A stretch of DNA of 64,000 nt, taken from sequence record PZ738962.1; one strand, written 5' to 3'. Positions 1 through 64,000 of the stretch are shown here, piece after piece (positions within the stretch are counted from its first letter, which is position 1; every line of letters starts with the position of its first letter). Source of the DNA: a phage. The notes under the pieces were generated by a model, which was given only the letters and a program-made list of their open reading frames with translations, did not search any database and was not told the origin of the DNA. The position numbers and the translations under genes are program-made.

Positions 1-188
1 ACGTCAAGTCGAGCATAAATTCCTTTTCGACGCAGTGCATGATCTTCGGTATCATAATAAAATTCGTGTTTTAGAGTGTTAGCACGATCTACTAGATTGT
101 ATCCGTCATACATTGCTACCCACAAATCACAGATTGTTTCGACGCCAATTTGTGAGTGTGCATAGTATTTTAATTCAAGTTCTTTCAT
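1..188 (-). CDS. hypothetical protein, N-terminal part only (ORF runs off window start)
   Basis: ATG at 188 preceded by AAGGG; frame open to position 1 (MKELELKYYAHSQIGVETICDLW...); immediately downstream of rnh; no family recognised. Confidence 0.4.
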   Translation of the reverse strand, partial: MKELELKYYAHSQIGVETICDLWVAMYDGYNLVDRANTLKHEFYYDTEDHALRRKGIYARLD

Positions 189-198
189 ATATCAACCC

Positions 199-1146
199 TT
201 AGAACTCACCAATTTTCTGCAACATTTTAACTAACGCATTTGTTACAAAATAGTTATAAATTTTACCGCGTGGTGCTGGTTTAGATTTCTCCCATGCTAA
301 CAAAATTTCATATTCGATGTTATCAGGAATAAATTCAAAATCAATAAGTTCGCGGTTTTCGTCAAAGCGTCGTGCTTCTTCCTCTGTCATCAAAGACTTT
401 GGATCTTCGGCATCGAAAATTTGCTCTAACCATTTGGTTGCAATTGGTTTAGCTCGTTCTCCTTCCAGTCGTGAGATAATGAAATCACTACGGCACTTGA
501 TCGAAGCTACACCGTCTTTTGCGTCACCCTTAACACATTTTACCATAAGGTCTTTGTAAGGGCTACCATATTTGCATTTCTTCCATGCTTTCTGTACTGG
601 TGCCCACTGTTTCACATTTTTGTATTTGTGCAACTGTGTGTAGTCACCATCGCCGGAGTTGATTAGCACCTGGCGACCTTCTACAGAAAACTTTTTAGTT
701 AATACAGCGATTATATCATCCGCTTCAACTTTGTCAACCTTAATAACGTGATAAGGCATGTTCTCTTTAAACTCTTCGGTGATCTTATTGATCGCAGCAA
801 AGATCATCTCCCAATCACGCGGATCTGCGTCTCGTTTTTCCTTACGGTTGCGTTTATAGTAAGGTGCGATATCACGTCGCCAGTAACCTTTGCTTGAATC
901 AAAGGCAAGTACCGTAATTGGGTATTGCTCTTTGAATTTTGTCATATTATAACGCATGGTGTCAAGGATAAGATGACGGATCATACCTTCATTAATAGGA
1001 TCTTCCGGTTTAAAGGTATGTGAGATAGTAGCAATCATAAGCTGCGACATATCAATCAAATGCACACCTTCCGGCAGTTTATCTTCTGGATCATCGAAGA
1101 AATCATTAAGTGTAGCGGTCGTTTTTGTAAATGGGTTATACGTCAT
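199..1146 (-). CDS. rnh: RNase H (5'-3' exonuclease / flap endonuclease)
   Basis: 315 aa; long collinear similarity to T4 RNase H as recalled (GYWRRD, YKxNR, EADDxIAV, SxDGDxTQLHKY, GKIYxYF). Confidence 0.9.
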   Translation of the reverse strand: MTYNPFTKTTATLNDFFDDPEDKLPEGVHLIDMSQLMIATISHTFKPEDPINEGMIRHLILDTMRYNMTKFKEQYPITVLAFDSSKGYWRRDIAPYYKRNRKEKRDADPRDWEMIFAAINKITEEFKENMPYHVIKVDKVEADDIIAVLTKKFSVEGRQVLINSGDGDYTQLHKYKNVKQWAPVQKAWKKCKYGSPYKDLMVKCVKGDAKDGVASIKCRSDFIISRLEGERAKPIATKWLEQIFDAEDPKSLMTEEEARRFDENRELIDFEFIPDNIEYEILLAWEKSKPAPRGKIYNYFVTNALVKMLQKIGEF

Positions 1147-1148
1147 AA

Positions 1149-1334
1149 TTAAGTTCTCTCCACTCTCACAACAACATATTCGCCAAACGAGTTAGATACT
1201 TCACGGTCATACCCGTACTTCTCCATAACTCGCAGAATTGCATTGTTTAATTCGGCGCGGAAATAATTGTAATCCTTATCAGGGATTCTGTCAACTACCC
1301 ATTTTGCACCTTCTGACAAATCAACTTTAACCAT
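1149..1334 (-). CDS. hypothetical small protein (61 aa)
   Basis: ATG start; stop abuts rnh start (translational coupling); no family recognised. Confidence 0.5.
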   Translation of the reverse strand: MVKVDLSEGAKWVVDRIPDKDYNYFRAELNNAILRVMEKYGYDREVSNSFGEYVVVRVERT

Positions 1335-1372
1335 AATATATCATCCTCTTTTGTTTCTATCAAGCCTTATTT

Positions 1373-1380
1373 TATAAATA
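1373..1380 (+). promoter_or_regulatory. T4-type late promoter TATAAATA upstream of gene 34
   Basis: exact TATAAATA about 29 nt before the gene 34 ATG, followed by AAGGAG. Confidence 0.6.
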
Positions 1381-1408
1381 TGAACATACTATAAAAGGAG
1401 ACCCAATA

Positions 1409-4400
1409 ATGGCAGATTTTTCTCAACATTTCAAGGCCACATTTGGCTTTGACGCTGGTAATGAAAAGGTCGTCAATGTAGCATTGGCTGATAAGAATGT
1501 CAACACCGATGCGGTCAACGTTGAATTTTTCAATTACCATAATGGTATTACTCAGTATGACACAACTCGCGGTTATGATCAATACGGAACTACAATCTAT
1601 CAAAACCGTCCGTATTATGCAAAAGAAGATATCACAAAGCCAGCAGGTGATTTTGACCCGACTAAATGGCAAGCACTGCGCACGGACCCACGTTGGGATT
1701 ATATTGCAGCAACTTCCGGTGATACTCCTTTACAGTCTGGTGATTATATCGCAGCAGATGGTCAATTTGCAAACTTGACTTTCTCTATGCCAACTAAACC
1801 AGCAGAGGGAGACACTATAACAGTAAAAGATATCGGTGGCAAGTGTGGTGTTAACGAATTATCGTTCTTGAGTACAGGACATGAGTTTTACCATAACGGT
1901 AATGTGTACAACCGAAAATGGTATTGCACTACCCCGTATGCAATGAACTATTTCATCTTTGTTCGTAATCGTTGGCATGTTTATCAGACAGGAACAGAGC
2001 CACGCGGTGTGTACGCACAGCCAGCGATTGATGCTATTCAAATGCAGAATGGTGATCAGGTATTTCGTCGTAGTTCGTTGGGTAATATTACCTTAGTGCT
2101 TCCTAAGTTTGCCAACAATGGCGACATGATCCAGACTACAGACCTTGACGGATTAACCGCAACCAACCACGTTACGGTTAAAGTTCATGAGCACGCAGAA
2201 GAACAATCAATTGGCACGTCCGGTCTAAAAGAGATTATCGGTAAGCGTAGCGGTCATGGTGTATTCATCTTTGACAAGACGGAAAACTTATGGCGTTTGT
2301 GGGATGGTGATCAGTCTGTTCGTCTTAAACCGATCATCAATGACACTCGCTTGCAACCTAATAGTTATGTTGCTGTATTTGGTGGTCGTGATGTTACTCT
2401 GACGCTGCCGACCAATGTCGAGCCGGGTGATCGTATTCAAGTTTCTATGCAGTATATGAACGGAAACCAGAATTGCCGTATTATCACCGCCACAGAGGAT
2501 ACAAAAATCCTTATGCAGAAAAACATGGTTCAGTTTCCTAAGCGTAGCGAGTACCCATTCAATGGGACCGATACATGGACGGGAGTATCTGAATTGTCTT
2601 TCAACGCTGCAAATGATTATGTACCTTATCTGGAGTTCTCTTATTCAGAAGGTGATGATGGTAAGAAATACTGGTTGGTGGCACATGCTCACCCGATTGT
2701 AGAACGAGTAGATCCGACTCGTAAAGATCGTGTTGGTGTAATTGCACTGGCTACCCAAACTGAAACGAATAAAAACCATGAAGAGAATCCTAGCGACGAA
2801 GTTGCAGTAACACCAAAAATGCTGGCTAATAAAACCGCCAACGAAACTCGACGCGGTATTGCTCGCATTGCGACTCAAGCGGAAACGCATCAAGATACTG
2901 GTTCCAACTTCCTGGATGATGTTATCGTTACGCCTAAAAAGTTAAATGACTGTGTTGCTACCGAAGCCCGTCGTGGTGTGATGGAAATTGCAACCCAGCA
3001 CGAAACCAATGAAGGTTTAGACGATACCCGCGCTATTACTCCTAAGAAATTAGAAGAACGTCGCGCTTCCGAAGATCTCGCTGGTATTGCTGAAATTGTT
3101 CAGGCTGGCGGCAGTGCTGCCGCTCGACGTGGCGAAGCTGGTACAGGGATCTATAACATCAATGACCATGCTAAAATTGTTACGCCAAAAAACATCAACG
3201 AAGTCAAGGCGACCGAAACTTCCCGTGGTGTTGGCTATCTGGCAACTGACGCGGAAGTGCAAGGGGCTACAGAATCAACCCCGCAAGATGCTTTACTCAT
3301 CACGACTCGCACGCTAACGAAACGTACTGCTACCGAATCGCGCACTGGTATCGCTGAAATTGCAACTCAGGAAGAAACAAACTTAGGTCAAAGTGATAAC
3401 CATATCATCACGCCTAAAAAGCTGCATACTCGCCGCGCAACGGAAACTTTACATGGTTTAGCAGAAATTGCAACTCAGCCGGAATTTGACGAAGGTCTTG
3501 ATGATGCTCGCATTTCTACCCCATTGAAGATTAAAACCTTCTTTGAGAATGCACAGCGTTTGAAAGTAGATCCAACTCAGGGTCTTAACCTTACTGGTGA
3601 TTTGTGGCAAGGTATCATGATCAGCGGTCTGGATGCAACCGAAGACACAAAAGGTGTCGCTAAAGTTGCGACTACTCAGCTTACTGACGCTGGTCAAGAT
3701 GATACTACAATCATCACGCCTAAAAAGCTGCAAGGCAAAAAGGCCACCGAAGGTAAAGAAGGCATTATCCGAGTTGGTACTCAAGCCGAAACCGTGGCTG
3801 GTATTATGGACAATGTAGCAATTTCTCCGAAGAACTTCAAATATGTTGTTCAGACAGAGGATACATGGAAAGCAACCGAAGCGCGTCGTGGATTCTTGAA
3901 AGTTGCTACTCAGGAAAACTGTTTTGTTGGTGATAATCTGCAAGGTTCTACTCAAGAACTAGGAAACTACCAGCATGACGGAATTGCTGTTACCCCTAAA
4001 GGATTAAACTACGCACTTGCTAATTTCTTACCTAAGATGGCAACCGCTCAGAATAGTTTGAAATTGGGTAACGTAGAGGCCGCTAAATGGGCGCGTAGAG
4101 ACATTGACCAGACCATAGAGAGCAATTACACGTTTAATAAAAACGTTAACGTGAAGGGCGATTTAGAGTGCTTAAAATCAGGTTCCTTTGAAACTCTGTA
4201 TGTGACTAAGAACTCTACTGATGATCCGAGTAATGGTCATCTGGTGTTGGGTGAGCGTGGAGTTGACGGTCACACCGGAATTACTCTGCATGGCACAACC
4301 GCATCGGAAGGCATGAAAAACTCCTGGTCTATTATCGTTGGTGGTACTGGAACGGCGCAAGCAGTTAATAGTGGCGCTATCGCTTTCGGTCAAATCAATG

Positions 4401-5149
4401 ATGGTGGAGTCGTCGAGCATTACGCCTTTGCTATGGAACACACTGGCGACGCGACAGCATATAGAAACTTAATGGCAGGTCGTAACCTGTATGCAAAACA
4501 AGGCGGTTTATACATTGTTGACCTGTCTAATCCGGCAATGACTCGTTCCTCAGATGGTATGCTGAATATCGGTCACGGTGGAAGTGTTAACATCAAGGCA
4601 GGTTCTCAAACGTTAACTACAGAGATCGCAGGGCAGAAATATCAGATCGTACACGCAGGAAACGCCGACGAAGTTCTTAACCGTCGGTTTGTTAAGAATG
4701 CTGGCGATACAATGGTCGGTAAGCTGACTATGGATAATGCGCCTATTGTTTCTGTTAAACATGAAGCTAGCGCGGCAACCGCTCCGGCAATCGGTAACAT
4801 CGGTTTCTGGAATATGCGAGTTACTACCCAGAACATCAAAGAAACTTATCCAGAGAAGAAAAACGGTACTCTGATGCAATGGGGTACTGACGCGGACGGG
4901 CTTACTCAGCTTTGGTCCCCTGATGGTACTCATAAACATTATATCCGTTCCGGTACTGGTGGTCAATGGACCGCATGGGGTGAAATTTACACCAAACAGA
5001 ATAAGCCTACCGCTCAGGAAATCGGGGCAGTAGTTGCAGAAGGTGGTTTAATGAACTCTATGACGGTTCGTGATTGGATCAAAGTTGGTAATGTTAAAAT
5101 CATCGCCAATAATCTGACTCGTACCGTAGATTTTATCTGGGAAGACTAA
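1409..5149 (+). CDS. 34: long tail fibre proximal subunit gp34
   Basis: 1246 aa; N-terminus and repeated ATQxET...ITPKKL motifs match T4 gp34 as recalled; position between rnh and 35. Confidence 0.9.
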   Translation: MADFSQHFKATFGFDAGNEKVVNVALADKNVNTDAVNVEFFNYHNGITQYDTTRGYDQYGTTIYQNRPYYAKEDITKPAGDFDPTKWQALRTDPRWDYIAATSGDTPLQSGDYIAADGQFANLTFSMPTKPAEGDTITVKDIGGKCGVNELSFLSTGHEFYHNGNVYNRKWYCTTPYAMNYFIFVRNRWHVYQTGTEPRGVYAQPAIDAIQMQNGDQVFRRSSLGNITLVLPKFANNGDMIQTTDLDGLTATNHVTVKVHEHAEEQSIGTSGLKEIIGKRSGHGVFIFDKTENLWRLWDGDQSVRLKPIINDTRLQPNSYVAVFGGRDVTLTLPTNVEPGDRIQVSMQYMNGNQNCRIITATEDTKILMQKNMVQFPKRSEYPFNGTDTWTGVSELSFNAANDYVPYLEFSYSEGDDGKKYWLVAHAHPIVERVDPTRKDRVGVIALATQTETNKNHEENPSDEVAVTPKMLANKTANETRRGIARIATQAETHQDTGSNFLDDVIVTPKKLNDCVATEARRGVMEIATQHETNEGLDDTRAITPKKLEERRASEDLAGIAEIVQAGGSAAARRGEAGTGIYNINDHAKIVTPKNINEVKATETSRGVGYLATDAEVQGATESTPQDALLITTRTLTKRTATESRTGIAEIATQEETNLGQSDNHIITPKKLHTRRATETLHGLAEIATQPEFDEGLDDARISTPLKIKTFFENAQRLKVDPTQGLNLTGDLWQGIMISGLDATEDTKGVAKVATTQLTDAGQDDTTIITPKKLQGKKATEGKEGIIRVGTQAETVAGIMDNVAISPKNFKYVVQTEDTWKATEARRGFLKVATQENCFVGDNLQGSTQELGNYQHDGIAVTPKGLNYALANFLPKMATAQNSLKLGNVEAAKWARRDIDQTIESNYTFNKNVNVKGDLECLKSGSFETLYVTKNSTDDPSNGHLVLGERGVDGHTGITLHGTTASEGMKNSWSIIVGGTGTAQAVNSGAIAFGQINDGGVVEHYAFAMEHTGDATAYRNLMAGRNLYAKQGGLYIVDLSNPAMTRSSDGMLNIGHGGSVNIKAGSQTLTTEIAGQKYQIVHAGNADEVLNRRFVKNAGDTMVGKLTMDNAPIVSVKHEASAATAPAIGNIGFWNMRVTTQNIKETYPEKKNGTLMQWGTDADGLTQLWSPDGTHKHYIRSGTGGQWTAWGEIYTKQNKPTAQEIGAVVAEGGLMNSMTVRDWIKVGNVKIIANNLTRTVDFIWED

Positions 5150-5154
5150 TTAAA

Positions 5155-5172
5155 GGGGGGCGAAAGCCCCCC
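5155..5172 (+). terminator. GC-rich stem-loop (GGGGGGC-GAAA-GCCCCCC) between 34 and 35; possible attenuator or RNA stability element
   Basis: perfect 7-bp GC stem with GNRA-type loop 5 nt after gene 34 stop; no clear U-tract. Confidence 0.4.
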
Positions 5173-5184
5173 TATGGGGTTATT

Positions 5185-6324
5185 ATGACACAAGATATAG
5201 AATTACGCAATACTGGAATTAGGTTTGCGCATTTCGACGAAGACTCTGCGACATTTACCAGCATTTCAGAAAATAACTCTGTGATGTATAAGCTGGAAGT
5301 GCGCGGATCTAATGCGGATTCTACCAAACCAGCAAGAATTAGATTTAATGGAGTGGAGATCGTTGGCACTGGCTATGAAAATGGCCTAAATTTTAAAGTT
5401 CTTACTCCAACTGGACAACTACACGAAGAAAAGGTATTCTATGGTCGCGGTGCTGTTTTGGCAATGCGTGATTATCTTTCTTTGCTGAAAGGTGACTATA
5501 TCATTGCGATGGCAACGCACGGAGAATTGTTTGCAGATCCGATCAGTGATGGTGTATTCTCTAAGCTGGGATCTGTATCATTCCCGAATCACATTTTGCT
5601 ACAGCAAATGCCTCGTGTATCATATGCAGCAATTTATTCTACTAAAATGGGTAAAATTGTGTGCGAAGGGATGCAAGCAACTCACGGGGAAGGACAAGAT
5701 TCATCTATACAAATTGAGAAAGTCTATGATACTATAGATGATCTTGCTATAACAGGAACACCACAACGATTTTTAGATTATCCGGTTGAGTATGTTAGCG
5801 AAGATGCCGAACATTTCGAGCTAATACAATGGCCTCATGATGAGACCAGCGCCCCACTTGAGGATTTTAACATAAAGGCAGGTGACAAACTATCAATATC
5901 CTTTGAATTGTTCCGTGATAGTGCCGCAGCCGCAGCCAACGTAACAGCGCGTTTCTATCACAACTACTTCACCGATGGACAATATCAAACTGGTGTTCGG
6001 TACAATGCCAGCAAAAAAGACCAATGGGAAAAGTTTGAAGCAGTCTATACAGTACCGGAAGGAGTTGATAGTGTAGTAACTGGTTGTATCAGATATCCAA
6101 CCAACTCCAATGAAGGTATTGTTAAAATTAGAAACATACTAATAACGCCGATCAGTGGAGTCGTCAAAACTACTGGTCCTACTTCATTTGGTGTTAATGG
6201 TGTTAGAACAACTCATATTCAGGATAACGGTGATTTTACTAACCCTGTAATGAGTCTTCTTAAGCTGCCTAGAGATAATAAACACATCACATCCAACAAC
6301 TTTAAAGAGTTCGATGTTGATTAA
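5185..6324 (+). CDS. 35: long tail fibre hinge connector gp35
   Basis: 379 aa; similarity to T4 gp35 as recalled (VSYAAxY, FGVNGxR near C-terminus); synteny 34-35-36-37. Confidence 0.85.
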   Translation: MTQDIELRNTGIRFAHFDEDSATFTSISENNSVMYKLEVRGSNADSTKPARIRFNGVEIVGTGYENGLNFKVLTPTGQLHEEKVFYGRGAVLAMRDYLSLLKGDYIIAMATHGELFADPISDGVFSKLGSVSFPNHILLQQMPRVSYAAIYSTKMGKIVCEGMQATHGEGQDSSIQIEKVYDTIDDLAITGTPQRFLDYPVEYVSEDAEHFELIQWPHDETSAPLEDFNIKAGDKLSISFELFRDSAAAAANVTARFYHNYFTDGQYQTGVRYNASKKDQWEKFEAVYTVPEGVDSVVTGCIRYPTNSNEGIVKIRNILITPISGVVKTTGPTSFGVNGVRTTHIQDNGDFTNPVMSLLKLPRDNKHITSNNFKEFDVD

Positions 6325-6334
6325 CATTTTTAAC

Positions 6335-6366
6335 AAGCCGATCCATGTGGTCGGCTTTATTTTTAT
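6335..6366 (+). terminator. intrinsic terminator after gene 35
   Basis: hairpin AAGCCGATCC-ATGT-GGTCGGCTT followed by TATTTTTAT. Confidence 0.6.
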
Positions 6367-6484
6367 ACAGTTGGTTAAATTGTAACCAAAACGAAGAAAG
6401 ATCTTTAGAATAATAAAAATTTGTTTCGGTTAAAAAGTAGTCAGTGCCTACGGCACGTCGCGAAGCGATATTTTGTTAACATTC

Positions 6485-6492
6485 TATAAATA
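6485..6492 (+). promoter_or_regulatory. T4-type late promoter TATAAATA upstream of gene 36
   Basis: exact TATAAATA 34 nt before the gene 36 ATG. Confidence 0.6.
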
Positions 6493-6525
6493 CTCGGAAC
6501 TATAACTAATTTTTGAGGTTACTTT

Positions 6526-8016
6526 ATGGCAGATTTGAAATATGGATCTACTGTAGGTGGATCTCCCATTTGGACGCAAGGAAACTTGACGATCCAGCCA
6601 GCAGGGGATCAGCTTTTCTACAAAGGTCATAAAATCTATACCGCTTTTGATAGACCTTCGGCTACCGATTTTGATGCTGTTAGTGCATCCGAAGGTGGCA
6701 CATTTCAAAAGCAAGTTCATTTCGAGGAAGGTTTAAGCGTAGGTAGCGCATCGGCAGGTGAAACCAAAAAGAATGGTATCTTTAAAGGTCAGAGCGACGC
6801 TGCTAATTTTGACGGCGTAAGCTGGGGTTTGCATTCATGGAAGTCAATCGGCTTTGTTAATGCCCGTGATGGCGTTATTATGGCGTATATTGACACCACA
6901 ACGGGCGAATTTAAGTCTAAAGGGACTATCGAAGGGACAACCATTAAAGACACAGGTCAACGCGTCTATAGCCCTGTTAATAAACCAACGAATAATGATT
7001 TGGATTTAGTTTCCCGTCGCGGTGATACTCTCTCAGGAACGTATAATTTAAACACTGTCACTGTTAAACTATCGGTTGATTCGAAATTAATTGCAAGGGA
7101 ACGTGATTTAATTAATTTTGATGCGACTAAGATCTATTATGGTAACGTTCTTGATACGTTGGTCTTCCGAAGTAAAGATGAGCCTACCATTTTTGTTAAT
7201 GGCAAAGAAGGTCGTTTTTATCACACCAACAATAAACCAACTAAAGCCGATGTTGGGCTAGGCAATGTCACCAATGATGCACAGGTTAAACGTGCTGGTG
7301 ATATTATGGAAGGTAACTTGCAAGCGCCTAGAATGTTGGCGACAAACGATCCTGCTGGTCCTAATGAATTGGTTCGTTTGAGCTACTTTGAGAGAAAATC
7401 AATGGTAGCAAATCCAACCATCATTGGAAACGTTGATTGGAACACTCTTATTAATCGCGGTATCTATCGTGTGGAAAATGCTGGGTCGGGTACTAATAAA
7501 CCGTCTGATAGCTATTATAATGGCGTTTTGATGGTATATCGCCCAGAAGATGCGGTCGGTACTCGTCGAATTGTTCAGGTGTATTATCCTGAATCTATTG
7601 ACCATCCGATGTGCTGGCGTTCGTGTTCTAATGAATCATGGACTGCATGGAACTATGTAGATCACCGTAAATTAGCCGATATTCGCTATGTTAACGTAAC
7701 TGGCGATACCATGACAGGACCGTTAACTGTTCCGGCTGCAAACGGTGTTAGAACGGCTATAGGTGCATATAATGGTGATAACTACTATGCTGGGTTAAAT
7801 AGTGCCGATGGCACGGCTATGATTCACCGTATCAGCGATATTAAAGCCACTGAAAAATTGGGTATTACACATGATTCGAAAGCTGTTTTCGTTAAATCGC
7901 GTGGAAATACTCAAGCCACAGACCGCTATGAACTTTACCACGAAGGGCATAAACCTACCCCTGCCGAAGTTGGAGCGGTTCCACTTAATGCGGTGATTGA
8001 TTTTGGTACTTTCTAA
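6526..8016 (+). CDS. 36: long tail fibre distal connector gp36 (extended relative to T4)
   Basis: 496 aa; N-terminus MADLKYGSTVGGSPIWTQGN matches T4 gp36 start as recalled; T4 protein is much shorter. Confidence 0.8.
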   Translation: MADLKYGSTVGGSPIWTQGNLTIQPAGDQLFYKGHKIYTAFDRPSATDFDAVSASEGGTFQKQVHFEEGLSVGSASAGETKKNGIFKGQSDAANFDGVSWGLHSWKSIGFVNARDGVIMAYIDTTTGEFKSKGTIEGTTIKDTGQRVYSPVNKPTNNDLDLVSRRGDTLSGTYNLNTVTVKLSVDSKLIARERDLINFDATKIYYGNVLDTLVFRSKDEPTIFVNGKEGRFYHTNNKPTKADVGLGNVTNDAQVKRAGDIMEGNLQAPRMLATNDPAGPNELVRLSYFERKSMVANPTIIGNVDWNTLINRGIYRVENAGSGTNKPSDSYYNGVLMVYRPEDAVGTRRIVQVYYPESIDHPMCWRSCSNESWTAWNYVDHRKLADIRYVNVTGDTMTGPLTVPAANGVRTAIGAYNGDNYYAGLNSADGTAMIHRISDIKATEKLGITHDSKAVFVKSRGNTQATDRYELYHEGHKPTPAEVGAVPLNAVIDFGTF

Positions 8017-8021
8017 TTTTA

Positions 8022-8046
8022 GCGGGGATTATCTCCCCGCTTTTCT
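8022..8046 (+). terminator. intrinsic terminator after gene 36
   Basis: hairpin GCGGGGA-TTATC-TCCCCGC followed by TTTTCT. Confidence 0.55.
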
Positions 8047-8086
8047 AAATAATATTATTCTAATAACCGTTTAAGGATTTTATAAA

Positions 8087-11029
8087 ATGGCAGATTTAAG
8101 CAGAATCCAATTTAAACGCACTAGCACTAAAGGTCGTAAACCGGATGCTAGTACGATGAATCCGGGGGAATTGGCAATCAACCTTGCGGATCAATATCTT
8201 CTTACTAAAAATGATTCCGGTACTATTATCAATTTAAGTTGTCCTCCGGTTTATGACCGCGATGTTACAATGGCGGGTAAGGTTAAAGGTAATAATTATA
8301 TCTTAAGTAAAACCGCTAACTATCTGGAAGATCAGACAGCGAGAGATCTTAACTACTTTGGTGCTTTCCGTACCAATGGTCTTGATGGTCTTCTCGAACT
8401 CACGCTAAACGTTCCTCACTCTTCCGGTGTCCAACATGGTCGAGGATTTACTTTCCAGTATGGACATACTGGATCACGAGTAGAAACCTATGGCTATAAT
8501 AGAGAAGGTCAAAAAGCATTTAGCTATAAAATGTATCACGAAGGTGATAAACCAACTCCAGGAGAATTGAACGTCTATAGCAAACAAGAAGTTGACCGTA
8601 TGTTTGTTAAGAACGTTAAACTTGCTACATCTCCTAGTGATATCGTTGAAGGCTATTTTAAATTAGCAACTGCAATGATTCCACAAAACGGTCTTAGCGT
8701 ATTTTTCCGTATTCATGGTGGTAACGGATATAACGTTACTGCATACGATCAAGTTGATATTGTAGAAATTGTTATTCGCAGTGGAAATGGTCGCCCTAAA
8801 GGTGTTAACGTTATTGCATATCGCCGAAATACAAACAAATCATTTGATGTTTTGGCTGTTAATACTTCTGGTGATAACTATGATATCTATGTGAAATATC
8901 AGCGTTACACTGATAACGTTATTGTTGAATTTGGTAAAAGTGTTGGTGTTAATCTGGTAGTTCATGACGTTCCAGATTTTGTTGCTGAACGTCCTGCTGG
9001 TGATAATGTTATTGGCGGTCGTGCTGTAACTCTTTTCAACACCGAAAACAAACGAGGTGTGTTGAGTTTTGACGATAACACACAAAATAGTTATGATATT
9101 GTTCACTTGAGTAATGATAGGGGTACTGGACGAAAATATATTCGTAAATTCCGTAGCAACTATAATGAAATGATTTGGCATGAGACGGTTCAAGGTTCTA
9201 CTTATCGACTCGCCACGGGTAGTACAGATGCTCAGGAGATTCTAACCGTTGAATCTAGTAGCTCTATTTCTGGGACTCATAAAGGTAATATTCTTTCTGG
9301 TCGAATGATGTTGGGTGGCGGTAGTAATGTTATTACCTTGCGGCGTCCTGCTGGTCAATCCAACCATATTGCGTTTCAAGATAATCGTACTGGAGCTATT
9401 ACCCGTCAAGGGTGGATCGGTTATGGTAATGCTGATACTAACGTTTTTGAATGGTATAGTGATGTAGGTGGTAGTTCTATTCGTCACCACATCGACGGAC
9501 AGATCGAACTTGCAACCGGTAACACAAAACGCGTTTATACTAACGCTCAATTCATCTCAATGAATAGCGACGCCTACCGTATGATCTACGGTAATTATGG
9601 TGCATTCTGGCGTAATGATGGTGGTAAAGTTTATCTTCTTTCTACTGCCGAAAATGATACATTGGGCGGATGGAACGGCAACCGACCATTTATTTACGAT
9701 TTAACAACTGGTAAAGTTACTTTAGGTGGAGACGGTAACGAAGGCGCATTAGTTCTCGAAAGAGATAGCCGTGCGGCTAGATTTGCTGGCGACATTTACG
9801 TTGGCAAAGGGATGTTAACATTTGATGCCGGACGATTAAATTCTCGCGATTACTTCCGGTTTAACCATTGGGGCGATAGCAATAACGCGCGTGATAACAT
9901 TTTACAGCTTGACGATAGCATAGGTGCACACTTCACCACTGAACGTACTTTAGCAACTGGTGCAATTAAAACTAAATTCTTCGGTAATTTGGAATCTGCT
10001 GGTCAAATTAAATGGGGTAAAGGGACCGCCACATCTACGTTTACTCTACGTGTATGGGGTAGCGATAGCCGTAAACAAATATTTGAATGCGGCGATGAAA
10101 GCGGGTGGCATTGGTATACCCAACGCGCTGGCGGTCCAGATACTTCTGCAATTGAGTTTGCCATCAACGGTACTGTTCGGCCTCAAGCAATTCACACTGG
10201 CGGTAATATCACTATCAACGGTGCTGATATTGAGTTTCGTCGCACTGGCAATAAGCACATCTGGTTTAGAGATCCGAACGGTTTAGAATTGGGTCTGTTG
10301 TACTGCGATGATGCTGGTGTTATGCGTATGCGCGGTGAGAAACAAACCGAAGTCTGGAAATTCGGCGGTAAGATGATTCAACTTGAAACTGGTACTGTTT
10401 CCGGTGGAGGTAATGGCCTGATTCGTGGTTCTGTTGCTGGTGGTAGTTGGACTAGCTGGCGTGATCGTGCTTCCGGTTTACAGGTAGACTGTCAACAATC
10501 AACCGATTCCGCTCATAACGTATGGAAAGCAACCCATCAAGGTAAATATCATATAGCAGCAATGGGTGTACACGTTCCTAGCGGTACTATCGGAAATGCT
10601 ATGGTGCGTATGCACGTACACGATGCAACTTTTGACTGGGGTGCGAGCGGTGACTTCCAAGCAAGCCGTAATGGTAATTTTAACGATGTTTATATTCGTT
10701 CTGATGCTCGCCTTAAAATCAACAAGGAAGAGTATAAGGAGAATGCCACCGATAAAGTTAATCGCTTGACGGTATACACCTATGACAAGGTTAAATCTTT
10801 AACCGACCGTACTGTCATTGCTCATGAAGTTGGTATTATTGCTCAGGATCTTGAGAAAGAATTGCCGGAAGCAGTAACAACTTCTAAGGTCGGCGATCCT
10901 GATAAGCCAGAAGAGATCTTAACAATTTCTAACTCTGCTGTCAACGCTCTTTTAATTAAGGCGTTTCAGGAAATGAGCGAAGAATTGAAAGCCGTTAAAG
11001 CTGAACTAGCGGAACTTAAAAAGAATTAA
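8087..11029 (+). CDS. 37: long tail fibre distal subunit gp37 with C-terminal intramolecular chaperone domain
   Basis: 980 aa; N-terminus MADLSRIQFKR...GELAINL matches T4 gp37 pattern; C-terminus carries an SDARLK...GIIAQDL motif plus coiled coil. Confidence 0.85.
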   Translation: MADLSRIQFKRTSTKGRKPDASTMNPGELAINLADQYLLTKNDSGTIINLSCPPVYDRDVTMAGKVKGNNYILSKTANYLEDQTARDLNYFGAFRTNGLDGLLELTLNVPHSSGVQHGRGFTFQYGHTGSRVETYGYNREGQKAFSYKMYHEGDKPTPGELNVYSKQEVDRMFVKNVKLATSPSDIVEGYFKLATAMIPQNGLSVFFRIHGGNGYNVTAYDQVDIVEIVIRSGNGRPKGVNVIAYRRNTNKSFDVLAVNTSGDNYDIYVKYQRYTDNVIVEFGKSVGVNLVVHDVPDFVAERPAGDNVIGGRAVTLFNTENKRGVLSFDDNTQNSYDIVHLSNDRGTGRKYIRKFRSNYNEMIWHETVQGSTYRLATGSTDAQEILTVESSSSISGTHKGNILSGRMMLGGGSNVITLRRPAGQSNHIAFQDNRTGAITRQGWIGYGNADTNVFEWYSDVGGSSIRHHIDGQIELATGNTKRVYTNAQFISMNSDAYRMIYGNYGAFWRNDGGKVYLLSTAENDTLGGWNGNRPFIYDLTTGKVTLGGDGNEGALVLERDSRAARFAGDIYVGKGMLTFDAGRLNSRDYFRFNHWGDSNNARDNILQLDDSIGAHFTTERTLATGAIKTKFFGNLESAGQIKWGKGTATSTFTLRVWGSDSRKQIFECGDESGWHWYTQRAGGPDTSAIEFAINGTVRPQAIHTGGNITINGADIEFRRTGNKHIWFRDPNGLELGLLYCDDAGVMRMRGEKQTEVWKFGGKMIQLETGTVSGGGNGLIRGSVAGGSWTSWRDRASGLQVDCQQSTDSAHNVWKATHQGKYHIAAMGVHVPSGTIGNAMVRMHVHDATFDWGASGDFQASRNGNFNDVYIRSDARLKINKEEYKENATDKVNRLTVYTYDKVKSLTDRTVIAHEVGIIAQDLEKELPEAVTTSKVGDPDKPEEILTISNSAVNALLIKAFQEMSEELKAVKAELAELKKN
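10700..11026 (+). other. peptidase S74-like intramolecular chaperone (auto-cleaving) domain at gp37 C-terminus
   Basis: SDARLKINKEEY...VYTYDK...GIIAQDLEKELPEAV...coiled coil; matches the conserved SDxRxK / GxIAQ signature of endosialidase and T5 pb1 C-terminal chaperone domains. Confidence 0.65.
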
Positions 11030-11071
11030 GGAAAAATCCCAGGGAAGGGAAACTATTAAGGAGAAACGGCT

Positions 11072-11311
11072 ATGGTCTATAATATCGTCATTGGTGCTTT
11101 GTCTAGTTTCGGAATGAAACTATTATCAAAGTTAATTAGTGAAAAGATGCTCACTAAAATTTTCTTCTATTGCGCTCGTCGTCTTGCGGCCTATACCAAT
11201 ACGCCAATTGATGATCGTTTTGTGGAAGAACTTTATAAGGAGTTTAATAAAGATCAATCAGAAGATAGCAACGAGAAAGATAAACCTAGTGATAGTCAAG
11301 TACCTAAATAA
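11072..11311 (+). CDS. hypothetical small membrane protein (79 aa) between 37 and t
   Basis: ATG with AAGGAGAAACGGCT upstream; hydrophobic N-terminal helix then charged tail; overlapping alternative frame 11139..11327 judged less likely. Confidence 0.45.
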   Translation: MVYNIVIGALSSFGMKLLSKLISEKMLTKIFFYCARRLAAYTNTPIDDRFVEELYKEFNKDQSEDSNEKDKPSDSQVPK

Positions 11312-11344
11312 GAGTACACTGTCATAGTTATCTTAGGGCATTAT

Positions 11345-12001
11345 ATGCAAGTTTCTGAAAAAGAGAAAGACTTTGCTATCTCAAATGTCCTGCGCGCTAT
11401 TTTCACAACTAAAAGCACGGAGTTGCTCGTACTTCGTGTTTTTGCTGCCGTCGTGTTGTCCATATTAGCATTTGTCGTTTATAGTAAAAACGAGTTATTT
11501 GCGCTTTATAAAGAGACTCGTTATGAGACTTATGCTCACGTTCTCCAGGTAGAGAAAGACCGCAATTTTGATAATGCAGCACAGGAGCAGTTACAGATAG
11601 TTCATGTGTCGGCTGATGCCGATTTTTCTGCTGTTTTTAGCTTTCGTCCGAAAAACCTAAACTATTTTGTTGATTTGGTGGCATATGAAGGAAAGCTACC
11701 GCATACGATCGATGAAAAGAATTTAGGCGGGTTCCCTATCAATAAAACGAGTGAAGAATATCGTAGGCATCTTTTAGGTAAATCATATTTTACCGATAAA
11801 GATTTCCAGTATATTCCATCGAGGGAGAAAAAATTAGAGAATATCGATATAGGGTTTATGTATTCTTGTCCTATATTCAATCTCGATAATGTCTATTCTG
11901 GTAGTATCGCCATTGCATGGAAGAATAAACCGGATATTGACATTGAGAATTTGGATACTCTTTGCAATCAATCTGCCAGAATCCTCGGAAGGATTAGATA
12001 A
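11345..12001 (+). CDS. t: holin (lysis inhibition-sensitive T holin)
   Basis: 218 aa; strong similarity to T4 T as recalled (LEQLQIVHVSADADFSAVFSFRPKNLNYFVDLVAYEGKLP, FMYSCPIFNLDNVYSG, ARILGR). Confidence 0.9.
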   Translation: MQVSEKEKDFAISNVLRAIFTTKSTELLVLRVFAAVVLSILAFVVYSKNELFALYKETRYETYAHVLQVEKDRNFDNAAQEQLQIVHVSADADFSAVFSFRPKNLNYFVDLVAYEGKLPHTIDEKNLGGFPINKTSEEYRRHLLGKSYFTDKDFQYIPSREKKLENIDIGFMYSCPIFNLDNVYSGSIAIAWKNKPDIDIENLDTLCNQSARILGRIR

Positions 12002-12006
12002 CTTAA

Positions 12007-12040
12007 AGGGGAAGCCTTTCGGCCTCCCCTTCTTTTTTAT
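12007..12040. terminator. terminator hairpin at the convergence point of plus-strand late module and minus-strand early genes
   Basis: AGGGGAAGCC-TTTC-GGCCTCCCCT followed by TCTTTTTTA on plus strand; minus-strand gene 12037..12285 ends adjacent. Confidence 0.55.
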
Positions 12041-12285
12041 TGGCGCATAGAAGCCCCTGAATCACATTTTGACGCTGTATGATGAAAACAGGTAGCGTAC
12101 CAGTCATCGGCTTGTTTGTCTTCGTCAGAAAACGCGTAATTTCGTTGTATGCCGTTTTCTACTTTGACCAGCGCAATAGCTGTTTCTGGAAGATCAATCA
12201 ATCGGACAAAATCGCCATCTTCCCATTCTACACGAGCAATATCATAACCCATCTCAAAGTATACAATCGCTTGTTCTAATTTCAT
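12037..12285 (-). CDS. hypothetical small protein, possible DUF2829 (Tad2-like) fold
   Basis: 82 aa; pattern M-x-L-E-Q-A-I...G-x-x-I-A-R-x-x-W...DDW resembles DUF2829 N- and C-terminal motifs from memory; start overlaps upstream stop (ATGA). Confidence 0.5.
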   Translation of the reverse strand: MKLEQAIVYFEMGYDIARVEWEDGDFVRLIDLPETAIALVKVENGIQRNYAFSDEDKQADDWYATCFHHTASKCDSGASMRQ

Positions 12286-12593
12286 TCTGGAAACTTCCCG
12301 TAAATGTTCTCTGCCAACATACGCGCATCGCTAATGATATCTTTCATGCTATGACCGTAGTGTTCAGCCATTGAGTTGACACAATCAACAAAGAAATTAT
12401 AACGGCGACGGTTTAAGATTTCTTCTCTGCTATAGTTTTCATATTTGACGGTCGAGTGTGCTTTCTCGATTGCCTTGATTGCTATATTGACTTCATTGAT
12501 AATGGTTTTAGCATTGTATGCGCCACGACGGATCAGGATATTTGTCAATTCTCTTGCAATATCTTGCAATTCTTCATATTCATGTTCAAACAT
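12282..12593 (-). CDS. hypothetical protein (103 aa from ATG; track ORF extends to a TTG at 12614)
   Basis: ATG at 12593 preceded by GAGGT; coupled to downstream gene. Confidence 0.5.
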   Translation of the reverse strand: MFEHEYEELQDIARELTNILIRRGAYNAKTIINEVNIAIKAIEKAHSTVKYENYSREEILNRRRYNFFVDCVNSMAEHYGHSMKDIISDARMLAENIYGKFPE

Positions 12594-12617
12594 AATCAAC
12601 CTCGCAAAATACAATCC

Positions 12618-12950
12618 TTACAGATGAAAACCTGTTACGATCACCGCATCGATCTTACCGCTAGGAATAAACGGTTCGCCCTCTTTTATTTCAACTTTGA
12701 ATTGATGCCATTTCGCTAATACTTCTTCCGGTACACCCAGCGATTCGGCGTCTGCTTTAGTTTCATCCATAATCCAACTAGGCTGCATGAGAGCATAGTT
12801 TACATAGTCCATTTCTGGGGTCATGTCATCAATGTTAATATATTTGCAGTTGACGCGTTTCAGAATTTCAAATTCTTTATTGTCAACCTGTACCATGTAT
12901 AATTCAGTAGTTTCTGGAATCAGTTCCCACACAATCAGTACATTTTTCAT
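12618..12950 (-). CDS. hypothetical protein (110 aa)
   Basis: ATG with GTGAGGTG upstream; no family recognised. Confidence 0.55.
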   Translation of the reverse strand: MKNVLIVWELIPETTELYMVQVDNKEFEILKRVNCKYINIDDMTPEMDYVNYALMQPSWIMDETKADAESLGVPEEVLAKWHQFKVEIKEGEPFIPSGKIDAVIVTGFHL

Positions 12951-12958
12951 AGTTCACC

Positions 12959-13327
12959 TCACTTAACAAAGATTTTCTTTAATGCTTTCAGGATCGTTGC
13001 TTCCGGCGCTTCTTCCGGTGGAGGAAGCAATTCTACCACTTCCTCTTCCAACTCGATATAGTCTACCAGATATTCTACATAGAATGCAAGTGCTTCCATG
13101 AAATTAGATGCTACATCCGATTCACCACAAGCGCCTACATGCATTGTATAAACATCACTGCGATCAAGTTTGTGGATGCTTCCCAGATAGTTTCGGTTAT
13201 ACCAGACTTCCCACACTTTCAGCTTTCCGGTTTTGGTTGCTGTTTTATAATCGGTTTCGTAATGATGCAATTGACGTTGCAAATCATTGATAATAACACA
13301 TTTTTCGTAATTGTTTTGAATTTCCAT
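12959..13327 (-). CDS. hypothetical protein (122 aa)
   Basis: ATG with TGAGGATTACATC upstream; acidic C-terminus. Confidence 0.55.
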   Translation of the reverse strand: MEIQNNYEKCVIINDLQRQLHHYETDYKTATKTGKLKVWEVWYNRNYLGSIHKLDRSDVYTMHVGACGESDVASNFMEALAFYVEYLVDYIELEEEVVELLPPPEEAPEATILKALKKIFVK

Positions 13328-13337
13328 GATGTAATCC

Positions 13338-13529
13338 TCACTTATCGTTAAGAAGTTCTAAAACTTTCTGTCGTACTTTGTCAATATTAGTTGATTCAAA
13401 AACTGTACGGTATCCCCAGCTTTGACCGTATGATCGCGAGCAATCCCCATATCCCCATTGTTCAACCTGATAGTATTCAAGGAATGGGTGCTGCCGAACT
13501 ATGATACCATCGCGATTAAAAATTACCAT
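13338..13529 (-). CDS. hypothetical small protein (63 aa from ATG)
   Basis: ATG at 13529 preceded by GTGAGGATTAATATT; track start at 13544 is GTG. Confidence 0.45.
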   Translation of the reverse strand: MVIFNRDGIIVRQHPFLEYYQVEQWGYGDCSRSYGQSWGYRTVFESTNIDKVRQKVLELLNDK

Positions 13530-13553
13530 AATATTAATCCTCACGTCAACAAC

Positions 13554-13841
13554 TTATTTTCGGTTGTGGTCACGATATGTTTTAAAATATCCCTCGTACC
13601 ACGGTAAAATATCTGGATTTTTACCACTATACAGACCTTTAACCATCATGTCAATAAGGCCATCTGGTGTTTGATAGTTTCCAGCTTTTATAAGCTCTCT
13701 GATTAAAATCTCTCTGTATATGTCTTTCGGATCTTCGTAATCAACTTGTATTGTGGTTGTTGTCTCGCTTAATTTGGTTTCTGGAGTATCTTGCATCGCC
13801 TTCCACCAATCTTTTGTAATCTTCATGTTATTGAATTGCAT
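13554..13841 (-). CDS. hypothetical protein (95 aa)
   Basis: ATG with AAGAGGTTAAATT upstream. Confidence 0.5.
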   Translation of the reverse strand: MQFNNMKITKDWWKAMQDTPETKLSETTTTIQVDYEDPKDIYREILIRELIKAGNYQTPDGLIDMMVKGLYSGKNPDILPWYEGYFKTYRDHNRK

Positions 13842-13852
13842 AATTTAACCTC

Positions 13853-14611
13853 TTACTTGCAAACGTATTGATCTACATCAATTGCTCCACCGAATGTAGG
13901 ATGACGTTTTTCAAATCGAATAGTTCCGTCGTTTGGTTCGAAAACGGAGTATTCATATAGATCTTTCTTGCCAACATTCTTATAAAACCCGCCTTTAGTC
14001 ATAACGGTTTCTTGTACGTTTGCTTTGTGTACGTTGTATTCATCAATGTATACAAAATCAACCATCTTCCCATTTTTAATGGTTACTTTAAGATCCCCTG
14101 GCTGGTTTCCATATTTTGCATACAGTGGAGCCTCTTTAATTTTTGTGGAAATTCCATCTTTCATACTCCACTCATAACGAACGGTGCATTGATAGGTCAA
14201 AGTTTCGACCTTCGGTTCTTCTACCACTTTTGCCTCCTGTTTCGGTTGTTCTTCTTCAACCTTCGCAGAAGTCTCTGAATCGCTTTCTGACGCGGTTTCT
14301 TCTTTAGGTAATACATTCATCAAGTTTTGGATTTGAGCGTTATATACAGCCTCCAGTGGCTGAATCTGCCCGATATTGATCATTGTATCACGAACAGTTT
14401 TATTCCAGTTTCGTTGCTCTTGTTTCAGAGACGGATCAATCTTAACAGCCTTAACATATACTTCATGAAGTTTAGAGTCCAGTGCGGAGATAGACTCATT
14501 AGCACAAATAAACTTCTCTGATTTGGTAGTAGCTTTAGCGCAATCAAAGGACGCAGCGTTAGCACCGAAAGCAGTAGCAGAAAGAACGATAGCAGCGATA
14601 ATGTTTTTCAT
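13853..14611 (-). CDS. secreted protein with N-terminal DUF1311 (LprI-like) domain
   Basis: 252 aa; signal peptide MKNIIAAIVLSATAFGANA; FDCAKATTKSEKFICANESISALDSKLHEVY...QRNW matches DUF1311 Cys pattern; acidic linker; C-terminal domain with two Cys. Confidence 0.6.
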   Translation of the reverse strand: MKNIIAAIVLSATAFGANAASFDCAKATTKSEKFICANESISALDSKLHEVYVKAVKIDPSLKQEQRNWNKTVRDTMINIGQIQPLEAVYNAQIQNLMNVLPKEETASESDSETSAKVEEEQPKQEAKVVEEPKVETLTYQCTVRYEWSMKDGISTKIKEAPLYAKYGNQPGDLKVTIKNGKMVDFVYIDEYNVHKANVQETVMTKGGFYKNVGKKDLYEYSVFEPNDGTIRFEKRHPTFGGAIDVDQYVCK

Positions 14612-14645
14612 AATATATTCCTCAGTGTTTTGTCTTGATGGGAGT

Positions 14646-14674
14646 ATGTTACTACTCCCTTAATCCGGTGTCAA
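14646..14674 (-). promoter_or_regulatory. PeSL-type early promoter (TTGACA-N17-TAACAT) with GGGAGTA/TACTCCC stem-loop
   Basis: minus-strand TTGACA, 17-bp spacer, -10-like hexamer; inverted repeat spans spacer and -10; drives 13853..14611. Confidence 0.55.
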
Positions 14675-14685
14675 CTACTTTTAAA

Positions 14686-14985
14686 TTATTTTCGCCATTC
14701 ACCGGAAACAATAAAGTTTGTAAAGTGATCGTGGTCCATGATAACGTCATTAAGTACCATATGTGGATACACTTTAGTGATAATTTTACTAAGTACCATA
14801 TGCGGATATGCTTTAGTGTAATCACGTTTACGATCAGTCATCCAGTCAACGAAAGTTGGTGCAAAGTACGGTACACCGTCAGACGATGCCATATTAAACC
14901 CTTTATCAACCATAAATGCAGCCGCCCTAAGATTTTTAATTGAAGTAGTGCGACTAATTTCAAAAACTTTATCGGTAAAATTCAT
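14686..14985 (-). CDS. hypothetical protein (99 aa from ATG) containing an internal 39-bp tandem repeat
   Basis: ATG at 14985; contains KAYPHMVLS...KVYPHMVLN repeat encoded by imperfect direct repeat 14751..14822. Confidence 0.45.
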   Translation of the reverse strand: MNFTDKVFEISRTTSIKNLRAAAFMVDKGFNMASSDGVPYFAPTFVDWMTDRKRDYTKAYPHMVLSKIITKVYPHMVLNDVIMDHDHFTNFIVSGEWRK

Positions 14986-14986
14986 T

Positions 14987-15196
14987 TTAAGCCCCCGCTC
15001 GTGCATTAATACGCATTTTCTGTATAGCCATGATCTGGTTTACTGCTTCTTCTTTACGTTCTTGCGTGATAATGTGACCAGATTCCGCAAACTCTCCAGC
15101 AACTTCTTCTACGATCTCGCGAACTTGAGAACGTCCAAAGATGCGGTTTCCTTCGTAGCTCATAAACTCTGTTACTACTTGCTCGATAGATTTCAT
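14987..15196 (-). CDS. hypothetical small protein (69 aa)
   Basis: ATG preceded by GGAGAATCAC leader of a PeSL cassette. Confidence 0.55.
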   Translation of the reverse strand: MKSIEQVVTEFMSYEGNRIFGRSQVREIVEEVAGEFAESGHIITQERKEEAVNQIMAIQKMRINARAGA

Positions 15197-15225
15197 GTGA
15201 TTCTCCTTTCGTTTGGTATGGGAGT

Positions 15226-15254
15226 ATGTTACTACTCCCTTATCTTTACGTCAA
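15226..15254 (-). promoter_or_regulatory. PeSL-type early promoter (TTGACG-N17-TAACAT) with GGGAGTA/TACTCCC stem-loop
   Basis: same architecture and near-identical sequence as copy at 14646; drives 14987..15196. Confidence 0.55.
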
Positions 15255-15261
15255 CTAGTTT

Positions 15262-15504
15262 TTAGAAATTTTTCGCTTCTTCTTCGGTCATCATCACCGC
15301 GCATTCGTGCATAACTTTGAAAACCGGGTCAATCATATCGAATGCTTCGCTGGACAGTTTACGAGAAGCGATTTTGATTGCTTCAACGTCTTCTACTACA
15401 GGAACAAAAACAGTTTTCAGTTCGTCGAGCACGGCAGCTTCTTTTTCATTCAGGAAGATCCCAGCGTCGTACAGTGCAACTTCGATAACATTAACTTTAA
15501 CCAT
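15262..15504 (-). CDS. hypothetical small acidic protein (80 aa from ATG)
   Basis: ATG at 15504 preceded by GGAGGAAATAAAA; longer track ORF would run through the promoter. Confidence 0.5.
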   Translation of the reverse strand: MVKVNVIEVALYDAGIFLNEKEAAVLDELKTVFVPVVEDVEAIKIASRKLSSEAFDMIDPVFKVMHECAVMMTEEEAKNF

Positions 15505-15538
15505 TTTTATTTCCTCCAGTTCGTTTCGGTATGGGAGT

Positions 15539-15567
15539 ATAATACTACCGATGACCTTTGGCGTCAA
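15539..15567 (-). promoter_or_regulatory. PeSL-type early promoter (TTGACG-N17-TATTAT), degenerate stem-loop
   Basis: TTGACG, 17-bp spacer, TATTAT; conserved leader ACTCCCATACC...GGAGG; drives 15262..15504. Confidence 0.5.
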
Positions 15568-15769
15568 CTGCTTTTTTATTATTTTCGTGAAAATTTTTCG
15601 TCGCCTCATGTGCTTTTCGCTGGGCTTCTTGTTGTGCTTGCTGGCGTGCTGCCTCTTGTGAAGCCATAACGGAAGCATTTGCAGCAGTTACAGCCGCTAC
15701 CATCGCTGCGGTATTAGCATTTACAGTACATGCACTAGCCAGCAAAGCAATTGCAATCATTTTCTTCAT
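15545..15769 (-). CDS. small secreted or lipoprotein-like protein (74 aa)
   Basis: N-terminal signal-like MKKMIAIALLASACT then Ala/Gln-rich low-complexity region; ATG with AAGGGGAAAC upstream. Confidence 0.45.
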   Translation of the reverse strand: MKKMIAIALLASACTVNANTAAMVAAVTAANASVMASQEAARQQAQQEAQRKAHEATKNFHENNKKAVDAKGHR

Positions 15770-15936
15770 AGTTTCCCCTTTAGGTTATCTTCGACCTTCA
15801 CCCATTCCGCGTATTCTTGCGCGGCTACTTTCGGATTTAGTCCGTCTTCGTACATTGCTTCAAGTAATTCTTCGTCGGTGGGCTTATACCCTAGATAAGC
15901 CTTCACCTGATTTTTCCAAATTTTATACCAGTTCAT
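15766..15936 (-). CDS. hypothetical small protein (56 aa from ATG)
   Basis: ATG at 15936 immediately after upstream stop (TGATAATATG). Confidence 0.4.
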   Translation of the reverse strand: MNWYKIWKNQVKAYLGYKPTDEELLEAMYEDGLNPKVAAQEYAEWVKVEDNLKGKL

Positions 15937-15940
15937 ATTA

Positions 15941-16213
15941 TCACCAGTCAAGAGCGCGTGTCTCTGCGTCTTCCCATGCTTGATCCATAACAGCCTTGAA
16001 AACATATTCTAAAGTATCATCTTTAGAGAATCCGAAGACCTTAGACGGAATATCTTCAATTGCTACTCCCGCGACTTCTGCATTACGCGCTTGGCAATAA
16101 TGCAACTCTAAGTTATCGAGATAGCGACCGCCTAATTTCTCCATATCATCCCAGCATTTCCAGTAACCTACTTTATTTGCAATCGCTAACACCTTGCTGT
16201 TTTCGTTGTTCAT
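15941..16213 (-). CDS. hypothetical protein (90 aa from ATG)
   Basis: ATG at 16213 preceded by GGAGAATCAAAG leader. Confidence 0.5.
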   Translation of the reverse strand: MNNENSKVLAIANKVGYWKCWDDMEKLGGRYLDNLELHYCQARNAEVAGVAIEDIPSKVFGFSKDDTLEYVFKAVMDQAWEDAETRALDW

Positions 16214-16244
16214 CTTTGATTCTCCTTTTGTTTGGTATGTGTGT

Positions 16245-16273
16245 ATTATGCAATGATGGATTTGTGAAGTCAA
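16245..16273 (-). promoter_or_regulatory. PeSL-type early promoter (TTGACT-N17-CATAAT)
   Basis: TTGACT, 17-bp spacer, CATAAT, conserved ACACACATACCAAAC...GGAGAATCA leader; drives 15941..16213. Confidence 0.55.
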
Positions 16274-16280
16274 CAACTTT

Positions 16281-16314
16281 TTAAAATAAAAAAGCCGACC
16301 ACACGGATCGGCTT
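16281..16314 (-). terminator. intrinsic terminator (minus strand) after gene 16324..16719
   Basis: hairpin AAGCCGATCC-GTGT-GGTCGGCTT followed by U-run on minus strand; near-identical to the plus-strand terminator at 6335. Confidence 0.6.
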
Positions 16315-16323
16315 AATAATCAG

Positions 16324-16719
16324 TTACTTACTAAATTTCTTTTTGGCTTCGTCTACCGCATGAGATGCCAGTACCGCAGCCGCATGTGCACTTTTATCTG
16401 TGTTGCAGAGAACGCCCAGATAAACATCACGCCAAAGTTTAATCATCTCGTAGATCATATCAATATCATTTTCTTGTTTGTTGGCGATGCTATTCGTCGT
16501 TATCTGGTAAGGTAACGGCTTGATCTGTACTGGTTCCGCCATCGGGCTAATCGGTTTCGGATCAGTCATAATAGGTGCTGTTGTGGGTGGTGTTTTCCAT
16601 ACGTCATTATTCCACGGTTTAATCGTTGTATCGTAAAGTTTATAAGGATTTTTGTCTGGATTAACCATCCAGGCATGATGAGTACCCAAACCATTTGAAG
16701 TGATGCGTCGTTCAGTCAT
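16324..16719 (-). CDS. hypothetical protein (131 aa)
   Basis: ATG with GGAGGGAAAGT upstream; Pro/Thr-rich middle region. Confidence 0.55.
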   Translation of the reverse strand: MTERRITSNGLGTHHAWMVNPDKNPYKLYDTTIKPWNNDVWKTPPTTAPIMTDPKPISPMAEPVQIKPLPYQITTNSIANKQENDIDMIYEMIKLWRDVYLGVLCNTDKSAHAAAVLASHAVDEAKKKFSK

Positions 16720-16915
16720 ACTTTCCCTCCAAAAATTCTTTCATCAAATAGTCTATCGTTGCTCTGTGTTCTGGTGTGTTTGTTATCTCTGCTAACTTAT
16801 TCAGAGATTCAATAGTGATCCGGTTGGCTTCTTCCATAGTCTCAACGACCATTGGCACAATCTTTTTATTGTTGTACACAAATGCAATATAACCGCCTTC
16901 TGGATATTCTTTCAT
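16712..16915 (-). CDS. hypothetical small protein (67 aa from ATG)
   Basis: ATG at 16915 preceded by AAGAAGGG; directly upstream of gene 52 stop. Confidence 0.45.
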   Translation of the reverse strand: MKEYPEGGYIAFVYNNKKIVPMVVETMEEANRITIESLNKLAEITNTPEHRATIDYLMKEFLEGKYD

Positions 16916-16917
16916 AA

Positions 16918-18264
16918 TCAACCCTTCTTAAGTTCTTTAAGATCTTTCTTATATTCCTTCATTGCGGTCGTCTTTGTCCAATACTCATATTCACTATGAT
17001 GTTTATCGGAATCTTTGACCAGTCGATCATACTCTTCTTGAGTAACGCTATACAATGGCATAGAAACTAGCTTATCGGCGTATGGACGCAGTTTTTCATG
17101 TCCATTGATGGATTGCATTACCTCGGCCTTTTTCTTGCCCTGTAGCTCGATTTCGCCCTTAATTACGCGGTCGATAAATTCAGCTTTAGCCATTGCATAA
17201 TTGTATGCTTCCAGTGTTTCCGCTTGCATCAATTCAATGCGTTTATCGACATACCCTAATCGGATTTCGACGAATCGACGGATCAGATCGCTCGCTTTCT
17301 CGAATACTTCAACTAAACCACGTTCATTAACCACTACGATATTCTGGGCTACTAACTGCGTTAGTTTAAAATCCTTCATGATTTGCTCATGTCGAGCGGA
17401 TTCATCTTCGCTTTTGAAATAATCGCGTTTCAGTGTTACTTCAAATCTGAATCCGTCCTTAGAGCAACGGTCATTATACGATACAATCAGATCTTTTTCT
17501 TCCAGTGCATCAAGTACCGCTACATATTCTTCACGGTCGAACTTATAAGGAACTTCTGATATTGTCAGCTTAGTCTTGCCGTTTAGTTCATATGTACCCT
17601 CAAGAATCACACCATCGCGATCATCTCGCGGGATAACTTTACCCGTGAATTTCGGGAATTGAACACTAGGTTCTTTATCCAGTTTTCCGGCAAGTGCTAG
17701 CTCTGTGCATTCAATGAGGCTTTCCAGTGAATGCGGTAAAATGTCAGTTTTATACCCTGTAGCAATACCACTAATACCATTAGCCAATACCATTGGCACA
17801 ACTGGCAAGTAGAACGCTGGCGGGATGTGTTCCAGATCTTCGTGCTTGGGTGCGCAATTCATATCTTTATAGATTTTAAAGAAGTTTTCATGCACGCGAG
17901 CAAAGATATAACGTGCCGCACCTGCTTTCTGGACTAAACGCGATCCGAAGTTACCTTGACCGTCAAGCAGTGGAGTATTATTGCTCCATGTATTCGCCAT
18001 AAGTGATCCGGCTTCTACGGCATTAGTTTCCCCGTGGTGATAACCCAACTCGGCAACACCAGATCCAATATCTGCCATCTTACGGAATTTCTTACGGTCG
18101 CCTTTACTCTTTTGCAAAGCACATTCCATAACAAAGCGTTGCACTGGTTTAAGCCCATCTACTAATTGAGGAATCCCGCGTTCCTCGGCAGAATAGATCG
18201 CATATTCCTTAGCTTCATTATGTACAATGCTTTCAAGGCTGCGGTAAGTAACTGATTTATTCAT
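16918..18264 (-). CDS. 52: DNA topoisomerase II medium subunit gp52 (GyrA-like)
   Basis: GyrA signature DGLKPVQRF and long similarity to T4 gp52 as recalled; start set to ATG at 18264 (GAGGTG upstream) to match T4 N-terminus. Confidence 0.9.
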   Translation of the reverse strand: MNKSVTYRSLESIVHNEAKEYAIYSAEERGIPQLVDGLKPVQRFVMECALQKSKGDRKKFRKMADIGSGVAELGYHHGETNAVEAGSLMANTWSNNTPLLDGQGNFGSRLVQKAGAARYIFARVHENFFKIYKDMNCAPKHEDLEHIPPAFYLPVVPMVLANGISGIATGYKTDILPHSLESLIECTELALAGKLDKEPSVQFPKFTGKVIPRDDRDGVILEGTYELNGKTKLTISEVPYKFDREEYVAVLDALEEKDLIVSYNDRCSKDGFRFEVTLKRDYFKSEDESARHEQIMKDFKLTQLVAQNIVVVNERGLVEVFEKASDLIRRFVEIRLGYVDKRIELMQAETLEAYNYAMAKAEFIDRVIKGEIELQGKKKAEVMQSINGHEKLRPYADKLVSMPLYSVTQEEYDRLVKDSDKHHSEYEYWTKTTAMKEYKKDLKELKKG

Positions 18265-18271
18265 CTTCACC

Positions 18272-18634
18272 TCATACACGCTTACAAATCACATTCTTTA
18301 CTTTATCAGATTTATCAGCCCAATCCAATAGCCATTTTAACGGAAGGATTGACACAATAAACGGGGCAGCAATCAAAGCAAACATGATACACCTGATAAT
18401 CAGGAAAACGCAAGTGACAAAACTAGCGATAGTGATCCCGACAAAACAAAATACCATAGAAAACAGAGTAATGATATAGAAAGGCCAGAATACCCACTCC
18501 CGCATCTTAACGCCTTTGTATTCTCTGAATTGCTTAAAATCTACAAACAACTCTCGGATAGACGCGTACAGGACAGAAAAATCATCTTTCATTGCTCTGA
18601 ATGAGCAATCTTCTATTTTAGAATGACCTAGCAT
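18272..18634 (-). CDS. hypothetical membrane protein (120 aa)
   Basis: two long hydrophobic segments (WVFWPFYIITLFSMVFCFVGITIASFVTCVFLII, FALIAAPFIVSILPL). Confidence 0.5.
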   Translation of the reverse strand: MLGHSKIEDCSFRAMKDDFSVLYASIRELFVDFKQFREYKGVKMREWVFWPFYIITLFSMVFCFVGITIASFVTCVFLIIRCIMFALIAAPFIVSILPLKWLLDWADKSDKVKNVICKRV

Positions 18635-18636
18635 TA

Positions 18637-18930
18637 TTAACCGCCTTTAACCATTGATACAGGAATTGTTTTCTGATTTGTGTATAAGTGGCCTACTTCA
18701 ATTTTTTCTTGAATCACCACGACGTTACAATATCCACTGTCTTTAAGTTTTCTGATAATGACTCGCTTTTGTTCGTCGGTGATAGGATTGACTGTTCTCA
18801 CCAATTCACCGCAAATAATAGCACCATCTTTACAATTACCAGTAACTTTCATGCTACGACCGTGAACAACAACCACGTCACCGTAAATCACATTTTCGTC
18901 GTCATATTTGGTAATAACCGTGACCGTCAT
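18637..18930 (-). CDS. hypothetical protein (97 aa)
   Basis: ATG with AGAGGGAATACATT upstream. Confidence 0.5.
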   Translation of the reverse strand: MTVTVITKYDDENVIYGDVVVVHGRSMKVTGNCKDGAIICGELVRTVNPITDEQKRVIIRKLKDSGYCNVVVIQEKIEVGHLYTNQKTIPVSMVKGG

Positions 18931-18949
18931 AATGTATTCCCTCTAAGAA

Positions 18950-18968
18950 AGGCCGCGCAAAGCGGCCT
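18950..18968 (-). terminator. stem-loop / terminator (minus strand) between 18976..19302 and 18637..18930
   Basis: AGGCCGC-GCAAA-GCGGCCT followed by UUUCUUA on minus strand. Confidence 0.5.
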
Positions 18969-18975
18969 ATGTTGA

Positions 18976-19302
18976 TTATTGTTCTACAGTATAACCGTTG
19001 TTTTCAAGCCATGCAATAACAATCTTCTCACCAATTTCATCGAGCATTTCATCAGATCCATATTCTTTGATGAAAATCGATGGATCGTTATTGCTTACTA
19101 CGTGCTGAATCACAACATGTTCAGGAATTGCGTCTAGTAGTTCGCTATGATCATACTCATTAACGATATCTTCAACACTAACATTATTAACCAAATCAAC
19201 ATCATCCATAGTCACAGTAACGCGACCGGACGGACGCAATGAATATTGGCTACTTTCAACTTCAACATGTGCACTTTCGCAAGTAACTTTCATATCAACC
19301 AT
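18976..19302 (-). CDS. hypothetical highly acidic protein (108 aa from ATG)
   Basis: ATG at 19302 preceded by CAGAGGAATTGATT; strongly Asp/Glu-rich. Confidence 0.5.
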   Translation of the reverse strand: MVDMKVTCESAHVEVESSQYSLRPSGRVTVTMDDVDLVNNVSVEDIVNEYDHSELLDAIPEHVVIQHVVSNNDPSIFIKEYGSDEMLDEIGEKIVIAWLENNGYTVEQ

Positions 19303-19316
19303 AATCAATTCCTCTG

Positions 19317-20309
19317 TTAGTAATGGCTAAAACCTTCGGTCACATCTTCAACCACATAGTAACGATGACAGCGCATTTTGGCATTTGCATAATCTTTCGG
19401 GATACTTACAACGTGACGCGGATCAACTTTGCATTTAATGATTCGGCCTCGTCCACCGCCATAGTGCGGAATATAGTGTTTCGCTGCAACGTGGAGGCCA
19501 TTAGAGCAAGTGCGATCATCATCTGGGTCCACGTCTTTACGCTTCATTTTAACCGTGCGACCTGGGCTATTATCAAACGTATGCGTAAAGAAATCTTTAT
19601 AATCAACATCAACACGTTTCCATGCATAGAAACAACCATCTTCCACGATCTCAATGTCGTTGTGCTCTAAGAAGTCAAATAGACGATCTACGGCCTTACG
19701 GCTAGGGTTTTTCTTGCACTTCTCAAAGAAGTTCAGATAGTGCGTATATGGCTTATTCTCTTTAATCGACTCCACAACTCGACGAGTCAGATTATTATCA
19801 AGAACAATATTATGATAATACACAATACCATTTTCGATACGGAAAGCGCCGTGATAATATACTTCAACCGCTTTCTTAATGTCAATCAGCGTAATTGCTT
19901 TAATAAAATCATTCTGCTTAATTGCTTCCAGTGCTTCATTAAAGTTAACATGTGATGGATCAGCAGTATAAACAATGTCACCACATGTAATAGTAATAAA
20001 CTTAGTTGAGGCTATGGCTACGATTTTTGAGGAAGTAGTCACGGGCTTTTTTGCGCGTTCACCGCCTTTTCCTTTACTGGTTTTACGGCGTGCTTTACGT
20101 TTTTCTAGTGCCTTGCGACCTTCCGCTACTGCGTCTTTCTGAATCAGTAATACACGGGAGGCAGTACGACGAGATACCCCAAATGCTGCCGCAAGTGCTT
20201 CGCGGGTAGTAAACTTACCTTCGCCCCACTGTTTAGCCAGTTTGATTTGTTTTTCAGAATCCAGGCATTGAACGTTACGGTCAGAGACGGTGATTTTTGC
20301 TTTAGTCAT
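19317..20309 (-). CDS. rIIB: rIIB protein
   Basis: strong similarity to T4 rIIB as recalled (DRLFDFLEHNDIEIVEDGCFYAWK, TFDNSPG, CSNGLHV, VDPRHVVSIP); N-terminal HTH; start at ATG 20309 (AGAGGA upstream). Confidence 0.9.
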   Translation of the reverse strand: MTKAKITVSDRNVQCLDSEKQIKLAKQWGEGKFTTREALAAAFGVSRRTASRVLLIQKDAVAEGRKALEKRKARRKTSKGKGGERAKKPVTTSSKIVAIASTKFITITCGDIVYTADPSHVNFNEALEAIKQNDFIKAITLIDIKKAVEVYYHGAFRIENGIVYYHNIVLDNNLTRRVVESIKENKPYTHYLNFFEKCKKNPSRKAVDRLFDFLEHNDIEIVEDGCFYAWKRVDVDYKDFFTHTFDNSPGRTVKMKRKDVDPDDDRTCSNGLHVAAKHYIPHYGGGRGRIIKCKVDPRHVVSIPKDYANAKMRCHRYYVVEDVTEGFSHY

Positions 20310-20371
20310 AGTATTCATTCCTCTATTAGTTGGGCGACTATCGCCGCCCGATTCACATCATTATACCAGAA

Positions 20372-20503
20372 TTATTTTGCTTCTACAACCTTGCGGATTG
20401 TGCGGTCTGATACATTATAGATTCGTGCCAGTTCGCCTTTAGTCAAGCCGCGAGCGTATTGTTTACGGATGGTTTCTTTCTGGATAGCGGTCAGTTTAGT
20501 CAT
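20372..20503 (-). CDS. small HTH protein (43 aa) resembling the rIIB N-terminal region
   Basis: MTKLTAIQKETIRKQYARGLTKGELARIYNVSDRTIRKVVEAK; AAGAGGTG SD; below track length cutoff; HTH pattern parallels rIIB residues about 20-55. Confidence 0.5.
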   Translation of the reverse strand: MTKLTAIQKETIRKQYARGLTKGELARIYNVSDRTIRKVVEAK

Positions 20504-20514
20504 AATATCACCTC

Positions 20515-22623
20515 TTAAAATTTAACATTCTTAACCAGTTTCATAAAGTCTTGTGCGCGTTTGTCGTTATGCAGAATACGATACCAGTTATCTACAATAT
20601 CATACAGTAACGGGCTATTCTCTTTAAACTTCGCACAAACTGCTTTAATTCGTTCGTTTGCTGCCGTGAATTTTTCATCACAAATCTTTTTAGTTTCTTC
20701 GTCCATAATCCAACGGGTGTGAAGGAGTAACTTGGAAACCACTTTATTATAATGACGACCGTACAGTCTGTCAATAAATTCTGGAACACAGCGTTCTAGT
20801 TCATCGTCATGAAACAACATAGTGATCACACCCAGATATTCGCCATACCCCAGATGATTGGTCTTAACCTTCTTAGCCAGACCAGCCAGCTTACCGCGAA
20901 CAAATTCTAGCGCACATTCCAATTGTTCGTCAACGAGATATTTTTGTGTCTCGTTTCGAGTAATAATATACTTTGTTACCCCGAAGTAGTCAAGCGCCGT
21001 GTGTAATGTATTTTCACTATGGATCGATTTACGACTACGGCTTTCGAATGCATCACCTACGCGGAACATGTGCAAGCCTGATAACTCGCGAATCTCTGCT
21101 GCTTTCATGTGATGGCTGGTTTTATGCCAACTGTCACCAATCTTTTCCATAATATACACGTTAGGCAGCTTGGGAGTAGCTTCACGTTGTGTACGCTCGG
21201 TCTTCTCCGGTTTAACTGCTTTAGCACGCAGATCATCGGCCTCGGACACTTTAATCACGGTCATTTCAGATTCATCATAATACTGTTTGATGTACTCGAA
21301 AGTCTCCATATGTTTTTCGTTGCGCTGACGGAACACCAGTACCTTTTTATTGATTCCGTATTCCTGGACCATGCCGTTAAGAGTCAGTGCACGCAGTTTC
21401 GGTTTATCGGTATCATCAATAAGACACGTAATATCTTCTTTATGCATCCATACAAAATGCGTAATGTTGTATTGACTGCTAACGAAAGCAGGGCGCAATT
21501 TACTGATTGTGTGACGAGTACGATACAGAGTATACACCTGACCTTCTACGTCATTAGGCGAATCTTTACCAGCATTCACAAACTTATTATAGATTGCTAC
21601 CGGATCATCCCATTGTCCGATCTTACCCATCTTGCTAATAATATTGCGTTGAGTCGATGAATACTCGCTCATAAATTGCGCAAGTTTACGCTCTGTTTTA
21701 ATGTTGGCGATCTTCTCTTTGACCTTTTCCAACATCATTTCATTGATTTCTGCAATGCGTTTTTCGATGTTCGCTTTAGTCTCAATTGACAAGTGAACTT
21801 CTTCACGCGATGGCATCAGGTCCAGATCACCCAACTCAAAATTAATGTAAATGGTCTGGTGCTGGCGGTTTACAGCTTCTAACCATGTTCCGCGAACATA
21901 TTCATACGGGATCGGATACTGAATCTTACCCATGATTGCATATACTACATAGGAATCGTTATCACGCCCATTACAAACATAATAATTATCAAAGCTAGGG
22001 AAATAATTAATTTCGATTGCATTGATATTAGGTTTGTGTTCCCCAAAATGACGCAGTACAAATTGCGCTTCTCGATGCCATGTCTGAATATCTTTTTCTT
22101 TCACCGGAATAGTGATTTTCAGACCATTGTCTTCATAGGTCGGTTCGTCGAAAATCTGCACCATTTTCGGCATAGAGTTTTGCACAAATGCCGTAAAGCC
22201 ATAAGCGCGACCATTGTAGTAGTTTACGATTGTAAAGGTGTCGGTGTAGCTATAAGCAGATTTCGCACCCAAACCAAAAGATCCGATATAATCATTAGTT
22301 TGGTCTTTTGTTGATTCAAAGTAAACCGTAAACAGTTGTTCTAATTCTTTCTTAGACGGAATACCAGTACCATAATCACGCACAGAAAAATACGGTTCGA
22401 TTGCAGTTGGTAAATGAATATCAAACGGACGATCTAAGGTTCCGGCTTCTTTGTGAGTGTCGGTAGCATTGCACGAATACTCACGGACGCAAGCACGTTC
22501 ACAATATTGATAAGTGTTCTTAGAAAGCACCATAAAAGCCTTGCTACTTGCTTTCAGTGAAAAATCAACCGCACCGCTCAAGTCACTGCCAAATACTTCT
22601 TCATTATCAATATGCATTTTCAT
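20515..22623 (-). CDS. rIIA: rIIA protein (GHKL-type ATPase fold)
   Basis: 702 aa; N-terminal ATPase-like motifs (DYGTGIP, GSFGLGAKSAYSYTDTFTI) and size/position as for T4 rIIA. Confidence 0.85.
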   Translation of the reverse strand: MKMHIDNEEVFGSDLSGAVDFSLKASSKAFMVLSKNTYQYCERACVREYSCNATDTHKEAGTLDRPFDIHLPTAIEPYFSVRDYGTGIPSKKELEQLFTVYFESTKDQTNDYIGSFGLGAKSAYSYTDTFTIVNYYNGRAYGFTAFVQNSMPKMVQIFDEPTYEDNGLKITIPVKEKDIQTWHREAQFVLRHFGEHKPNINAIEINYFPSFDNYYVCNGRDNDSYVVYAIMGKIQYPIPYEYVRGTWLEAVNRQHQTIYINFELGDLDLMPSREEVHLSIETKANIEKRIAEINEMMLEKVKEKIANIKTERKLAQFMSEYSSTQRNIISKMGKIGQWDDPVAIYNKFVNAGKDSPNDVEGQVYTLYRTRHTISKLRPAFVSSQYNITHFVWMHKEDITCLIDDTDKPKLRALTLNGMVQEYGINKKVLVFRQRNEKHMETFEYIKQYYDESEMTVIKVSEADDLRAKAVKPEKTERTQREATPKLPNVYIMEKIGDSWHKTSHHMKAAEIRELSGLHMFRVGDAFESRSRKSIHSENTLHTALDYFGVTKYIITRNETQKYLVDEQLECALEFVRGKLAGLAKKVKTNHLGYGEYLGVITMLFHDDELERCVPEFIDRLYGRHYNKVVSKLLLHTRWIMDEETKKICDEKFTAANERIKAVCAKFKENSPLLYDIVDNWYRILHNDKRAQDFMKLVKNVKF

Positions 22624-22637
22624 AATATAATCCTCAC

Positions 22638-22895
22638 TTAATTAAAATCTTCTTTGTCCATCTCTGCGTAGATTACATCCCACGCCCATAAATCAATAAA
22701 CGCATTATATGTCACGGTGCAATCGTTGTCAATCACTTCTTTCGCATATTTCTTGATGTTTTCGTAGGAAACTTGCGGGTCAATTTTGTGTTTACGAAGG
22801 TGCGCATATTCATATCTCAGACATTTCATAAACAGGTCCATCGATTTCTTTTCTCGATGACACTTGGCGATCATAAAATCAAAACTTCGACTCAT
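22638..22895 (-). CDS. hypothetical protein (85 aa)
   Basis: ATG with AAGGAG upstream. Confidence 0.5.
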   Translation of the reverse strand: MSRSFDFMIAKCHREKKSMDLFMKCLRYEYAHLRKHKIDPQVSYENIKKYAKEVIDNDCTVTYNAFIDLWAWDVIYAEMDKEDFN

Positions 22896-22906
22896 TTTTC
22901 TACTCC

Positions 22907-23101
22907 TTATACATTTTCAATTACCCATTGCAGATGGGCTTCTGCGTCAACCAGTTCAGCGCGGCTTTTCTCTAAGCACTTGCTGTATTCTTTACGTTCC
23001 CACTCGGCAATTTCGTTTTTCAGGACTTCTTCATAGTAAGCAATTACGCCTTTCAGGTCTGAAACTTTACGGCTTGCCAATTCGATGTAATGGTTACGCA
23101 T
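22907..23101 (-). CDS. hypothetical small protein (64 aa)
   Basis: ATG preceded by GGAGAATCAAA leader. Confidence 0.5.
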   Translation of the reverse strand: MRNHYIELASRKVSDLKGVIAYYEEVLKNEIAEWERKEYSKCLEKSRAELVDAEAHLQWVIENV

Positions 23102-23288
23102 TTTGATTCTCCTTTGTTACTAGATAACGAATTTGGTCTTGTATTGCGATCAGTTCCCAGCGTGCTACTTTCATCATGGAAACTGACTCTTTGAACATAA
23201 TATTAGCTTTTTCCTTCTCCCCTGTCAAGTAGAGTTCTGCAATTTTTTCACAAAATTTTTGAGTTTCTTCATTCTTAAACGGTTTCAT
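23094..23288 (-). CDS. hypothetical small protein (64 aa from ATG)
   Basis: ATG at 23288 downstream of PeSL promoter; track start at 23297 is TTG. Confidence 0.45.
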   Translation of the reverse strand: MKPFKNEETQKFCEKIAELYLTGEKEKANIMFKESVSMMKVARWELIAIQDQIRYLVTKENQNA

Positions 23289-23318
23289 ATAAGTCAACCT
23301 TTTGTTTTCGATGGGGAC

Positions 23319-23347
23319 ATTATGATATATCCCCGATCCAGTGTCAA
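23319..23347 (-). promoter_or_regulatory. PeSL-type early promoter (TTGACA-N17-CATAAT) with GGGGA.../...TCCCC stem-loop
   Basis: TTGACA, 17-bp spacer, CATAAT; inverted repeat GGGGATATATCATAATGTCCCC. Confidence 0.55.
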
Positions 23348-23354
23348 CAGATTT

Positions 23355-23654
23355 TTAATCTTTTTTCAGTGCATCCATTACTCGCTCTGCGATCAGTTCT
23401 CGTAAGCACTGATAACCATGATATTTGATGGCAATGTCACGCAGATCATTAACCAGTTCCCGTACTTCATGGTCTTTCAGATCGTCTCTGTATTTCGATT
23501 TAACCGTGTCTTTAGGTGGATTGTGGATAACCTGAAAACCTTGTTCTGCAATCACTGCGGCTTCTCGCTGGCGTTCATGCTGTACTGTATTTTTGATCAG
23601 GTCTGCTTCCATGAACTTTGCCATACTCATCATCATGTTATTCTTTTTGCTCAT
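23355..23654 (-). CDS. hypothetical protein (99 aa)
   Basis: ATG with GAGGATTTAATA upstream. Confidence 0.5.
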   Translation of the reverse strand: MSKKNNMMMSMAKFMEADLIKNTVQHERQREAAVIAEQGFQVIHNPPKDTVKSKYRDDLKDHEVRELVNDLRDIAIKYHGYQCLRELIAERVMDALKKD

Positions 23655-23686
23655 TATTAAATCCTCATAAAAGAAAGGGAGACTCC

Positions 23687-23715
23687 CATTATAGAGAATC
23701 TCCCTTGTATGTCAA
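23687..23715 (-). promoter_or_regulatory. PeSL-type early promoter (TTGACA-N17-ATAATG) with GGGAGA.../...TCTCCC stem-loop
   Basis: overlaps the stop of gene 39; inverted repeat GGGAGATTCTCTATAATGGGAGTCTCCC. Confidence 0.5.
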
Positions 23716-23718
23716 GTG

Positions 23719-25542
23719 TTATGATTGCATCCAAATTTTGCGTTGATCTGCATCTTCACTATAGAGCAAATCGAATAGCTCTTTATAGTTTTCCGGTAAC
23801 GTGATGATTTCCATTACAGGATCGTTGATCACGCGATGATAATCTGATTCTGTAAGCGATGCTAACCCTTTGATATATCGAATGTTGTAACCTTTGATAT
23901 TATCGCGATCGTTCTCGAAATCTTCTAGGTCATAATACCATCGAACATCATCACCTTTCTTTGGTTCAGCAATGATAATAGGTGTTTTGATAAACCGGAT
24001 TCGTCCATCTTCGAACAATTCAGGCCAACGAGCAAAGAAAGAGATCAGACTAGGTTTAATAGACCCGATGCCGTCAGTATCAGCGTCAGTCATAATCGCA
24101 ATATTTTTGTATTGCATAACTTCCAGCGCATCAACACCAAATTGCAAACCAGTGATCGCCATGATGTTAAAAATTTCGGCGTTCTTAACGATCTTTGCCT
24201 CCGGTTGTTCCCACGTTGTAAGAGTTTTGCCTCGCAACGGGAAACCTCCATGTAAATCTTGATCACGTACAGAGATCAGATAGTTGATCGCGGAATCACC
24301 TTCCGTCAAAAACAGGGTAGTTTCTGCGTCAGTTCCAATAAGGTTAGCTTTAACGTGTTTTGCCACCTTAGCCCGTTTCGCTGCCTTTGCTGCCTTAGTC
24401 GCTGCCGCTTTATCTGCTGCCTCTTTGCGTGCCAGGACTACAGCAATAATAGGCATGATAATGTTTTCTTTCTTAGCAATGACTTTAGCCAGCTTTTTAA
24501 AATCAAGATCAATATGACGCTTGATATCACCAGTTGGATTAGTCAATCGTTCTTTTGTCTGTGAATCAAAACGAAGGTTAGGCAATTCACGAACAATCAA
24601 AATACAGGTCAATCCAGACTTAACCGCAGCTTTAGTAACATCAACCTTATATTCTTTCTTGATTCGTTTTACAATCTCTTCACAAAGATCATCTGTCACG
24701 TAGTCTACGTGTGTTCCCCCGTTTTTGGTAAACAGACCATTAGCAAATGATACTGATTTAAAACCTTCACCTTCAACCGCAGGAACTAGGGCAAGTGAAA
24801 AGTTTTTATCTTCAATGACAAACGGATCATCATTGTATAGTTTAGCATAATCCTTGAACTTACTAACAATACGTTTACCATTAAACTTAAACGTGATCTT
24901 AGGAAAGATTACGCTCAATGATTGCAGACGATCATGAACAATATCTAAAACAGAGTTGTCCATCATATAACCTTCGAAGTGGTCGAAGTCTGGACAAAAT
25001 GTAACCTTCGTTCCCTTCAATTTTGATGGTTTTGATGACCATGTGATATTTTCAGCCCCGTTTGTGCATTGAACGGTCATTTCTGTTTCACCGTCACAGG
25101 TCACACCAGTAAACCAATCGCTAAAGAAATTTGACAACGACGACCCCACACCGTTCATCCCTTGCGTTAATCGATTGGTATCATCAAAGTTAGACCCTGC
25201 TTTTGTTCGTGTCCATGCGGCCACAGGTTGCGGAATCTGCGTACCCTCTGGGGTAGTAACCATATGTTGAGGAATACCGCGACCGTTGTCTGTTACCGTA
25301 ACAATATTGTTTTGGATATCGACGCTAATCACATTGGCAAATTCAAAATTAGTGCGAATCGCCTCGTCTACAGAGTTGTCGATGATCTCATCAATGATTT
25401 TAACCAGTCCTGGAACATATGAAATTTTTGTCCATTTACCGAACAGGAAACGTTGATGTTCTTCGTAAGTTGTTGATCCTATATACATTCCTGCACGCTT
25501 AAGGACATGTTCACGATCAGATAAAATGCGAAACTCACTCAT
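23719..25542 (-). CDS. 39: DNA topoisomerase II large subunit (GyrB-like; gp39 with gp60-equivalent region fused)
   Basis: 607 aa; GyrB ATPase and TOPRIM-like motifs; single uninterrupted ORF. Confidence 0.9.
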   Translation of the reverse strand: MSEFRILSDREHVLKRAGMYIGSTTYEEHQRFLFGKWTKISYVPGLVKIIDEIIDNSVDEAIRTNFEFANVISVDIQNNIVTVTDNGRGIPQHMVTTPEGTQIPQPVAAWTRTKAGSNFDDTNRLTQGMNGVGSSLSNFFSDWFTGVTCDGETEMTVQCTNGAENITWSSKPSKLKGTKVTFCPDFDHFEGYMMDNSVLDIVHDRLQSLSVIFPKITFKFNGKRIVSKFKDYAKLYNDDPFVIEDKNFSLALVPAVEGEGFKSVSFANGLFTKNGGTHVDYVTDDLCEEIVKRIKKEYKVDVTKAAVKSGLTCILIVRELPNLRFDSQTKERLTNPTGDIKRHIDLDFKKLAKVIAKKENIIMPIIAVVLARKEAADKAAATKAAKAAKRAKVAKHVKANLIGTDAETTLFLTEGDSAINYLISVRDQDLHGGFPLRGKTLTTWEQPEAKIVKNAEIFNIMAITGLQFGVDALEVMQYKNIAIMTDADTDGIGSIKPSLISFFARWPELFEDGRIRFIKTPIIIAEPKKGDDVRWYYDLEDFENDRDNIKGYNIRYIKGLASLTESDYHRVINDPVMEIITLPENYKELFDLLYSEDADQRKIWMQS

Positions 25543-25645
25543 TATTAAACCTCTTCATAACATAACCATAACTTACTGCAACCGCCACAAAGACGGCTGC
25601 AACAATCATATTAAAAATTGAGTGATTGTCAAGTATATGACTCAT
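25535..25645 (-). CDS. possible 36-aa hydrophobic peptide gene overlapping gene 39 start
   Basis: MSHILDNHSIFNMIVAAVFVAVAVSYGYVMKRFNNE; start overlaps upstream stop as ATGA; below track cutoff; could be non-coding. Confidence 0.3.
   Translation of the reverse strand: MSHILDNHSIFNMIVAAVFVAVAVSYGYVMKRFNNE
25605..25632 (-). promoter_or_regulatory. candidate sigma70-like promoter upstream of gene 39 (TTGACA-N16-TATGAT)
   Basis: TTGACA with 16-bp spacer to TATGAT. Confidence 0.35.
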
Positions 25646-25815
25646 GACACGCGCACATTTTTATCGTAATACCCGCCATTAATCCCGCGCGGGGCAGTCA
25701 ATCCCTGTTTGCATTCTTTACCGCATTCAGGGCATTCTGCCTTTTCACGCTCGGAAATTTTGCGGATTTTCTGAAATTGACCGTGTTCTTCACAAGAATA
25801 ATCGTATAATGGCAT
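25642..25815 (-). CDS. FmdB-family-like zinc-ribbon protein (57 aa from ATG)
   Basis: MPLYDYSCEEHGQF...CPECG matches the MPxYxYxCxxCG...CPxCG zinc-ribbon pattern; ATG at 25815 with AAGGGGAT upstream; track ORF start at 25896 lies inside dexA. Confidence 0.5.
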   Translation of the reverse strand: MPLYDYSCEEHGQFQKIRKISEREKAECPECGKECKQGLTAPRGINGGYYDKNVRVS

Positions 25816-25816
25816 A

Positions 25817-26485
25817 TTATCCCCTTTGTTTCTTAACTGAATTTGGATCTGGATTTTCTGGTAGGTCTTCCAGACCCATAGCATAACGTTGTGCATAGAT
25901 TAGCATAAGAATATCGCGAGCGCAATCATGAATTGCATCATGTGCGATAAAACCATCTAGCGTACCCATTGGTAACGGACACTCACACATCCCGCGATGC
26001 ATCAATGTACGCTCAATGGCGGTGCGAACATCTCGGATGTTCCAGAATCGCACAGGTTCAAGATTGAACGTCTCTCGTGTATTGTGTGCATCGCGGATCA
26101 TATCAACTAGTAACGGAATATCAAACGCATTACCGCGTGACCACATTACGGATTTAACCGGATCTACTCCTACAGATTCACAGAATGCGTTAAAACGCGC
26201 TAAACCTTCTTTAGTTGATACTTCCGTACCATTTGTGATTAATTGCTTTCTCATGCCTTCTGAGGCGGTATTCTTCCACCATTCAACCACACCATGATCA
26301 AAGATCCTTACACCTTTCTGGGAAGGAATATCAAATTTGACCAGAAAGGAATTGTCAACCAGCTCTTTAAATGTAGGTGGATTGTGCGGATCTTCTTTAA
26401 ATCCGATTGCCGCCATATTGATCACCGCCCCATCAGGCGGATAACCTAAACTTTCAAAGTCAATCATTAAATCCATTGGAAGCAT
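25817..26485 (-). CDS. dexA: exonuclease A (3'-5' DnaQ-like exonuclease)
   Basis: 222 aa; strong similarity to T4 DexA as recalled (WWKN, FDIPLLVDMIRD, LEPVRFWNIRDVRT, GTLDGFIAHDAIHDCARDILM, RYAMGLED). Confidence 0.9.
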   Translation of the reverse strand: MLPMDLMIDFESLGYPPDGAVINMAAIGFKEDPHNPPTFKELVDNSFLVKFDIPSQKGVRIFDHGVVEWWKNTASEGMRKQLITNGTEVSTKEGLARFNAFCESVGVDPVKSVMWSRGNAFDIPLLVDMIRDAHNTRETFNLEPVRFWNIRDVRTAIERTLMHRGMCECPLPMGTLDGFIAHDAIHDCARDILMLIYAQRYAMGLEDLPENPDPNSVKKQRG

Positions 26486-26486
26486 T

Positions 26487-26726
26487 TTAAATATCCTCCG
26501 CGATGTGTCGGAACAACTCCAGATCGTTTTTATCTAACACTAGATTGCATTTGGTTGACCGATAATTGCAAACATTAATCAGTAAACTTTCCATCGCCTG
26601 TACCGACTGTACTTTATGTCGAAAAGACATTACATGTTGTGCATAATCAGCGTGAATTTTATCACGATGGAATGTTACGATGGCATCTAAACATAACAGT
26701 TTATCAAGTTCATCAATAATCATCAT
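26487..26726 (-). CDS. hypothetical protein (79 aa)
   Basis: ATG start; position equivalent to T4 dexA-flanking small genes. Confidence 0.5.
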   Translation of the reverse strand: MMIIDELDKLLCLDAIVTFHRDKIHADYAQHVMSFRHKVQSVQAMESLLINVCNYRSTKCNLVLDKNDLELFRHIAEDI

Positions 26727-26727
26727 A

Positions 26728-26895
26728 TCAGTAACCCCGCTTAGTGAAGTGATCTATCATGGAATTAATACAATCGGCCTCGCTGATTCCAGATATACCC
26801 CATCCGTAGTTACCCCACCTGAAATGCATGTATACACATTCGCCATGATACGATACTTTCACTTCGTCAAATTCTGGGATACTTCGCATAATCAT
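26728..26895 (-). CDS. hypothetical small protein (55 aa from ATG)
   Basis: ATG at 26895 preceded by TTGAGGAATATT; track start is TTG. Confidence 0.4.
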   Translation of the reverse strand: MIMRSIPEFDEVKVSYHGECVYMHFRWGNYGWGISGISEADCINSMIDHFTKRGY

Positions 26896-26906
26896 AATAA
26901 TATTCC

Positions 26907-28298
26907 TCAAATATAGTCTACACGATACCGTGCACGGGTAACACCCACATATAATAACTGCATTGCCAATTCAAAGTCAACATTATCTGTACACATGCAA
27001 GGGGTATACAGGAACACACGGTCTACGCTGATTCCTTGTGACTTATGAATAGTGCAAGCTGGTAATGCTTTTACATTCAAGAACATACGCTTCATCGTCC
27101 AGAAAGAATCCCAATCCGGTTTAAAATTCGGATTCTCTTTCTTCATTTCGCGATATTGTCCGGCGACCGTATTCAGATAGATAGAGAAAATGTTCTTCTG
27201 ACGTTGTTCTGTCAGAATGTTGATTTCTACTAAATCTGGTTTATCTGTAGTTATTCCGACTGCATCTAAACCGACTTTCTGATTTAGGATTTCTTTGTCT
27301 TCGTCATCATCGACGCTTTCCACTTTCAGAGTATATCCTAAAACTGGTTGCGGATCTACCCCCGTGCAACGTAATGTAAATTCGCGCGGTATAACCTCTT
27401 TAACTCGGATCATCTCACCATTGTTAAAAATAATATTGGGAATCTTCTTCCCGCGTTCATCTCGCAGATATTCGATCAATGGTTCCTGAGTAACCAGAAT
27501 TTCATCTACAATCACTGGTTCATCGGTGTTATAAACGCGCTTACGCACAATTTCATTGAGTTTTTCGACGCTCTTGTTAGTGTAGGCCAGAATACGGTTT
27601 TCTAGAAGGTCTTCCGGCGTTTTAACGGTTTCGAAATAATGCTTCATAAACTCCGGCAGAGTTGAGCTATGGAATACACCCTCGTTACCGCACTGCTTTT
27701 CGAATACCCATTTACCATTACGGACAGCGGTCGCCACATCAATTATTGGCGCATTAGATCGTTTAATCTCTGTAAGTTCTACATTCTGAAACCTTTCATC
27801 GGTGAAGAAAGGAGAGATCGACGTTGCACCGCTCGGATCAACTGGTCGTAACTGGTACAGATCACCCACGGCAATAATAACAATTCGACCGTTGATACTC
27901 TTCATGAGAATATCAAATAGTTTCTTATCGACCATACTCGCTTCATCAACAATGATGATCTGAACATCATCTAGCTTAGGAGTATCTTTTTGCTCAAATA
28001 CTTGAGTATCTTCATAGTTGGTCGGGTTTAGTCGCAGTAGTGCATGTAAAGTAAATGCTTGACGACCTACCGCTTTACTCAAAACTTTTTTAGCCTGGTG
28101 GGTAGGCGTTGCCAAAACCACACCAGTTACACCACGGCGGACCATTTCCTGAACAATGAATTTCATCATTGCGGTTTTACCAGTACCCGCCGCACCCCGG
28201 ACAGTTGTATGCTTCTTTTGTTCAATGCGTTTCATTAGAACATCAAAAGCATGTTTTTGCCCGTCTGTTAACATATCGAAAGTTAATACTCTGCTCAT
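26907..28298 (-). CDS. dda: Dda DNA helicase (SF1)
   Basis: 463 aa; N-terminus LTDGQKHAFDVLMKRI...GAAGTGKT...ATPTHQAKKVLSK matches T4 Dda as recalled. Confidence 0.9.
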   Translation of the reverse strand: MSRVLTFDMLTDGQKHAFDVLMKRIEQKKHTTVRGAAGTGKTAMMKFIVQEMVRRGVTGVVLATPTHQAKKVLSKAVGRQAFTLHALLRLNPTNYEDTQVFEQKDTPKLDDVQIIIVDEASMVDKKLFDILMKSINGRIVIIAVGDLYQLRPVDPSGATSISPFFTDERFQNVELTEIKRSNAPIIDVATAVRNGKWVFEKQCGNEGVFHSSTLPEFMKHYFETVKTPEDLLENRILAYTNKSVEKLNEIVRKRVYNTDEPVIVDEILVTQEPLIEYLRDERGKKIPNIIFNNGEMIRVKEVIPREFTLRCTGVDPQPVLGYTLKVESVDDDEDKEILNQKVGLDAVGITTDKPDLVEINILTEQRQKNIFSIYLNTVAGQYREMKKENPNFKPDWDSFWTMKRMFLNVKALPACTIHKSQGISVDRVFLYTPCMCTDNVDFELAMQLLYVGVTRARYRVDYI

Positions 28299-28612
28299 TA
28301 TCCTAAAATCCTCACCTTGCGAACACAGATAGTATTGAGTTCTCGCCGTACCCGTTCTTTTTCATATTCAGGAATTTTATATTCGATACCATCCCGAACA
28401 ATTTCAGAAGACCGGATTATGCCAAATTTTCGTTTAGGCACAACCTTGTATTTCGGTTCACCTGCCAATAGACTCTCACAATAATCTATCTGATCACACA
28501 TTGACGCTAACGCAGCATCATGTGTTTCGCAAGTTAGGACGCGACCCTTCGCGTCCACTGAGTATTGAAAGAATCCGTCTTTATCACGATAACATACAGC
28601 AAATACATGCAT
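28298..28612 (-). CDS. hypothetical protein (104 aa), dda.1 position
   Basis: ATG; start and stop overlap neighbours (coupled). Confidence 0.5.
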   Translation of the reverse strand: MHVFAVCYRDKDGFFQYSVDAKGRVLTCETHDAALASMCDQIDYCESLLAGEPKYKVVPKRKFGIIRSSEIVRDGIEYKIPEYEKERVRRELNTICVRKVRILG

Positions 28613-29367
28613 TATAAACCTACCTTCGCTTTCATCAATTCAATCCACGACGCATCAATCGGAAGCCCGTATTTCACGCGTTCTTTTTGTGCTGGCGTTA
28701 AGTTCTCATACTTAGAAAGAGATTCAATCAAAACGCTGGTATATTTTAGCACGATTTCGGTATTGTTTGCAATAGCCTTAAGTTTTTCTTCTTTCTTGTT
28801 GATTTCGCTAAGGGCTTGCTTGAGATCTGCAATTTTCTGATAACGTTCTTCCATACGGAAGAGAGTATTTTTAATCGCTCGCTCGGCTGCCTCTGCTTTC
28901 TCCGGTTCGTTGTGCTTTTTGTGGCGCTCGATTGCTAATTTCTTTTCTTCGATTGCCATTTCCTGATTTTTGATGCGATTCTCGTTAAGTTCGATCCACT
29001 CGATGTACTTCGCACGTAGGGCAATTTCATCATCAGAAAGTTTACCGTTAGTTCCTAGTTCTTGGATCTCTTTAAGAGATTCGATAGTGTGATTGCCACG
29101 GAAAGAATTGTATTTCAGTTTAACCGGAATTACATTGCCATCAACATATCCCAGATTGCAATCAATGCGCTCTAAGGAGAGTCCGTCATCACCTTCACCG
29201 AAAGCCTCACCTGAATAGGCACAATGAGTCTGACGGTAAATGTTACGAACAGTGACTAAGCTCATAGAGAAGTCTTTGTTGCGACGTGAAGCGCCAGCCA
29301 TGATAGAGTTCAGCCGGAAAACAACCAGCGCCAATTCTTCGTTAGATTTAAAAGCAAACAGTTTCAT
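28612..29367 (-). CDS. Srd-like protein (by synteny), HNH-like Cys/His motif plus long coiled coil
   Basis: 251 aa; occupies the dda - srd - mod position of T4; HCAYSGE...ERIDCNLGYVDGNV motif; identity with T4 Srd not verified. Confidence 0.45.
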   Translation of the reverse strand: MKLFAFKSNEELALVVFRLNSIMAGASRRNKDFSMSLVTVRNIYRQTHCAYSGEAFGEGDDGLSLERIDCNLGYVDGNVIPVKLKYNSFRGNHTIESLKEIQELGTNGKLSDDEIALRAKYIEWIELNENRIKNQEMAIEEKKLAIERHKKHNEPEKAEAAERAIKNTLFRMEERYQKIADLKQALSEINKKEEKLKAIANNTEIVLKYTSVLIESLSKYENLTPAQKERVKYGLPIDASWIELMKAKVGL

Positions 29368-29396
29368 AATTGATTCTCCTTAGTTGGTATGTGTGT

Positions 29397-29425
29397 ATTA
29401 TTGTCTATCTGGTTTGTCCTGTCAA
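29397..29425 (-). promoter_or_regulatory. PeSL-type early promoter (TTGACA-N17-AATAAT)
   Basis: conserved leader ACACACATACCAAC...GGAGAATCA; drives 28612..29367. Confidence 0.5.
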
Positions 29426-29428
29426 CAC

Positions 29429-29932
29429 TTAAATTAAAGAAAATTTGTAAATCTCTATCAGATCGCCGTTACACGCGTAAACTTCCTCGATCTCATCAAG
29501 GATCATGGTCGTCCCTGTCTTGTATATGCACTCGCGCTCATCTGCCAACATAGCATACAAAGACAGTCGAGTAGTCGGATTGTCATACTCTTTAGACACC
29601 ACTCGGTCAATAGCATGTTCGTAATAATTCATGCAAGGCTTGGTAGGTTTTATTGCAATAATCTTTCCTGTTGCATAAACATCGGTTGCAAAGTCCTCTG
29701 CTGTTGATTGCAGTGGCGTAAAGCTCATAGGACGCTCTACAACGAAAGAATCGCCTACAATTAAGGTATCCAGCTTACGACCTTCTCTTTTGCTCACACC
29801 GCGATACAAGGCTTCATGATGCACTAACCGCTCAGTCTTTTCGATCAATCCATTAAGGATCGACATATCGATATTTTCTTTAGAGTTCATCACCTCATCA
29901 ATGATGTTAAGTTCTTCTGGTGTAAATTGCAT
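29429..29932 (-). CDS. ADP-ribosyltransferase (ModA/ModB-like)
   Basis: 167 aa; R-S-E triad pattern (YRG ... SFT ... ERE) typical of ADP-ribosyltransferases; position as T4 modA/modB. Confidence 0.65.
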   Translation of the reverse strand: MQFTPEELNIIDEVMNSKENIDMSILNGLIEKTERLVHHEALYRGVSKREGRKLDTLIVGDSFVVERPMSFTPLQSTAEDFATDVYATGKIIAIKPTKPCMNYYEHAIDRVVSKEYDNPTTRLSLYAMLADERECIYKTGTTMILDEIEEVYACNGDLIEIYKFSLI

Positions 29933-29965
29933 AATAAAAAAGCCTCCAATCTTTCGACGGGAGGC

Positions 29966-29994
29966 ATAATAAAACCATTATAGAGTAGTGTCAA
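29966..29994 (-). promoter_or_regulatory. early promoter (TTGACA-N17-TATTAT) with downstream leader hairpin
   Basis: TTGACA, 17 bp, TATTAT; GCCTCC...GGAGGC hairpin in leader; drives the mod gene. Confidence 0.5.
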
Positions 29995-30001
29995 CTAATT
30001 T

Positions 30002-30520
30002 TTAGTAGCCGCGTTCTTGACGGGCGAAGTTTTCAGCATTTTTCAGATAGTACAGCTTGAAGATATCCTTAGCGGTTAAACCTAAGCCCAGCATTTTAAT
30101 CAGCACAAAATGCCAGATATCGATCAATTCCATCACAATTTCGGTTTTATCGTCATCTGACAGATCAGCAAATTTACGCGCTCGTGCTTCGCCGTGGTTC
30201 TTCTTCCACACTTTAGTAATTGCGCTTGCATCTTTGCCATTTGACATGCCACCCAGGGCAACATAAAGTTCTCGTGTCTCGTCGTCGATTGCGTCATCCC
30301 ACAACTTCATCCAGTCAAGGATCTCCCCGCAAGTTTCCAGCTTATCAGGATGCGGCACCCACTCAAATTTATCAGCTAGTGCGACCTGTAAGCCTTTTTG
30401 CATATCTAACATTACTTGCAGCGGATCTTTGCCGCTAGTGATTGCCTCGGAATACGCAATACCAGCTTTAGACATAGTTTCGTCGCTAACCAGACCAGCA
30501 CAAGAATTAAATTCTGACAT
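30002..30520 (-). CDS. 56: dCTP pyrophosphatase (dCTPase/dUTPase) gp56
   Basis: strong similarity to T4 gp56 as recalled (GEDPLxxMLDMQ, LYxALGGMSNG, DIWHFxL, YYLKNxENxxRQ); start at ATG 30520. Confidence 0.9.
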   Translation of the reverse strand: MSEFNSCAGLVSDETMSKAGIAYSEAITSGKDPLQVMLDMQKGLQVALADKFEWVPHPDKLETCGEILDWMKLWDDAIDDETRELYVALGGMSNGKDASAITKVWKKNHGEARARKFADLSDDDKTEIVMELIDIWHFVLIKMLGLGLTAKDIFKLYYLKNAENFARQERGY

Positions 30521-30534
30521 ATTCACCTCATTGA

Positions 30535-31563
30535 TTAAAATTTACAATATTTCATAAACCGCATTTTAGCCATCAGACCTTGTACGGTGTTCTCTTTGAT
30601 ATATTCCATGATCTGGTCGCGTGTAGCGCCCTCGTCCTGAATCATGGCGTTAACGTCTTTAGAATGCCACGGGCAGCGATCCCACAAAACAATCTTTTCC
30701 CCTGCATTGATAAACTTTTCCAGTCGGTGCATTGTATCGGCAGACCGTGGTTCCGCATCAAGTACAAACACTCGCTGGTCTGGGAAAGGGATTTCATCTA
30801 ATCCCAACGTACCGCCAGTAATTGCACACCCGTTATCAATAAACAATGAATCGATCGGACCTTCTAAGAAATACACTGGTTTACTCGGATCGGCGCGTTC
30901 AAGACCATAGACCTTACTCGCTAACTCGTGAGTTTTAATCGTCATATATTTGGTCTTTCCGTAATCCTTTCTCAATGCTCGCCCCTGAACGGATTCTATC
31001 TTGTTCTCGCGGTTAAAGATAGGAATAACTAAACGCGGTTCAGGTTGTGGATTCTTGAAAGTATCAGCCTTAATGTGATTTGCTACCTTTTGCCATTCTC
31101 TCGTGAAATACAGAAGATCCCATTTATCGTGGGGAATGCAACGATCACTGACATACTTTATTATAGGATGATTAGCCGGAAGAGTATCTAATCTCTCGCA
31201 GAAAGGCAATGTTTGCACTTTCTTAATCTCCGGCTTTTCTACCTTTTTCAGTGGCTTGAACGTGGTGTTCTTGTGGTCGCCTTGTTCCTTCCGTCGTTCC
31301 ATAAGCCATTCCCTGAATAAGTCCGGCTTATACTGTTTGAGAAATTCACCTAACGGCTGATTGTAGTTACAGTTGAAACAGCCACAACGCAAACTATCCT
31401 TATAGGTATAGATACGGAATCGCGCTTGAGTATGATTTTTCTTTGAGTCACCGCAGATCGGACAACTACAGACCAGCGTAAATGAGCTAGTATGCAACCG
31501 TTTAAAATTTCGTTCGCCGTATATGGCTTTTTCCGCTATTTCATAATCTGCGTAGTAAATCAT
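30535..31563 (-). CDS. 61: DNA primase gp61
   Basis: 342 aa; N-terminal zinc-binding CxxC...CxxC region and primase core; same length as T4 gp61. Confidence 0.85.
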   Translation of the reverse strand: MIYYADYEIAEKAIYGERNFKRLHTSSFTLVCSCPICGDSKKNHTQARFRIYTYKDSLRCGCFNCNYNQPLGEFLKQYKPDLFREWLMERRKEQGDHKNTTFKPLKKVEKPEIKKVQTLPFCERLDTLPANHPIIKYVSDRCIPHDKWDLLYFTREWQKVANHIKADTFKNPQPEPRLVIPIFNRENKIESVQGRALRKDYGKTKYMTIKTHELASKVYGLERADPSKPVYFLEGPIDSLFIDNGCAITGGTLGLDEIPFPDQRVFVLDAEPRSADTMHRLEKFINAGEKIVLWDRCPWHSKDVNAMIQDEGATRDQIMEYIKENTVQGLMAKMRFMKYCKF

Positions 31564-31572
31564 AATAACCTC

Positions 31573-31776
31573 TTATAGCTCAAATTTCATGAAAGTTCCT
31601 ACACTTTCATTTTCATTCTCTCCGTTCTCATCTAAGCCAAATTTGTAGACACTACCATCTGGAGATGTGTAAGAGAATACACGAAAACGGCCTACCGGGT
31701 CAAGTTCTGTAAATTCATATTCTTTTCCGGCTTCAAAAAGTGCATATGTGCTTTTAAGACATTTCATCGTAATCAT
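31573..31776 (-). CDS. hypothetical small protein (67 aa)
   Basis: ATG overlapping upstream stop (ATGA). Confidence 0.5.
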   Translation of the reverse strand: MITMKCLKSTYALFEAGKEYEFTELDPVGRFRVFSYTSPDGSVYKFGLDENGENENESVGTFMKFEL

Positions 31777-31931
31777 TTAAGCGCCACCGACAACAGAATG
31801 AGAACTACACCAACATACATTGTGACCTCGGATAACTTTTCTGTTTTTGTTTTGTGTCCAGATAATCCGAAAACAACAACACCGATAATAGCGGACAGCA
31901 AGCCAACGATAAACATGATGATACTAAGCAC
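31773..31931 (-). CDS. possible small two-helix membrane protein (52 aa, GTG start)
   Basis: AAGGAG 7 nt upstream of GTG; hydrophobic VLSIIMFIVGLLSAIIGVVVFGL...MYVGVVLILLSVAL; stop overlaps next start (ATGA); below track cutoff. Confidence 0.4.
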   Translation of the reverse strand: MLSIIMFIVGLLSAIIGVVVFGLSGHKTKTEKLSEVTMYVGVVLILLSVALK

Positions 31932-32100
31932 TGTCTTTCTCCTTTTTGCGTTTTTCTTTACCCGCTACACTAGGTCCGCGATTGGTAATAGATCCGCTCG
32001 TTTCACCTGCTGCGATCTTCTCAGGATTGCCGCCAGCATCGCCAGCGGTCATATCTTCTTTGAGTTTATTTTCTTCAACAAACTGTTTAAATCCAATCAT
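31924..32100 (-). CDS. possible small protein (58 aa)
   Basis: ATG overlapping upstream stop (ATGA); hydrophilic, Gly/Lys-rich; below track cutoff; plus-strand track ORF 31798..32154 judged antisense artefact. Confidence 0.35.
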   Translation of the reverse strand: MIGFKQFVEENKLKEDMTAGDAGGNPEKIAAGETSGSITNRGPSVAGKEKRKKEKDSA

Positions 32101-32474
32101 AGAATAATCTCTTTCAGTAAGTCAACAATCTGGTCTTTCGTCAGTTTATCCTGATTCTCGACAATCTTGATAACACAAGCATTAACATCTTTTCGAGTCA
32201 CGCGGGAGATCGTTTTAATACGATGAAACGGTTCGTAGAAATATACTGCTTCATTATAGAGAGCGGATACTTTACGACGCATTTGATCTTTATCTGACAA
32301 GAAAACAAGTGCTGTTTTATGACCTTCTACACCCGCCACGTTATATAGTTCAGCAACACCCCAGCGACCTTCCGGTTCAATCATTCCGGCGTGTTTACCG
32401 TCGATAAAAATAAGAATATCTCCGTTGAATGCGGTTTTGAATGCTACATCTTCCGGCGTAATCATATTTTTCAT
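32097..32474 (-). CDS. hypothetical protein (125 aa)
   Basis: ATG with AAGGAGAC upstream. Confidence 0.55.
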   Translation of the reverse strand: MKNMITPEDVAFKTAFNGDILIFIDGKHAGMIEPEGRWGVAELYNVAGVEGHKTALVFLSDKDQMRRKVSALYNEAVYFYEPFHRIKTISRVTRKDVNACVIKIVENQDKLTKDQIVDLLKEIIL

Positions 32475-32504
32475 AATATAGTCTCCTTAGAGTTTCATTA
32501 TAAA

Positions 32505-33140
32505 TTAATCTAATGTAGAAAGCAAATGTTTTGTTTCTTTCAGTTGTCGTTCAAGATTTTTGCGTTTCTCTTTAAGTTGCATTTTAGCATTATTTCGCTC
32601 TCTTGTAACCTCTTTATCAATGCTCTTATTCCAGTTATCAATATCAGAATAAGTTGGCATACCCAGTTCTAGACCTAATGCGGTTGGATGCAGGGTAACA
32701 GTCCATAAACCGCTAATCTTCTTAAATAGGTCGGGGTGTAGTGTACTATCTACATCTTCCGGTGTCAACTCTTTTTCTTCTTTCAGTGGTGGGATCTCGT
32801 CATATGGTTCCAGTGCATTTACTTTAATATCAGATACCTCATCAAAGAATCCGCGTACATCCGCAGGAAATACACAAGCAATTTCCCAACCGCGATCACG
32901 CAGAGAAGTAATATTTTTCACTCCCCCACCATGTGTGATGATTGAGGTGACATTGCCATCAAGGTCCACCGAATTTACGAGAAATGGCTTATCGTCTGTC
33001 AGATCATTATAAAACTGTGCTTCGGCTGTAGTCATCTCCAGAAACAGATCTCGGATCGGACGACCGTCAGGTGCGTTACCTTCCTTGAGAGTATAAAAGC
33101 GACTTACGATCCATTTTGGCGGTAAAGCATTAGCGATCAT
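32505..33140 (-). CDS. hypothetical protein (211 aa) with HGGG motif
   Basis: ATG with AGGAGATATAAC upstream; ITHGGGVKNI motif; basic coiled-coil C-terminus; no family confidently recognised. Confidence 0.55.
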   Translation of the reverse strand: MIANALPPKWIVSRFYTLKEGNAPDGRPIRDLFLEMTTAEAQFYNDLTDDKPFLVNSVDLDGNVTSIITHGGGVKNITSLRDRGWEIACVFPADVRGFFDEVSDIKVNALEPYDEIPPLKEEKELTPEDVDSTLHPDLFKKISGLWTVTLHPTALGLELGMPTYSDIDNWNKSIDKEVTRERNNAKMQLKEKRKNLERQLKETKHLLSTLD

Positions 33141-33190
33141 GTTATATCTCCTATCAAATCATTCACCAGCGCCCCGCAGGGCGCATTTTA

Positions 33191-34603
33191 TTAGAAAGTC
33201 ATGTTATTTGCTAGCTCGTCGAGTTTTTCTCGTTTCTCGGCTTGTTGTGCGCTTTGTGGTTTAACTTGTGCATTCTCCTGATCTGCGATCTGGTTTGATA
33301 CTTCATACCAACGCTGATTGCCTTTTTTCACACCAACGTTAAACCGTGAATAATAGTTCTTGTCACCGTAACGAGACTTGATCTGCTTCATGAGTTGAAC
33401 GCCCATTTTAGCCAGGTCTTCGGTTTCGATAACACCCAACATAAAATCGGCTGTAGCCGGAAGACCTGCTGATTCAGCGGTATCACTCATGTTAAGGTCT
33501 GACGCATCCCAACCTGCGCGGGTAGTCTGTGCCGCAGTCCAACCAACAACATCCCACTTAACAAAAAATCCTCGCAGTTCTTCCGCAATCGCCTTAACTA
33601 GTGTGTAACTATTTTCAGAGTATACACGCAAGCGAGACGATGCGCAAATCCCCAGATAGTCAACAATCACAACATCAGGTTTAAACTGTTTCTTGAGTCG
33701 CAATTCATTCATTAACGCCTCAAAGTGATTGGAGTTCGCGCCACCAGTCGGATACTGCTTGATCATCAATTTTCCAACCGGACGATCTCCGATCTTCTTA
33801 TTCTTAACACGCTTCATACGTGCGGAATATTCCGCAAAAGAAACATTACCATTATCCAATTCATCTAATGTAATGTCAAGCAAGTTTGCGTCGATACGTT
33901 TGGCTACGACATGCTCTGCCATCTCCATTGAGATATACAATACATCATAACCACATTCCATATAATCCGCAGCAAGAGAACACAATCCAAGCGATTTACC
34001 AACATTTACACCAGCAAGCAACACATTTAGCGTTTTTCTTTCCGCCCCTCCTTTCGTGATTTTATTCAACATCGGCAGCTTAAACGGGATCTTATTCGCT
34101 TTAGTCTGATATAGCAAGAATCGTTTTTCAAAGTCATTAAACCAGTCATGACCTACATCAGAATCAAACGTAATGGATAGTGCTTCCTGCATGATCTCAG
34201 GAATAGCTCCCTCACTCGGCAATTTCTTATTCTGTTTCTCTTTTGGTAGTTGTGCGTTCGCCTGAATCTCTAGCGCCCGTGACATTGCATTATACATGGC
34301 ACGGTCACGAATAAATTTTTCTGTTTCCTTCATTAACCAATCAAGGTCTTCCGGTGTATTCTCCAGCGAATCAAGAAGAGTTTTAGCCCCTTCATATGTT
34401 GTCTGATTGCCTCTCTCCTTGTCCAAAGCAATCTGTAATGCAGTTGGCGTAGGAATATTGGAATATTCGTCTACGTGCTTTTTAATCAGCTTATAAATCA
34501 GTTTTTCTTCGTCTTCGGTGAAGTAGTCCGCTTTAAGGTGAGGCCATACATTCGTAAAGAATGCGCCATTGTAAATCAACTGTGAAAAGATAGTTTTAAT
34601 CAT
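33191..34603 (-). CDS. 41: replicative DNA helicase gp41 (DnaB-like)
   Basis: 470 aa; Walker A GVNVGKS, DnaB-like motifs; collinear with T4 gp41 as recalled. Confidence 0.9.
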   Translation of the reverse strand: MIKTIFSQLIYNGAFFTNVWPHLKADYFTEDEEKLIYKLIKKHVDEYSNIPTPTALQIALDKERGNQTTYEGAKTLLDSLENTPEDLDWLMKETEKFIRDRAMYNAMSRALEIQANAQLPKEKQNKKLPSEGAIPEIMQEALSITFDSDVGHDWFNDFEKRFLLYQTKANKIPFKLPMLNKITKGGAERKTLNVLLAGVNVGKSLGLCSLAADYMECGYDVLYISMEMAEHVVAKRIDANLLDITLDELDNGNVSFAEYSARMKRVKNKKIGDRPVGKLMIKQYPTGGANSNHFEALMNELRLKKQFKPDVVIVDYLGICASSRLRVYSENSYTLVKAIAEELRGFFVKWDVVGWTAAQTTRAGWDASDLNMSDTAESAGLPATADFMLGVIETEDLAKMGVQLMKQIKSRYGDKNYYSRFNVGVKKGNQRWYEVSNQIADQENAQVKPQSAQQAEKREKLDELANNMTF

Positions 34604-34917
34604 ACATAGCCCCCAACTACACGCATAACAAAGGTCTTGAGTTTATACCAGAAAGTTTCTTTTTTCAACTTTTCTTCTGCTTCTTTGATCTGCGCGGTTA
34701 ACGCCTTAATGACGTGTGGATATACCACATCACGATCTGACGGCGTGGAGTAGTCGACCACAATACCTTTAGTGTCTGGATCGTATTCAACATTATGAAT
34801 ATAGACAATATGATGTTCTCCCTCTTCATCAACAATTATCAATTCCTGAATAACTGTCTTCATTGCTTCTTGAATCAAACCGTGTGCTTCTTCTAAACTT
34901 GTTGGCTTCTTATCCAT
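34600..34917 (-). CDS. gp40-like protein (by position between 41 and uvsX)
   Basis: 105 aa; synteny with T4 gene 40; sequence identity not verified. Confidence 0.4.
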   Translation of the reverse strand: MDKKPTSLEEAHGLIQEAMKTVIQELIIVDEEGEHHIVYIHNVEYDPDTKGIVVDYSTPSDRDVVYPHVIKALTAQIKEAEEKLKKETFWYKLKTFVMRVVGGYV

Positions 34918-34972
34918 AATATAATCCTCTCTAGATATGAAAAAGGGGCACGTAGCCCCTTTACTACCATTG

Positions 34973-36043
34973 TTATGCTAACATATCTTCGATTTCTTTG
35001 TCAACTGCTTCGTCGCTGATCACTTGCCCCAGCTTATAATGATCGTTGATTGCTTCGTTAAACTTATCGTTTGTCAGAAGTGGTTTCCAGAACTCAATGC
35101 TATTGGTTTCTTTAGCACGGAACTTGCGTTCTTCGGTTTCCATCTCTCCGGTCTCAGTATTCAGGATTGAACGAGAATACCAGCCGTTTGACGGTTTCAC
35201 TACCCAGCCTAACTCTACAGCCAACTCCAGCAAACCGGAATAAGGATCGATACCACCGCTAAATGTTACGCTAATCGGGAACTTAGATTTTTCTTTAACG
35301 GTTCGCGATTTTTCCGCATTCAGGATAAAATCATAACCAGTAATTTCGGTTCCTTCTTTCTGCTGACGACGACCAATAATGAAAACTTCATTGGCTGAAT
35401 ACATCGCGCCAGTACCGCCGGACATAACGGTCTTACTAAACATTTCTTGCGTTTCGTAAGTGTGGTTAATAGCGATGCACGGGATATCATTCATAGTCAG
35501 ATACGGCGTAACCATACGGAACAAGCCTTTAAGTGCTTTAGCTCGCGTCATATCCTGTGCGGATTTCTCATTAATCGCGTCTTCAACTTCTTTTTTACTT
35601 GCTAAGTTACCGATTGAGTCAATAAAGATGATCACTTTATCTTCGCGGGTAATTTGCTCAAGCTGGTTCATGATTTCAAATTTAAGTTCTTCGATGTTCT
35701 TGATTGGAACATGCACCACGCGATCAGGATCTACACCCATAGATTCAAGATAAGCGGATGTAATACCGAACTCAGAATCAAAGAACAAACACGCCGCATC
35801 AGGATTCTGTTTCATGTATGCACTAACGCAAGTTAATCCCATGTTTGATTTAAAGTGCTTAGACGGACCAGCAAAGAAAATCAGACCAGATTGAAAGCCT
35901 TTTTTAAGATCACCTGAAAACGCAATATTCAGCATCGGGATCTTAGTGCGAGTATTTGTTTTTTCGTTAAAGAAGCTGGATTTAGACAGTACCGCAGTAG
36001 TTTTCAGGGTAGAGTTCTTTTTCAGTTTTTCCAGTACAGACAT
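34973..36043 (-). CDS. uvsX: UvsX recombinase (RecA-like)
   Basis: 356 aa; RecA-fold motifs (FFAGPSKHFKS Walker A-like region, IFIDSIGNL Walker B-like); synteny. Confidence 0.9.
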   Translation of the reverse strand: MSVLEKLKKNSTLKTTAVLSKSSFFNEKTNTRTKIPMLNIAFSGDLKKGFQSGLIFFAGPSKHFKSNMGLTCVSAYMKQNPDAACLFFDSEFGITSAYLESMGVDPDRVVHVPIKNIEELKFEIMNQLEQITREDKVIIFIDSIGNLASKKEVEDAINEKSAQDMTRAKALKGLFRMVTPYLTMNDIPCIAINHTYETQEMFSKTVMSGGTGAMYSANEVFIIGRRQQKEGTEITGYDFILNAEKSRTVKEKSKFPISVTFSGGIDPYSGLLELAVELGWVVKPSNGWYSRSILNTETGEMETEERKFRAKETNSIEFWKPLLTNDKFNEAINDHYKLGQVISDEAVDKEIEDMLA

Positions 36044-36054
36044 TATTAATACCT

Positions 36055-36243
36055 CTATTCAGTTAATCCGTAATACTTTAATTGCTTCATTGTTATTCGA
36101 TCTTTGTATTGCTCTTGAATTAACCGTTTCATCGCATCAACATCGATCGTCACAAATACTTCGTTGCTGTGATTTCCGTGAACTTTCTTGAAATGCTCTA
36201 TGCCTTCCTCTCGTTCACGTTTAATCTTTTCAATGTCTCTCAT
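36055..36243 (-). CDS. hypothetical small protein (62 aa from ATG)
   Basis: ATG at 36243; track start at 36282 is GTG inside a hairpin. Confidence 0.4.
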   Translation of the reverse strand: MRDIEKIKREREEGIEHFKKVHGNHSNEVFVTIDVDAMKRLIQEQYKDRITMKQLKYYGLTE

Positions 36244-36304
36244 AGTATATTTCTCACATTGGCGGGTATCGTCACCCAACACCCGCCATTATACACACTT
36301 TATC

Positions 36305-38983
36305 TTAAATGTCAAACAGGTCAGTCAGAGAAGCAACTTTTTCATATTGCAGTTTTGCAGCCGTGGTAATGTTCTCTAGTGGTTTGACGAAAGTCTTATT
36401 AAACAACAAAGGCCAGTCTAACCACTTTAACACCTCTGATTCAATTTCTGGAGGAATACGAGTACCAGACAACCAACCAAAACAGATTTCTCCAAACGGA
36501 TTTCGGTCTTTAAGCGGTACAATCATAACCTTCTCGCCTTCACGAATCGGATCTAGTCCGAATTTTCGAGCATTACGATTATAACACAATACACTCTTAA
36601 CCGCATACGGACAACCCTTAATCGGATACCCGTTTGAATCGCTGTATTTCTGTAGGTTGTTTGCCGATGATACCGCAGCAACCTCAAGATAGTCAAGTTT
36701 TCTAAACTCTTGCTCAAAAATACCGTAGTATTCCTGCAATGACTCTTCCCCTTCCTGCAACATACGGCGAATACATTCTTTCAGTGATTTCTGACATGCT
36801 TTAGGGGTGGAGCTACGTTGCGTTTCCAAGCCCATGATTTTTAGCTTAGGTTCAGCAAAGCGCGTTCCTTCCATATCCCAAACATTAAGAGCATAACGCT
36901 TTTTGCCAGTCCAGAATCCACCGATACCCGCAGATTTCAACGGAGGACCAGCAATTGCCTCACGGTCCATAAACATCAAGTGCTCATAGTTATTCATGTA
37001 CTCGCATAACTCGCGATATCCCTTGTCGATAATAGGTTCCATTCGATGTTTACCGAAATTATCAAGGAAGTCAACAAGTTTTTCGGTATCGTCGAAACGG
37101 TCTTCCCCGCCAACCTTATCAACAACATTGTTAACCAGCACATAAACGGAGTCAGTATCACAATAACGAACATATGCAAAATCAGTTGTTCCGCAAAGCT
37201 CGTTTAAGTATTCGTTAATCTTACGCTCAATCCACTGAATTGCAAGCTGACCAAACAGTGTGATCGCACTAGCGTTACGGAGATCATAAAATCGGAATTT
37301 AGGATTCCCCAACGCACCATAAAGGGAGTTGATCAAAACTTTTCGAGAAAGCTGGTTTGTATTGCACAAGATCGACTCGTCTTTACATTCTTCCAGCAAT
37401 TTCTCTAAGGCATCTTTACTTAATTCAGAAAGCATCGATTTAAACGCTTCATCGAAGTCGTGACGCACTTCAACGCTATAGCTAATGGTTCCCCCATAAA
37501 CATGATTTTCATCGTGCAGAATCGCTTTACAGAGTTCAGCATTGCGATCACATGCCAGCATCATATTTTTGTACTGCTTACGCTGATCAAATACCTTTTT
37601 AATCTCAATAGGTACGATACCATGAATATCTTTTCGATACATCCACCCGTTAGGCGAGCAAGAATACTCATCACTAGGACGTGGTGCAGTTTTATTGATA
37701 TACTCGTGCATCGGTGCAGCATCAAAAGATCCAGCGATTGTTTCAGGAGAAATATTAACCTGTCGAATAATAGATGGGTACAGACTTGTTAAGTCAAAGC
37801 TCATCATCCAACGGTAAGCATTCGGCACAGGTTCTTTTACGAATGCTCCTGGATACGTCTGCTTAGGCTGTATCTTGTTCTCTGGTACTACTTTACCCTC
37901 TGCTTTCAGAGATCCGAAGATAATAGCATCCCATACTTTCATCGGGTTATAAACATGGTTAAATTTAATCTTTGCATAGAAACATAGACTATACACAAGA
38001 TCGATAAATCCACGCTTTTTATCAATCGCCAGAACACGATCAACGTCGCCGATGTTATAATCGATGTAAAGTTGATGGTTGTCATCACGCAATTTCTTTA
38101 ACGGACCATCATAATCAACCTTACCGATTCCTGTCTCATATTCAGCAACATAATCTAACGCATATGTTGGTTGAGTCGTAAAGCTAAATTTCTTGTATAG
38201 GTCAATATAATCAAGGCTTTCGATCCCCATGATCGTAAATGCTTCACGCTCGTTGCCAAAATCATCCTGTGAGATTCGGGATTTAATCTTACCGCACGGG
38301 CTTAGACGGTTAGCGGTTCTACTTCCGAACTTATTACTGATACGTTTAATGATATATGGAATATCGAATGTTTCTGTGTTCCAGCCAGTGAAACCAACGG
38401 GTCGGTTTTCCTCAAAGAATCGGATGTATTCTAACAGCAATTCATCTTCTGTGTCATAGACGTTATAAACAACGCGATCTACAATATCAGGTCGAAGAAT
38501 AGACTTGCTAGATTCCCAGATTTCACCGTTTTTTCCTTTCAAATCAAATACAAAGAAACGATCATGTACGGAATCATAATGCGTAATTGCATCGATAGGA
38601 TATTTCGCTTCTTCTGGTTTAGGAAATTCTGGGGCAGTGACCTCGATATCAACCCATGCTACACGGATTTTATTTCGGTCATATCGAATCTCGCCTTTAT
38701 ACGTATCAGACAGATAGGAGATGATAAAATCATCCATCCCTAGCGCCTCTTGCCCCATTTCTCCCATCTTTTTACGCCATTTGTTGGCCTCGTTCATAGA
38801 GGGGAATTTTTTAGCAATGCAAGGTTTGCCATAGATATCTTTATAATTCGTAACCATACCAGGCGCGGCATGATGAAATAAAGTTGGCGTATATTCAACG
38901 TAACGCTCTTGTTCTTGTCCAGCATCATCAATATAACGCTCGTAGATCTTATCACCCACTCGCTCACATGACAGAAAATACAT
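36305..38983 (-). CDS. 43: DNA polymerase gp43 (family B)
   Basis: long collinear similarity to T4 gp43 as recalled (exo motifs, SLYPSIIRQ, YCDTDS); start at ATG 38983 with GTGAAGGAG upstream. Confidence 0.95.
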   Translation of the reverse strand: MYFLSCERVGDKIYERYIDDAGQEQERYVEYTPTLFHHAAPGMVTNYKDIYGKPCIAKKFPSMNEANKWRKKMGEMGQEALGMDDFIISYLSDTYKGEIRYDRNKIRVAWVDIEVTAPEFPKPEEAKYPIDAITHYDSVHDRFFVFDLKGKNGEIWESSKSILRPDIVDRVVYNVYDTEDELLLEYIRFFEENRPVGFTGWNTETFDIPYIIKRISNKFGSRTANRLSPCGKIKSRISQDDFGNEREAFTIMGIESLDYIDLYKKFSFTTQPTYALDYVAEYETGIGKVDYDGPLKKLRDDNHQLYIDYNIGDVDRVLAIDKKRGFIDLVYSLCFYAKIKFNHVYNPMKVWDAIIFGSLKAEGKVVPENKIQPKQTYPGAFVKEPVPNAYRWMMSFDLTSLYPSIIRQVNISPETIAGSFDAAPMHEYINKTAPRPSDEYSCSPNGWMYRKDIHGIVPIEIKKVFDQRKQYKNMMLACDRNAELCKAILHDENHVYGGTISYSVEVRHDFDEAFKSMLSELSKDALEKLLEECKDESILCNTNQLSRKVLINSLYGALGNPKFRFYDLRNASAITLFGQLAIQWIERKINEYLNELCGTTDFAYVRYCDTDSVYVLVNNVVDKVGGEDRFDDTEKLVDFLDNFGKHRMEPIIDKGYRELCEYMNNYEHLMFMDREAIAGPPLKSAGIGGFWTGKKRYALNVWDMEGTRFAEPKLKIMGLETQRSSTPKACQKSLKECIRRMLQEGEESLQEYYGIFEQEFRKLDYLEVAAVSSANNLQKYSDSNGYPIKGCPYAVKSVLCYNRNARKFGLDPIREGEKVMIVPLKDRNPFGEICFGWLSGTRIPPEIESEVLKWLDWPLLFNKTFVKPLENITTAAKLQYEKVASLTDLFDI

Positions 38984-39015
38984 AATATAAACTCCTTCAC
39001 TTACGAAAGACACTC

Positions 39016-39044
39016 ATTATAGGGGAATCGACTTAGTTTGTCAA
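39016..39044 (-). promoter_or_regulatory. consensus sigma70-type promoter for gene 43 (TTGACA-N17-TATAAT)
   Basis: perfect -35 and -10 hexamers with 17-bp spacer, about 30 nt upstream of the gene 43 ATG. Confidence 0.65.
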
Positions 39045-39065
39045 TACCCCTATCCCATCAGTATC

Positions 39066-39428
39066 TTATCGCCCGATCTGATATTTCTCGATCAGCGTCC
39101 ACTCTTCTTTCTGTTTGAAAGACAGTACACGGAAATTATTAACTTCGGTAGTTTCAAAATCACTATCAATCAGGGTACACAGATTCCACTGCGCAAGAAG
39201 TTTTGCAATGTTATTACGGCGTAATTCATCTTCCCACGTCATTTTAACACTACGACCATCTAATTTCAACAACTCCTTGAAATGAACGATGTAATAGCGC
39301 CCTTTCTTCTGGAGAATATGACAAGACTGATACAGTGTCTTGTCACGATTGTTGGCAATGCCGCAGCGGGTTAAAGTTTCCTTAATTTTAAGGAAGTTTT
39401 CAGGACTAATCAAATTAATTTCAATCAT
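39066..39428 (-). CDS. regA: translational repressor RegA
   Basis: 120 aa; near-collinear with T4 RegA as recalled (KETLTRxGIANNxDKxLYQSCHILQKKG, NNFRVxSFKQK). Confidence 0.9.
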   Translation of the reverse strand: MIEINLISPENFLKIKETLTRCGIANNRDKTLYQSCHILQKKGRYYIVHFKELLKLDGRSVKMTWEDELRRNNIAKLLAQWNLCTLIDSDFETTEVNNFRVLSFKQKEEWTLIEKYQIGR

Positions 39429-39429
39429 T

Positions 39430-40008
39430 TTACCACCTTTCTATAATCTTTTTAAGTCGTTTCCTTTCTGTCTGATTCTTAGTAACACCCGCCAAAAGTT
39501 CATCGGTCGCATACGGTTTAATGTGCTTCAATAACTTGTCCATATATCCCTTTTCATTAGCCAAATCGAGATAAAACCGGGCGTCATCCATATTTACACA
39601 ATATGCTTTCGCCACTGCCATTAAAACCAATTTTTGGTCCAATTCTTCTGTTAGTTTAGCCCATTTACCGTATCGTTTCCCCTTAGAAATACTCTGTAAG
39701 AGATAATCAAAATGCATTTGATCTGGGAGGCCATGACCGATTAAATTCATCACATACGCGCTATATAGGCAATCTGCGTGCTGGGAAAGAGCGGTGTTAA
39801 TCCATCTCTGGTTATATGCAGAATTGTTTCCCACATTAACGCGCTGTTTATCTAAGGTGATATGATCCATCAGAGCAAATAATGCATTGTCGGTTTTCTC
39901 GGTGAATGTATCCGCTAATTCAGACACCTTTTCCCAATCACGAGAGCGCCATGCAATTTCATGCTCGTTTAATTGTGTATCATCTTCACCGAAAAATTGA
40001 CCTAACAT
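39430..40008 (-). CDS. 62: clamp loader small subunit gp62
   Basis: 192 aa; similarity to T4 gp62 as recalled (QLNEHxxAW, KRYGKWAKL); synteny regA-62-44-45. Confidence 0.85.
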   Translation of the reverse strand: MLGQFFGEDDTQLNEHEIAWRSRDWEKVSELADTFTEKTDNALFALMDHITLDKQRVNVGNNSAYNQRWINTALSQHADCLYSAYVMNLIGHGLPDQMHFDYLLQSISKGKRYGKWAKLTEELDQKLVLMAVAKAYCVNMDDARFYLDLANEKGYMDKLLKHIKPYATDELLAGVTKNQTERKRLKKIIERW

Positions 40009-40982
40009 TATACGAACTCCAATTCAACCATTAATTGCATTAACAAAAAGACAATGTGAATCTCTTTATCAGCCGCGTGTGCAAACATCTGATTATTTTC
40101 ACCGATAATCTCGGTCAGACGAATAATCGACGCTGGCTTAACTTGAGTATACAACTCATTATAAAGTTTCTTGACAAATTGAGCGTATGTATTGGTATAT
40201 CGCGGTGCAAGTTTACGCACATTAGCAAACTGTTTAGTTTTAAGTGCTTCCACCACATCGGTTACTTCGGTATTGCTACTTTCGATAACCATGCTCAATA
40301 CGCCAGCATCAATTTTACCATGTTTAGCGTAGCGGTCCAAAAGTTTCATTACGCGTCGGAAGTCTGGGAAGTTCTGTTTAACCAGTTCCGCTAATACGCG
40401 CATTTCTTCTACTGGCACACCTTCTTTATCAAGAATTGCTTTACACCGGACGATCATTTCTTTCATCATGCGAAGCTGATCATCTTTAGTCGGAGATCCA
40501 AACGTGATTGGATCAAATCGAGATCGTAACGCTGGGATAATACCTTCTAGATCGTTTGCTGTGATAATGAATGTCACGTTGTTTGAGTATGCCTCAGAGA
40601 AACTACGCAAGTGTCTTTGAGCATCAGCTAGCCCCGCTCGGTCATACTCATCGATAATAACAACTTTGCCTTTTTCTCGTTTTTCTTCATCGAGTGATAC
40701 ACTCTGCGCAAAGCGTGTAATCTCATCTCGGATAAAATCAATCTTACAATCTGCGCCGTTAACAAACAGATAATCAACACCCACATCTTCGCAAAGCGCC
40801 TTAGCAACGGTTGTTTTACCAGTACCCGGCGATGGGCTATGCAGAATCATTGACGGGATTCGGCCTTGCTTAACAATCTGCGCGAAGATCTTTTTATCTG
40901 CTTCCGGCAGAATACATTCAGAAATTGATTTCGGACGGTATTTCTGTTCCCACTGAAACTCATTTTCATTAACACTCAGCAT
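40008..40982 (-). CDS. 44: clamp loader large subunit gp44 (AAA+)
   Basis: similarity to T4 gp44 as recalled (EQKYRP, HSPSPGTGKTTVAKALC, IIDEYDR); start at ATG 40982. Confidence 0.9.
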   Translation of the reverse strand: MLSVNENEFQWEQKYRPKSISECILPEADKKIFAQIVKQGRIPSMILHSPSPGTGKTTVAKALCEDVGVDYLFVNGADCKIDFIRDEITRFAQSVSLDEEKREKGKVVIIDEYDRAGLADAQRHLRSFSEAYSNNVTFIITANDLEGIIPALRSRFDPITFGSPTKDDQLRMMKEMIVRCKAILDKEGVPVEEMRVLAELVKQNFPDFRRVMKLLDRYAKHGKIDAGVLSMVIESSNTEVTDVVEALKTKQFANVRKLAPRYTNTYAQFVKKLYNELYTQVKPASIIRLTEIIGENNQMFAHAADKEIHIVFLLMQLMVELEFV

Positions 40983-41048
40983 ATAATCACCTCTCACAAA
41001 TTACATCATTAAAACGGGGAGTATTTTATACTCCCCACAAACATTATA

Positions 41049-41735
41049 TTAGTCGGTGTAGCTGGAGTCAAGGTCACACGCGATCATATAAGATACGGTT
41101 TCACTTGCCAGCCATACAGCCTTACGGCGAGTGAAGCTCAGTTTGTAATCGCCGAAGTCAGTAGCAACCAGTTTCATGTTATCTTTACGAATAAAGAAAT
41201 GGAAGTCTGCGGTTCCGGTATATTCGCCCATATCAAGACAAAACATCTCATTAGGATTATTTTTGTCAATCTCTTCCCAACCTTTGATCATCAGACGACC
41301 ATCAATCGGAAGAAATTCAAGGCGATCCACTTTAAGCTGATTGCTCATTTTCATAAGCTGTTTCAGATCGTCGTTGCTCAGTTCGTAATCTACATCGCTT
41401 GCAGGTGGAGTAACTCGGCCTTTCGGTGATACGATAGCAGCAGCACTAGCACCAGGGTAATTAATTTTCAGACGATCATTAGACACACGAATGTTACCAG
41501 TGCGGTCATCAACCGTAATATCTGCTTCATCGCCTACCAGATTCAGAATACCCAAGAAAGAGTTAAGATCATAGATCCCAATTTCGTGTTCCAGTTCTTG
41601 ATTCAGAGTCGCTTCACCATATACAACGTTTGTCATGTTTTTGGTGATCAGGACGTTTCCTTTTTTCAGGATGATACCTGGGTTAATAGCGGAAAAGTTT
41701 TTCAGGGTAGCAATGGTTTCTTTAGTCAGTTTCAT
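41049..41735 (-). CDS. 45: sliding clamp gp45
   Basis: 228 aa; N-terminus MKLTKETIATLKNF matches T4 gp45 as recalled; start at ATG 41735. Confidence 0.9.
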   Translation of the reverse strand: MKLTKETIATLKNFSAINPGIILKKGNVLITKNMTNVVYGEATLNQELEHEIGIYDLNSFLGILNLVGDEADITVDDRTGNIRVSNDRLKINYPGASAAAIVSPKGRVTPPASDVDYELSNDDLKQLMKMSNQLKVDRLEFLPIDGRLMIKGWEEIDKNNPNEMFCLDMGEYTGTADFHFFIRKDNMKLVATDFGDYKLSFTRRKAVWLASETVSYMIACDLDSSYTD

Positions 41736-41765
41736 CAAATCACCTTTATCATGTTAATCAATTAA

Positions 41766-42143
41766 TTACGGGTTTACTTCGTGTTCGTTACGAATCTTGA
41801 GCATTTTGTTTTGGAAGTTTTCCGCAGCTTTCTCATCAATAGTATGAGTATATCTGAATCCAATATATGCTGTCAAGTATTGTTGCAGAGCATAGACAGT
41901 AACAGGATTCTTTGCGGTCTTCTTGCCTTCGAGATATACCAGATCCCCGCAAGGTTCAAACGCAAGTTTACGACGAATCACATTATCAACAAACTCATCA
42001 ACAACAAAATGCCAAATGTTGCTATCGGTTCCAATATCAAAATTAACCACACTGCCACGTTTGACATAATCAAACGGTATCGGGAATAGTTTATAGTCAA
42101 GTTCGATAAACATTAATTGTTCTTTTAAGCTCATACGTTTCAT
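41766..42143 (-). CDS. hypothetical protein (125 aa from ATG), rpbA position
   Basis: ATG at 42143 with GGGAAG upstream; occupies T4 rpbA position but identity not verified. Confidence 0.45.
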   Translation of the reverse strand: MKRMSLKEQLMFIELDYKLFPIPFDYVKRGSVVNFDIGTDSNIWHFVVDEFVDNVIRRKLAFEPCGDLVYLEGKKTAKNPVTVYALQQYLTAYIGFRYTHTIDEKAAENFQNKMLKIRNEHEVNP

Positions 42144-42147
42144 TCTA

Positions 42148-42525
42148 TCACTTCCCATCAGCAATTGCGATCAGACGAGTTACTACTACGCTAGCGGCTT
42201 CAATCAGCAGTTCATCAGTGTCAATCTGATAACCCTTTTCGAGAATATCTTTACCTCGAATAGTTTTAGCGCCTTTAGCAATAGAATCATTGTAATACTT
42301 GCGCATTGCCGCGATCCATTCTTTTTGCACCATATCATCAATATGAGCGTACAGTTCAAAACGTGCTTGCTGCGGGATAACCTTCATTTTAGCTTTCTCG
42401 CTTTCCGGCATTTGCAGTACCCACGCTTTACGGATCTTGTTCATTGCTCGGTCAAATTCGAGGCTGGTTTTCTTGTTCTGAATGTCTGCTACAGTAATTT
42501 TAGCCAGGTTTGCGGAAGTAGTCAT
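42148..42525 (-). CDS. hypothetical protein (125 aa from ATG)
   Basis: ATG at 42525 with GGAGATTAATATT upstream. Confidence 0.5.
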   Translation of the reverse strand: MTTSANLAKITVADIQNKKTSLEFDRAMNKIRKAWVLQMPESEKAKMKVIPQQARFELYAHIDDMVQKEWIAAMRKYYNDSIAKGAKTIRGKDILEKGYQIDTDELLIEAASVVVTRLIAIADGK

Positions 42526-42555
42526 AATATTAATCTCCAAAATAAAATCAGTATA

Positions 42556-42786
42556 TCACGTTCTAAAGTTTGTTGCAACCCCAGCATCAGGGTAATCAAG
42601 TTTATCAAAGTTTGGGACCAGCATAAACTCATGATGACGACAAGACAACATTTTTGTTATGTCTTCATCGCTGTATATGCTGTTTTTCATATCCCCCATA
42701 CTAACTACATATTCTTCACCGGAATATAGATTGATTAAGGTATACAATTCTAACTCCGGCTGCGTTACTCTGTCAAATGTTAACAT
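42556..42786 (-). CDS. hypothetical small protein (76 aa)
   Basis: ATG; stop overlaps gene 46 start region. Confidence 0.45.
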   Translation of the reverse strand: MLTFDRVTQPELELYTLINLYSGEEYVVSMGDMKNSIYSDEDITKMLSCRHHEFMLVPNFDKLDYPDAGVATNFRT

Positions 42787-44455
42787 TCATTTCAGTGAAT
42801 CGCCCACGTTTAACCATCTTGAGATGACGGCTAAAATCATCAGGGTTATGGTCACGATGGCTGATAATATACACGTTATCATCTAACTTGTCAATGATGG
42901 AATCAAGTGCTTTTACGCCTTGAACGTCCGTAGCCCCATCATAAATTTCGTCGAGTACCAACAAAGAAATGTTAGTACCAGATACTTTACCAGCAACATC
43001 ACGCCATGTAAAGAGCATCGCAAGGTCAATACGTGCTTTTTCGCCTTGACTGAACGATGTATACGAAAACGATTCACGCCCCCGTGATTTGATTGTTTCG
43101 TTAAACTCTTCATCTAGCGTAAAGATATAATCCGCTTCCATGATATCAAGATAATACGCAATCCGATCATTGAAATATGGAATATATTTCTTGACGATAG
43201 ACGCCTTAACACCGGAATCCTTCAACATTTCTGTTACAAATCCACGGTGATATTTTTCAAGAACTAGCTTTGATTTTTCATTAGTAATCTCTACCAGTTC
43301 GTGTTCCAGTTTAGCAAGTTCTTCGGAATTGTCAACCCTTTCTTTTTGTAATTCCTGAATTGCTTTCTGGATCTGTTTAGCCCGACCTACAGATGCCGTT
43401 AAATTCGCTCTCTGTGACTCTATAGCGCGTTTAATTTCCAAGACCTTAGTTTGTGCTGTCTGGAAAGAATTGGCTTTCTCTGCGTATTCTACGCGTTTCT
43501 CGTCAATAAGAGACAGTTTATGTTCGGCTTGTGCTTTTTGTTCGCGTACAGCCTGATCATTACCCTGAATGATCGGTTGTGTGCACGTAGGACAGATCCC
43601 GCCTTTCTCATGCATATGAATAACACGGTCAAAGTTCTGGATCTGCGCACCAATCTGAGCAATAGCAGTATTGATTTTAGTCAATGCCGCGCTAGGATCT
43701 TCCGGCATAACAACCGACAATAGCTCATCTGTCAAGCGTGTTTCTTCGGCTTTAAACGCTTTAGCTGATTCTACTTCTTTCTCGTACATATTCTGCAAAC
43801 GCTGTAGATTCTCGGCACTCGCCTTGCTAGCGTCTTCTATGTACTTTTTATGAGTGTTGATTTGTTGCTGAACGTGATTAGCTTTCATTTCCTGCATTTG
43901 GATATTCTGGGTAATCTCTCGCACATACGCTTTATTCAGTTTATCCATTTCGCCTAGCGTAGCAATATCAAGCAAATCCTCGACCAGTTTACGGCGACCC
44001 GCTGCCGGAAGACTCATAAACGGAACATAACCAGCAGTGCCTAAAACAACGATCTGTTTAAAGCTGGCTAGGTTCATGCCTATGATACCTTCAAAATATT
44101 CCTGAAAGTCTTTGGTGCTTGCGCTCTCGTCGATCTTTTGACCGTCGCGATGCACTTCGAATACTTCCGGTTTTTGACCACGTTTGATATAAAACTCTTT
44201 CCCGTCCAGTTCAAACCAGACTTCGACTAACAGTTTCTTTTTGTTGACGCTGTTAATCAATTGGCCTTTCTTGATACTACGAAACGGTTTACCGAACAAC
44301 ACAAAGCAAAGCGCCTCGATCATTGTTGATTTACCAGCACCGTTAACACCAGTGATTAGTGTCTTTTTGAATCCGTCTAGCTGAATCTCAACAGGTTCAG
44401 CACCCACGCTCATTATATTTTGATAGCGCAAGGTTTTAAAATTTAACTTTGCCAT
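42773..44455 (-). CDS. 46: recombination nuclease subunit gp46 (SbcC/Rad50-like ATPase)
   Basis: strong similarity to T4 gp46 as recalled (YxNIMSVG, LITGxNGxGKSTM, FSQGEKARID, LxLDE); start at ATG 44455 with GGAG upstream. Confidence 0.95.
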   Translation of the reverse strand: MAKLNFKTLRYQNIMSVGAEPVEIQLDGFKKTLITGVNGAGKSTMIEALCFVLFGKPFRSIKKGQLINSVNKKKLLVEVWFELDGKEFYIKRGQKPEVFEVHRDGQKIDESASTKDFQEYFEGIIGMNLASFKQIVVLGTAGYVPFMSLPAAGRRKLVEDLLDIATLGEMDKLNKAYVREITQNIQMQEMKANHVQQQINTHKKYIEDASKASAENLQRLQNMYEKEVESAKAFKAEETRLTDELLSVVMPEDPSAALTKINTAIAQIGAQIQNFDRVIHMHEKGGICPTCTQPIIQGNDQAVREQKAQAEHKLSLIDEKRVEYAEKANSFQTAQTKVLEIKRAIESQRANLTASVGRAKQIQKAIQELQKERVDNSEELAKLEHELVEITNEKSKLVLEKYHRGFVTEMLKDSGVKASIVKKYIPYFNDRIAYYLDIMEADYIFTLDEEFNETIKSRGRESFSYTSFSQGEKARIDLAMLFTWRDVAGKVSGTNISLLVLDEIYDGATDVQGVKALDSIIDKLDDNVYIISHRDHNPDDFSRHLKMVKRGRFTEMNVNI

Positions 44456-44699
44456 TAATCCACTCCGCAATCACACATTCCATAATATTAAATGCTAACA
44501 CATCTTCATCAATGTTGTAAACACTTGCCGCCTTCACTTTAACTAATGTGTCTCTGCGATCTGGCAACATGATCACATAATCCAGTGTCGCAGGATCATA
44601 TGTCATAAAGGGATCAACATAAATCCCTTTATTCAATGCCAGATATTCGCGAAGACCTTCTATAACCCTGTGTCTAAGGTAGGTCATCGATAGAATCAT
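44436..44699 (-). CDS. hypothetical protein (87 aa)
   Basis: ATG; overlaps gene 46 start by about 20 nt. Confidence 0.45.
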   Translation of the reverse strand: MILSMTYLRHRVIEGLREYLALNKGIYVDPFMTYDPATLDYVIMLPDRRDTLVKVKAASVYNIDEDVLAFNIMECVIAEWINGKVKF

Positions 44700-45268
44700 T
44701 TTAGTTTATGTTCCTCTAAAAATTCTTCAATTTCACCTTGCAGGTCTTCCGCTTGCTGTTCCAGAATATCGCGAAATTCACCTACAGTCAAGCGGTAATC
44801 ACATTTCACCAGTCGATGCGGGAGAATATACCCTTTATACATTGTCTCTGACGCTTCCAGGAATACCCCACTATGCATGACAGAGATCCAACCTGTTAAC
44901 GTCAATGGAGTATTCGGAAAATAATACTTGCTGGATTGTTTCCACTGTACGAAAGCACCATATACAATCGGATTATATTCACCAACCACACTCTTAATAA
45001 TGGATTCTACTTTGTCTTTTACAAAGTCGCCAATGTCCATAGTTACCATCAAATCCTGTGGATGAATCACTTTAAGGTAACGACGATAACCGTCATCATA
45101 CCACATCTTAACCACTGGCTGACCCCACATTTTAGCAATACGCGCTTTCAGATAGCCATAGATTGGATTCTTGTGATATGATTGTTTTATTGTGTATTTG
45201 TTCACCAATTCAATAAAATGTTCAATTACCAGCGAATCAGAATCAGCCGCGACCATAGTCGTATTCAT
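44696..45268 (-). CDS. hypothetical protein (190 aa from ATG at 45268; alternative ATG at 45292)
   Basis: ATG at 45268 has GAGGAACATATT upstream. Confidence 0.5.
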   Translation of the reverse strand: MNTTMVAADSDSLVIEHFIELVNKYTIKQSYHKNPIYGYLKARIAKMWGQPVVKMWYDDGYRRYLKVIHPQDLMVTMDIGDFVKDKVESIIKSVVGEYNPIVYGAFVQWKQSSKYYFPNTPLTLTGWISVMHSGVFLEASETMYKGYILPHRLVKCDYRLTVGEFRDILEQQAEDLQGEIEEFLEEHKLK

Positions 45269-45560
45269 AATATGTTCCTCGTTCAATCTCATATTGTTTC
45301 AGGTCTTCTAAAAGTTCATCCATTGCTTGTTTCAGCACATGACGCAGCGTAAAGTAATAGCTTTCATCAAATTCTATTTCCTCGCGAGGAATAGAACGAA
45401 TCTTACACTTAACGGTAGTGTCAGTGAGTCGCTTTTCTAGCATCATCCGAACTTCTTCATGCTCTTTGGAATACCATACGTCAACGGAGATCCCCTTACG
45501 GCGAGCGAACATCGGCAACGCTGCATTAAATTCCATTACTTTTTGTGTAAGTGTTTTCAT
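45243..45560 (-). CDS. hypothetical protein (105 aa)
   Basis: ATG with ATGGAGTC upstream. Confidence 0.5.
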   Translation of the reverse strand: MKTLTQKVMEFNAALPMFARRKGISVDVWYSKEHEEVRMMLEKRLTDTTVKCKIRSIPREEIEFDESYYFTLRHVLKQAMDELLEDLKQYEIERGTYYEYDYGRG

Positions 45561-45808
45561 CGTACAGACTCCATAGATCCACGCGCAATAACATTCTGGG
45601 TAATATCAGCAATCTTACGGGATACAATGGTTGCTAGTTCCAGTCTAGTGATATTGTCTCGGTCGAAAGGAATTTCGTCATGTGTCCACATCCCGTAGTT
45701 AGAACGGAAGGATAGCATATGTTGACCATTCCGAACAACCTCAAAAACTCGGATCTTAGTAAACTTCTCTAAACTTGCGTTAAATTCTTTCAGTGCATCA
45801 GTAATCAT
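45557..45808 (-). CDS. hypothetical protein (83 aa from ATG)
   Basis: ATG at 45808 with GGAGGTTATT upstream, downstream of PeSL promoter. Confidence 0.5.
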   Translation of the reverse strand: MITDALKEFNASLEKFTKIRVFEVVRNGQHMLSFRSNYGMWTHDEIPFDRDNITRLELATIVSRKIADITQNVIARGSMESVR

Positions 45809-45833
45809 AATAACCTCCAATCAATTTTTAGAG

Positions 45834-45862
45834 AGTATAACGGGGATTTCTCCCCGCGTCAA
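45834..45862 (-). promoter_or_regulatory. PeSL-type early promoter (TTGACG-N17-TATACT) with CGGGGA.../...TCCCCG stem-loop
   Basis: immediately after gene 47 stop; inverted repeat in spacer. Confidence 0.55.
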
Positions 45863-46888
45863 CTAACTTTTTGCGCTATTTACCTCGGCTAAAAGTTCAT
45901 CAGAAATACGCTTGACCGCCGCAAGTTCTTCCGGTTCTAGGTTTTGTTCTTCCAGATATTCATATACCATCTGAATAGTGCTTTTAACTTCAATAACACC
46001 TGTTTCCTGTGATGCGCTACTCTCCAGTTTATGGACCACTTTTAGCTTGTGTACAACGGCCTCTAACGCGCTTTCTAACTTAGTTAACCCATTATCAGCA
46101 ACCGTTGCAATAAGACGCACACTAAGCCCCTTAAAGCGTTCTACATCGATTTTATCATCTGACGGGTAAGTGATACGCACATGATAAGTTTTGTCATTCT
46201 GGATAAACTCTTTTTTGTGTGTATCGGTATCGAATACCCAAAACCCACGCGGATCGTTTTCGTCACCCGCCGTTAGTGTGTATGGTGTACCGATATACGT
46301 TACATTACCGCCATCGCTGATAGTATGAAAATGACCGGAAAACACTTCACGGTATTTCTTGAGAAAGTCCGCGCTATAACCTTCGGATTTTAGCCCTTTA
46401 TAGAAATAGTAACCGGACAATTCCCAATGGCCTACACAATATTCGCTGAATGAGTTTTGAATAAACTCTAAAATCTCTGATTTATTGTCATCACAAAACC
46501 ACGGGAACAGATCAAATGATACACCATCAAAGGTAACTGTTTCCGGTTTATCGATAACCTTAATGCAATCATACTGGCTTAACACTTCACGCGGTGCGTT
46601 AGGCTGGATCTTGTTTCGTTTAAACATATCATGGTTCCCGACCGTGATATAACAAGTAATTCCAGCCTCTTCCAGTAATGGGATGACCTTAGTACGGTTA
46701 AATTTCATGGTTTCATGGGTAATTGCTTTTCGGCAATCAAACCAATCCCCTGTTTGAATCCATGTCTTAATATTATGCTCTTTGGAGTATTCAACCGCCT
46801 TCTTGATGGTATCAAGAATATACTCATGCACCCACGGATCATCGCCACCGATACCAGTATGCAGATCACCTAAAAGCAAAATTTTCAT
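45863..46888 (-). CDS. 47: recombination nuclease subunit gp47 (Mre11/SbcD-like phosphoesterase)
   Basis: 341 aa; MKILLLGDLH...GDWFD...GNHD metallophosphatase motifs; similarity to T4 gp47 as recalled. Confidence 0.9.
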   Translation of the reverse strand: MKILLLGDLHTGIGGDDPWVHEYILDTIKKAVEYSKEHNIKTWIQTGDWFDCRKAITHETMKFNRTKVIPLLEEAGITCYITVGNHDMFKRNKIQPNAPREVLSQYDCIKVIDKPETVTFDGVSFDLFPWFCDDNKSEILEFIQNSFSEYCVGHWELSGYYFYKGLKSEGYSADFLKKYREVFSGHFHTISDGGNVTYIGTPYTLTAGDENDPRGFWVFDTDTHKKEFIQNDKTYHVRITYPSDDKIDVERFKGLSVRLIATVADNGLTKLESALEAVVHKLKVVHKLESSASQETGVIEVKSTIQMVYEYLEEQNLEPEELAAVKRISDELLAEVNSAKS

Positions 46889-46930
46889 AGTCTCTTCCTC
46901 TCTTCGTTTTCGATGCTCTCACTATATCAC

Positions 46931-46956
46931 AGAAAAATAAAAAGGGAAACCCCTTT
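46931..46956 (-). terminator. intrinsic terminator (minus strand) after 46979..47266
   Basis: AAAGGG-AAAC-CCCTTT hairpin followed by U-run on minus strand. Confidence 0.5.
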
Positions 46957-46978
46957 CGGAGTCTCCCTTATAAAGCCA

Positions 46979-47266
46979 TTACAGCATACTTAATACCGTT
47001 TGCCGTGTACTAATCCACATAGCAGAAAGCAGTTCTGGCGTGTGTGGCTGTTTGTAGATATCACGTAATTTTCCGATAGCGTAGATATACGCATCACGAT
47101 TATCATCGATGATAGCTTGTTCAGCCCACCGCTTAAGGCGTGCAATCTCTCGCGAGTTCTTACGCAAGATCTTTTCCGCTTTCTTAGCGGCTTTAGCCTC
47201 TAGTTCTGCTTGTACTTTGTCTACTTCATTCACTGCAATCTGGTCATGCTGTTCATCGTAAGTCAT
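46979..47266 (-). CDS. hypothetical protein (95 aa from ATG)
   Basis: ATG at 47266 with AAGGA upstream, directly after upstream stop; track start is TTG. Confidence 0.5.
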   Translation of the reverse strand: MTYDEQHDQIAVNEVDKVQAELEAKAAKKAEKILRKNSREIARLKRWAEQAIIDDNRDAYIYAIGKLRDIYKQPHTPELLSAMWISTRQTVLSML

Positions 47267-47267
47267 G

Positions 47268-47501
47268 TTATTTTCCTTCTGGGATATAATCAATTATTAA
47301 AGAAAATTCATCTTCTGATACATTATAGCTATGTGAGATTGTACCCGTAAAGACCTCAAGATCCGGTGATTTGATATTGCACGGATCGATAATCACCGGA
47401 ACGCCGCAATCTCTCAAAAATAATTTGGCGAAATACGGCACAAGGTCAGTTTCAAACTCTGCTTCTTCCAGCAAACGGGAAATGTTAATTTTCAATCTCA
47501 T
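47268..47501 (-). CDS. hypothetical protein (77 aa)
   Basis: ATG; overlaps gene 55 stop. Confidence 0.45.
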
Positions 47502-48018
47502 AAAATTGGTCCAAGCTAGGCAATTCCTCGGTCAATACATCTTCAACCTTTGGCGCTTTCGGTTTATTGACCGATTCCTCGTAGTTGTTGATTTTATCGT
47601 AAATGTCCTGTATGAATGCCTCATCAGCAATCTGGCACATATCAGCGTCGCGTTCGTCATATACATGATGCACAAAATATTTGTATTTTGCGGCTGTCGC
47701 TGTTCTCTCTTTTTTAATGCGCTGTACAAAAGCATTAAAGCACGCTTGCGTGATGTAAGCATGAGGATTTTTATACTTTGTCTCGTCAAAATTAATCAAA
47801 CCCTTGACCGCCGCTTCGATTCCGTCGTCGATCATTTCTTCGCGCCACGTTTGACTATAACCAGAAAAGTTAAAACGACGTGATAGATTTTTAGAGATTT
47901 GCATAATTGCTAGGCCGATTTGATCGCTCATTGGAACTTGCCGACCTTCTGCTGCAATTTGTTGTTTCCAACGGCAAATTTCTTCGTAAAGCTCTTTATT
48001 GTTTACATAATCAGACAC
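47485..48018 (-). CDS. 55: late-transcription sigma factor gp55 (apparent GTG start)
   Basis: 177 aa; strong similarity to T4 gp55 as recalled ([58 protein letters not shown]); conserved N-terminus requires the GTG at 48018. Confidence 0.9.
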
Positions 48019-48058
48019 TTCGCACCCTCGCTATTATTTAGGAAATAACCCTTTCGGG

Positions 48059-49528
48059 CTATTCCCCATTACCATTATACTTTCTTTGCTTAGTTATCCA
48101 CACTCTAACCATCTCTACAGATTCGCCGTCAGACGGATCAAGAGTTTTTCCTTTTTTCTTCATGCGGTACTTAAATCCGTTAAATCTTGCATTCTCTTGC
48201 TCGTTAAAGTCGAACATCTTTTTAAATGATTTTCGCCCTTTACGCTCACCACATTCTAGCGGAATCATTCGGTCTGTTATTACATTGGCATTAGGCAGAA
48301 ACGTTTTTAGATAATCCACCAACGCCCAATCAGGAACATATAGATTAACATTCTCCTTGCTCTCGTTGTCTCTCAGGTTACAACGCAAACATAATTGAAA
48401 TGCTGGTTCCAGATAATCAGACACATGACGCGCTTTCAAAAACTCGTTTGTCGGGAGATCACAACTATTAGCAAGACCTTTTAAAATATCAATCTCCCAT
48501 CGTTGAGGGTTAAAGCTGAACATCACAGCAACATTTTTATGATGAATGTAAGAGTTAAGACCATAAGATCCGTAAGGTATCCGCTCACCAATACCATTTG
48601 TACACGCTTCACGGTCCCGATTCACGGTATAAATGAAGTCATCGCCACATTCATTTTTAACCATATCAACAAGACGTTCAAAGGTATTGTTTGTTTCTGA
48701 CTGGTGACGCGACCAGCGTTCGGAGTCCGTCATAAGGATGATGTTAACTCTATCTGTATTTTTATATTCTTTGAAATATAGTCTGGATTCTAGCGCACTC
48801 GGAACAAAATCGCAATTTGCATAGTATCGTAGATACTTCCCACTATATGTATCAAAGAGATTTGCACATGCTATCGTAACCTTTTTAAAGTCTCCCCACG
48901 TACCGTGTTTGTTATCGTTCAAGAAAACAATTTTCGACCCATTCTTCCGGTGTCCTTCGTTATGTTTTACCATAACGTTGATTTTCTTCTCTAATAACGC
49001 CTCATAAAGCCCTCTAAGAGAAGAATCGATCATATCAGTACCATCCTTTGCACTTTCTATCTTTTCTTTGATAGCGGCCTTCTCAGAGTCTTTTAGAACT
49101 AAGTTCTGTAGGCATTCCGATTCGTCGGCGATTGGTTCGCAATGCTTCGTGATAAGTTCAAGATTAGACTTAAACGGATACTCATTAAATTCAACCAGTT
49201 GAGGAACTTCATCAATGTAAAGAGCATATTCACCAAACATTTTTGAACGTTCCATATTAGATAACGCTGTATGTGTAATGAATATCACATCAGCACCGTC
49301 TTTAACTGATTGCATTATCGACGCTTGCACTGTCTTAAGGCTTCTTAGTCTTGTGCTATCAATCAAGACAGCACGACCGCCCATTCTTTTAAACTTATTG
49401 TAAGATTGTTCACTTAAAACACGAGATGGCGAAGCAATAACCGCTTTTTCTTTTGTCTCTAGGACGTGGGAAAGTATAGCATCAGTTTTCCCAGCCGCTG
49501 GCAATGCGATTAATGTTTCAATCTTCAT
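48059..49528 (-). CDS. uncharacterised P-loop NTPase, helicase-like N-terminal domain (489 aa)
   Basis: Walker A IALPAAGKT, motif Ia-like ASPSRVLSEQ, Walker B LYIDEVP; C-terminal 300 aa without recognised motifs. Confidence 0.6.
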   Translation of the reverse strand: MKIETLIALPAAGKTDAILSHVLETKEKAVIASPSRVLSEQSYNKFKRMGGRAVLIDSTRLRSLKTVQASIMQSVKDGADVIFITHTALSNMERSKMFGEYALYIDEVPQLVEFNEYPFKSNLELITKHCEPIADESECLQNLVLKDSEKAAIKEKIESAKDGTDMIDSSLRGLYEALLEKKINVMVKHNEGHRKNGSKIVFLNDNKHGTWGDFKKVTIACANLFDTYSGKYLRYYANCDFVPSALESRLYFKEYKNTDRVNIILMTDSERWSRHQSETNNTFERLVDMVKNECGDDFIYTVNRDREACTNGIGERIPYGSYGLNSYIHHKNVAVMFSFNPQRWEIDILKGLANSCDLPTNEFLKARHVSDYLEPAFQLCLRCNLRDNESKENVNLYVPDWALVDYLKTFLPNANVITDRMIPLECGERKGRKSFKKMFDFNEQENARFNGFKYRMKKKGKTLDPSDGESVEMVRVWITKQRKYNGNGE

Positions 49529-49815
49529 TAGAAACCCTTACGTCGTGCTTTCTGGCATTTCTTGATCATTTTATCAGAAATTTCGCGCTTAGGTGCAATC
49601 TCTTTCACACCGAAAGCACTAATGCCAAATTCAGAGAGAATATATTCAACTAACAATTCACGCACACGCGCTTTACCGATATTCACGCCGTTATTTTTCA
49701 GATATGTCTGGCCTTCGACTTGCATCAGATCTAAATCTGCGTCGGTAATATTGATTTCTTCCATGCGCCCAAATCGAGAATAAACCATGTGTGCGATTGC
49801 ATTGTGTACTAACAT
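49528..49815 (-). CDS. hypothetical protein (95 aa from ATG)
   Basis: ATG at 49815 with GAGTGAGGAATATATT upstream; track start is TTG. Confidence 0.5.
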   Translation of the reverse strand: MLVHNAIAHMVYSRFGRMEEINITDADLDLMQVEGQTYLKNNGVNIGKARVRELLVEYILSEFGISAFGVKEIAPKREISDKMIKKCQKARRKGF

Positions 49816-49836
49816 AATATATTCCTCACTCAAGAA

Positions 49837-49995
49837 TTACTTAATAATACTTACTTTACCAGATCCGTGACAATGAGCACAACACCCATCACCACGCAAT
49901 CCTGTTCCGTTACAGTGTTTACACTTCTTCAACGGTAAAGCCATTATAGCAAATAAAGCAATAATGAATACCGAAACTAAATTCTCAATAATCAT
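49837..49995 (-). CDS. small membrane-anchored protein with DnaJ-type zinc finger (52 aa)
   Basis: MIIENLVSVFIIALFAIMALPLKKCKHCNGTGLRGDGCCAHCHGSGKVSIIK: N-terminal hydrophobic helix then two CxxCxGxG motifs; GAGGG SD; below track cutoff. Confidence 0.5.
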   Translation of the reverse strand: MIIENLVSVFIIALFAIMALPLKKCKHCNGTGLRGDGCCAHCHGSGKVSIIK

Positions 49996-50254
49996 AAATC
50001 GCCCTCAGTTCTTTATAGCCTCCAATGTGCTCGTTGTCAATGAATATCTGGGGGTATACAAATCGGAGGCTCTTTGAGTTCAGCCTCCCCGCCAGTTCTT
50101 CAATCATATCACGGTCGGGAATAATGTCAACCCCGACCTGCTTGAATACTGGTTTAAGTGTATACGGAATACCCAGATCATCCAGTAGCTTCATTGCACT
50201 AATACAACCATAACAATGATAAGCCTCTTTCGGTATGCCGTATATCTCGATCAT
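49985..50254 (-). CDS. glutaredoxin/thioredoxin-like protein (NrdH/NrdC-like, CYGC active site)
   Basis: 89 aa; CxxC active site near N-terminus, C-terminal IGGYKELRAxY glutaredoxin signature. Confidence 0.75.
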   Translation of the reverse strand: MIEIYGIPKEAYHCYGCISAMKLLDDLGIPYTLKPVFKQVGVDIIPDRDMIEELAGRLNSKSLRFVYPQIFIDNEHIGGYKELRAIYDY

Positions 50255-50748
50255 TTCTCAGCCTTTAATCTTTCTAGTTCTTCTTCCAGTTCCTTGATCC
50301 GTTGGTCACGTTCAAAGTCACGCTGCAACTTAGTGGCGAATACTCGTTTAAACTGATTGTAATCATCGATTTTAAACACTTCTTCTTCGCCATAGCGACG
50401 TACAGAAACTTCGTAGTTATTGAATAATTGTTCCAACATTGCATCAGTAGTCAGTTCTGACGACACCACTTTAAAATAACGTTCTTCTGATTGCAAAAAC
50501 CAGTTGTGCGCGTATTCCCGTACATCATCAACATCTCGACAGGTGTATGTTTTTCCATCAATTTCAATCGCAGAAACATATTCGATATCTGAAGCAATTT
50601 TTTCAAAAGCGATAACTTTAAATGTACGGTCACCGATAAAGTCTGCTATTGCATCATTTGCAACACTGGTTGCAAATGCTTTCCGCGCTCGCTCGTTTTT
50701 CCACTGATAGGTCATACCAACAACAAACATATTACCATCAACAAACAT
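50251..50748 (-). CDS. paralog-family protein A1 (WKxxxAxxxF...IEIDG...ERYFKVV module)
   Basis: start at ATG 50748 with GAGGA upstream; 5' end contains an 18-bp perfect tandem duplication; shares module with 50750..59044 paralogs. Confidence 0.55.
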   Translation of the reverse strand: MFVDGNMFVVGMTYQWKNERARKAFATSVANDAIADFIGDRTFKVIAFEKIASDIEYVSAIEIDGKTYTCRDVDDVREYAHNWFLQSEERYFKVVSSELTTDAMLEQLFNNYEVSVRRYGEEEVFKIDDYNQFKRVFATKLQRDFERDQRIKELEEELERLKAEK

Positions 50749-50749
50749 A

Positions 50750-51574
50750 TTACCATCCTCGCTCTTTACCAATCAAAAATTCAACTTCACGACGTTTAAT
50801 GTCTTCTTGAAGGTCTTTAATCTTCTGGCGATCTTGCATGATTTCATCCATCTTGTCAAGTGCCGCAATGAAATCATCGAAACGTTCAAAGGTTTTACCT
50901 TCATTTGCTTCGCCAAATTTAACCATTGTCAGGCCGTAACGACTACTAAACAGACGTTTCAACTGTCCAACGATCTTAGAATCAGTGGTTATAACTTCCA
51001 ATTCTTCTACTTCACGAAAGAATTTTCTATCAGAATCAATAAACCAGCTAGTTCCTTTATGGTCTCTATCTTCGGTTGCGCTCATTAGAGTATGGTCTTT
51101 ACCATCAATTTCAATTACATCAATTTGCCCACATGGACGAACATTTTTAACAGTAAAAGGTCTATAATTTATTGCTCGTGCAATAACATAATTAAGATTA
51201 GATACGTTTTCAGCATAATGACAGAAGTCGGTCATAGCATTCGCATCTTTCCAAGTATAAGTTTTACCAACTTCCCATTTCTGGGGAACTTCTTCAACTT
51301 CACGAAAGAATTTTCGATCGAATGGACTAAAGAAATATGTTGCAGTCCAAATGTCTTTTCCTGTAGCAGTTTTCGCCGTATGATAAACACCGTCTAGCTC
51401 TATTGCATCAATCCAACCGTTATCATCGATCTCGATGATGGTAAATGGCTTGTCACCAATAGCTGCACTAATATCGCTGTTAAGTGGAGAAAGAACACCT
51501 TCTCCGTTAGTAATAAACTCAGTTTTAGCGTTTTCATCTTTCCAGGTGTAGGTTTTACCAATTTCCCATTTCAT
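50750..51574 (-). CDS. paralog-family protein A2 (two tandem copies of the module)
   Basis: 274 aa; MKWEIGKTYTWKD...FDRKFFREVEE then QKWEVGKTYTWKD...DSDRKFFREVEE; coiled-coil tail. Confidence 0.6.
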   Translation of the reverse strand: MKWEIGKTYTWKDENAKTEFITNGEGVLSPLNSDISAAIGDKPFTIIEIDDNGWIDAIELDGVYHTAKTATGKDIWTATYFFSPFDRKFFREVEEVPQKWEVGKTYTWKDANAMTDFCHYAENVSNLNYVIARAINYRPFTVKNVRPCGQIDVIEIDGKDHTLMSATEDRDHKGTSWFIDSDRKFFREVEELEVITTDSKIVGQLKRLFSSRYGLTMVKFGEANEGKTFERFDDFIAALDKMDEIMQDRQKIKDLQEDIKRREVEFLIGKERGW

Positions 51575-51586
51575 AATATATTCCCC

Positions 51587-52051
51587 TTAACCGATTTTAT
51601 CAAGTTCGTTTAATGCTTTCTCTGCTTCCTGTATAGCTTGCACCCTTTCCGGCATTTTGTCAAGAAAATCTTTCAACTCTTCAAAACTGGAGATATGACG
51701 CAATGCGTTAGCACCGATAGCCGCATGTGATTTGCATTCAAAGCGGATTTTATAATTATCCATCGCCAACTTGAGAAGATCAATTAATTTAGATTCTTCT
51801 GGAATAATAATTTCTTCAAATCTGCTACGGTCATGATCCAGAAACCAACAAGATAGACCTACATCGGTTGAACTCATATAAGTTCCATCATGAAGATAAA
51901 CAGACCGCACGTATCCTTTTTTCGCATCAACCGACGCAACTTTAAACGGTAATCGCAGATATTTCAAATAATCAACATCATACCATTTAAAAAATTGGTT
52001 TGCATCTTTTACATCTTTCCACGCATAGGTCTTACCAGCTTCCCATTTCAT
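51587..52051 (-). CDS. paralog-family protein A3
   Basis: start set to ATG 52051 (MKWEAGKTYAWKD) by paralog alignment; track ORF starts 5 codons upstream. Confidence 0.55.
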   Translation of the reverse strand: MKWEAGKTYAWKDVKDANQFFKWYDVDYLKYLRLPFKVASVDAKKGYVRSVYLHDGTYMSSTDVGLSCWFLDHDRSRFEEIIIPEESKLIDLLKLAMDNYKIRFECKSHAAIGANALRHISSFEELKDFLDKMPERVQAIQEAEKALNELDKIG

Positions 52052-52055
52052 AATA

Positions 52056-52583
52056 TCATCTCTCATTTTTGATACGTGATTCTAATTGGATCATACGGTC
52101 GCGCGTTTGTTTGTATTCTCGGATAGCACCGATCCGGCTAGGCATACCATCCAGTACGCTCTTAATACCTTCTAGGGTAGTGATTTTAGCAATGCTATTA
52201 TGCAACCCCATCTTATCGATCAACTGAATGTCGTAGGCTTCCATAAGCAGACCCAGACGTTCTAAAGTTAGGTCTTCTTCTTTTTCTTCAGAATCTGGAA
52301 TCTTAGGTTCAATAATAACTTCGGTAAAGAAACGACGCTCACCCGACCAAAACCACACACCGGAACAGCCAATAGGGGATTCTTTTAACGTCATAGAGTC
52401 GAAATCACTACCAATAATAGTAATTTCTCTAACATCACCATCATCGTCAAGGTCTTCTACCCTAAACGGGCGACCAGCCAACAAGTCAACAATACATCTG
52501 TTAATAGACGACGAAAATTTAGTCAGTTCGGCTTTCGACGCTTCGCATTCAATCTTGTAAGTTTTACCAACTTCCCATTCCAT
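52056..52583 (-). CDS. paralog-family protein A4
   Basis: start at ATG 52583 (MEWEVGKTYKIE) with TTGAGGTG upstream; ERRFFTEV motif. Confidence 0.55.
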   Translation of the reverse strand: MEWEVGKTYKIECEASKAELTKFSSSINRCIVDLLAGRPFRVEDLDDDGDVREITIIGSDFDSMTLKESPIGCSGVWFWSGERRFFTEVIIEPKIPDSEEKEEDLTLERLGLLMEAYDIQLIDKMGLHNSIAKITTLEGIKSVLDGMPSRIGAIREYKQTRDRMIQLESRIKNER

Positions 52584-52593
52584 AATAATCACC

Positions 52594-53096
52594 TCAAATA
52601 ATTTTCACTGGAATACTATTAACAATCTTGTATTGTACTTGATTGTCAGACCCCCGCCACGGCTTCTTCGTTGGCATATCTTTAATATAACGCCCATCGA
52701 TGAACATGTCAACTGATTCTACAATTTTTCTTTGCTCATCATTCAATTGGTCAAGGGTATAACCGGACCATAGCCAAATATCTTTATTTGGCATCCATGA
52801 TTTTACTTCATCGATGATCCGCTGTACACCCTTTAAATTGCGTTTATACAATGGATCGCCACCTAAGAATGTTAGCCCCTGAATAAAATCAGGTCTAAGC
52901 AGATCCAGAATCAATCCCATTGTATCATCGGTGAATGGTTCCCCGTTCTTAGGATTGAGTAGGCTAGCATTAAAGCAACCATCACATGCGTGTGAACATC
53001 CGGTAACGTAAAGGGAGACTCTCACTCCCTCACCGTTAACCATATCACAATCTTTAATATCGGCATAGCGTAGTTTGCCGTATGTATCAGAACTCA
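52594..53096 (-). CDS. nrdG: anaerobic ribonucleotide reductase activating protein (radical SAM)
   Basis: CxxxCxxC motif GCSHACDGC; similarity to T4 NrdG region; start at ATG 53096. Confidence 0.85.
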
Positions 53097-53239
53097 TATT
53101 CAATTACCCCGAACTCGTTTACAATCTGCGCTTTATAGTAACCACCGCGAGATGCTAATAGATAAGCTGGGCTTAGGTATTCGTATTCACGGATTTCTAC
53201 TTGTGCGTTTTCAGTTTCCCAAATCAGTAAAGTCCACAT
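53087..53239 (-). CDS. hypothetical small protein (50 aa from ATG)
   Basis: ATG at 53239 preceded by GGAGAATCAAAT leader downstream of PeSL promoter; track ORF start would lie upstream of the promoter. Confidence 0.4.
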   Translation of the reverse strand: MWTLLIWETENAQVEIREYEYLSPAYLLASRGGYYKAQIVNEFGVIEYEF

Positions 53240-53281
53240 ATTTGATTCTCCTGTAAAGTTGTATCTCGTCTTGATGAATAT

Positions 53282-53310
53282 AGTATAGGGGATCTCGCGA
53301 TCCCCGTCAA
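53282..53310 (-). promoter_or_regulatory. PeSL-type early promoter (TTGACG-N17-TATACT) with GGGGATC.../...GATCCCC stem-loop
   Basis: inverted repeat GGGGATCGCGAGATCCCC within spacer. Confidence 0.55.
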
Positions 53311-53314
53311 GCAT

Positions 53315-53842
53315 TTATTTTAAATTTTTTCGAATGTAGTCAGACCATTCCTTCCCTGTCAGTTCGGTCCCATTCTGGAAACTGAAATATTCATACGGCA
53401 TCGAGTCAAGATAAAACAGGATCATACATCGCGCCATATAATACCAATCACGATTAAAGTAAACTACGTTATCGCCAGTACCATCAGCACCTTTATCATA
53501 ACCATCGCGGGTACGGGCGACCCATTGAATAGTATCAGTTTTCTCACGGATCGTAACAGGTTCCCAATATCCAGCACATCCAGCATGACCACACGAACAA
53601 GTAAGGAAATATTGTCCTTTTGCTTTGTTGTCATCCCATTCACGATGGATTGGTTCGATCTCGTGAAACAGTGCTAAGCAATCATGATTATGCAACACTG
53701 GCTTACCATCAATCAATGCATGGAATGTATACAAACGACCAGTAGACAAATAGTTATCTTCTCGCTCTACAAGTTCAATAGCAATCTTTTTAGCTCGTTC
53801 TTTGTGTCGTTGTGCTTTACGCTTACGGTTTAATGATTTCAT
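53315..53842 (-). CDS. hypothetical Cys-rich protein (175 aa from ATG)
   Basis: ATG at 53842 with GTGTGAGGTG upstream; basic N-terminus; CSCGHAGCAGYWE cluster. Confidence 0.5.
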   Translation of the reverse strand: MKSLNRKRKAQRHKERAKKIAIELVEREDNYLSTGRLYTFHALIDGKPVLHNHDCLALFHEIEPIHREWDDNKAKGQYFLTCSCGHAGCAGYWEPVTIREKTDTIQWVARTRDGYDKGADGTGDNVVYFNRDWYYMARCMILFYLDSMPYEYFSFQNGTELTGKEWSDYIRKNLK

Positions 53843-53859
53843 ATTCACCTCACACATTA

Positions 53860-54399
53860 TCAAAGGTCGCGATATAGTACATTATGAAAATGAGAACTTG
53901 CATTACCAATATTGTAGATAATAAATTCTTCATCCGGCGCTTGCGCTACAAATTGAGTATGAGCAACCGCCACAACCTTAAAAATACGATCCGTGATCTT
54001 GTGTTTAATTTCTGCCCCTACTTCCATAGGAACATATTCATTTGTTTCTGTTTCAGTCGCAAAACAGCCATCTTCTTCATAAGCACGAACAAATCGATCG
54101 CAATCAGTACGCTTAACAAATTCAAGAGTATACAATTCTCGTGAATTGTCGGTATAGACCAATACAGAATTATTATGATAGCGAATCACATACAGGTTAT
54201 TATCATCGTCAATTACGCAAAAGCTACGGATTCCTTCGCCTTGACTCCAACAGATATTAACCACCGTTCCTCTAATAAAAAAACTTTCCTTTAAATTAAA
54301 ACTAGTCAATGTGCTAGCGTGCATTTTAACAACAACACCATCGCCAATTTCCAGTTTACGAAGTTTAACTTCTTTGTTCAGTACACAAAACATCATCAT
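53860..54399 (-). CDS. hypothetical protein (179 aa)
   Basis: ATG with ACGAGAGGACAAC upstream. Confidence 0.55.
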   Translation of the reverse strand: MMMFCVLNKEVKLRKLEIGDGVVVKMHASTLTSFNLKESFFIRGTVVNICWSQGEGIRSFCVIDDDNNLYVIRYHNNSVLVYTDNSRELYTLEFVKRTDCDRFVRAYEEDGCFATETETNEYVPMEVGAEIKHKITDRIFKVVAVAHTQFVAQAPDEEFIIYNIGNASSHFHNVLYRDL

Positions 54400-54428
54400 G
54401 TTGTCCTCTCGTTGTTTTCGATGTGAGC

Positions 54429-54456
54429 ATTATACATTAGCTAATCATGTTGTCAA
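54429..54456 (-). promoter_or_regulatory. sigma70-type early promoter (TTGACA-N16-TATAAT)
   Basis: consensus hexamers; drives 53860..54399. Confidence 0.55.
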
Positions 54457-54460
54457 CACC

Positions 54461-54494
54461 CCAAAACGAAAAAGCCGACCCTTTCGGATCGGCT
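54461..54494 (-). terminator. intrinsic terminator (minus strand) after nrdD
   Basis: hairpin AGCCGATCCGAAAGGGTCGGCT followed by UUUUCGUUUU on minus strand; same stem family as 6335 and 16292. Confidence 0.6.
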
Positions 54495-54499
54495 GAAAT

Positions 54500-56362
54500 T
54501 TACATGTGCTTAACGCGGTTTACCATCTCGGAGTGTTTCCCGTGGTTGAATGGACGCAGATCAACAGATCCAAGATATCCACTAACGCGACGGATAACAT
54601 TCATCTTTTCCAGATTGTCATTACCGCAATCAGGACAAACAAAACCAGACTCGGTCGCTCTCATTTCCTTAGTAGATCCGCATACATGACATACATCAGA
54701 AGGAGTATTAACACCGAAGTAGTGCAATTTATCCATTGCATAGTCTACTACAGTTTCAAGACCTTTCAGGTTGTTTTTCATGTCTGGGAACTCAACATAA
54801 GAGATCATGCCACCGGACGCCAGCCAGTGATAATCTTTCTCAAAGTCAATTTTCTCAAATGGAGTGACTTTCCGGTCTACGTCAAGGTGGAATGAGTTGG
54901 TGTACCAGTCTTTATCGGTAGCACCCTTAACAATACCAAATTGCTCTCGGTCCAGTCGATTAAATCGATAGCAAAGGCTCTCGGCTGGAGTACCGTAAAG
55001 ACTAAACCCAAGTCCGGTTTCGTCCTTCCATTTTTCAGTATAATGACGCAAGATCTTAAGAATATGTTTACCGTATCGCTGCGCATCTTCCGAATCAAAC
55101 GGATGAACACCAAACAGGACGCTCAATACCTCATGTAAACCAATATATCCAAGAGAGATACTAGCGCGACCATCTTTCAACACTTCCAAAATTTCATCGT
55201 TTTGATGAATACGGAAAAACGCACCTTCGGTATACAGCACCGGAGCAACATTGGCTTTAGCCCCTTTTAAAGCGTCTACGCGACTCATGAGCGCATCAAA
55301 GCAAATAGGCATACGATTGGCTAGCTCTTGTTCGAATAGCTCAATTCTGCGCATTACAGACGCTTTACCAGCACGACGCGCGGCAATAAGGGCAATACGC
55401 GGAAGATTCAGGGTCACAACACCCAAGTTATTACGTCCGTCTAATACTTCTTCGCCTTTCTCATTATGCCACACACCCAGGAAGCTACGACAACCCATCG
55501 GGCTAACCGGAACACTAGATCCGGTGATACTACGGTTATTCTTCGCAGAGATATAATCAGGGTAAAGACGCTTACTAGAACATTCCAATGCAAGTTGCTT
55601 AATGTCGTAGTTCGGATCTTCCGGTTTAAGGTTTAATCCTTCTTCTAAGAACATCACCAGCTTAGGAAACACCGGAGTGATACCATCTTTACCTAAACCT
55701 TTAGTTCGAACGTTCAGGATCGCTTTCTGAATCAGTTTTTCTTCCCAGCTAGTACCCATACCAAAGGTTAAAGTCACAAAAGGCGTTTGACCGTTGGTGG
55801 AGAACAAAGTGTTGATTTCATATTCCAACGCTTGATACCCGTCTAAAGTTTCTTTTTCTGTCTTCTCTTGTGCATAGAGAGTATCAGCTTTGATTCCGTA
55901 GGTTTCGGCATCAGCAAGGTGTTTATGATATGTTTTCTCAACATACGGTGCTAACACCTGATCGATGTTTGCGATTGTGGTCCCGCCATATTGATGACTT
56001 GCCACCTGTGCGATAATTTGAGCGGTTACAGCACAAGCAACGCCGATTGATTTCGGACTTTCGATTTGTGCGCTACCCAATTTAAAACCATTCTCTAACA
56101 TGTCTTTGAGATTAACAAGACAGCAGTTAGTAAACGGCATAGCGGGTGCATAATCCATATCATGATAATGAATGTCACCGTCTACATGCGCTTTATAGAT
56201 GTGCTCAGGTAACACGGTTTTAGCAATCTGTTTAGACACAGCACCAGCAATCAGATCTCGACGTGTCGGGAATGTTCGCGCGTCTTTGTTCGCGTTCTCT
56301 TTGCTTACTTCGTTTTCTTTACCCGTTGCGATCTCTGTAATGTCTTTGATTAGTTTTTCCAT
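54500..56362 (-). CDS. nrdD: anaerobic ribonucleoside-triphosphate reductase
   Basis: 620 aa; C-terminal glycyl-radical region RRVSGYLG and zinc-ribbon CHVCG...CPDCG; uninterrupted ORF. Confidence 0.9.
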   Translation of the reverse strand: MEKLIKDITEIATGKENEVSKENANKDARTFPTRRDLIAGAVSKQIAKTVLPEHIYKAHVDGDIHYHDMDYAPAMPFTNCCLVNLKDMLENGFKLGSAQIESPKSIGVACAVTAQIIAQVASHQYGGTTIANIDQVLAPYVEKTYHKHLADAETYGIKADTLYAQEKTEKETLDGYQALEYEINTLFSTNGQTPFVTLTFGMGTSWEEKLIQKAILNVRTKGLGKDGITPVFPKLVMFLEEGLNLKPEDPNYDIKQLALECSSKRLYPDYISAKNNRSITGSSVPVSPMGCRSFLGVWHNEKGEEVLDGRNNLGVVTLNLPRIALIAARRAGKASVMRRIELFEQELANRMPICFDALMSRVDALKGAKANVAPVLYTEGAFFRIHQNDEILEVLKDGRASISLGYIGLHEVLSVLFGVHPFDSEDAQRYGKHILKILRHYTEKWKDETGLGFSLYGTPAESLCYRFNRLDREQFGIVKGATDKDWYTNSFHLDVDRKVTPFEKIDFEKDYHWLASGGMISYVEFPDMKNNLKGLETVVDYAMDKLHYFGVNTPSDVCHVCGSTKEMRATESGFVCPDCGNDNLEKMNVIRRVSGYLGSVDLRPFNHGKHSEMVNRVKHM

Positions 56363-56375
56363 TGTATCACCTATG

Positions 56376-56396
56376 AAAAAGCGGGATTTCTCCCGC
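56376..56396 (-). terminator. intrinsic terminator (minus strand) after 56407..56901
   Basis: hairpin AGCGGGA-GAAA-TCCCGCT followed by UUUUU on minus strand. Confidence 0.55.
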
Positions 56397-56406
56397 TCGT
56401 TGATAG

Positions 56407-56901
56407 TTATTTTACCAGTTCTGCTAATTCTTTTTCTTTAGCTTCTAGTTCAGCTTTAAGCTGTTTAATCTCTTGTCGCTTCTTATTAGCGGCTTCCTGC
56501 TTACTATTTCGGATAACCTGATCTAGATACAACTCCCAATCCTGAATATTTTTGATAATGTATCCGTCAACATTAATTGGTCGGAGATTCAGTACAGCTT
56601 CCAGTTTAGTCGCAAAAACTTTAATTGCTGGCGTGAAGTATTCATATTCGTTATCTTCAAACCAATAACCTAGACTTGCATTATCAATACGAAGACGAAG
56701 TTCAAGATCAAGGTCTTTATCTTCGGTGTAAAGATCTTTCACCTGACCCAGCGAACTAACAACAACTTTAAAACGAATTTTATCTACACCACCAAACACA
56801 TCAGTAAGTATACCAGCAATTGAGCTATTAGCGCAAGATTGGTCGCTGAATGCGTCAAGGTTTTCTTTAGTTACAGTATACCAAACATCTTGTACCCACA
56901 T
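56407..56901 (-). CDS. hypothetical protein with C-terminal coiled coil (164 aa)
   Basis: ATG with GAGAGGATTATATT upstream. Confidence 0.55.
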   Translation of the reverse strand: MWVQDVWYTVTKENLDAFSDQSCANSSIAGILTDVFGGVDKIRFKVVVSSLGQVKDLYTEDKDLDLELRLRIDNASLGYWFEDNEYEYFTPAIKVFATKLEAVLNLRPINVDGYIIKNIQDWELYLDQVIRNSKQEAANKKRQEIKQLKAELEAKEKELAELVK

Positions 56902-56931
56902 AATATAATCCTCTCGTTGTTAAGTGGGAGT

Positions 56932-56959
56932 ATTATAGCATACTCCCTTCGCATGTCAA
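56932..56959 (-). promoter_or_regulatory. PeSL-type early promoter (TTGACA-N16-TATAAT) with GGGAGTA/TACTCCC stem-loop
   Basis: inverted repeat GGGAGTATGCTATAATACTCCC. Confidence 0.55.
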
Positions 56960-58134
56960 GCACTAACTTTTTTCTTTACTGCTTTCACCTTCTGGCGAAT
57001 TGCTCGAATCTCTTCGATCTCTTTTTCAGTCTCTTTAACAATTTCTTTGCGATTCTGAATATCTGTATCTAGATTATCATCAAGTTTAGGCAGCATGTCA
57101 ATCAAGAACTTTTTAAAGTCTTTCAGGTTTCGGATAACAGCACCTTCACCCATTACCGCCACGCCTACACCATCCGGCAGATCACCAAACAGCTTAACCA
57201 GTTCAGACAGATGATCATGATCTTCTAGTGCTTCTTCCGGTTCAGATGGCAGTTCAACAAAGTTATAACGTTCATCATTGCTGATCAAGTGATACCAGCA
57301 AAGACCGAAAGATTTCGGTGTATATTCTACACCATCAATTTCAACCGCGTCAACACTTCCATAATCATCTACTTTAGTTACCTTAAATCCTTGTCCCAGC
57401 TTTTGAACAATTTCAACAACATGACTTGATACAGTTTCAGCGGTAAACCAATATGGCAAATTATGCTGATTTGGTTTGTAGCGTTCACCTACTTTAAATC
57501 TCTGACCATCCGCTTGCATAGAATGAAATTGTTGTTTCGTGATTTCCGCGAAGTATTCAAATTCGCTACCGTCAAACAAGCAATTCCATTGATCACAAAA
57601 ACGGTCCGCCTTGACGGTTTCACCTTTCGCGGTGATCATGGTAGCTGATCCGTGCAATTCTTCTTCAACTAAAAAGCCATATTCGACAAAATCAACAAGT
57701 TTCATGGCTTCTTTGTGCTCTGGGTCATGCTCTCCCCAGAATCGCTTAAATTCTTGCAAACCTTCTGGGGTAAACGAATAACATTTACCTTTTTCAAAGT
57801 AAGTCGGCATTGCATCCTCTTTCTTGTTCATCGCTTCGTATGCCTCTTTTGAGATACGTTTAAAGTATTTGCGCTCATTGTGCATAATCATAGTAGACCA
57901 ATAATAAACGATATCCTCAGCGGAATAAACTACATCTCCAGCTTCAATAGTAATAACATGACCGTGGTCATCTTTTTCTAATACTTTAAAGCCCTTTTCT
58001 ACGATTTCAGCAACCCGAATATGACCACGGCGCGAAGCATCGGTCAGAATAATTGAATAGCGAGAAAAGTCTAGAAACTCATCTTTACCGCCTTCACGGA
58101 ATGCATAGTAATGACCTTCAAAGAATTTAGCCAT
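56956..58134 (-). CDS. paralog-family protein A5 (392 aa, multiple copies of the module)
   Basis: repeated x-IDG/IEAG...ERKYF-like modules (NERKYFKRISKEAYEAM, DERYNFVEL) plus coiled-coil tail. Confidence 0.55.
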   Translation of the reverse strand: MAKFFEGHYYAFREGGKDEFLDFSRYSIILTDASRRGHIRVAEIVEKGFKVLEKDDHGHVITIEAGDVVYSAEDIVYYWSTMIMHNERKYFKRISKEAYEAMNKKEDAMPTYFEKGKCYSFTPEGLQEFKRFWGEHDPEHKEAMKLVDFVEYGFLVEEELHGSATMITAKGETVKADRFCDQWNCLFDGSEFEYFAEITKQQFHSMQADGQRFKVGERYKPNQHNLPYWFTAETVSSHVVEIVQKLGQGFKVTKVDDYGSVDAVEIDGVEYTPKSFGLCWYHLISNDERYNFVELPSEPEEALEDHDHLSELVKLFGDLPDGVGVAVMGEGAVIRNLKDFKKFLIDMLPKLDDNLDTDIQNRKEIVKETEKEIEEIRAIRQKVKAVKKKVSA

Positions 58135-58165
58135 AATATAATCCTCTCGTTGTTTAGATGGGAGT

Positions 58166-58194
58166 ATCTTACTACTCCCGTTTCATCATGTCAA
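58166..58194 (-). promoter_or_regulatory. PeSL-type early promoter (TTGACA-N17-TAAGAT) with GGGAGTA/TACTCCC stem-loop
   Basis: near-identical to copies at 14646 and 15226. Confidence 0.5.
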
Positions 58195-58757
58195 GCGTTA
58201 AATGACTTTTGGATCTCTTTCAGTTCAGCTACTTTATCTGCGCTGAATTTAGCGTAGGTATCATGTCGAATAATTTCACTTTCAAGAAAGGTTTCCAGCC
58301 GAGATCTATTTTCAATAAGGAACTCTTTCAGGTCTTCTGCGTTCTTGATAAAGATTTTATTGTCGGTAATGTCATCTTCAATCGCAAAGGAGATAGAGCG
58401 AACTTTACCAAACAAGTTAATCAGATCTTCCAGAGATTCTTCTTTCTTAACTGGTTTCATTTCTTCAAACTGCTTTTTAGTGATGCGTTTAAAGTATTTG
58501 CGCTCGCTTGCATCAATCATGATTGACGCACCCTCATAATCATGAGTTTCTACCAAATACACTTTACCCATAACATTAACCGTAAGAACTTTAAAGCCCC
58601 TGTGAAGCACACCATACAGGAACTTGTTATGTTGTGGGTAGCGTTTAACAAATTCCTCTGCGGACTCAGCATTACGGAAAGTGTAATAACGACCTCGTTC
58701 AAAAACAGCATCAGTTGAAGACTTAGCCGGATACAATTTATACGTTTTCTGTACCAT
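58191..58757 (-). CDS. paralog-family protein A6
   Basis: start at ATG 58757 with AGAGGATTATATT upstream; SERKYFKRITKKQFEEM motif. Confidence 0.55.
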   Translation of the reverse strand: MVQKTYKLYPAKSSTDAVFERGRYYTFRNAESAEEFVKRYPQHNKFLYGVLHRGFKVLTVNVMGKVYLVETHDYEGASIMIDASERKYFKRITKKQFEEMKPVKKEESLEDLINLFGKVRSISFAIEDDITDNKIFIKNAEDLKEFLIENRSRLETFLESEIIRHDTYAKFSADKVAELKEIQKSFNA

Positions 58758-58771
58758 AATATAATCCTCTA

Positions 58772-59044
58772 TCATTTCACTAATTGAACAGCACGGAACA
58801 GAATGCGCTCACACGGAAGCAGCATAAATTCCCAACGCGGATCAAAGTCTTTAGCGGTGTATGTTTTCCCATCAACCGAGATTTCACTTACATAACCAAC
58901 AGGTGACACTTTAAGAACAGTAAACCCATTCTTGATGACTTCGTAGGTATCTTTCACCCCTTCGTATTCATCATCTAAGAAGTCTTTATGTGCTTGCTCA
59001 GATTTAAAAACATAGGCAACACCGGATTTAAACATCTTACGCAT
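58772..59044 (-). CDS. paralog-family protein A7 (90 aa from ATG)
   Basis: start at ATG 59044 after GGAGAATCAACA leader; ISVDGKTYTAKDF motif. Confidence 0.5.
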   Translation of the reverse strand: MRKMFKSGVAYVFKSEQAHKDFLDDEYEGVKDTYEVIKNGFTVLKVSPVGYVSEISVDGKTYTAKDFDPRWEFMLLPCERILFRAVQLVK

Positions 59045-59075
59045 TGTTGATTCTCCTTCTTGATTAGATGGGAGT

Positions 59076-59104
59076 ATTTTACTACTCCCATTTCTTATTG
59101 TCAA
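59076..59104 (-). promoter_or_regulatory. PeSL-type early promoter (TTGACA-N17-TAAAAT) with GGGAGTA/TACTCCC stem-loop
   Basis: same cassette as 58166; directly after gene 49 stop. Confidence 0.5.
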
Positions 59105-59107
59105 CTA

Positions 59108-59581
59108 CTATCTTAATCTTTGTATGAATTGTTTCTTATACTTCTTCGTGATCTCTTCTCTTGTATCAGCGTCACAATAATCGAAACCTTCTGCGTCCAT
59201 AATAGCAACCATCTCCGCGCGTGTCAAGCGTGAAAATCGTTTTACTTTATCAACAGCATATTGAGGATGTAAATGATTGTTGGTGTAGTCTCCTTTGATG
59301 TAATTAACATAGTTTGTAGCCCAAACAACGAAATCAGCACCTAAAGCACCAACACCAAACCGTTTAAAGTCTCCGGTCAACGATCCTTCTAGGCGGTTGC
59401 AACACGAATGAAGCAATCCCCTTACGCGGCCTTGCCCTTTCCCATCTAGATCGTGGTCGTGGTCAAGATGGTTTTTGCTCATATCCTCAAAAAGTGGCAA
59501 TTGACAAAGGGGGCAAATGCCCCCCTGTTTTTCGAATAGTTCTTGTTTGTACTCTTTAGCACTCTTAGCAGTCAGTAACAT
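59108..59581 (-). CDS. 49: endonuclease VII (Holliday junction resolvase) gp49
   Basis: strong similarity to T4 endo VII as recalled (MLLT-KxxKE, HLDHDH, GxVRGLL, CNxxEG, FSRL, KKQ); start at ATG 59581 with GGAGGGTG upstream. Confidence 0.9.
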   Translation of the reverse strand: MLLTAKSAKEYKQELFEKQGGICPLCQLPLFEDMSKNHLDHDHDLDGKGQGRVRGLLHSCCNRLEGSLTGDFKRFGVGALGADFVVWATNYVNYIKGDYTNNHLHPQYAVDKVKRFSRLTRAEMVAIMDAEGFDYCDADTREEITKKYKKQFIQRLR

Positions 59582-59605
59582 AAATTCACCCTCCAAAGAA
59601 GGTAT

Positions 59606-59887
59606 TTAACCATTAATCTTGTTTTTGACTACAAAGGATCGGAACTCATCAAAGCCACCGATATAATCACCGTCATAGAAAATCTGCGGCATGGTGGCAA
59701 TAACTTCTACCCCTGCGCGATCCTGAATATCGGCAATGATAGAATCAATCTTTACCGGACGACCGTTTTCGTCCACACCATCATTAACCGGAATGTAGAT
59801 GTAAGGGATCTTACGCGATTCACAAAGGCGCTTTGCATTCTGGCAATACTTACAGTTGTAACCTTCAAAACCAAAAATTTCTACCAT
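59606..59887 (-). CDS. nrdC: glutaredoxin (NrdC-like thioredoxin, CKYC active site)
   Basis: CKYC active site, MPQIFYDGDYIGGFDEFRSF C-terminus resembling T4 NrdC; start at ATG 59887. Confidence 0.75.
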   Translation of the reverse strand: MVEIFGFEGYNCKYCQNAKRLCESRKIPYIYIPVNDGVDENGRPVKIDSIIADIQDRAGVEVIATMPQIFYDGDYIGGFDEFRSFVVKNKING

Positions 59888-59895
59888 GTTATACC

Positions 59896-60708
59896 TCAAT
59901 CTACGTTAGTTACATAAACTTCTTGTGTATCAGAAGACTTGCCACCTGAACGATCTAGGCAATAGGTCTTATTCAACAGGACGCAGTTTAAATCATTCCG
60001 CTTGATAAAGTCAAGAAGATGATCATTTACCTTTCCCTTATGATGTGTGACATTACTGATACCAAACTGAAAACCACGCGCCATAATAGATTCTACCCAC
60101 TGATAGAATTTAATCTCTTCCTCGTCACTCCAGAACTTATTATATTCCGCAGAAGTGATAAGGTACGGCGGGTCCAAATAAACGAAATCACCCGGCAAGA
60201 TCTCGATCTCGTCATAACGACCAGACGTAAAACTGATTCGACCGTCTTTGTTTTCTTCCTTAAAATTCAGGACACGCTCTACCGCGTTTTCGTTAAAAGT
60301 CCGGCGACCAAAATTAGCATTAAATTCGCCCTTCCTGTTATGACGGTTAATGTTGCTAAAACTGTGCTGAATCAGAACAAACAGAGATAGCGGATCTGGA
60401 TTCTCATTATACTTCTTACGGAATGCCATGTAAGCATCTTTATCATCACGAGACAAACCATTTTCGGCAATAATCCTCTTGATCATAAAAACCGGATCAG
60501 GACACTCATCAATGGCCTTGTAAGCGTCAATTAAGCGGTGATCATAGTCATTAGCCAGCACATCCCCTTCGACGTACAGAGACACACTCAAGCCACCACA
60601 AAAGGCATCGACAAAGCGGTTATAGTGCTTAGGGAAATACTTACTAACACCAGGCAATAACTTTTCCTTATTGCCCGTATAGGGAATTAAACCTAATGCT
60701 TTCTTCAT
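59896..60708 (-). CDS. dam: DNA adenine methyltransferase (Dam)
   Basis: 270 aa; FxGxG-like SAM motif FVDAFCGGLSVSL and catalytic DPPY; collinear with T4 Dam as recalled. Confidence 0.9.
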   Translation of the reverse strand: MKKALGLIPYTGNKEKLLPGVSKYFPKHYNRFVDAFCGGLSVSLYVEGDVLANDYDHRLIDAYKAIDECPDPVFMIKRIIAENGLSRDDKDAYMAFRKKYNENPDPLSLFVLIQHSFSNINRHNRKGEFNANFGRRTFNENAVERVLNFKEENKDGRISFTSGRYDEIEILPGDFVYLDPPYLITSAEYNKFWSDEEEIKFYQWVESIMARGFQFGISNVTHHKGKVNDHLLDFIKRNDLNCVLLNKTYCLDRSGGKSSDTQEVYVTNVD

Positions 60709-60765
60709 TATCCCTTCCTCAAATAAGTTCTTTCAATTTCTACCAGTTCGAAAAATTCTTCCCAA

Positions 60766-61143
60766 TCACACGGAAAATTGCAGTTTCCAAAAATGGTCTT
60801 CATTGTAAAGTTCTTTACCGGATGGCAACTTAATATCTGTTACAGTATACCAACCGCAACAATCGCAATCACCCTCAGCAACAGAAACTTTCGTAGGAAT
60901 TTGCATCATTGCAAGATACAAAGGCACGTCGGACTGTTCAAAGATCATGTAACCTTCATGGTCAAACGAAACAAAATTATCATCACCCAAAAAAGGGATA
61001 TAGTGGTCATAGTCAGTAACAGGTTGACCGTGTAATTCCCATTCTACAATATTAATCTTACCGCTAAAAGTGATACCCATCATATCAACCATAAAATGGG
61101 TATCATCGATGTAAATCTTACTAGGAGTTGGATAAACCATCAT
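60766..61143 (-). CDS. hypothetical protein (125 aa)
   Basis: ATG start; Cys cluster EGDCDCCGW. Confidence 0.5.
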   Translation of the reverse strand: MMVYPTPSKIYIDDTHFMVDMMGITFSGKINIVEWELHGQPVTDYDHYIPFLGDDNFVSFDHEGYMIFEQSDVPLYLAMMQIPTKVSVAEGDCDCCGWYTVTDIKLPSGKELYNEDHFWKLQFSV

Positions 61144-61150
61144 ATAATCC

Positions 61151-61444
61151 TCATATCTCAGAGAATAGAATCTCTGTTAATCGTACTGACTGCTCTCTGA
61201 ATGTTAGCGTATACTCGAAAGGAAAGTCAACACCCAACTTCAAAAGAGAATAGCCTACCGCCTCTTTATGCTTGTCTGTTAGGGCAATCCTAACCAATTC
61301 CCGTTGAATCTCTTTAGGCGGTGAATGGATAGTAACACGGGTATCATGTAATGTCCAGTCACCATTTCGAATTAAGATTAACGGTTTATCATCATTGAAG
61401 ATCACCGACCCCTTTCCGGTCGGTGAGTGTTTTATATTAATCAT
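61151..61444 (-). CDS. hypothetical protein (97 aa from ATG)
   Basis: ATG at 61444; track start is TTG. Confidence 0.45.
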   Translation of the reverse strand: MINIKHSPTGKGSVIFNDDKPLILIRNGDWTLHDTRVTIHSPPKEIQRELVRIALTDKHKEAVGYSLLKLGVDFPFEYTLTFREQSVRLTEILFSEI

Positions 61445-61658
61445 CAAATTCTAAGAAATATTCTGGAACGATATAACCGTTAAAGTCATTGCACTTATAA
61501 AAGTGTGGTGCATTTAATGCTGGATGAGCATTAGTAAAGAGTTTACCCTCTAGAAACAGAATGTAATTAATAGGTCTAATACCTACAGAATCAGGGTCTA
61601 AACCTTTTTCTTTCAGTTCAGCCAGCGTTAAAACTCGTCCAGATCGTAACTTAGCCAT
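61437..61658 (-). CDS. hypothetical protein (73 aa)
   Basis: ATG; overlaps neighbours. Confidence 0.45.
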   Translation of the reverse strand: MAKLRSGRVLTLAELKEKGLDPDSVGIRPINYILFLEGKLFTNAHPALNAPHFYKCNDFNGYIVPEYFLEFDD

Positions 61659-61944
61659 GATTTACCCCTAATTCATCAAGATTATGTCGCAGCATTTCAG
61701 AGTATTTTTCTACTTCCTTGATCTTAGTGTGGATCTCCACGATCTCATCTTCACTATCAGATAGTTTAATGGCAATAGCGAGCGTGCTTTTACCAGCTTT
61801 CATAGTCTCTTTCCGTTCAACCAATAGATCCGCGTGTTTCAATAGCAATTCTTCACGTCGAACATAAGCGACGGTCAAAGCCTCATCAGCGATTTCTAAA
61901 GCATTTTCAGCGACACCAACAACCATTTTACGAGTAGACAGCAT
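61651..61944 (-). CDS. hypothetical protein (97 aa)
   Basis: ATG with AGGTGAATTT upstream. Confidence 0.5.
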   Translation of the reverse strand: MLSTRKMVVGVAENALEIADEALTVAYVRREELLLKHADLLVERKETMKAGKSTLAIAIKLSDSEDEIVEIHTKIKEVEKYSEMLRHNLDELGVNHG

Positions 61945-61958
61945 AAATTCACCTCACA

Positions 61959-62267
61959 TTATTTCACGTTAACGCCGTTATCAATCCAGCCGACGCTATT
62001 TGGTTTAACAGTTTTACCATAGGATGCATACTTAATCAAGCATGGTTTAACATCATTATCAAATCTTCCTAAACGTACTCCCAAATCAGGAATATCCATG
62101 TATGCGGCTTTATATCCCCATGTACCGTATTCAGAATCAATCTCAACCGGACGGCCTTTAAAAGCATACACTACACCGTGACGGTCAACGATAACATAGC
62201 GATAGCCAGCCGGAAGATACACAGTTTCGCCGTAAACTTTAACTGGAGTAGCAGAAGAGATAAACAT
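61959..62267 (-). CDS. hypothetical protein (102 aa from ATG)
   Basis: ATG at 62267 with GAGGATTATATT upstream, downstream of consensus promoter. Confidence 0.5.
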   Translation of the reverse strand: MFISSATPVKVYGETVYLPAGYRYVIVDRHGVVYAFKGRPVEIDSEYGTWGYKAAYMDIPDLGVRLGRFDNDVKPCLIKYASYGKTVKPNSVGWIDNGVNVK

Positions 62268-62301
62268 AATATAATCCTCACATCGTTCATTTGATGCGGT
62301 C

Positions 62302-62330
62302 ATTATATGATAACCGCATTTTCATGTCAA
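62302..62330 (-). promoter_or_regulatory. PeSL-type early promoter (TTGACA-N17-TATAAT) with GCGGT.../...ACCGC stem-loop
   Basis: consensus hexamers; inverted repeat GCGGTTATCATATAATGACCGC. Confidence 0.6.
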
Positions 62331-62336
62331 CAGTTT

Positions 62337-62645
62337 TTAAAAATCTTCTTCCGGTTTATATCGACCGTCATCGACTGGTTTTGGACTGAATCCTTTATGC
62401 GTGCGCGGCTTCGCTTCCGGTTTACCAGCAATCATCAAACCAAAACATTTCAGCCCCTTATAACACATAACAATATCAACCACGGTCCACGTTATAGGCC
62501 AGACGATTGCAGCAATACAAAATGCTCCTGTATCGACCTCTTTGGTGTCCTTGTCGAATCTGGCATACAAGCAGAATACTAGATACGAGATCATTGCACC
62601 AGTAATCCAGATATAAAGTACATTAACAATATCTTGTGTTGTCAA
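62337..62645 (-). CDS. small two-helix membrane protein (102 aa, TTG start)
   Basis: TAAGGAGG 5 nt upstream of TTG at 62645, immediately after upstream stop; two hydrophobic segments. Confidence 0.45.
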   Translation of the reverse strand: MTTQDIVNVLYIWITGAMISYLVFCLYARFDKDTKEVDTGAFCIAAIVWPITWTVVDIVMCYKGLKCFGLMIAGKPEAKPRTHKGFSPKPVDDGRYKPEEDF

Positions 62646-62655
62646 ATTGTCCTCC

Positions 62656-62934
62656 TTACATGTCTTGCAGTGCATAAAAGCATTTTTCTTCGTAGTCATA
62701 GAAAATGTCAAAGTATGCTTTTTCTACATACTCGCCATTGATCCAAGCGGCAGTAACAATCAGAGTGGTCCAGGTAGATCCGCTCTCAACGGTAAAGGTT
62801 TTAATACCCAGCTTCGCTGCCAAGTCGAACGCAAACCGGACGCAACCACGACAGGAAGTGATGTTGGAAGTTTTGATTTTAAAGCCACCGCGAGTTTTAG
62901 AAATTTCTACTTTAGCGAAAGACAGGTTGCTCAT
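62656..62934 (-). CDS. hypothetical protein (92 aa from ATG)
   Basis: ATG at 62934 after GGAGAATCAAA leader of PeSL cassette. Confidence 0.5.
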   Translation of the reverse strand: MSNLSFAKVEISKTRGGFKIKTSNITSCRGCVRFAFDLAAKLGIKTFTVESGSTWTTLIVTAAWINGEYVEKAYFDIFYDYEEKCFYALQDM

Positions 62935-62976
62935 TTTGATTCTCCTTAAGAAAGTGTGTTTCGTTTTGATGTGTGT

Positions 62977-63005
62977 AGTATAGGGGATCACCGATCCCCT
63001 GTCAA
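62977..63005 (-). promoter_or_regulatory. PeSL-type early promoter (TTGACA-N17-TATACT) with GGGGATC.../...GATCCCC stem-loop
   Basis: inverted repeat GGGGATCGGTGATCCCC; near-duplicate of 53282 copy. Confidence 0.55.
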
Positions 63006-63022
63006 CAACTTTTTTTATGATT

Positions 63023-63277
63023 TTAGTGAATTAACTCTACACCAAAATGAGGCACAGAGAACGCCTTACAAAACACATATTCATCATGTTTAGGAATCGC
63101 CCCTAACCGCTCTATTTCGCTCGCTAACACTATAAACTGTTTATCTGGTGCATATGCCTTGCGTGCTTCAACAACGCACGGAAAACGCGTTTTAGCGAGT
63201 TCGGGATAGTTTTCTGACTCCAGCAGGACAATGAATACCCTGTTACATTGATTGTAGAATCCTGTTTTTGATTTCAT
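63023..63277 (-). CDS. hypothetical protein, possible member of paralog family B (84 aa from ATG; start uncertain)
   Basis: ATG at 63277; overlaps upstream gene end; alternative ATG at 63319. Confidence 0.35.
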   Translation of the reverse strand: MKSKTGFYNQCNRVFIVLLESENYPELAKTRFPCVVEARKAYAPDKQFIVLASEIERLGAIPKHDEYVFCKAFSVPHFGVELIH

Positions 63278-63581
63278 CAAGTTTTCTTCTCTGTACAATT
63301 CGTGCAATCTTCCTTTCATGATTTCGTTGGTTCTTGTCTTCACAGTTTACCCACTCAACAAGGTCTTTACCTAACTCGAAAGCCCATTCTCGGTCTTGCT
63401 TTACGTTTTGTAGGTATGGACTTTCTGACACTCTACGAAGTGATGTTGTCGTAACAAGAATGATCTCAGGAATGGTCGGATGTTCTTTTCCATATACAAT
63501 AGGACGCGAGTTACTATCAATACCTTGTAAGAAGGTGTATCCTGAATCACTTAGAATCATATACTTTTTCATTTCACACAT
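63243..63581 (-). CDS. paralog-family protein B2 (SDSGYTF...PIVYG motif)
   Basis: ATG at 63581 overlapping upstream stop (TGATG); N-terminal region similar to 63581..63838. Confidence 0.45.
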   Translation of the reverse strand: MCEMKKYMILSDSGYTFLQGIDSNSRPIVYGKEHPTIPEIILVTTTSLRRVSESPYLQNVKQDREWAFELGKDLVEWVNCEDKNQRNHERKIARIVQRRKLDEIKNRILQSM

Positions 63582-63838
63582 CACAGTTTCCTCAACCAGT
63601 TATTAAAGCGAGTAAACCATGATGCTTTTCGTGCTTCTTTTACTTTATGTGCACGCAAACCACTGAAACACCATTCATAATCATCACTGAAACATGATTC
63701 CACAGGAACACCCGCATTTCGTAGTTCTCTGGTCTTTATCATGAATCCTTGACATAAGGGGCGACCTTCAACAATGACAGGAAGTTTAACTTTTTCCATG
63801 AAAGTATACCCAGCACGGTCAATAATTTCAATCTTCAT
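63581..63838 (-). CDS. paralog-family protein B1 (85 aa)
   Basis: ATG with GAGGATTATATT upstream; IIDRAGYTF...LPVIVEGRP...AGVP...YEWCF. Confidence 0.5.
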   Translation of the reverse strand: MKIEIIDRAGYTFMEKVKLPVIVEGRPLCQGFMIKTRELRNAGVPVESCFSDDYEWCFSGLRAHKVKEARKASWFTRFNNWLRKL

Positions 63839-63856
63839 AATATAATCCTCAATTAG

Positions 63857-64000
63857 TTATACCGCCCAGGCTTCATTTGCACGAAAACACCATTCATATT
63901 CAGGAAAATAACCTTTAATTGGTACGCCAGCTTTTTGTAGTTCCTGCGTTTCTACAAGATAATCAAGCCCATAACGACGACCTTCCACGATGATAGGAAG
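63857..64000 (-). CDS. paralog-family protein B0, C-terminal part only (ORF runs off window end)
   Basis: open frame to position 64000; ...LPIIVEGRRYGLDYLVETQELQKAGVPIKGYFPEYEWCFRANEAWAV, clear paralog of 63581..63838. Confidence 0.45.
   Translation of the reverse strand, partial: LPIIVEGRRYGLDYLVETQELQKAGVPIKGYFPEYEWCFRANEAWAV

Follow-up and report, generated by a model that had tools for sequence, protein, structure and literature searches.

A predicted terminator hairpin repeated in both orientations at three sites of a Krischvirus genome

The three hairpins

The source phage is a coliphage of the genus Krischvirus (RB49/phi1/JSE group), and the window, i.e. the whole 64-kb stretch of DNA that was analysed, contains the same short hairpin at three sites and in both orientations, each copy located 4–10 nt 3' of a stop codon and in the orientation of the upstream gene. 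The three copies (S1, S2 and S3) should be intrinsic terminators, S2 and S3 as the stem-loop halves of PeSL cassettes and S1 standing alone, and their stems should be of common descent; from the sequence we put the probability of this reading at about 0.78. The hairpins, and the T-run belonging to S1, are as follows.

6335..6357, plus strand: S1, AAGCCGATC-CATGT-GGTCGGCTT, 10 nt past the stop codon of gene 35 (6324)
6358..6368, plus strand: T-run (TATTTTTATAC) directly 3' of the S1 stem
16292..16314, minus strand: S2, AAGCCGATC-CGTGT-GGTCGGCTT, 9 nt past the stop codon of the ORF 16324-16719
54473..54494, minus strand: S3, AGCCGATCC-GAAA-GGGTCGGCT, about 5 nt past the nrdD stop codon (54500)

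The sequences 3' of the stems, TATTTTTAT for S1, TTTTATTTT for S2 and TTTTCGTTTT for S3, are read directly as U-rich on the coding strand, while the opposite strands (TTGTTAAAA, TAATAATC and GAAATTTAC respectively) have no T-run. All three fold into 9-bp hairpins with 5–6 G-C pairs, loops of 4–5 nt, a dG of -12.5 to -16.6 kcal/mol and z-scores of -2.9 to -3.4, and all three are also picked up by a terminator scan. S1 and S2 are identical at 22 of 23 positions, including four of the five loop bases, and S3 has the same arms with one C-G pair more and a GAAA loop. A U·G wobble is common to the three (T8·G16 in S1 and S2), and the 5' arm of each copy contains a single GATC and the 3' arm contains GGTC. 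The pattern AGCCGAYC N3-9 GRTCGGCT has three matches in the window, namely S1, S2 and S3, with 0.00 expected from 100 dinucleotide-preserving shuffles. An earlier note on this DNA had described one hairpin reused in both orientations at 6335-6366, 16281-16314 and 54461-54494; these coordinates are correct, the reuse is borne out, and the enrichment beyond chance on which the note had made its claim depend is present (3 against 0 in the shuffles).

We infer a terminator function from the anatomy, position, orientation and conservation of the hairpins, and the word terminator used in the earlier note is supported as far as sequence goes: a GC-rich hairpin with a U-run lies on the coding strand just past a stop codon, is conserved, and has been annotated in the records of other groups. 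The RNA of the coding strand would fold into the 9-bp GC-rich hairpin followed by the U-run and thereby release the E. coli RNA polymerase past the stop codon. The efficiency may be partial, since the U-run of S1 is interrupted (UUUAUUUUUAU) and that of S3 contains CG (UUUUUCGUUUU). The U·G wobble was considered as the cause of one-directionality and rejected, as S1 and S2 fold with equal stability on the antisense strand, indicating that the direction should come from the T-run. No Krischvirus transcriptome, term-seq or mapping of terminator 3' ends was found in the literature searched.

The window also contains a second hairpin family with two members, both labelled as terminators in the GEC-3S record.

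8021..8041, plus strand: hairpin AGCGGGGA-TTATC-TCCCCGCT followed by TTTTCT, between genes 36 and 37
56380..56397, minus strand: hairpin AGCGGGA-GAAA-TCCCGCT followed by TTTTTC, between the ORF 56407-56901 and the nrdD start

One G-C pair separates the two stems, and this family has two matches in the window with 0 expected. The related stem that had been placed at 8022 and 56376 is thus real, but its second copy starts at 56380.

Promoters and the PeSL cassettes

The elements that surround the three hairpins are given below.

16245..16291, minus strand: T-run and AT-rich upstream region with a sigma-70 promoter, TTGACT-17-CATAAT (16273..16245), after S2
16209..16246, minus strand: segment with the -10 box, 5'UTR and Shine-Dalgarno sequence (CATACCAAACAAAAGGAGAATCAAAGATG), 3' of S2, duplicated in phages SSG23 and pEJ01
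54429..54472, minus strand: T-run TTTTCGTTTTGGGGTG with a sigma-70 promoter, TTGACA-16-TATAAT (54456..54429), after S3
6371..6480, plus strand: repeat of about 110 nt directly 3' of S1, outside the hairpin family and given as context only; the rearrangement of LF73P4 breaks within it
6485..6492, plus strand: T4-type late promoter core TATAAATA, ahead of gene 36 (ATG at about 6526)

S2 and S3 are assigned as stem-loop halves of PeSL cassettes, S3 as that of the nrdD PeSL, because a near-consensus sigma-70 promoter directly follows each of them. The promoter matches the consensus at 10 of 12 positions after S2 and at 12 of 12 after S3, and its -35 hexamer is located 18 nt (S2) or 16 nt (S3) from the end of the hairpin. 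Further downstream there is a Shine-Dalgarno sequence and a start codon, ...AAAAGGAGAATCAAAGATG for S2 and ...GAGAGGACAACATGATG for S3, and the upstream bound of both is the stop codon. The S2 site lies at the edge of the hyperplastic region. The repetition typical of PeSLs is also present: the S3 tail TTTTTCGTTTTnGGGTGTTGACAA recurs in GEC-3S at 45699, 48111, 61064, 74977 and 131848, in five terminator-promoter composites, the S2 tail resembles those at 59090, 119093 and 140225 of the same genome, and the PeSL-type repeat gives 3–5 BLAST places per Krischvirus record. The PeSL paper (Arbiol et al. 2010, PMC2839356) counts nrdD and hoc among the genes associated with PeSLs and lists a stem-loop 5' of the -35 box as one of five PeSL subclasses; a PeSL stem-loop (211/210) different from S1–S3 was assayed there with lacZ and matched rrnB T1 in termination. 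The hairpins had been likened to the PeSL promoters, which holds in a stronger form for S2 and S3, being themselves PeSL parts directly 5' of TTGACT-17-CATAAT and TTGACA-16-TATAAT, and does not hold for S1. The order of the S2 and S3 cassettes would be terminator, AT-rich region or T-run, strong sigma-70 early promoter, Shine-Dalgarno sequence and ATG, and such cassettes might insulate adjacent early transcription units from each other and restart transcription, with the T-run also serving as the AT-rich stretch upstream of the promoter.

S1 is not a PeSL, as it is a hairpin without an early promoter, in a late operon and on the other strand; no promoter-like site for sigma-70 was found in 6300-6560. 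It divides two late units, as the promoter TATAAATA shows, and is expected to end the late g34-g35 transcript, gene 36 being restarted 130 nt further on from this late promoter.

Conservation in related phages

The regions of S1, S2 and S3 are conserved in about 59 Krischvirus records by BLAST, and the sites are present in every relative read at sequence level, 8 for S1, 9 for S2 and 6 for S3. In these relatives the single change in the stems is a C>T in S3 of JSE, which leaves a G·U pair, though on the transcribed strand alone. The loops vary between CATGT and CTCGT in S1 and between CGTGT and CTTGT in S2, and variable positions amount to 1 of 54 in the stems against 3 of 14 in the loops (Fisher p=0.025). 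A search with the ORF upstream of S2 for related loci gave two Krischvirus-like contigs, and GenBank records were used for the comparison instead.

The sites are orthologues of terminators that published Krischvirus records already carry, and two form part of PeSL cassettes that have been published. In the GEC-3S record all five hairpins are labelled 'terminator' and promoters are marked after S2 and S3, and the records of G2248, TB34, Makalu and G37-3 also have terminators at the S1–S3 sites, although such GenBank features are themselves predictions. The scan for the stem that the earlier note had called for was run on the complete GEC-3S genome, where exact copies occur only at the same three sites together with four near-copies having at most one mismatch per arm. 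No Rfam family matched the whole window at the gathering score, or 6250-6600 at E<=1.

Terminator families and the origin of the copies

The 35 annotated terminators of GEC-3S fall into about four stem families, far above structure-preserving shuffles, and S1–S2 is the most similar of the 595 pairs. Fourteen pairs score at least 0.6, compared to 0.16–0.40 (maximum 3) in shuffles that preserve structure and composition, a null which only partly captures the design constraints of terminators (a GC-rich base of the stem, a C-G pair closing the loop, tetraloops). S1, S2 and S3 are part of a "GCC..GGC" stem family of 13 members (family A), indicating that the earlier description of a reused module was right and even understated. 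In a loop-anchored pair table the U·G wobble recurs at the corresponding place of the stem in nine of the 13 members. An alignment of the 13 paralogous hairpins with MAFFT and RNAalifold was discarded, its two-pair "consensus" being meaningless as the unequal arm lengths lost the stem register.

Shared ancestry of the copies, rather than convergence, is the most likely origin of this similarity. The near-identity of the stems would then reflect descent within a paralogous 'GCCxxxCC-loop-GGxxxGGC-Tn' family that has about 13 members in each Krischvirus genome, the copies having been carried around with or beside PeSLs and the stem thereafter kept by purifying selection. Local alignment against shuffles found no significant homology in the flanks of S1, S2 and S3 outside the hairpin of about 23 nt, and common descent is not proven. 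The idea that S1 carries a decayed S2 promoter (AGTTGGTTAAAT compared to AGTTGTTGACTT) is unsupported, the flank comparisons not being significant. Concerted evolution of S1 and S2 was also considered; the loops vary independently across genomes, and there is thus no sign of ongoing gene conversion.

It is unlikely that the three stems are independent answers to the need for a strong terminator, with an identity that is coincidental in a small design space. Flanks that share no significant homology are what convergence would give, and generic features, namely the A-run, the GCC/GGC stem base, a C-G pair closing the loop, and loops of GAAA or TTCG, are found in all members. The degenerate pattern also occurs in >120 unrelated IMG/VR contigs (at least 120 stretches), by our own rough estimate about what chance gives for a database of that size, and that scan was uninformative. 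However, the 22/23 similarity of S1 and S2 is reached in at most 0.7% of the structure-preserving shuffles, which never approach 14 similar pairs, and the same non-optimal U·G wobble in 9/13 members is a shared imperfection that is hard to get by convergence. The hairpin is moreover all but missing from 5,426 E. coli genomes, and the search for a host origin gave three marginal 22-nt matches in two of these genomes (E=4).

A bolder version of common descent is that the Krischvirus terminator hairpins are a paralogous mobile family that can spread without the PeSL promoter, S1 being an orphan copy in a late operon on the opposite strand and the U·G wobble a family mark, possibly used for strand discrimination or factor recognition. 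This is a tentative proposal that we consider doubtful, but if true, phage terminators would be inherited by copy-and-paste and not evolved in place.

Recombination near the hairpins

The repeated hairpins had also been proposed to be recombination hotspots themselves, with the copies delimiting exchangeable gene cassettes. This is quite improbable and not supported for the hairpin itself, since the copies share only about 23 nt, with flanks that are not significant, and the observed joints lie elsewhere: when cassette boundaries were compared among relatives, the joints were found in promoter/UTR or intergenic repeats and not in the stems. Shuffling mediated by PeSLs has been documented in RB49 and phi1 (Arbiol et al. 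2010, PMC2839356; Comeau et al. 2014, PMC4122927), and the position of S2, where the conserved gp52 block gives way to a hyperplastic region whose content varies among relatives (79–100% coverage, in multiple pieces), would suit a hotspot. Two of seven genomes, SSG23 and pEJ01, also have an extra 207-nt ORF beside S2, but this insertion is bounded by the duplicated 5'UTR, and its second PeSL has a different hairpin. The segment 16209..16246 is found on both sides of the ORF and should for that reason be the actual recombination joint near S2, a 38-nt 5'UTR repeat located 50–100 nt downstream of the hairpin. In the other five of the seven genomes there is no identity break at S2, and other breakpoints of the hyperplastic region are at classical PeSL repeats (14638-14694, 15198-15242 and 15511-15587). 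A diverged block of JSE (53300-54500) ends at the S3 PeSL, but a divergence boundary at S3 is seen in JSE only (1/6 genomes), and at S1 none of seven genomes shows an identity break. Among the BLAST records of the S1 region the S1 end of the intergenic match is lost only in LF73P4, the sole rearranged record, which breaks in the 110-nt repeat beside S1 and not in the hairpin. Its two junctions run from gp3 through the repeat to S1 and g35, and from the gp2 side through the repeat to g36, and may come from an 86-kb inversion or from an error of assembly. No S1/S2 inversion or S2–S3 deletion was found, strand and spacing agreeing in the compared records.

Other functions considered for the hairpin

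The hairpin might instead be a sequence-specific recognition or processing element and not primarily a terminator, such as a 3' mRNA-stabilising hairpin, a site for an RNase or a phage protein, or a Dam/GATC signal in the DNA. It is the stem sequence, and not its pairing alone, that stays the same in the relatives read at sequence level and recurs unchanged at three unrelated genes, every copy has the GATC and GGTC described above, and Dam and a RegB-like RNase are encoded in the phage group. Other family members, however, keep the structure with other sequences (GCCAATCC/GGGTTGGC, GGCTATCC/GGGTAGCC and GCCACCC/GGGTGGC), and GATC is missing from most of them, which points to selection on pairing. 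Termination fully explains the T-run and the position after the stop codon, making a recognition element very improbable. A further idea, that the 10 kb between the oppositely oriented S1 and S2 form a segment for host range and lysis (with g36, g37, the adhesin gene, t and the hyperplastic region) which can be inverted or swapped, can practically be dismissed, for although the two copies flank receptor-binding tail-fibre genes that are mosaic among relatives, no record compared suggests an inverted form, no invertase is evident, the mosaic boundaries are inside g36 (around 7700-8000) and g37 and not at S1, and the repeat is just 23 nt.

Significance and comparison with known systems

The hairpin is real but ordinary and carries little weight beyond annotation. 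What is added is that the predicted Krischvirus terminators fall into few sequence families with a shared wobble, suggesting copying around the genome, and that the recombination joints observed are in longer promoter/UTR or intergenic repeats and not in stems, which refines the site of PeSL-type shuffling.

Compared to the canonical Rho-independent terminators of E. coli and T4-type phages there is no structural difference, as the 9-bp GC-rich stem, loop of 4–5 nt, U-run, upstream A-run and post-stop position are the same; what is unusual is that several near-identical ones with a common U·G wobble occur in one genome. The bacterial REP/BIME elements are likewise short extragenic palindromes, rich in GC, that recur in both orientations at gene 3' ends; they have hundreds of copies, do not need a T-run and bind host factors, whereas here there are three exact and about 13 related copies, all with a T-run, of a sequence not found in E. 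coli (three marginal matches).

There is also a likeness to the PeSL cassettes of the same genus (Arbiol et al. 2010, PMC2839356; Comeau et al. 2014, PMC4122927), with S2 at the hyperplastic edge and S3 after the PeSL-associated nrdD. The stem-loops of RB49 and phi1 are given in the available parts of these papers as polyG-loop-polyC (GN-loop-CN), whereas the stems here are of the GCCGATCC type, and neither these stems, their grouping into families nor the triple reuse is described in those parts of PMC2839356 and PMC4122927. A comparison with morons, the promoter-gene-terminator units of the Hendrix type, is drawn in the discussion of the PeSL paper (PMC2839356). The likeness lies in the small genes with their own promoter and terminator in the hyperplastic region by S2, but the flanks of morons are not conserved repeats, whereas the regulatory pieces that flank the genes here belong to repeated families.

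Three near-identical predicted terminator hairpins

A hairpin with a T-run, reused after gene 35 (S1), after the ORF at 16324-16719 (S2) and after nrdD (S3), had been claimed in the earlier note together with a second, AGCGGGA-type stem, and both were confirmed, the trio as stated by direct sequence reading and by a pattern scan.

Predicted terminator hairpins in the window
S1: 6335-6357, plus strand, AAGCCGATC-CATGT-GGTCGGCTT, tail TATTTTTAT, 10 nt past the gene 35 stop
S2: 16314-16292, minus strand, AAGCCGATC-CGTGT-GGTCGGCTT, tail TTTTATTTT, 9 nt past the stop of ORF 16324-16719
S3: 54494-54473, minus strand, AGCCGATCC-GAAA-GGGTCGGCT, tail TTTTCGTTTT, about 5 nt past the nrdD stop
Second stem family (AGCGGGGA.../AGCGGGA...): 8021-8041, plus strand, and 56397-56380, minus strand; 2 matches vs 0 expected

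The pattern AGCCGAYC N3-9 GRTCGGCT matches the window only at S1, S2 and S3 (0.00 matches in 100 shuffles), and their similarity is genuine and well above chance. Each folds into a 9-bp hairpin of -12.5 to -16.6 kcal/mol whose U·G wobble is identically placed in the stem. For S1 and S2 the hairpin in antisense RNA equals the sense hairpin in stability (for S3 it is weaker), indicating that direction is set by the T-run rather than by the wobble.

Megablast with window segments 5000-9000, 12000-20000 and 51500-57500 matched about 59 phage records with 93–99.5% identity, all of them Krischvirus (RB49, phi1, JSE, GEC-3S and others). In the GEC-3S record HE978309, the sites orthologous to S1, S2 and S3 and to the two second-family hairpins are each labelled "terminator", and promoters are marked after S2 and S3; terminators are also annotated at these positions in the records of G2248, TB34, the Makalu phages, G37-3 and G2494. 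Such GenBank features in Krischvirus records are predictions too, and a literature search found no transcript mapping for the genus; S1, S2 and S3 are predicted intrinsic terminators already annotated in close relatives.

Predicted transcription units

The plus strand (1409-12001) carries tail-fibre genes 34, 35, 36 and 37, which are late genes, along with a small ORF and holin gene t, and from 12037 on the genes are on the minus strand, starting with the small ORFs of the hyperplastic region, gp52, rIIB and rIIA and continuing up to nrdD (54500-56362). Holin t and the first minus-strand hyperplastic ORF converge on a hairpin, GGGGAAGCCTTTCGGCCTCCCC (about 12007-12030), marked as a terminator on both strands in GEC-3S.

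S1 lies in the 200-nt gap separating genes 35 and 36, where a promoter scan found no σ70-like promoter. The gap holds a late-promoter core, TATAAATA, at 6485, about 40 nt ahead of the gene 36 ATG and one of only two in the window, so that S1 looks like a predicted terminator closing a late g34-g35 unit, after which gene 36 would be transcribed anew from this promoter. Directly 3' of S2 is TTGACT-17-CATAAT (16273..16245), and 3' of S3 is TTGACA-16-TATAAT (54456..54429), a 12/12 match, each followed by a Shine-Dalgarno sequence and an ATG. S2 and S3 with these putative promoters have the architecture of PeSLs, the promoter-early stem-loop cassettes of RB49- and phi1-type phages.

A probable family of predicted terminators

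The stem scan proposed in the earlier note was run on the full GEC-3S genome, assembled from four fetched pieces (L134, L135, L136 and L121). The exact pattern occurs at the three orthologous sites only, and four further sites have no more than one mismatch in each arm. The annotated GEC-3S terminators (n = 35) fall into about four stem families.

Stem families of the annotated GEC-3S terminators
Family A: GCCxxxCC-loop-GGxxxGGC-Tn, 13 members, including S1, S2, S3 and the terminators after hoc and gp32
Second family: GGGGCGTTAAGCCCC, three copies (83050, 115434, 119457)
Third family: GCGGGGA/GGCGGGA, six copies, containing the AGCGGGA-type second stem
Fourth family: GGGAGACTC...GGGTCTCCC, three copies

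Of the 595 terminator pairs, S1-S2 has the highest similarity, and 14 have a normalised similarity of 0.6 or more, against 0.16–0.40 pairs (maximum 3, 300 trials) in shuffles preserving the base pairs, loop composition and length of each hairpin. With stems registered from the loop, the equivalent pair is a U·G wobble in 9 of the 13 family-A members, and paired changes are found at other positions, e.g. G-C, A-T, T-A and C-G at pairs 4-5. The S3 tail (TTTTTCGTTTTnGGGTGTTGACAA) is common to five other GEC-3S terminator-promoter composites, and BLAST places the S3 composite at 3–5 places per Krischvirus record. The scan and the family analysis indicate a larger, putatively paralogous family, of which the trio are the members most alike and the rest lie outside the window.

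The stem of S1 is invariant in eight relatives' genomes (loop CATGT or CTCGT) and that of S2 in nine (CGTGT or CTTGT). S3 is unchanged in five of six relatives; in JSE, a single C>T leaves the position paired on the transcribed strand alone, as G·U. Variable positions make up 1/54 in stems vs 3/14 in loops (Fisher p=0.025). The loops of S1 and S2 changed independently across genomes, giving no indication that gene conversion between the two continues. The near-identity is most likely that of paralogous terminators whose stems are maintained by selection, the main rival being convergence within a narrow design space. A hairpin borrowed from the host was rejected, since 5,426 E. coli genomes gave only three marginal 22-nt matches, in two genomes. 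No Rfam family matched the window at gathering score, or 6250-6600 at E<=1.

Rearrangements and cassette borders

The hairpins had also been proposed as recombination hotspots bounding exchangeable gene cassettes. This holds for PeSLs as wholes, as already published, but not for the S1, S2 and S3 hairpins themselves, judged by flanks and breakpoints. The DNA common to the three is about 23 nt, and local alignment of 40–60 nt flanks gave no significant similarity for any pair. Strands and spacing agree among the records compared, none of which points to inversion between S1 and S2 or to deletion between S2 and S3.

Compared among relatives, S1 shows no break, with 94–100% identity on either side against seven genomes; mosaic boundaries fall inside g36 (about 7700-8000) and g37. 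The C-terminal part of gene 36 (7700-8000) and the N-terminal part of gene 37 (8100-9000) are mosaic, with identity of 70–85% or lower, around a 94–100% conserved intergenic island (8001-8100) with the second-family hairpin. In phage Skers, g37 differs and an adhesin gene is present as well.

A g35-g36 intergenic query matched about four places per record, and LF73P4 alone lost the S1 end, matching only from position 52 on, just past S1. Both results are due to a repeat of about 110 nt; its first hairpin reads TTGGT/ACCAA or TTGAT/ATCAA depending on the copy, a compensatory change. Relative to all other records, LF73P4 (OZ035795.1) has a possible inversion of about 86 kb, whose two reciprocal junctions fall in this repeat.

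The 110-nt repeat and the LF73P4 junctions
6371-6480, plus strand: repeat (TTGGTTAAATTGTAACCAAAACGAAGAAAGATCTTTAGAATAATAAAAATTTGTTTCGG...GTGCCTACGGCAC GTCGCGAAGCGA), between S1, which it directly follows, and the late promoter of gene 36, which is just downstream
GEC-3S 63140-63250 (L135 13140-13250): inverted copy just upstream of gp3, 98.8% over 86 nt
GEC-3S 98755-98812 and 98899-98962: two partial copies after another family-A terminator
LF73P4 junction 1, L139 3001-3110: gp2-side, repeat, g36
LF73P4 junction 2, L140 about 340-450: gp3, repeat, reverse complement of S1 and g35

Whether this is a genuine inversion or a flip introduced by assembly, the break lies in the 110-nt repeat and leaves S1 joined to gene 35.

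At S3, a diverged block (53300-54500) ends at the PeSL in JSE only; in SSG23, KFS-EC and KMB43 it ends near 53900, at a gene border. ORF 53315-53863 is swapped for a version about 50–75% identical in these four phages. Further mosaic or indel blocks near nrdG (50450-50750, 51800-52050, 53300-53900) have borders at gene edges, not hairpins, and KFS-EC lacks about 500 nt there (52062-52558; region of ORF 52056-52592). In JSE (L131 5511-6260; window about 55492, inside nrdD) an inserted homing-endonuclease gene leaves nrdD in two ORFs; nrdD of the window is intact.

At S2 there is no identity break in five of seven genomes. SSG23 (L126 12598-12834) and pEJ01 (L127 12030-12266) have an extra 207-nt ORF (68 aa) with its own PeSL just downstream of the S2 promoter, flanked by a duplicated segment of about 38 nt with the -10 box, 5'UTR and Shine-Dalgarno sequence (window joint 16209-16246). 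This second PeSL has a different hairpin, GGGAGTAGTAACATACTCCC, as in the classical PeSL repeats.

Classical PeSL repeats
14638-14694, 15198-15242, 15511-15587 and 16217-16246, minus strand: hairpin GGGAGTAGTAACATACTCCC overlapping the -10 box, with a shared 5'UTR

In the hyperplastic region (12037-16276), the indel breakpoints that set the window apart from phi1, RB49, JSE, pEJ01 and GEC-3S, at about 14687, 15275, 15520-15587 and 15779, coincide with the first three of these repeats, and 15275-15779 is missing from four relatives. At 14739-14816, inside or next to ORF 14686-15006, two 39-nt units (TGATAACGTCATTAAGTACCATATGTGGATACACTTTAG) stand in tandem with 82% identity. PeSL cassettes of RB49 and phi1 have been described by Arbiol et al. 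(PMC2839356); S2 and S3 are components of such already published cassettes, and the breakpoints at the classical repeats agree with the published model of PeSL shuffling.

Follow-up and report, generated by a model that had tools for sequence, protein, structure and literature searches.

By sequence comparison, the protein encoded by a small open reading frame at 11072-11311 (+) of phage record PZ738962.1 (79 aa; hereafter ORF79) falls within the PM2 P18 (gp l) family. Its probable role is that of a P18-type accessory lysis protein, which, in the scheme proposed here, would act after the holin T at the outer membrane. This poses a puzzle, as phages equipped with a holin, an antiholin, an endolysin and spanins keep a gene of this type beside the holin. 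Below, the window is the whole 64,000-nucleotide stretch of phage DNA that was analysed.

ORF79 lies, as the initial annotation stated, wedged between the distal long-tail-fibre subunit gene 37 (8087..11029, +; phrog_1699, 2.3e-191) and the holin gene t (11345..12001, +; PF11031, 4.9e-61), with both neighbours matched by profiles. The holin gene starts 33 nt downstream of ORF79, and its 218-aa product has a single transmembrane domain (TMD) at approximately aa 27-45 and is 48% identical to T4 T. The good ribosome-binding site described earlier is also borne out: a Shine-Dalgarno sequence, AAGGAG, was read directly at 11058..11063 (+), 8 nt 5' of the ATG start codon, and is conserved in RB49. 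The source phage is a Krischvirus, and the 1.6 kb surrounding ORF79 are 94-97% identical to RB49, JSE, Phi1 and about 60 relatives.

The RB49 ortholog, RB49ORF251w (3573-3812 of the RB49 locus, L001), has a GTG start codon in place of the window's ATG, and the RB49 GenBank record holds two overlapping CDS calls, RB49ORF251w itself (79 aa) and 'Dc5' (65 aa, from Met15). Since N-terminal residues are conserved across genera, the long 79-aa form is supported. Comparison with RB49 gives a pN/pS of 0.24. Full-length matches at 90-99% identity were found by tblastn in 59 phage records of Krischvirus, and the family was found in 394 phage records in all (these 59 and about 335 others). ORF79 is thus a real gene, conserved and under purifying selection. 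A chance, non-expressed ORF could be suspected from its small size and from the two conflicting start calls in RB49, yet the probability of this is negligible in view of the strong Shine-Dalgarno sequence, the pN/pS value and the retention of invariant core residues across the Krischvirus and other phage records.

Genes 36, 37, ORF79 and t look like one late transcription unit. Between 6485 and t, the + strand holds a single exact match to the T4-type late promoter consensus, TATAAATA, at 6485..6492 upstream of gene 36. As the only such match up to t, and hence the closest upstream of it, this is the likely source of a 36-37-ORF79-t late transcript, a call made from position only, the pattern showing no enrichment over chance window-wide. 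Neither a late-promoter consensus nor a terminator was found in the interval between ORF79 and t. Just 3' of t, a hairpin followed by a U-run (12006..12043, +; -16.8 kcal/mol, z = -2.0) resembles an intrinsic terminator. The genes beyond it are convergent with t, and the late operon closes right after t.

Two minus-strand genes in this part of the window can be recorded in their own right. The ORF convergent with t (12037-12285, -; 82 aa) is the ortholog of RB49ORF253c and matches a Pfam Tad2-like domain (Thoeris anti-defence 2-like) at 27.9 bits against a curated cutoff of 25, making it a candidate anti-Thoeris sponge. Further along, a 252-aa protein (13853-14611, -), the ortholog of RB49ORF260c, has an N-terminal signal-peptide-like sequence and matches Pfam LprI (lysozyme inhibitor) at 26 bits against a cutoff of 22. 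It lies near the lysis genes and may bear on lysis control.

Several comparisons place ORF79 in the P18 family. In a PHROGs scan, it matched phrog_402 at 5.5e-20 over 54 of the 58 profile positions, as well as phrog_22224, and PM2 gp l falls in the same two PHROGs (phrog_402 at 8.2e-14). Orthologs that are 59-94% identical to ORF79 all carry the precomputed Pfam domain PF26925 (Phage_PM2_Gpl), so that this domain is assigned to ORF79 through its orthologs and not by direct scoring. Local scans of ORF79 with NCBIfam and with a Pfam-A copy lacking PF26925 returned nothing significant. Two family profiles built from tailed-phage members only, A1 and A3, detected PM2 gp l over its residues 5-49, with scores of 32.3 and 26.9 bits, respectively, while pairwise blastp aligned ORF79 and gp l over 49 aa at 22% identity.

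The core common to the two proteins reads KLL..E..I..(V/I)FF..A..LA..T.T..DD.(F/V)..L. Residues F31, F32 and D47 of ORF79 are invariant in the family, and E24, A35, T42, T44 and D48 nearly so. When the single sequence was searched with phmmer against 1.8 billion representatives, only seven small proteins were genuine matches. The huge repeat proteins topping that list (P0016, P0017, P0020 and P0023) were rejected as repeat or low-complexity artefacts. A scan of bacterial genomes with a sub-alignment gave only two partial Actinomycetota matches, which were taken as chance. No relative with a solved structure was found, a single ISY1 match at E = 0.004 being taken as spurious.

The initial annotation called the protein unassigned. 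This holds for GenBank, where the product names all read 'hypothetical protein', but not for Pfam PF26925, phrog_402 or the literature of 2007, all of which assign the family. Homologues of P18 were named in RB49, Felix O1, PaP3, P-SSM4, S-PM2 and P-SSM2 by Krupovic & Bamford 2007 (PMC1950889). The assignment of the RB49 gene has therefore been in print since 2007 and is also in Pfam; the homology is not new, and the finding is ordinary because the link between RB49 and P18 was published then. A search of full-text literature for 'PF26925' returned no match. In practical terms, around 60 Krischvirus records and several hundred more from Felix O1-like, Erwinia, Vibrio and Aeromonas phages that now read 'hypothetical protein' could be annotated as P18/gp l-like accessory lysis proteins.

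What is known of the function of the family comes from PM2. Two papers citing the original PM2 work describe P17 (gp k) as the holin and P18 (gene XVIII) as required for outer-membrane disruption (PMC9502842, PMC6356626), and P5 has recently been proposed as the PM2 lysin (PMC9502842).

An AF2 model of ORF79, made from a 40-sequence alignment and of modest confidence (pLDDT 66.8), predicts three helices. Helix 1 (aa 2-20; 11072..11131, +) is weakly hydrophobic, rich in Gly, Ala and Ser, and holds Lys16 and Lys20. Helix 2 (aa 24-41; 11141..11194, +) is predicted to be basic and amphipathic and carries the conserved E24, F31, F32 and A35. The family signature T42-x-T44-P-x-D47-D48 (11195..11215, +) would form a turn or N-cap between helices 2 and 3, and its columns read S-x-N-T-x-D-N in PM2 gp l. 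Helix 3 (aa 45-65; 11204..11266, +) is acidic, as is the C-terminal tail (aa 66-79; 11267..11308, +), which is poorly conserved and variable among orthologs. This tail lies outside the predicted helices, looks disordered and is modelled with low confidence (pLDDT below 50 for residues 68-77).

The charged C-terminal tail reported earlier is therefore present, residues 46-79 carrying a net charge of -5. It forms one half of a charge dipole, residues 1-45 being net +5 and the whole protein net 0, and a dipole of about +3 / -3 is kept across the family. There is no lipobox and no signal peptide, and the sole cysteine, C34, lies within helix 2.

The 'one N-terminal transmembrane helix' of the initial annotation fared less well and is marginal. 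The best 19-residue Kyte-Doolittle mean of ORF79 is 1.45, compared with 2.86 for the TMD of holin T and 1.17 for RB49 RI, and its hydropathy is lower than that of T, P17 and phiKT gp29. The uninterrupted hydrophobic run is only ~15 residues long, with Lys16 (conserved across the family) and Lys20 inside the segment. On simple hydropathy scales, the segment is borderline, with a Hessa sum of +5.6 alongside the Kyte-Doolittle value of 1.45. The segment is also partly missing from PM2 gp l, which lacks the first ~8-10 of its residues. It can be likened to a weak SAR-like helix or to an amphipathic one that associates with membranes. Because of this extra hydrophobic extension, the topology and action of the tailed-phage members may differ from those of PM2 gp l. 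ORF79 does not qualify as a holin itself, given its hydropathy and the lack of a holin family match.

Genomic neighbourhoods link the family broadly to lysis. A lysis gene adjoins the homolog in at least seven lineages besides Krischvirus, and in at least six lineages the gene directly beside it encodes a small protein with one N-terminal TMD and a coiled coil. In PM2, for instance, gp l follows gp k, which encodes the P17 holin with its TMD and short coiled coil (L013 9780-9941). In Krischvirus and in a divergent T4-like contig with a 42%-identical homolog, the order is gp37 (with its S74 domain), homolog and T holin. In the Ounavirinae (Felix O1, Moogle, phiEa104 and a metagenomic relative), a fibre gene is followed by the homolog and then by a translationally coupled gene for a TMD and coiled-coil protein of 106-124 aa, at which the operon ends. 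This partner (one TMD plus coiled coil; phrog_4038) is named 'putative holin' in many records, including the CPT-tagged Moogle.

Other lineages vary the arrangement. T7-like contigs have the TMD and coiled-coil protein, the homolog and a gp18-type terS in that order, so that the pair lies just upstream of terS, the position of the holin gene 17.5 in T7. Viral metagenomic contigs L019-L021 and L023 have an M15 endolysin before the homolog and a TMD and coiled-coil protein after it, and Pseudomonas phage Bjorn has the homolog followed by such a protein. TMD and coiled-coil partners were located at L002 4187-4558, L006 4201-4536, L012 5203-5523, L017 3729-4001, L018 3642-3950, L019 4192-4521, L021 4177-4509 and L028 3170-3418. 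Across lineages these share a common architecture, with marginal sequence similarity that is too weak to infer homology. In contigs L011 and L022, the homolog follows the gene for a protein of ~1,100 aa, which has a lysozyme domain in L011 and was judged alike in L022 by size only.

Elsewhere, the homolog directly follows an endolysin gene: a GH108 endolysin in Vibrio podophages (e.g. Vibrio phage 1.039.O, L003 3480-4213) and a lysozyme in a Shewanella baltica prophage (L010 5553-6204). At these Vibrio and Shewanella loci, no adjoining TMD-containing (holin-like) ORF was found; either the holin lies elsewhere or the P18-like protein does more there. An exception to the lysis linkage is seen in the SU10-like phages A24 and LAh_6, where the homolog is flanked by a tail-needle and an adaptor gene and no lysis gene adjoins it, which speaks against a lysis role.

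These neighbourhoods also bear on the suggestion that ORF79 is a tail-fibre accessory factor, that is, a chaperone or adhesin in the slot of gene 38. The initial annotation rightly placed T4 gene 38 in this slot, between 37 and t, and several myoviruses and podoviruses have a fibre or needle gene just ahead of the homolog. ORF79 and T4 gp38 even share an identical 7-mer, EELYKEF, at 11222-11242 of the window (aa 51-57) and at aa 117-123 of gp38 (L029 about 5998-6018). This match scores 21.9 bits by blastp, a value reached by none of 300 shuffles (maximum 21.2), with only 32/60 nucleotides identical at the DNA level. The 7-mer is, however, specific to Krischvirus and no feature of the family, and its identity with gp38 is probably a coincidence.

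Nor does the rest of the evidence favour a fibre function. No gp38 family was matched in Pfam or PHROG, and T4 gp38 scored 0.0 bits with the family profile. ORF79 is unrelated in sequence and size both to this fibre assembly chaperone and to the T2-type gp38 adhesin. The gp37 of this phage has its own intramolecular chaperone, a C-terminal Peptidase_S74 domain (aa 872-931; PF13884, 1.4e-11), in addition to a Gp34_trimer-like domain. In RB49, a T2/RB69-type gp38-like adhesin gene (NC_005066 45367-46143, -; phrog_2056, 3.3e-98) is located in the early region, far from the fibre operon. Homologs are found in tailless PM2 and directly after endolysin genes with no adjoining fibre gene. The fibre neighbourhood can thus be regarded as incidental, since homologs, including that of PM2, usually adjoin a holin-like single-TMD protein or an endolysin, and it is explained by the tendency of holin and other lysis genes to close late structural operons, as in T4 and the T7-like contigs. 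A tail-fibre role is accordingly highly improbable.

Almost as improbable is that ORF79 encodes a superinfection-exclusion or receptor-masking membrane protein similar in kind to Cor, Llp or Imm. A small, partly hydrophobic product encoded directly after a receptor-binding fibre gene would suit such a function. Against it stand the lack of both lipobox and signal peptide, the late transcription unit (a poor time for exclusion functions), the lysis phenotype of the family and the absence of a PADLOC match for ORF79.

The initial annotation's other suggestion, a lysis regulator such as an antiholin, finds support in its broader part, the P18 family and the homologs beside holin-like proteins and endolysins pointing to a general link to lysis, but the antiholin is not supported. 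The PHROG scan of ORF79 gave no lysis-inhibition family, and T4 RIII gave no tblastn match at ORF79. RB49 has its own rI as a separate gene (phrog_1246 at 1.2e-25), and the characterised member of the family is reported to act on the outer membrane and not to inhibit a holin.

How, then, might a P18-type protein contribute to lysis in a Krischvirus? As a late product, it would be made together with T, in the form of a predicted three-helix unit of ~65 residues with a basic, hydrophobic and amphipathic N-terminal half and an acidic helix 3 and tail. Before T triggers, the protein may be cytoplasmic or loosely bound to the inner membrane. Once the hole has formed and the E lysozyme has degraded the murein, it could reach the envelope and help to breach the outer membrane, in line with what is reported of P18 in PM2. 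There, it would work in parallel to, or as a back-up for, the PseT.3/PseT.2 spanins.

The distribution of spanins partly fits this outer-membrane role. Kongari 2018 lists PM2, PaP3, P-SSM2, P-SSM4 and S-PM2 as spanin-less, that is, PM2 and four of the six tailed phages for which P18 homologues were listed in 2007. Most of the phages first listed with a P18 homolog thus have no spanins, as expected of a protein that acts on the outer membrane. In the same survey, RB49, JSE and Phi1 belong to the T4 spanin family; the JH2 family includes Felix O1 and Moogle. In Krischvirus and Felix O1, the P18 homolog is therefore present in addition to spanins, and those of RB49, PseT.2 and PseT.3 (phrog_812 and phrog_739), are encoded away from ORF79. 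Because RB49-type and Felix O1-type phages own both spanins, a further outer-membrane disruptor is not obviously needed. Other points against the outer-membrane reading are charge, the ORF79 protein being net-neutral compared with the +7 of a cationic disruptin, the N-terminal extension that PM2 gp l does not have, and the Vibrio and Shewanella loci with no TMD holin next to the homolog.

The presence of spanins is one reason to consider that ORF79 acts at the holin level instead, as a cofactor or regulator. Here, the protein would be anchored in the inner membrane with its N-terminus out and its C-terminus in, and the unit of helices 2 and 3 would bind the cytoplasmic N-terminal domain of T, either promoting triggering or stabilising the inhibited state in the manner of T4 RIII. 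All basic residues of ORF79 follow the hydrophobic segment, so that the positive-inside rule predicts a cytoplasmic C-terminus, and in at least six lineages the immediate neighbour of the gene encodes a holin-type protein with one TMD. Also in favour of this reading, no RIII homolog turned up at the canonical gene 30-31 locus, nor did a tblastn search with T4 RIII reveal one in the approximately two thirds of a Krischvirus genome that it covered. In RB49 (NC_005066), this canonical rIII locus holds a 54-aa ORF of unknown function (126078-126242, -; phrog_15277).

A possible precedent for promoted triggering is Lcc6 (SO_4795) of the Shewanella phage LambdaSo, a 65-aa protein described as having a hydrophobic or TM segment at aa 5-22, a C-terminus in the cytoplasm and an indispensable part in lysis at the holin step (bioRxiv 10.1101/2024.01.23.576932). 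Its size and layout are akin to those of the ORF79 family, a likeness by description only. Lcc6 differs in being encoded far from the lysis cassette and in having a phenotype at the holin or depolarisation step. Weighing further against a holin cofactor, the papers cited above report an outer-membrane action for P18, the only family member characterised, with P17 as the holin. Moreover, PM2 gp l has no N-terminal extension, some homologs stand beside endolysins with no adjoining TMD protein, and ORF79 shows no similarity to the RI and RIII PHROGs. On balance, a cofactor of the holin is possible but rather unlikely.

A more general proposal, which we regard as about equally unlikely, is that P18-like proteins occur widely as a second partner of holins with one TMD and spread by horizontal transfer. 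In the spanin-bearing Krischvirus and Felix O1, they would then be cytoplasm-facing cofactors of T timing, Lcc6-like or RIII-like, and not redundant outer-membrane disruptors. If true, the 'outer-membrane' phenotype in PM2 would be one face of a general holin-coupled function. Krischvirus growing on E. coli K-12 offers a convenient system for probing a gene of this type.

Compared with known lysis proteins, the P18-type accessory lysis protein preferred here shares features with several systems. T4 RI and RIII are, like ORF79, small, and they act with holin T; the SAR N-terminus of RI is also weakly hydrophobic, to a similar degree. Nevertheless, neither is homologous to ORF79, and the functional domain of RI is periplasmic, whereas the charge distribution of ORF79 predicts a cytoplasmic C-terminus. 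If the analogy with P18 holds, ORF79 would share with two-component spanins (lambda Rz/Rz1 and T4 PseT.3/PseT.2) a part in the final step of outer-membrane disruption. It differs from them in having no periplasm-spanning coiled coil, no lipobox and no spanin PHROG match, and thus does not qualify as a spanin.

The 'disruptin' gp28 of phiKT is likewise a small, helical non-lipoprotein encoded in a lysis cassette. Its gene order, endolysin-28-holin, recalls that of the L019-L023 contigs, and its proposed action, breaching the outer membrane with no part that crosses the periplasm, resembles the role envisaged here for ORF79. There is no sequence similarity between the two (gp28 scores -2.1 bits with the family profile), and gp28 behaves as a cationic antimicrobial peptide would, with a net charge of +7, in contrast to the net 0 and +5/-5 dipole of ORF79. 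In addition, phiKT is spanin-less, unlike the phage that carries ORF79.

The closest comparison is with PM2 P18, even though several differences separate the two. P18 has 51 aa compared with the 79 of ORF79, which has ~8-10 extra hydrophobic residues at its N-terminus and an acidic tail of 14 aa, and T42 and D48 of ORF79 are S and N in the PM2 protein. The partner holin is of the T4 T type here and P17 in PM2, and the phage that carries ORF79 possesses an endolysin, RI and spanins, all of them absent from PM2. Across the whole core, however, the proteins are homologous. Both are small and helical, with a basic N-terminal and an acidic C-terminal half, and both are encoded at the end of a late operon beside a single-TMD holin.

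Follow-up and report, generated by a model that had tools for sequence, protein, structure and literature searches.

Background

Tad2 of Bacillus phage SPO1 (PDB 8SME, 8SMF, 8SMG and 8WJE) is the founding anti-Thoeris sponge for 1''-3' gcADPR. In its ligand pocket, W25 and W73 form van der Waals walls, and N26 and D79 touch phosphates and hydroxyls (10.1101/2023.05.01.538930). HgmTad2, or AcrIIA7 (PDB 8KBI-8KBM and 8WJC), also binds gcADPR and possesses a long insertion that binds cyclic dinucleotides (CDN). In this protein each protomer grips the diphosphate with its N22 and G23; binding is lost in the mutants W21A/N22A or S90A/T92A/D93A (10.1101/2023.11.15.567273). MoTad2 from a Myroides odoratus prophage (PDB 8V3E and 9EIB) binds His-ADPR and cUMP/cCMP. 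In a screen of homologues against seven systems, Tad2_80, the sole insertion-less homologue tested so far, was negative with type I Thoeris, type II Thoeris, E. albertii CBASS and Bacillus Pycsar, while transformation with the remaining three systems was not possible (10.1101/2025.08.24.671296, Table S2). Most other non-WNG homologues were also negative, but Tad2_79, with the loop KWSKD, inhibits type I and type IV Thoeris (10.1101/2025.08.24.671296); therefore, a non-canonical loop does not preclude activity.

The Tad2-like gene and its neighbourhood

The window, that is, the whole 64-kb stretch of DNA analysed here, came from a T4-type coliphage resembling RB49 (genus Krischvirus); over the 3 kb around the gene, identity to dozens of such genomes is 93-99%. 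The following features were recognised:

12037..12285, minus strand: Tad2-like coding sequence of 82 aa, stop included (ORF list; equal to RB49ORF253c, AAQ15466.1; Pfam PF11195)
12282..12299, minus strand: translation start region, with an SD-like GGGAAG (12299-12294) 8 nt 5' of the ATG (read from the sequence)
11345..12001, plus strand: holin gene t, the convergent neighbour (tblastn with T4 t, E 3.6e-67; RB49 annotation)
about 12005..12032, either strand: G+C-rich hairpin common to t (plus) and the Tad2-like gene (minus) (RNA folds)
12282..14611, minus strand: six tightly packed, co-oriented ORFs matching function-unknown PHROGs (ORF list, PHROGs), namely 12282-12614, 12618-12950, 12959-13327, 13338-13544, 13554-13841 and 13853-14611
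14646..14674, minus strand: predicted sigma-70-type early promoter, GTTGACA-17-TAACAT, with an A/T-rich stretch upstream (consensus scan)

The gene starts with ATG and has 82 intact codons; its product, MKLEQAIVYFEMGYDIARVEWEDGDFVRLIDLPETAIALVKVENGIQRNYAFSDEDKQADDWYATCFHHTASKCDSGASMRQ, is 100% identical to RB49ORF253c (RB49 155663..155911), which is labelled "hypothetical protein" in GenBank, as is the gene in the annotated Krischvirus records inspected. Its start overlaps the stop of the upstream ORF in an ATGA at 12282-12285. A sequence-only reading of this stretch had described an 82-aa protein with LEQAI, GxxIARxxW and DDW elements, and all of these were found in the predicted product, as L3-E-Q-A-I7, G13-x-x-I-A-R-x-x-W21 and D60-D61-W62. 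An antisense ORF on the plus strand (12079..12279) was dismissed as shadowing the conserved frame of the minus strand.

The same reading had placed the gene directly after the holin terminator, in agreement with the hairpin at about 12005-12032 that separates the stop of t (12001) from the gene, the two stop codons being 35 nt apart. On the plus strand the hairpin had a folding energy of -16.8 kcal/mol and was followed by UUCUUUUUUAUU, and on the minus strand a GAAA loop capped a 12-bp stem (-23.2 kcal/mol, z -3.85). The stop codon of the Tad2-like gene (TAA, 12037-12039) falls within the T-tract of the hairpin. Judging from these folds, the shared hairpin is probably a bidirectional intrinsic terminator.

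The six upstream ORFs and the Tad2-like gene probably constitute one transcription unit. The gene had been taken as the first of the minus-strand block; in the direction of transcription it is the last (3'-most). The site at 14674..14646 corresponds to Pe:158760, an early promoter predicted for RB49 with a score of 38.9 (PMC1524935, additional file 3); of the published predictions, this one is closest to the Tad2-like gene on its 5' side. Since a generic sigma-70 scan was not enriched over shuffles (16 vs 14.6), this promoter assignment relies on its position and the prediction published for RB49. The late-promoter consensus TATAAATA was absent from the minus strand of the window. Two exact sites were observed on the plus strand, at 1373..1380 and 6485..6492, fewer than the shuffled expectation of 4.7, and they were situated just 5' of tail-fibre gene 34 (ORF start 1409) and of an ORF starting at 6526, probably gene 36.

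Two of the upstream ORFs had features of their own. The 252-aa product of 13853..14611, encoded immediately downstream of the operon's predicted early promoter, had a signal-peptide-like N-terminus, MKNIIAAIVLSATAFGANA, and matched Pfam LprI (lysozyme inhibitor) with 26 bits against a threshold of 22, the sole Pfam match among the upstream ORFs; the protein looks secreted or periplasmic. For 12282..12614, the listed TTG start is probably wrong, as the PHROG match begins at Met8. The corresponding region of RB49 (L001, 2734..3504) carries tandem paralogues, ORF255c and ORF254c, both ending in ...DAR..ENI.GKF and separated by a 41-codon ORF. In the window there is a single gene, the 3' part of which matches ORF254c and the 5' part of which is unaligned at the DNA level. 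The window and RB49 thus differ immediately upstream of the Tad2-like gene by about 450 bp, a polymorphism due to an indel or recombination.

Family assignment

The proposed resemblance to DUF2829 was confirmed as more than chance in a search with the Pfam profile PF11195 (Tad2-like, formerly DUF2829), which matched the protein end to end, at profile positions 1-71 of 73, with 27.9 bits (E 3.4e-6) and a gathering score of 25 bits. Two orthologues, P0004 and P0005, independently exceeded this cut-off (26.1 and 25.5 bits). For scale, SPO1 Tad2 scored 85.8 bits; therefore, by profile score the Krischvirus protein is placed as a peripheral member of PF11195. Its similarity to validated Tad2 proteins was weak in other searches. 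A profile built from canonical Tad2 alone gave 9 bits, and hhalign of a shallow four-sequence subfamily profile against ten validated Tad2 proteins gave 54% probability, for the N-terminus only. Searches of PDB sequences with the single sequence and with the four-sequence profile returned nothing at E<=10, so that the link to the solved Tad2 structures rests on Pfam and on the fold. No NCBIfam model matched the protein, nor did any match SPO1 Tad2. In tblastn searches with T4 Acb2, cbTad1 and T4 Vs.3, no match was obtained at the Tad2-like locus or elsewhere in the window. Together with the fold described below, the Pfam match makes membership of the Tad2 family highly probable.

In automated resources, the cluster is already tagged PF11195 and relatives are named "Thoeris anti-defense Tad2". 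No paper connecting this gene, RB49 or Krischvirus with Tad2 or Thoeris was found in a literature search, and the sequence was not found in the portions consulted of the supplementary tables of two Tad2 survey papers. Family, fold and mechanism class are already known, and the Krischvirus protein is an unusually small, divergent new member.

Predicted fold

Two template-free, single-chain AlphaFold2 (AF2) models were built from alignments that excluded canonical Tad2. Mean pLDDT was 76.5 and 81.9, with core blocks at 80-95 in the second model and most of the core exceeding 90, and both models had the same order of elements, alpha1-beta1-beta2-beta3-beta4-alpha3-beta5, followed by a disordered tail. 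The product was accordingly divided as follows:

12085..12285, minus strand: conserved Tad2-like core, residues 1-67 (AF2 models, fold matches, pN/pS), with alpha1 at 3-11, beta1 at 14-18, beta2 at 26-32, beta3 at 36-43, beta4 at 46-49, alpha3 at 54-58 and beta5 at 62-67 (AF2)
12040..12084, minus strand: C-terminal tail, residues 68-82, predicted disordered and unconserved (pLDDT, pN/pS)

In a Foldseek search against the PDB, ranks 1 to 8 were chains of SPO1 and Myroides Tad2 (probability 1.00, TM 0.57-0.62), after which the E-value leapt from 0.08 to 0.9. In BFVD, the top matches, about 30 in number, reached TM values of up to 0.72, and most of the named ones were "Thoeris anti-defense 2-like" or DUF2829. 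The Tad2-like fold suggested by the sequence-only reading was thus recovered by both structure searches, and we regard it with the same high confidence as the family assignment.

Strands beta2 and beta3 were connected by a 3-residue turn in the models, and the alignment gap spans the whole insertion present there in other Tad2 proteins; the beta2-beta3 insertion with helix alpha2 is therefore absent from the Krischvirus protein. The length of this insertion varies across the family and it lies outside the Pfam definition. In SPO1 Tad2, which has about 18% identity to the Krischvirus protein, without a direct sequence match, it comprises about 20 residues and alpha2 forms part of the dimer interface. 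The two proteins are alike in PF11195 membership, in the order of secondary structure elements and in being small and phage-encoded, SPO1 Tad2 being the best Foldseek/PDB match (TM about 0.6), whereas the Krischvirus protein has an extra disordered C-terminal tail, is more acidic (net charge about -8 vs about -3) and belongs to a phage of E. coli rather than Bacillus. HgmTad2 is extended at its N-terminus and builds its CDN pocket from an insertion of 35-41 residues; the Krischvirus protein has neither feature, and since the CDN-pocket insertion is absent, a second pocket of the HgmTad2 kind is not expected. In MoTad2, the insertion builds the A-C interface pocket, a second pocket for cUMP; it is likewise missing here.

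In the AF2 models, pLDDT of the tail was below 50 from residue 69 or 71 to 82. C66, H68, H69 and C74 were considered as a metal site and rejected, as the tail is unconserved and the commonest Krischvirus variant has Tyr in place of C74.

Predicted ligand pocket

Residues were placed in register by a MAFFT alignment with 12 tested Tad2 proteins (SPO1 Tad2, MoTad2, HgmTad2 and homologues; sequences from Table S2 of 10.1101/2025.08.24.671296), with which an independent canonical-Tad2 HMM alignment agreed. Two segments correspond to the ligand-binding region:

12211..12228, minus strand: beta1-beta2 loop E20-W21-E22-D23-G24-D25, counterpart of the canonical ligand loop G-W-N-G-K-G (MAFFT and HMM)
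12118..12138, minus strand: Y50-A-F-S53-D-E55-D56, equivalent to SPO1 W73-V-P-S76-Q-T78-D79 (pocket wall, beta4-alpha3 loop and alpha3; MAFFT and HMM)

Residue by residue, the SPO1 positions correspond as follows:

SPO1 R22: R18, kept
SPO1 W25: W21, kept
SPO1 N26: E22, acidic replacement
SPO1 W73: Y50, aromatic kept
SPO1 S76: S53, kept
SPO1 T78: E55, acidic replacement
SPO1 D79: D56, kept
SPO1 D84-W85: D61-W62, kept

Thus, four of the six gcADPR-contact positions (W25, N26, W73, S76, T78 and D79) are retained, and the phosphate loop has turned acidic: G24 is replaced by E20 and G27 by D23, so that G27/K28 read Asp/Gly. G-W-N-G is invariant in ten validated Tad2 proteins (GWNGKN in SPO1 Tad2 and the canonical WNGKG in MoTad2), whereas the loop E-W-E-D-G-D of the Krischvirus protein carries four carboxylates. 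Y50 and D56 were invariant in three T4-like orthologues; in the wider minimal clade D56 was invariant and Y50 nearly so, W21, Y50, S53 (or Thr) and D56 being the most conserved positions. The DDW element, as aligned, is the counterpart of the C-terminal AEDW85 and is read as a conserved structural motif rather than a ligand contact.

Minimal relatives in Klebsiella phages, prophages and a metagenomic virus

A profile search returned relatives of 71-73 residues, P0009-P0015, of which P0010 is Tad2_80 (73 aa, IMG/VR metagenomic) and P0009 and P0011-P0015 are proteins of Klebsiella phages or prophages. Like the Krischvirus protein, members of this minimal clade are devoid of the beta2-beta3 insertion and have an acidic or non-Asn loop (EWPDDG, DWVDT); the Klebsiella proteins also have Tyr for W73 and the pattern [ST]-D-x-D...DW. 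They differ in sharing only 18-34% identity with it and in lacking the C-terminal tail. Their PF11195 scores (20.7-29.9 bits) lie around the cut-off of 25, P0010 and P0013 passing and P0009 failing.

The gene neighbourhoods of these relatives were also inspected. In the N4-like Klebsiella phage VLCpiP4b (L002, 2953..3159), the gene lies between two tail(spike) genes. In Klebsiella prophages (L008-L010, 6001..6216), it directly follows a tailspike gene, with its start overlapping the tailspike stop, and precedes the holin. Such a late or structural neighbourhood is unexpected for a signal sponge.

Conservation and selection

The Tad2-like gene was intact in 59 of the 59 matching Krischvirus records (97.6-100% identity). 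A phmmer search run exhaustively against 1.84 billion representatives yielded only five true relatives, including two diverged full-length orthologues, P0004 (59%) and P0005 (49%), a fragment and a chimera; an IMG/VR scan with the subfamily profile retrieved Krischvirus copies only. Three long phmmer matches (P0003, P0007 and P0008) were discarded as FN3-like repeat proteins with scores summed from many weak stretches. P0002 was also set aside as a relative, being a chimeric assembly in which the N-terminus of the protein is fused to an antisense frame. In this 83-aa translation from an ENA contig (3785 nt), the Tad2-like protein accounts for residues 1 to about 58 and the remainder is an antisense-frame translation (cf. 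the plus-strand ORF 12079..12279); the public metagenome here contains an assembly chimera with an inverted join.

The genes for P0004 and P0005 are syntenic in two diverged T4-like contigs, where each is convergent with a T-type holin gene; one of the two phages carries a gp38 adhesin and hence belongs to a different T4-like lineage. Among the three orthologous genes, pS was saturated (0.80-0.93) and pN of the core (alignment columns 1-70) was about 0.30, whereas in the last 15 or so codons, which form the tail, pN was about equal to pS. Because it is intact across Krischvirus, syntenic in diverged contigs and has a core pN far below the saturated pS, the gene is real; its core is under purifying selection and its tail is not.

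Possible functions

By analogy with the solved Tad2 proteins, the favoured reading of the Krischvirus protein is an oligomeric sponge for some immune signal, most plausibly of the TIR/Thoeris type, with the ligand uncertain; we give this reading about even chances. It would be expressed early, as the last cistron of an operon read from the predicted promoter at 14674 to the hairpin shared with t. As a minimal Tad2, made up of the alpha1-beta1-beta2-beta3-beta4-alpha3-beta5 core alone and a disordered 15-residue tail, it would most likely oligomerise through helix alpha1 as the solved proteins do, creating inter-subunit pockets. Lined by W21, Y50, S53 and D56, these pockets would take up a small immune signal derived from a nucleotide, the most plausible being an ADP-ribose derivative from a TIR/Thoeris system of Enterobacteriaceae, and would thereby keep the effector from activation. 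Because the phosphate-contacting loop reads EWEDGD and not GWNGKG, the ligand or the mode of diphosphate binding (e.g. via a metal ion) would probably differ from the binding of 3'cADPR by SPO1 Tad2.

Several of the findings count against a sponge and favour a second reading, in which the Tad2 fold no longer binds immune nucleotides and has been repurposed, e.g. for binding a protein or a cationic metabolite, or is a decayed remnant retained for a different reason. The sequence similarity to validated Tad2 is very weak (no PDB match, 54% in hhalign, 9 bits), and the phosphate-binding GWNGKG has given way to an acidic EWEDGD, with four carboxylates in the loop that holds the diphosphate in HgmTad2 and SPO1 Tad2. 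The insertion-less Tad2_80 inhibited none of the four assayable systems, most non-WNG homologues were inactive in the same seven-system screen, and distant Klebsiella relatives are encoded directly after tailspike genes. To these may be added, for a repurposed fold, the net charge and, against a sponge, the replacements N26 to E22 and T78 to E55 and the missing helix alpha2, which contributes to the dimer interface and the second pocket. However, the residues kept invariant or nearly so are those lining the pocket, W21, Y50, S53 (or Thr) and D56, a pattern difficult to account for if there were no pocket; Tad2_79 still inhibits two types of Thoeris; and the negative screens spanned few systems. 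Loss or change of function is thus the less probable of these two readings, yet the strongest competitor of the sponge.

A more specific form of the sponge, which we consider rather unlikely, is that the acidic-loop, insertion-less clade (ORF253c orthologues, Klebsiella proteins and Tad2_80-like proteins) represents a distinct Tad2 branch sequestering a signal that no known Tad2 handles. Candidate signals would then be a cationic ADPR isomer such as N7-cADPR, held in place with no Asn/Gly phosphate clamp, a metal-bridged nucleotide or the messenger of an undescribed defence system of Enterobacteriaceae, and the protein would serve as the principal signal sponge in a phage genus devoid of Acb2 and TadIV-1. 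In tblastn searches of the window together with RB49 50-150 kb, which cover about 96% of a Krischvirus genome, no Acb2 (T4 vs.4), TadIV-1 (T4 vs.3), Tad1 or second Tad2 was detected. In the regB-vs.6 interval of RB49, the unrelated ORFs 095c-097c and nrdC.11 are found instead, and a 57B (Acb1-type) gene is annotated.

Taken literally, the sequence-only reading would mean a canonical sponge against type I Thoeris that binds 3'cADPR (1''-3' gcADPR) like SPO1 Tad2, which is improbable. It accords with membership of the family and fold and with the retention of the key Asp and of the two aromatic walls of the pocket. On the other side, Glu takes the place of N26, and the equivalent Asn is the residue mutated along with Trp in HgmTad2 W21A/N22A, which is binding-deficient; Asp/Gly replace G27/K28, and Glu replaces T78. 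Type I Thoeris was not inhibited by the closest homologue assayed.

The gene had also been noted to lie where T4 has asiA, which is correct, asiA being the first gene convergent with t in T4, where the order from t is asiA, arn, motA and gene 52. In the window, gene 52 is located at about 16942-18243, nothing resembling asiA, arn or motA was found between t and gene 52, and tblastn with T4 AsiA returned nothing in the window at E<1. The interval (12037..16940) instead contains about a dozen small ORFs, all matching function-unknown PHROGs, and has the appearance of a hyperplastic early region. AsiA is an all-helical protein. T4 AsiA and the Krischvirus protein share map position and are similar in size, but have no relationship in sequence or fold. 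A positional and functional replacement of AsiA, i.e., an anti-sigma or transcription factor in the asiA slot, might be envisaged because T4 asiA lies exactly here, convergent with t, and RB49 is without detectable asiA and motA, the latter and middle promoters having been reported absent (PMC1524935). This is very improbable: AsiA appeared neither as sequence similarity nor as a Pfam match nor in the fold searches, the predicted fold is the alpha/beta fold of Tad2, and position weighs little where the whole t-52 interval is non-homologous filler. The asiA position is thus without functional implication.

Finally, that 12037..12285 is a non-functional chance ORF or annotation artefact, as the bare GenBank label of hypothetical protein might suggest, is effectively refuted by the conservation pattern seen in the sequences (an intact frame in all 59 Krischvirus matches, and synteny at 49-59% identity with saturated synonymous sites and pN of 0.30), and also disagrees with the confident folded core of the AF2 model, the SD-like site and the coupling overlap at ATGA.

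Implications

RB49, Phi1, JSE and many isolates considered for therapy are Krischviruses, a group of coliphages in wide use whose anti-defence repertoire is almost unannotated. At about 67 residues, the core of their Tad2-like protein is shorter than any Tad2 homologue active in the screen (80 aa; 10.1101/2025.08.24.671296). The protein thus probes both the minimal scaffold for signal sequestration and the breadth of the ligand range of the family. If inactive, it would mark the limit at which a "Tad2-like" annotation at the Pfam level ceases to predict function; its interest would be higher if the acidic, insertion-less clade has a ligand of its own.
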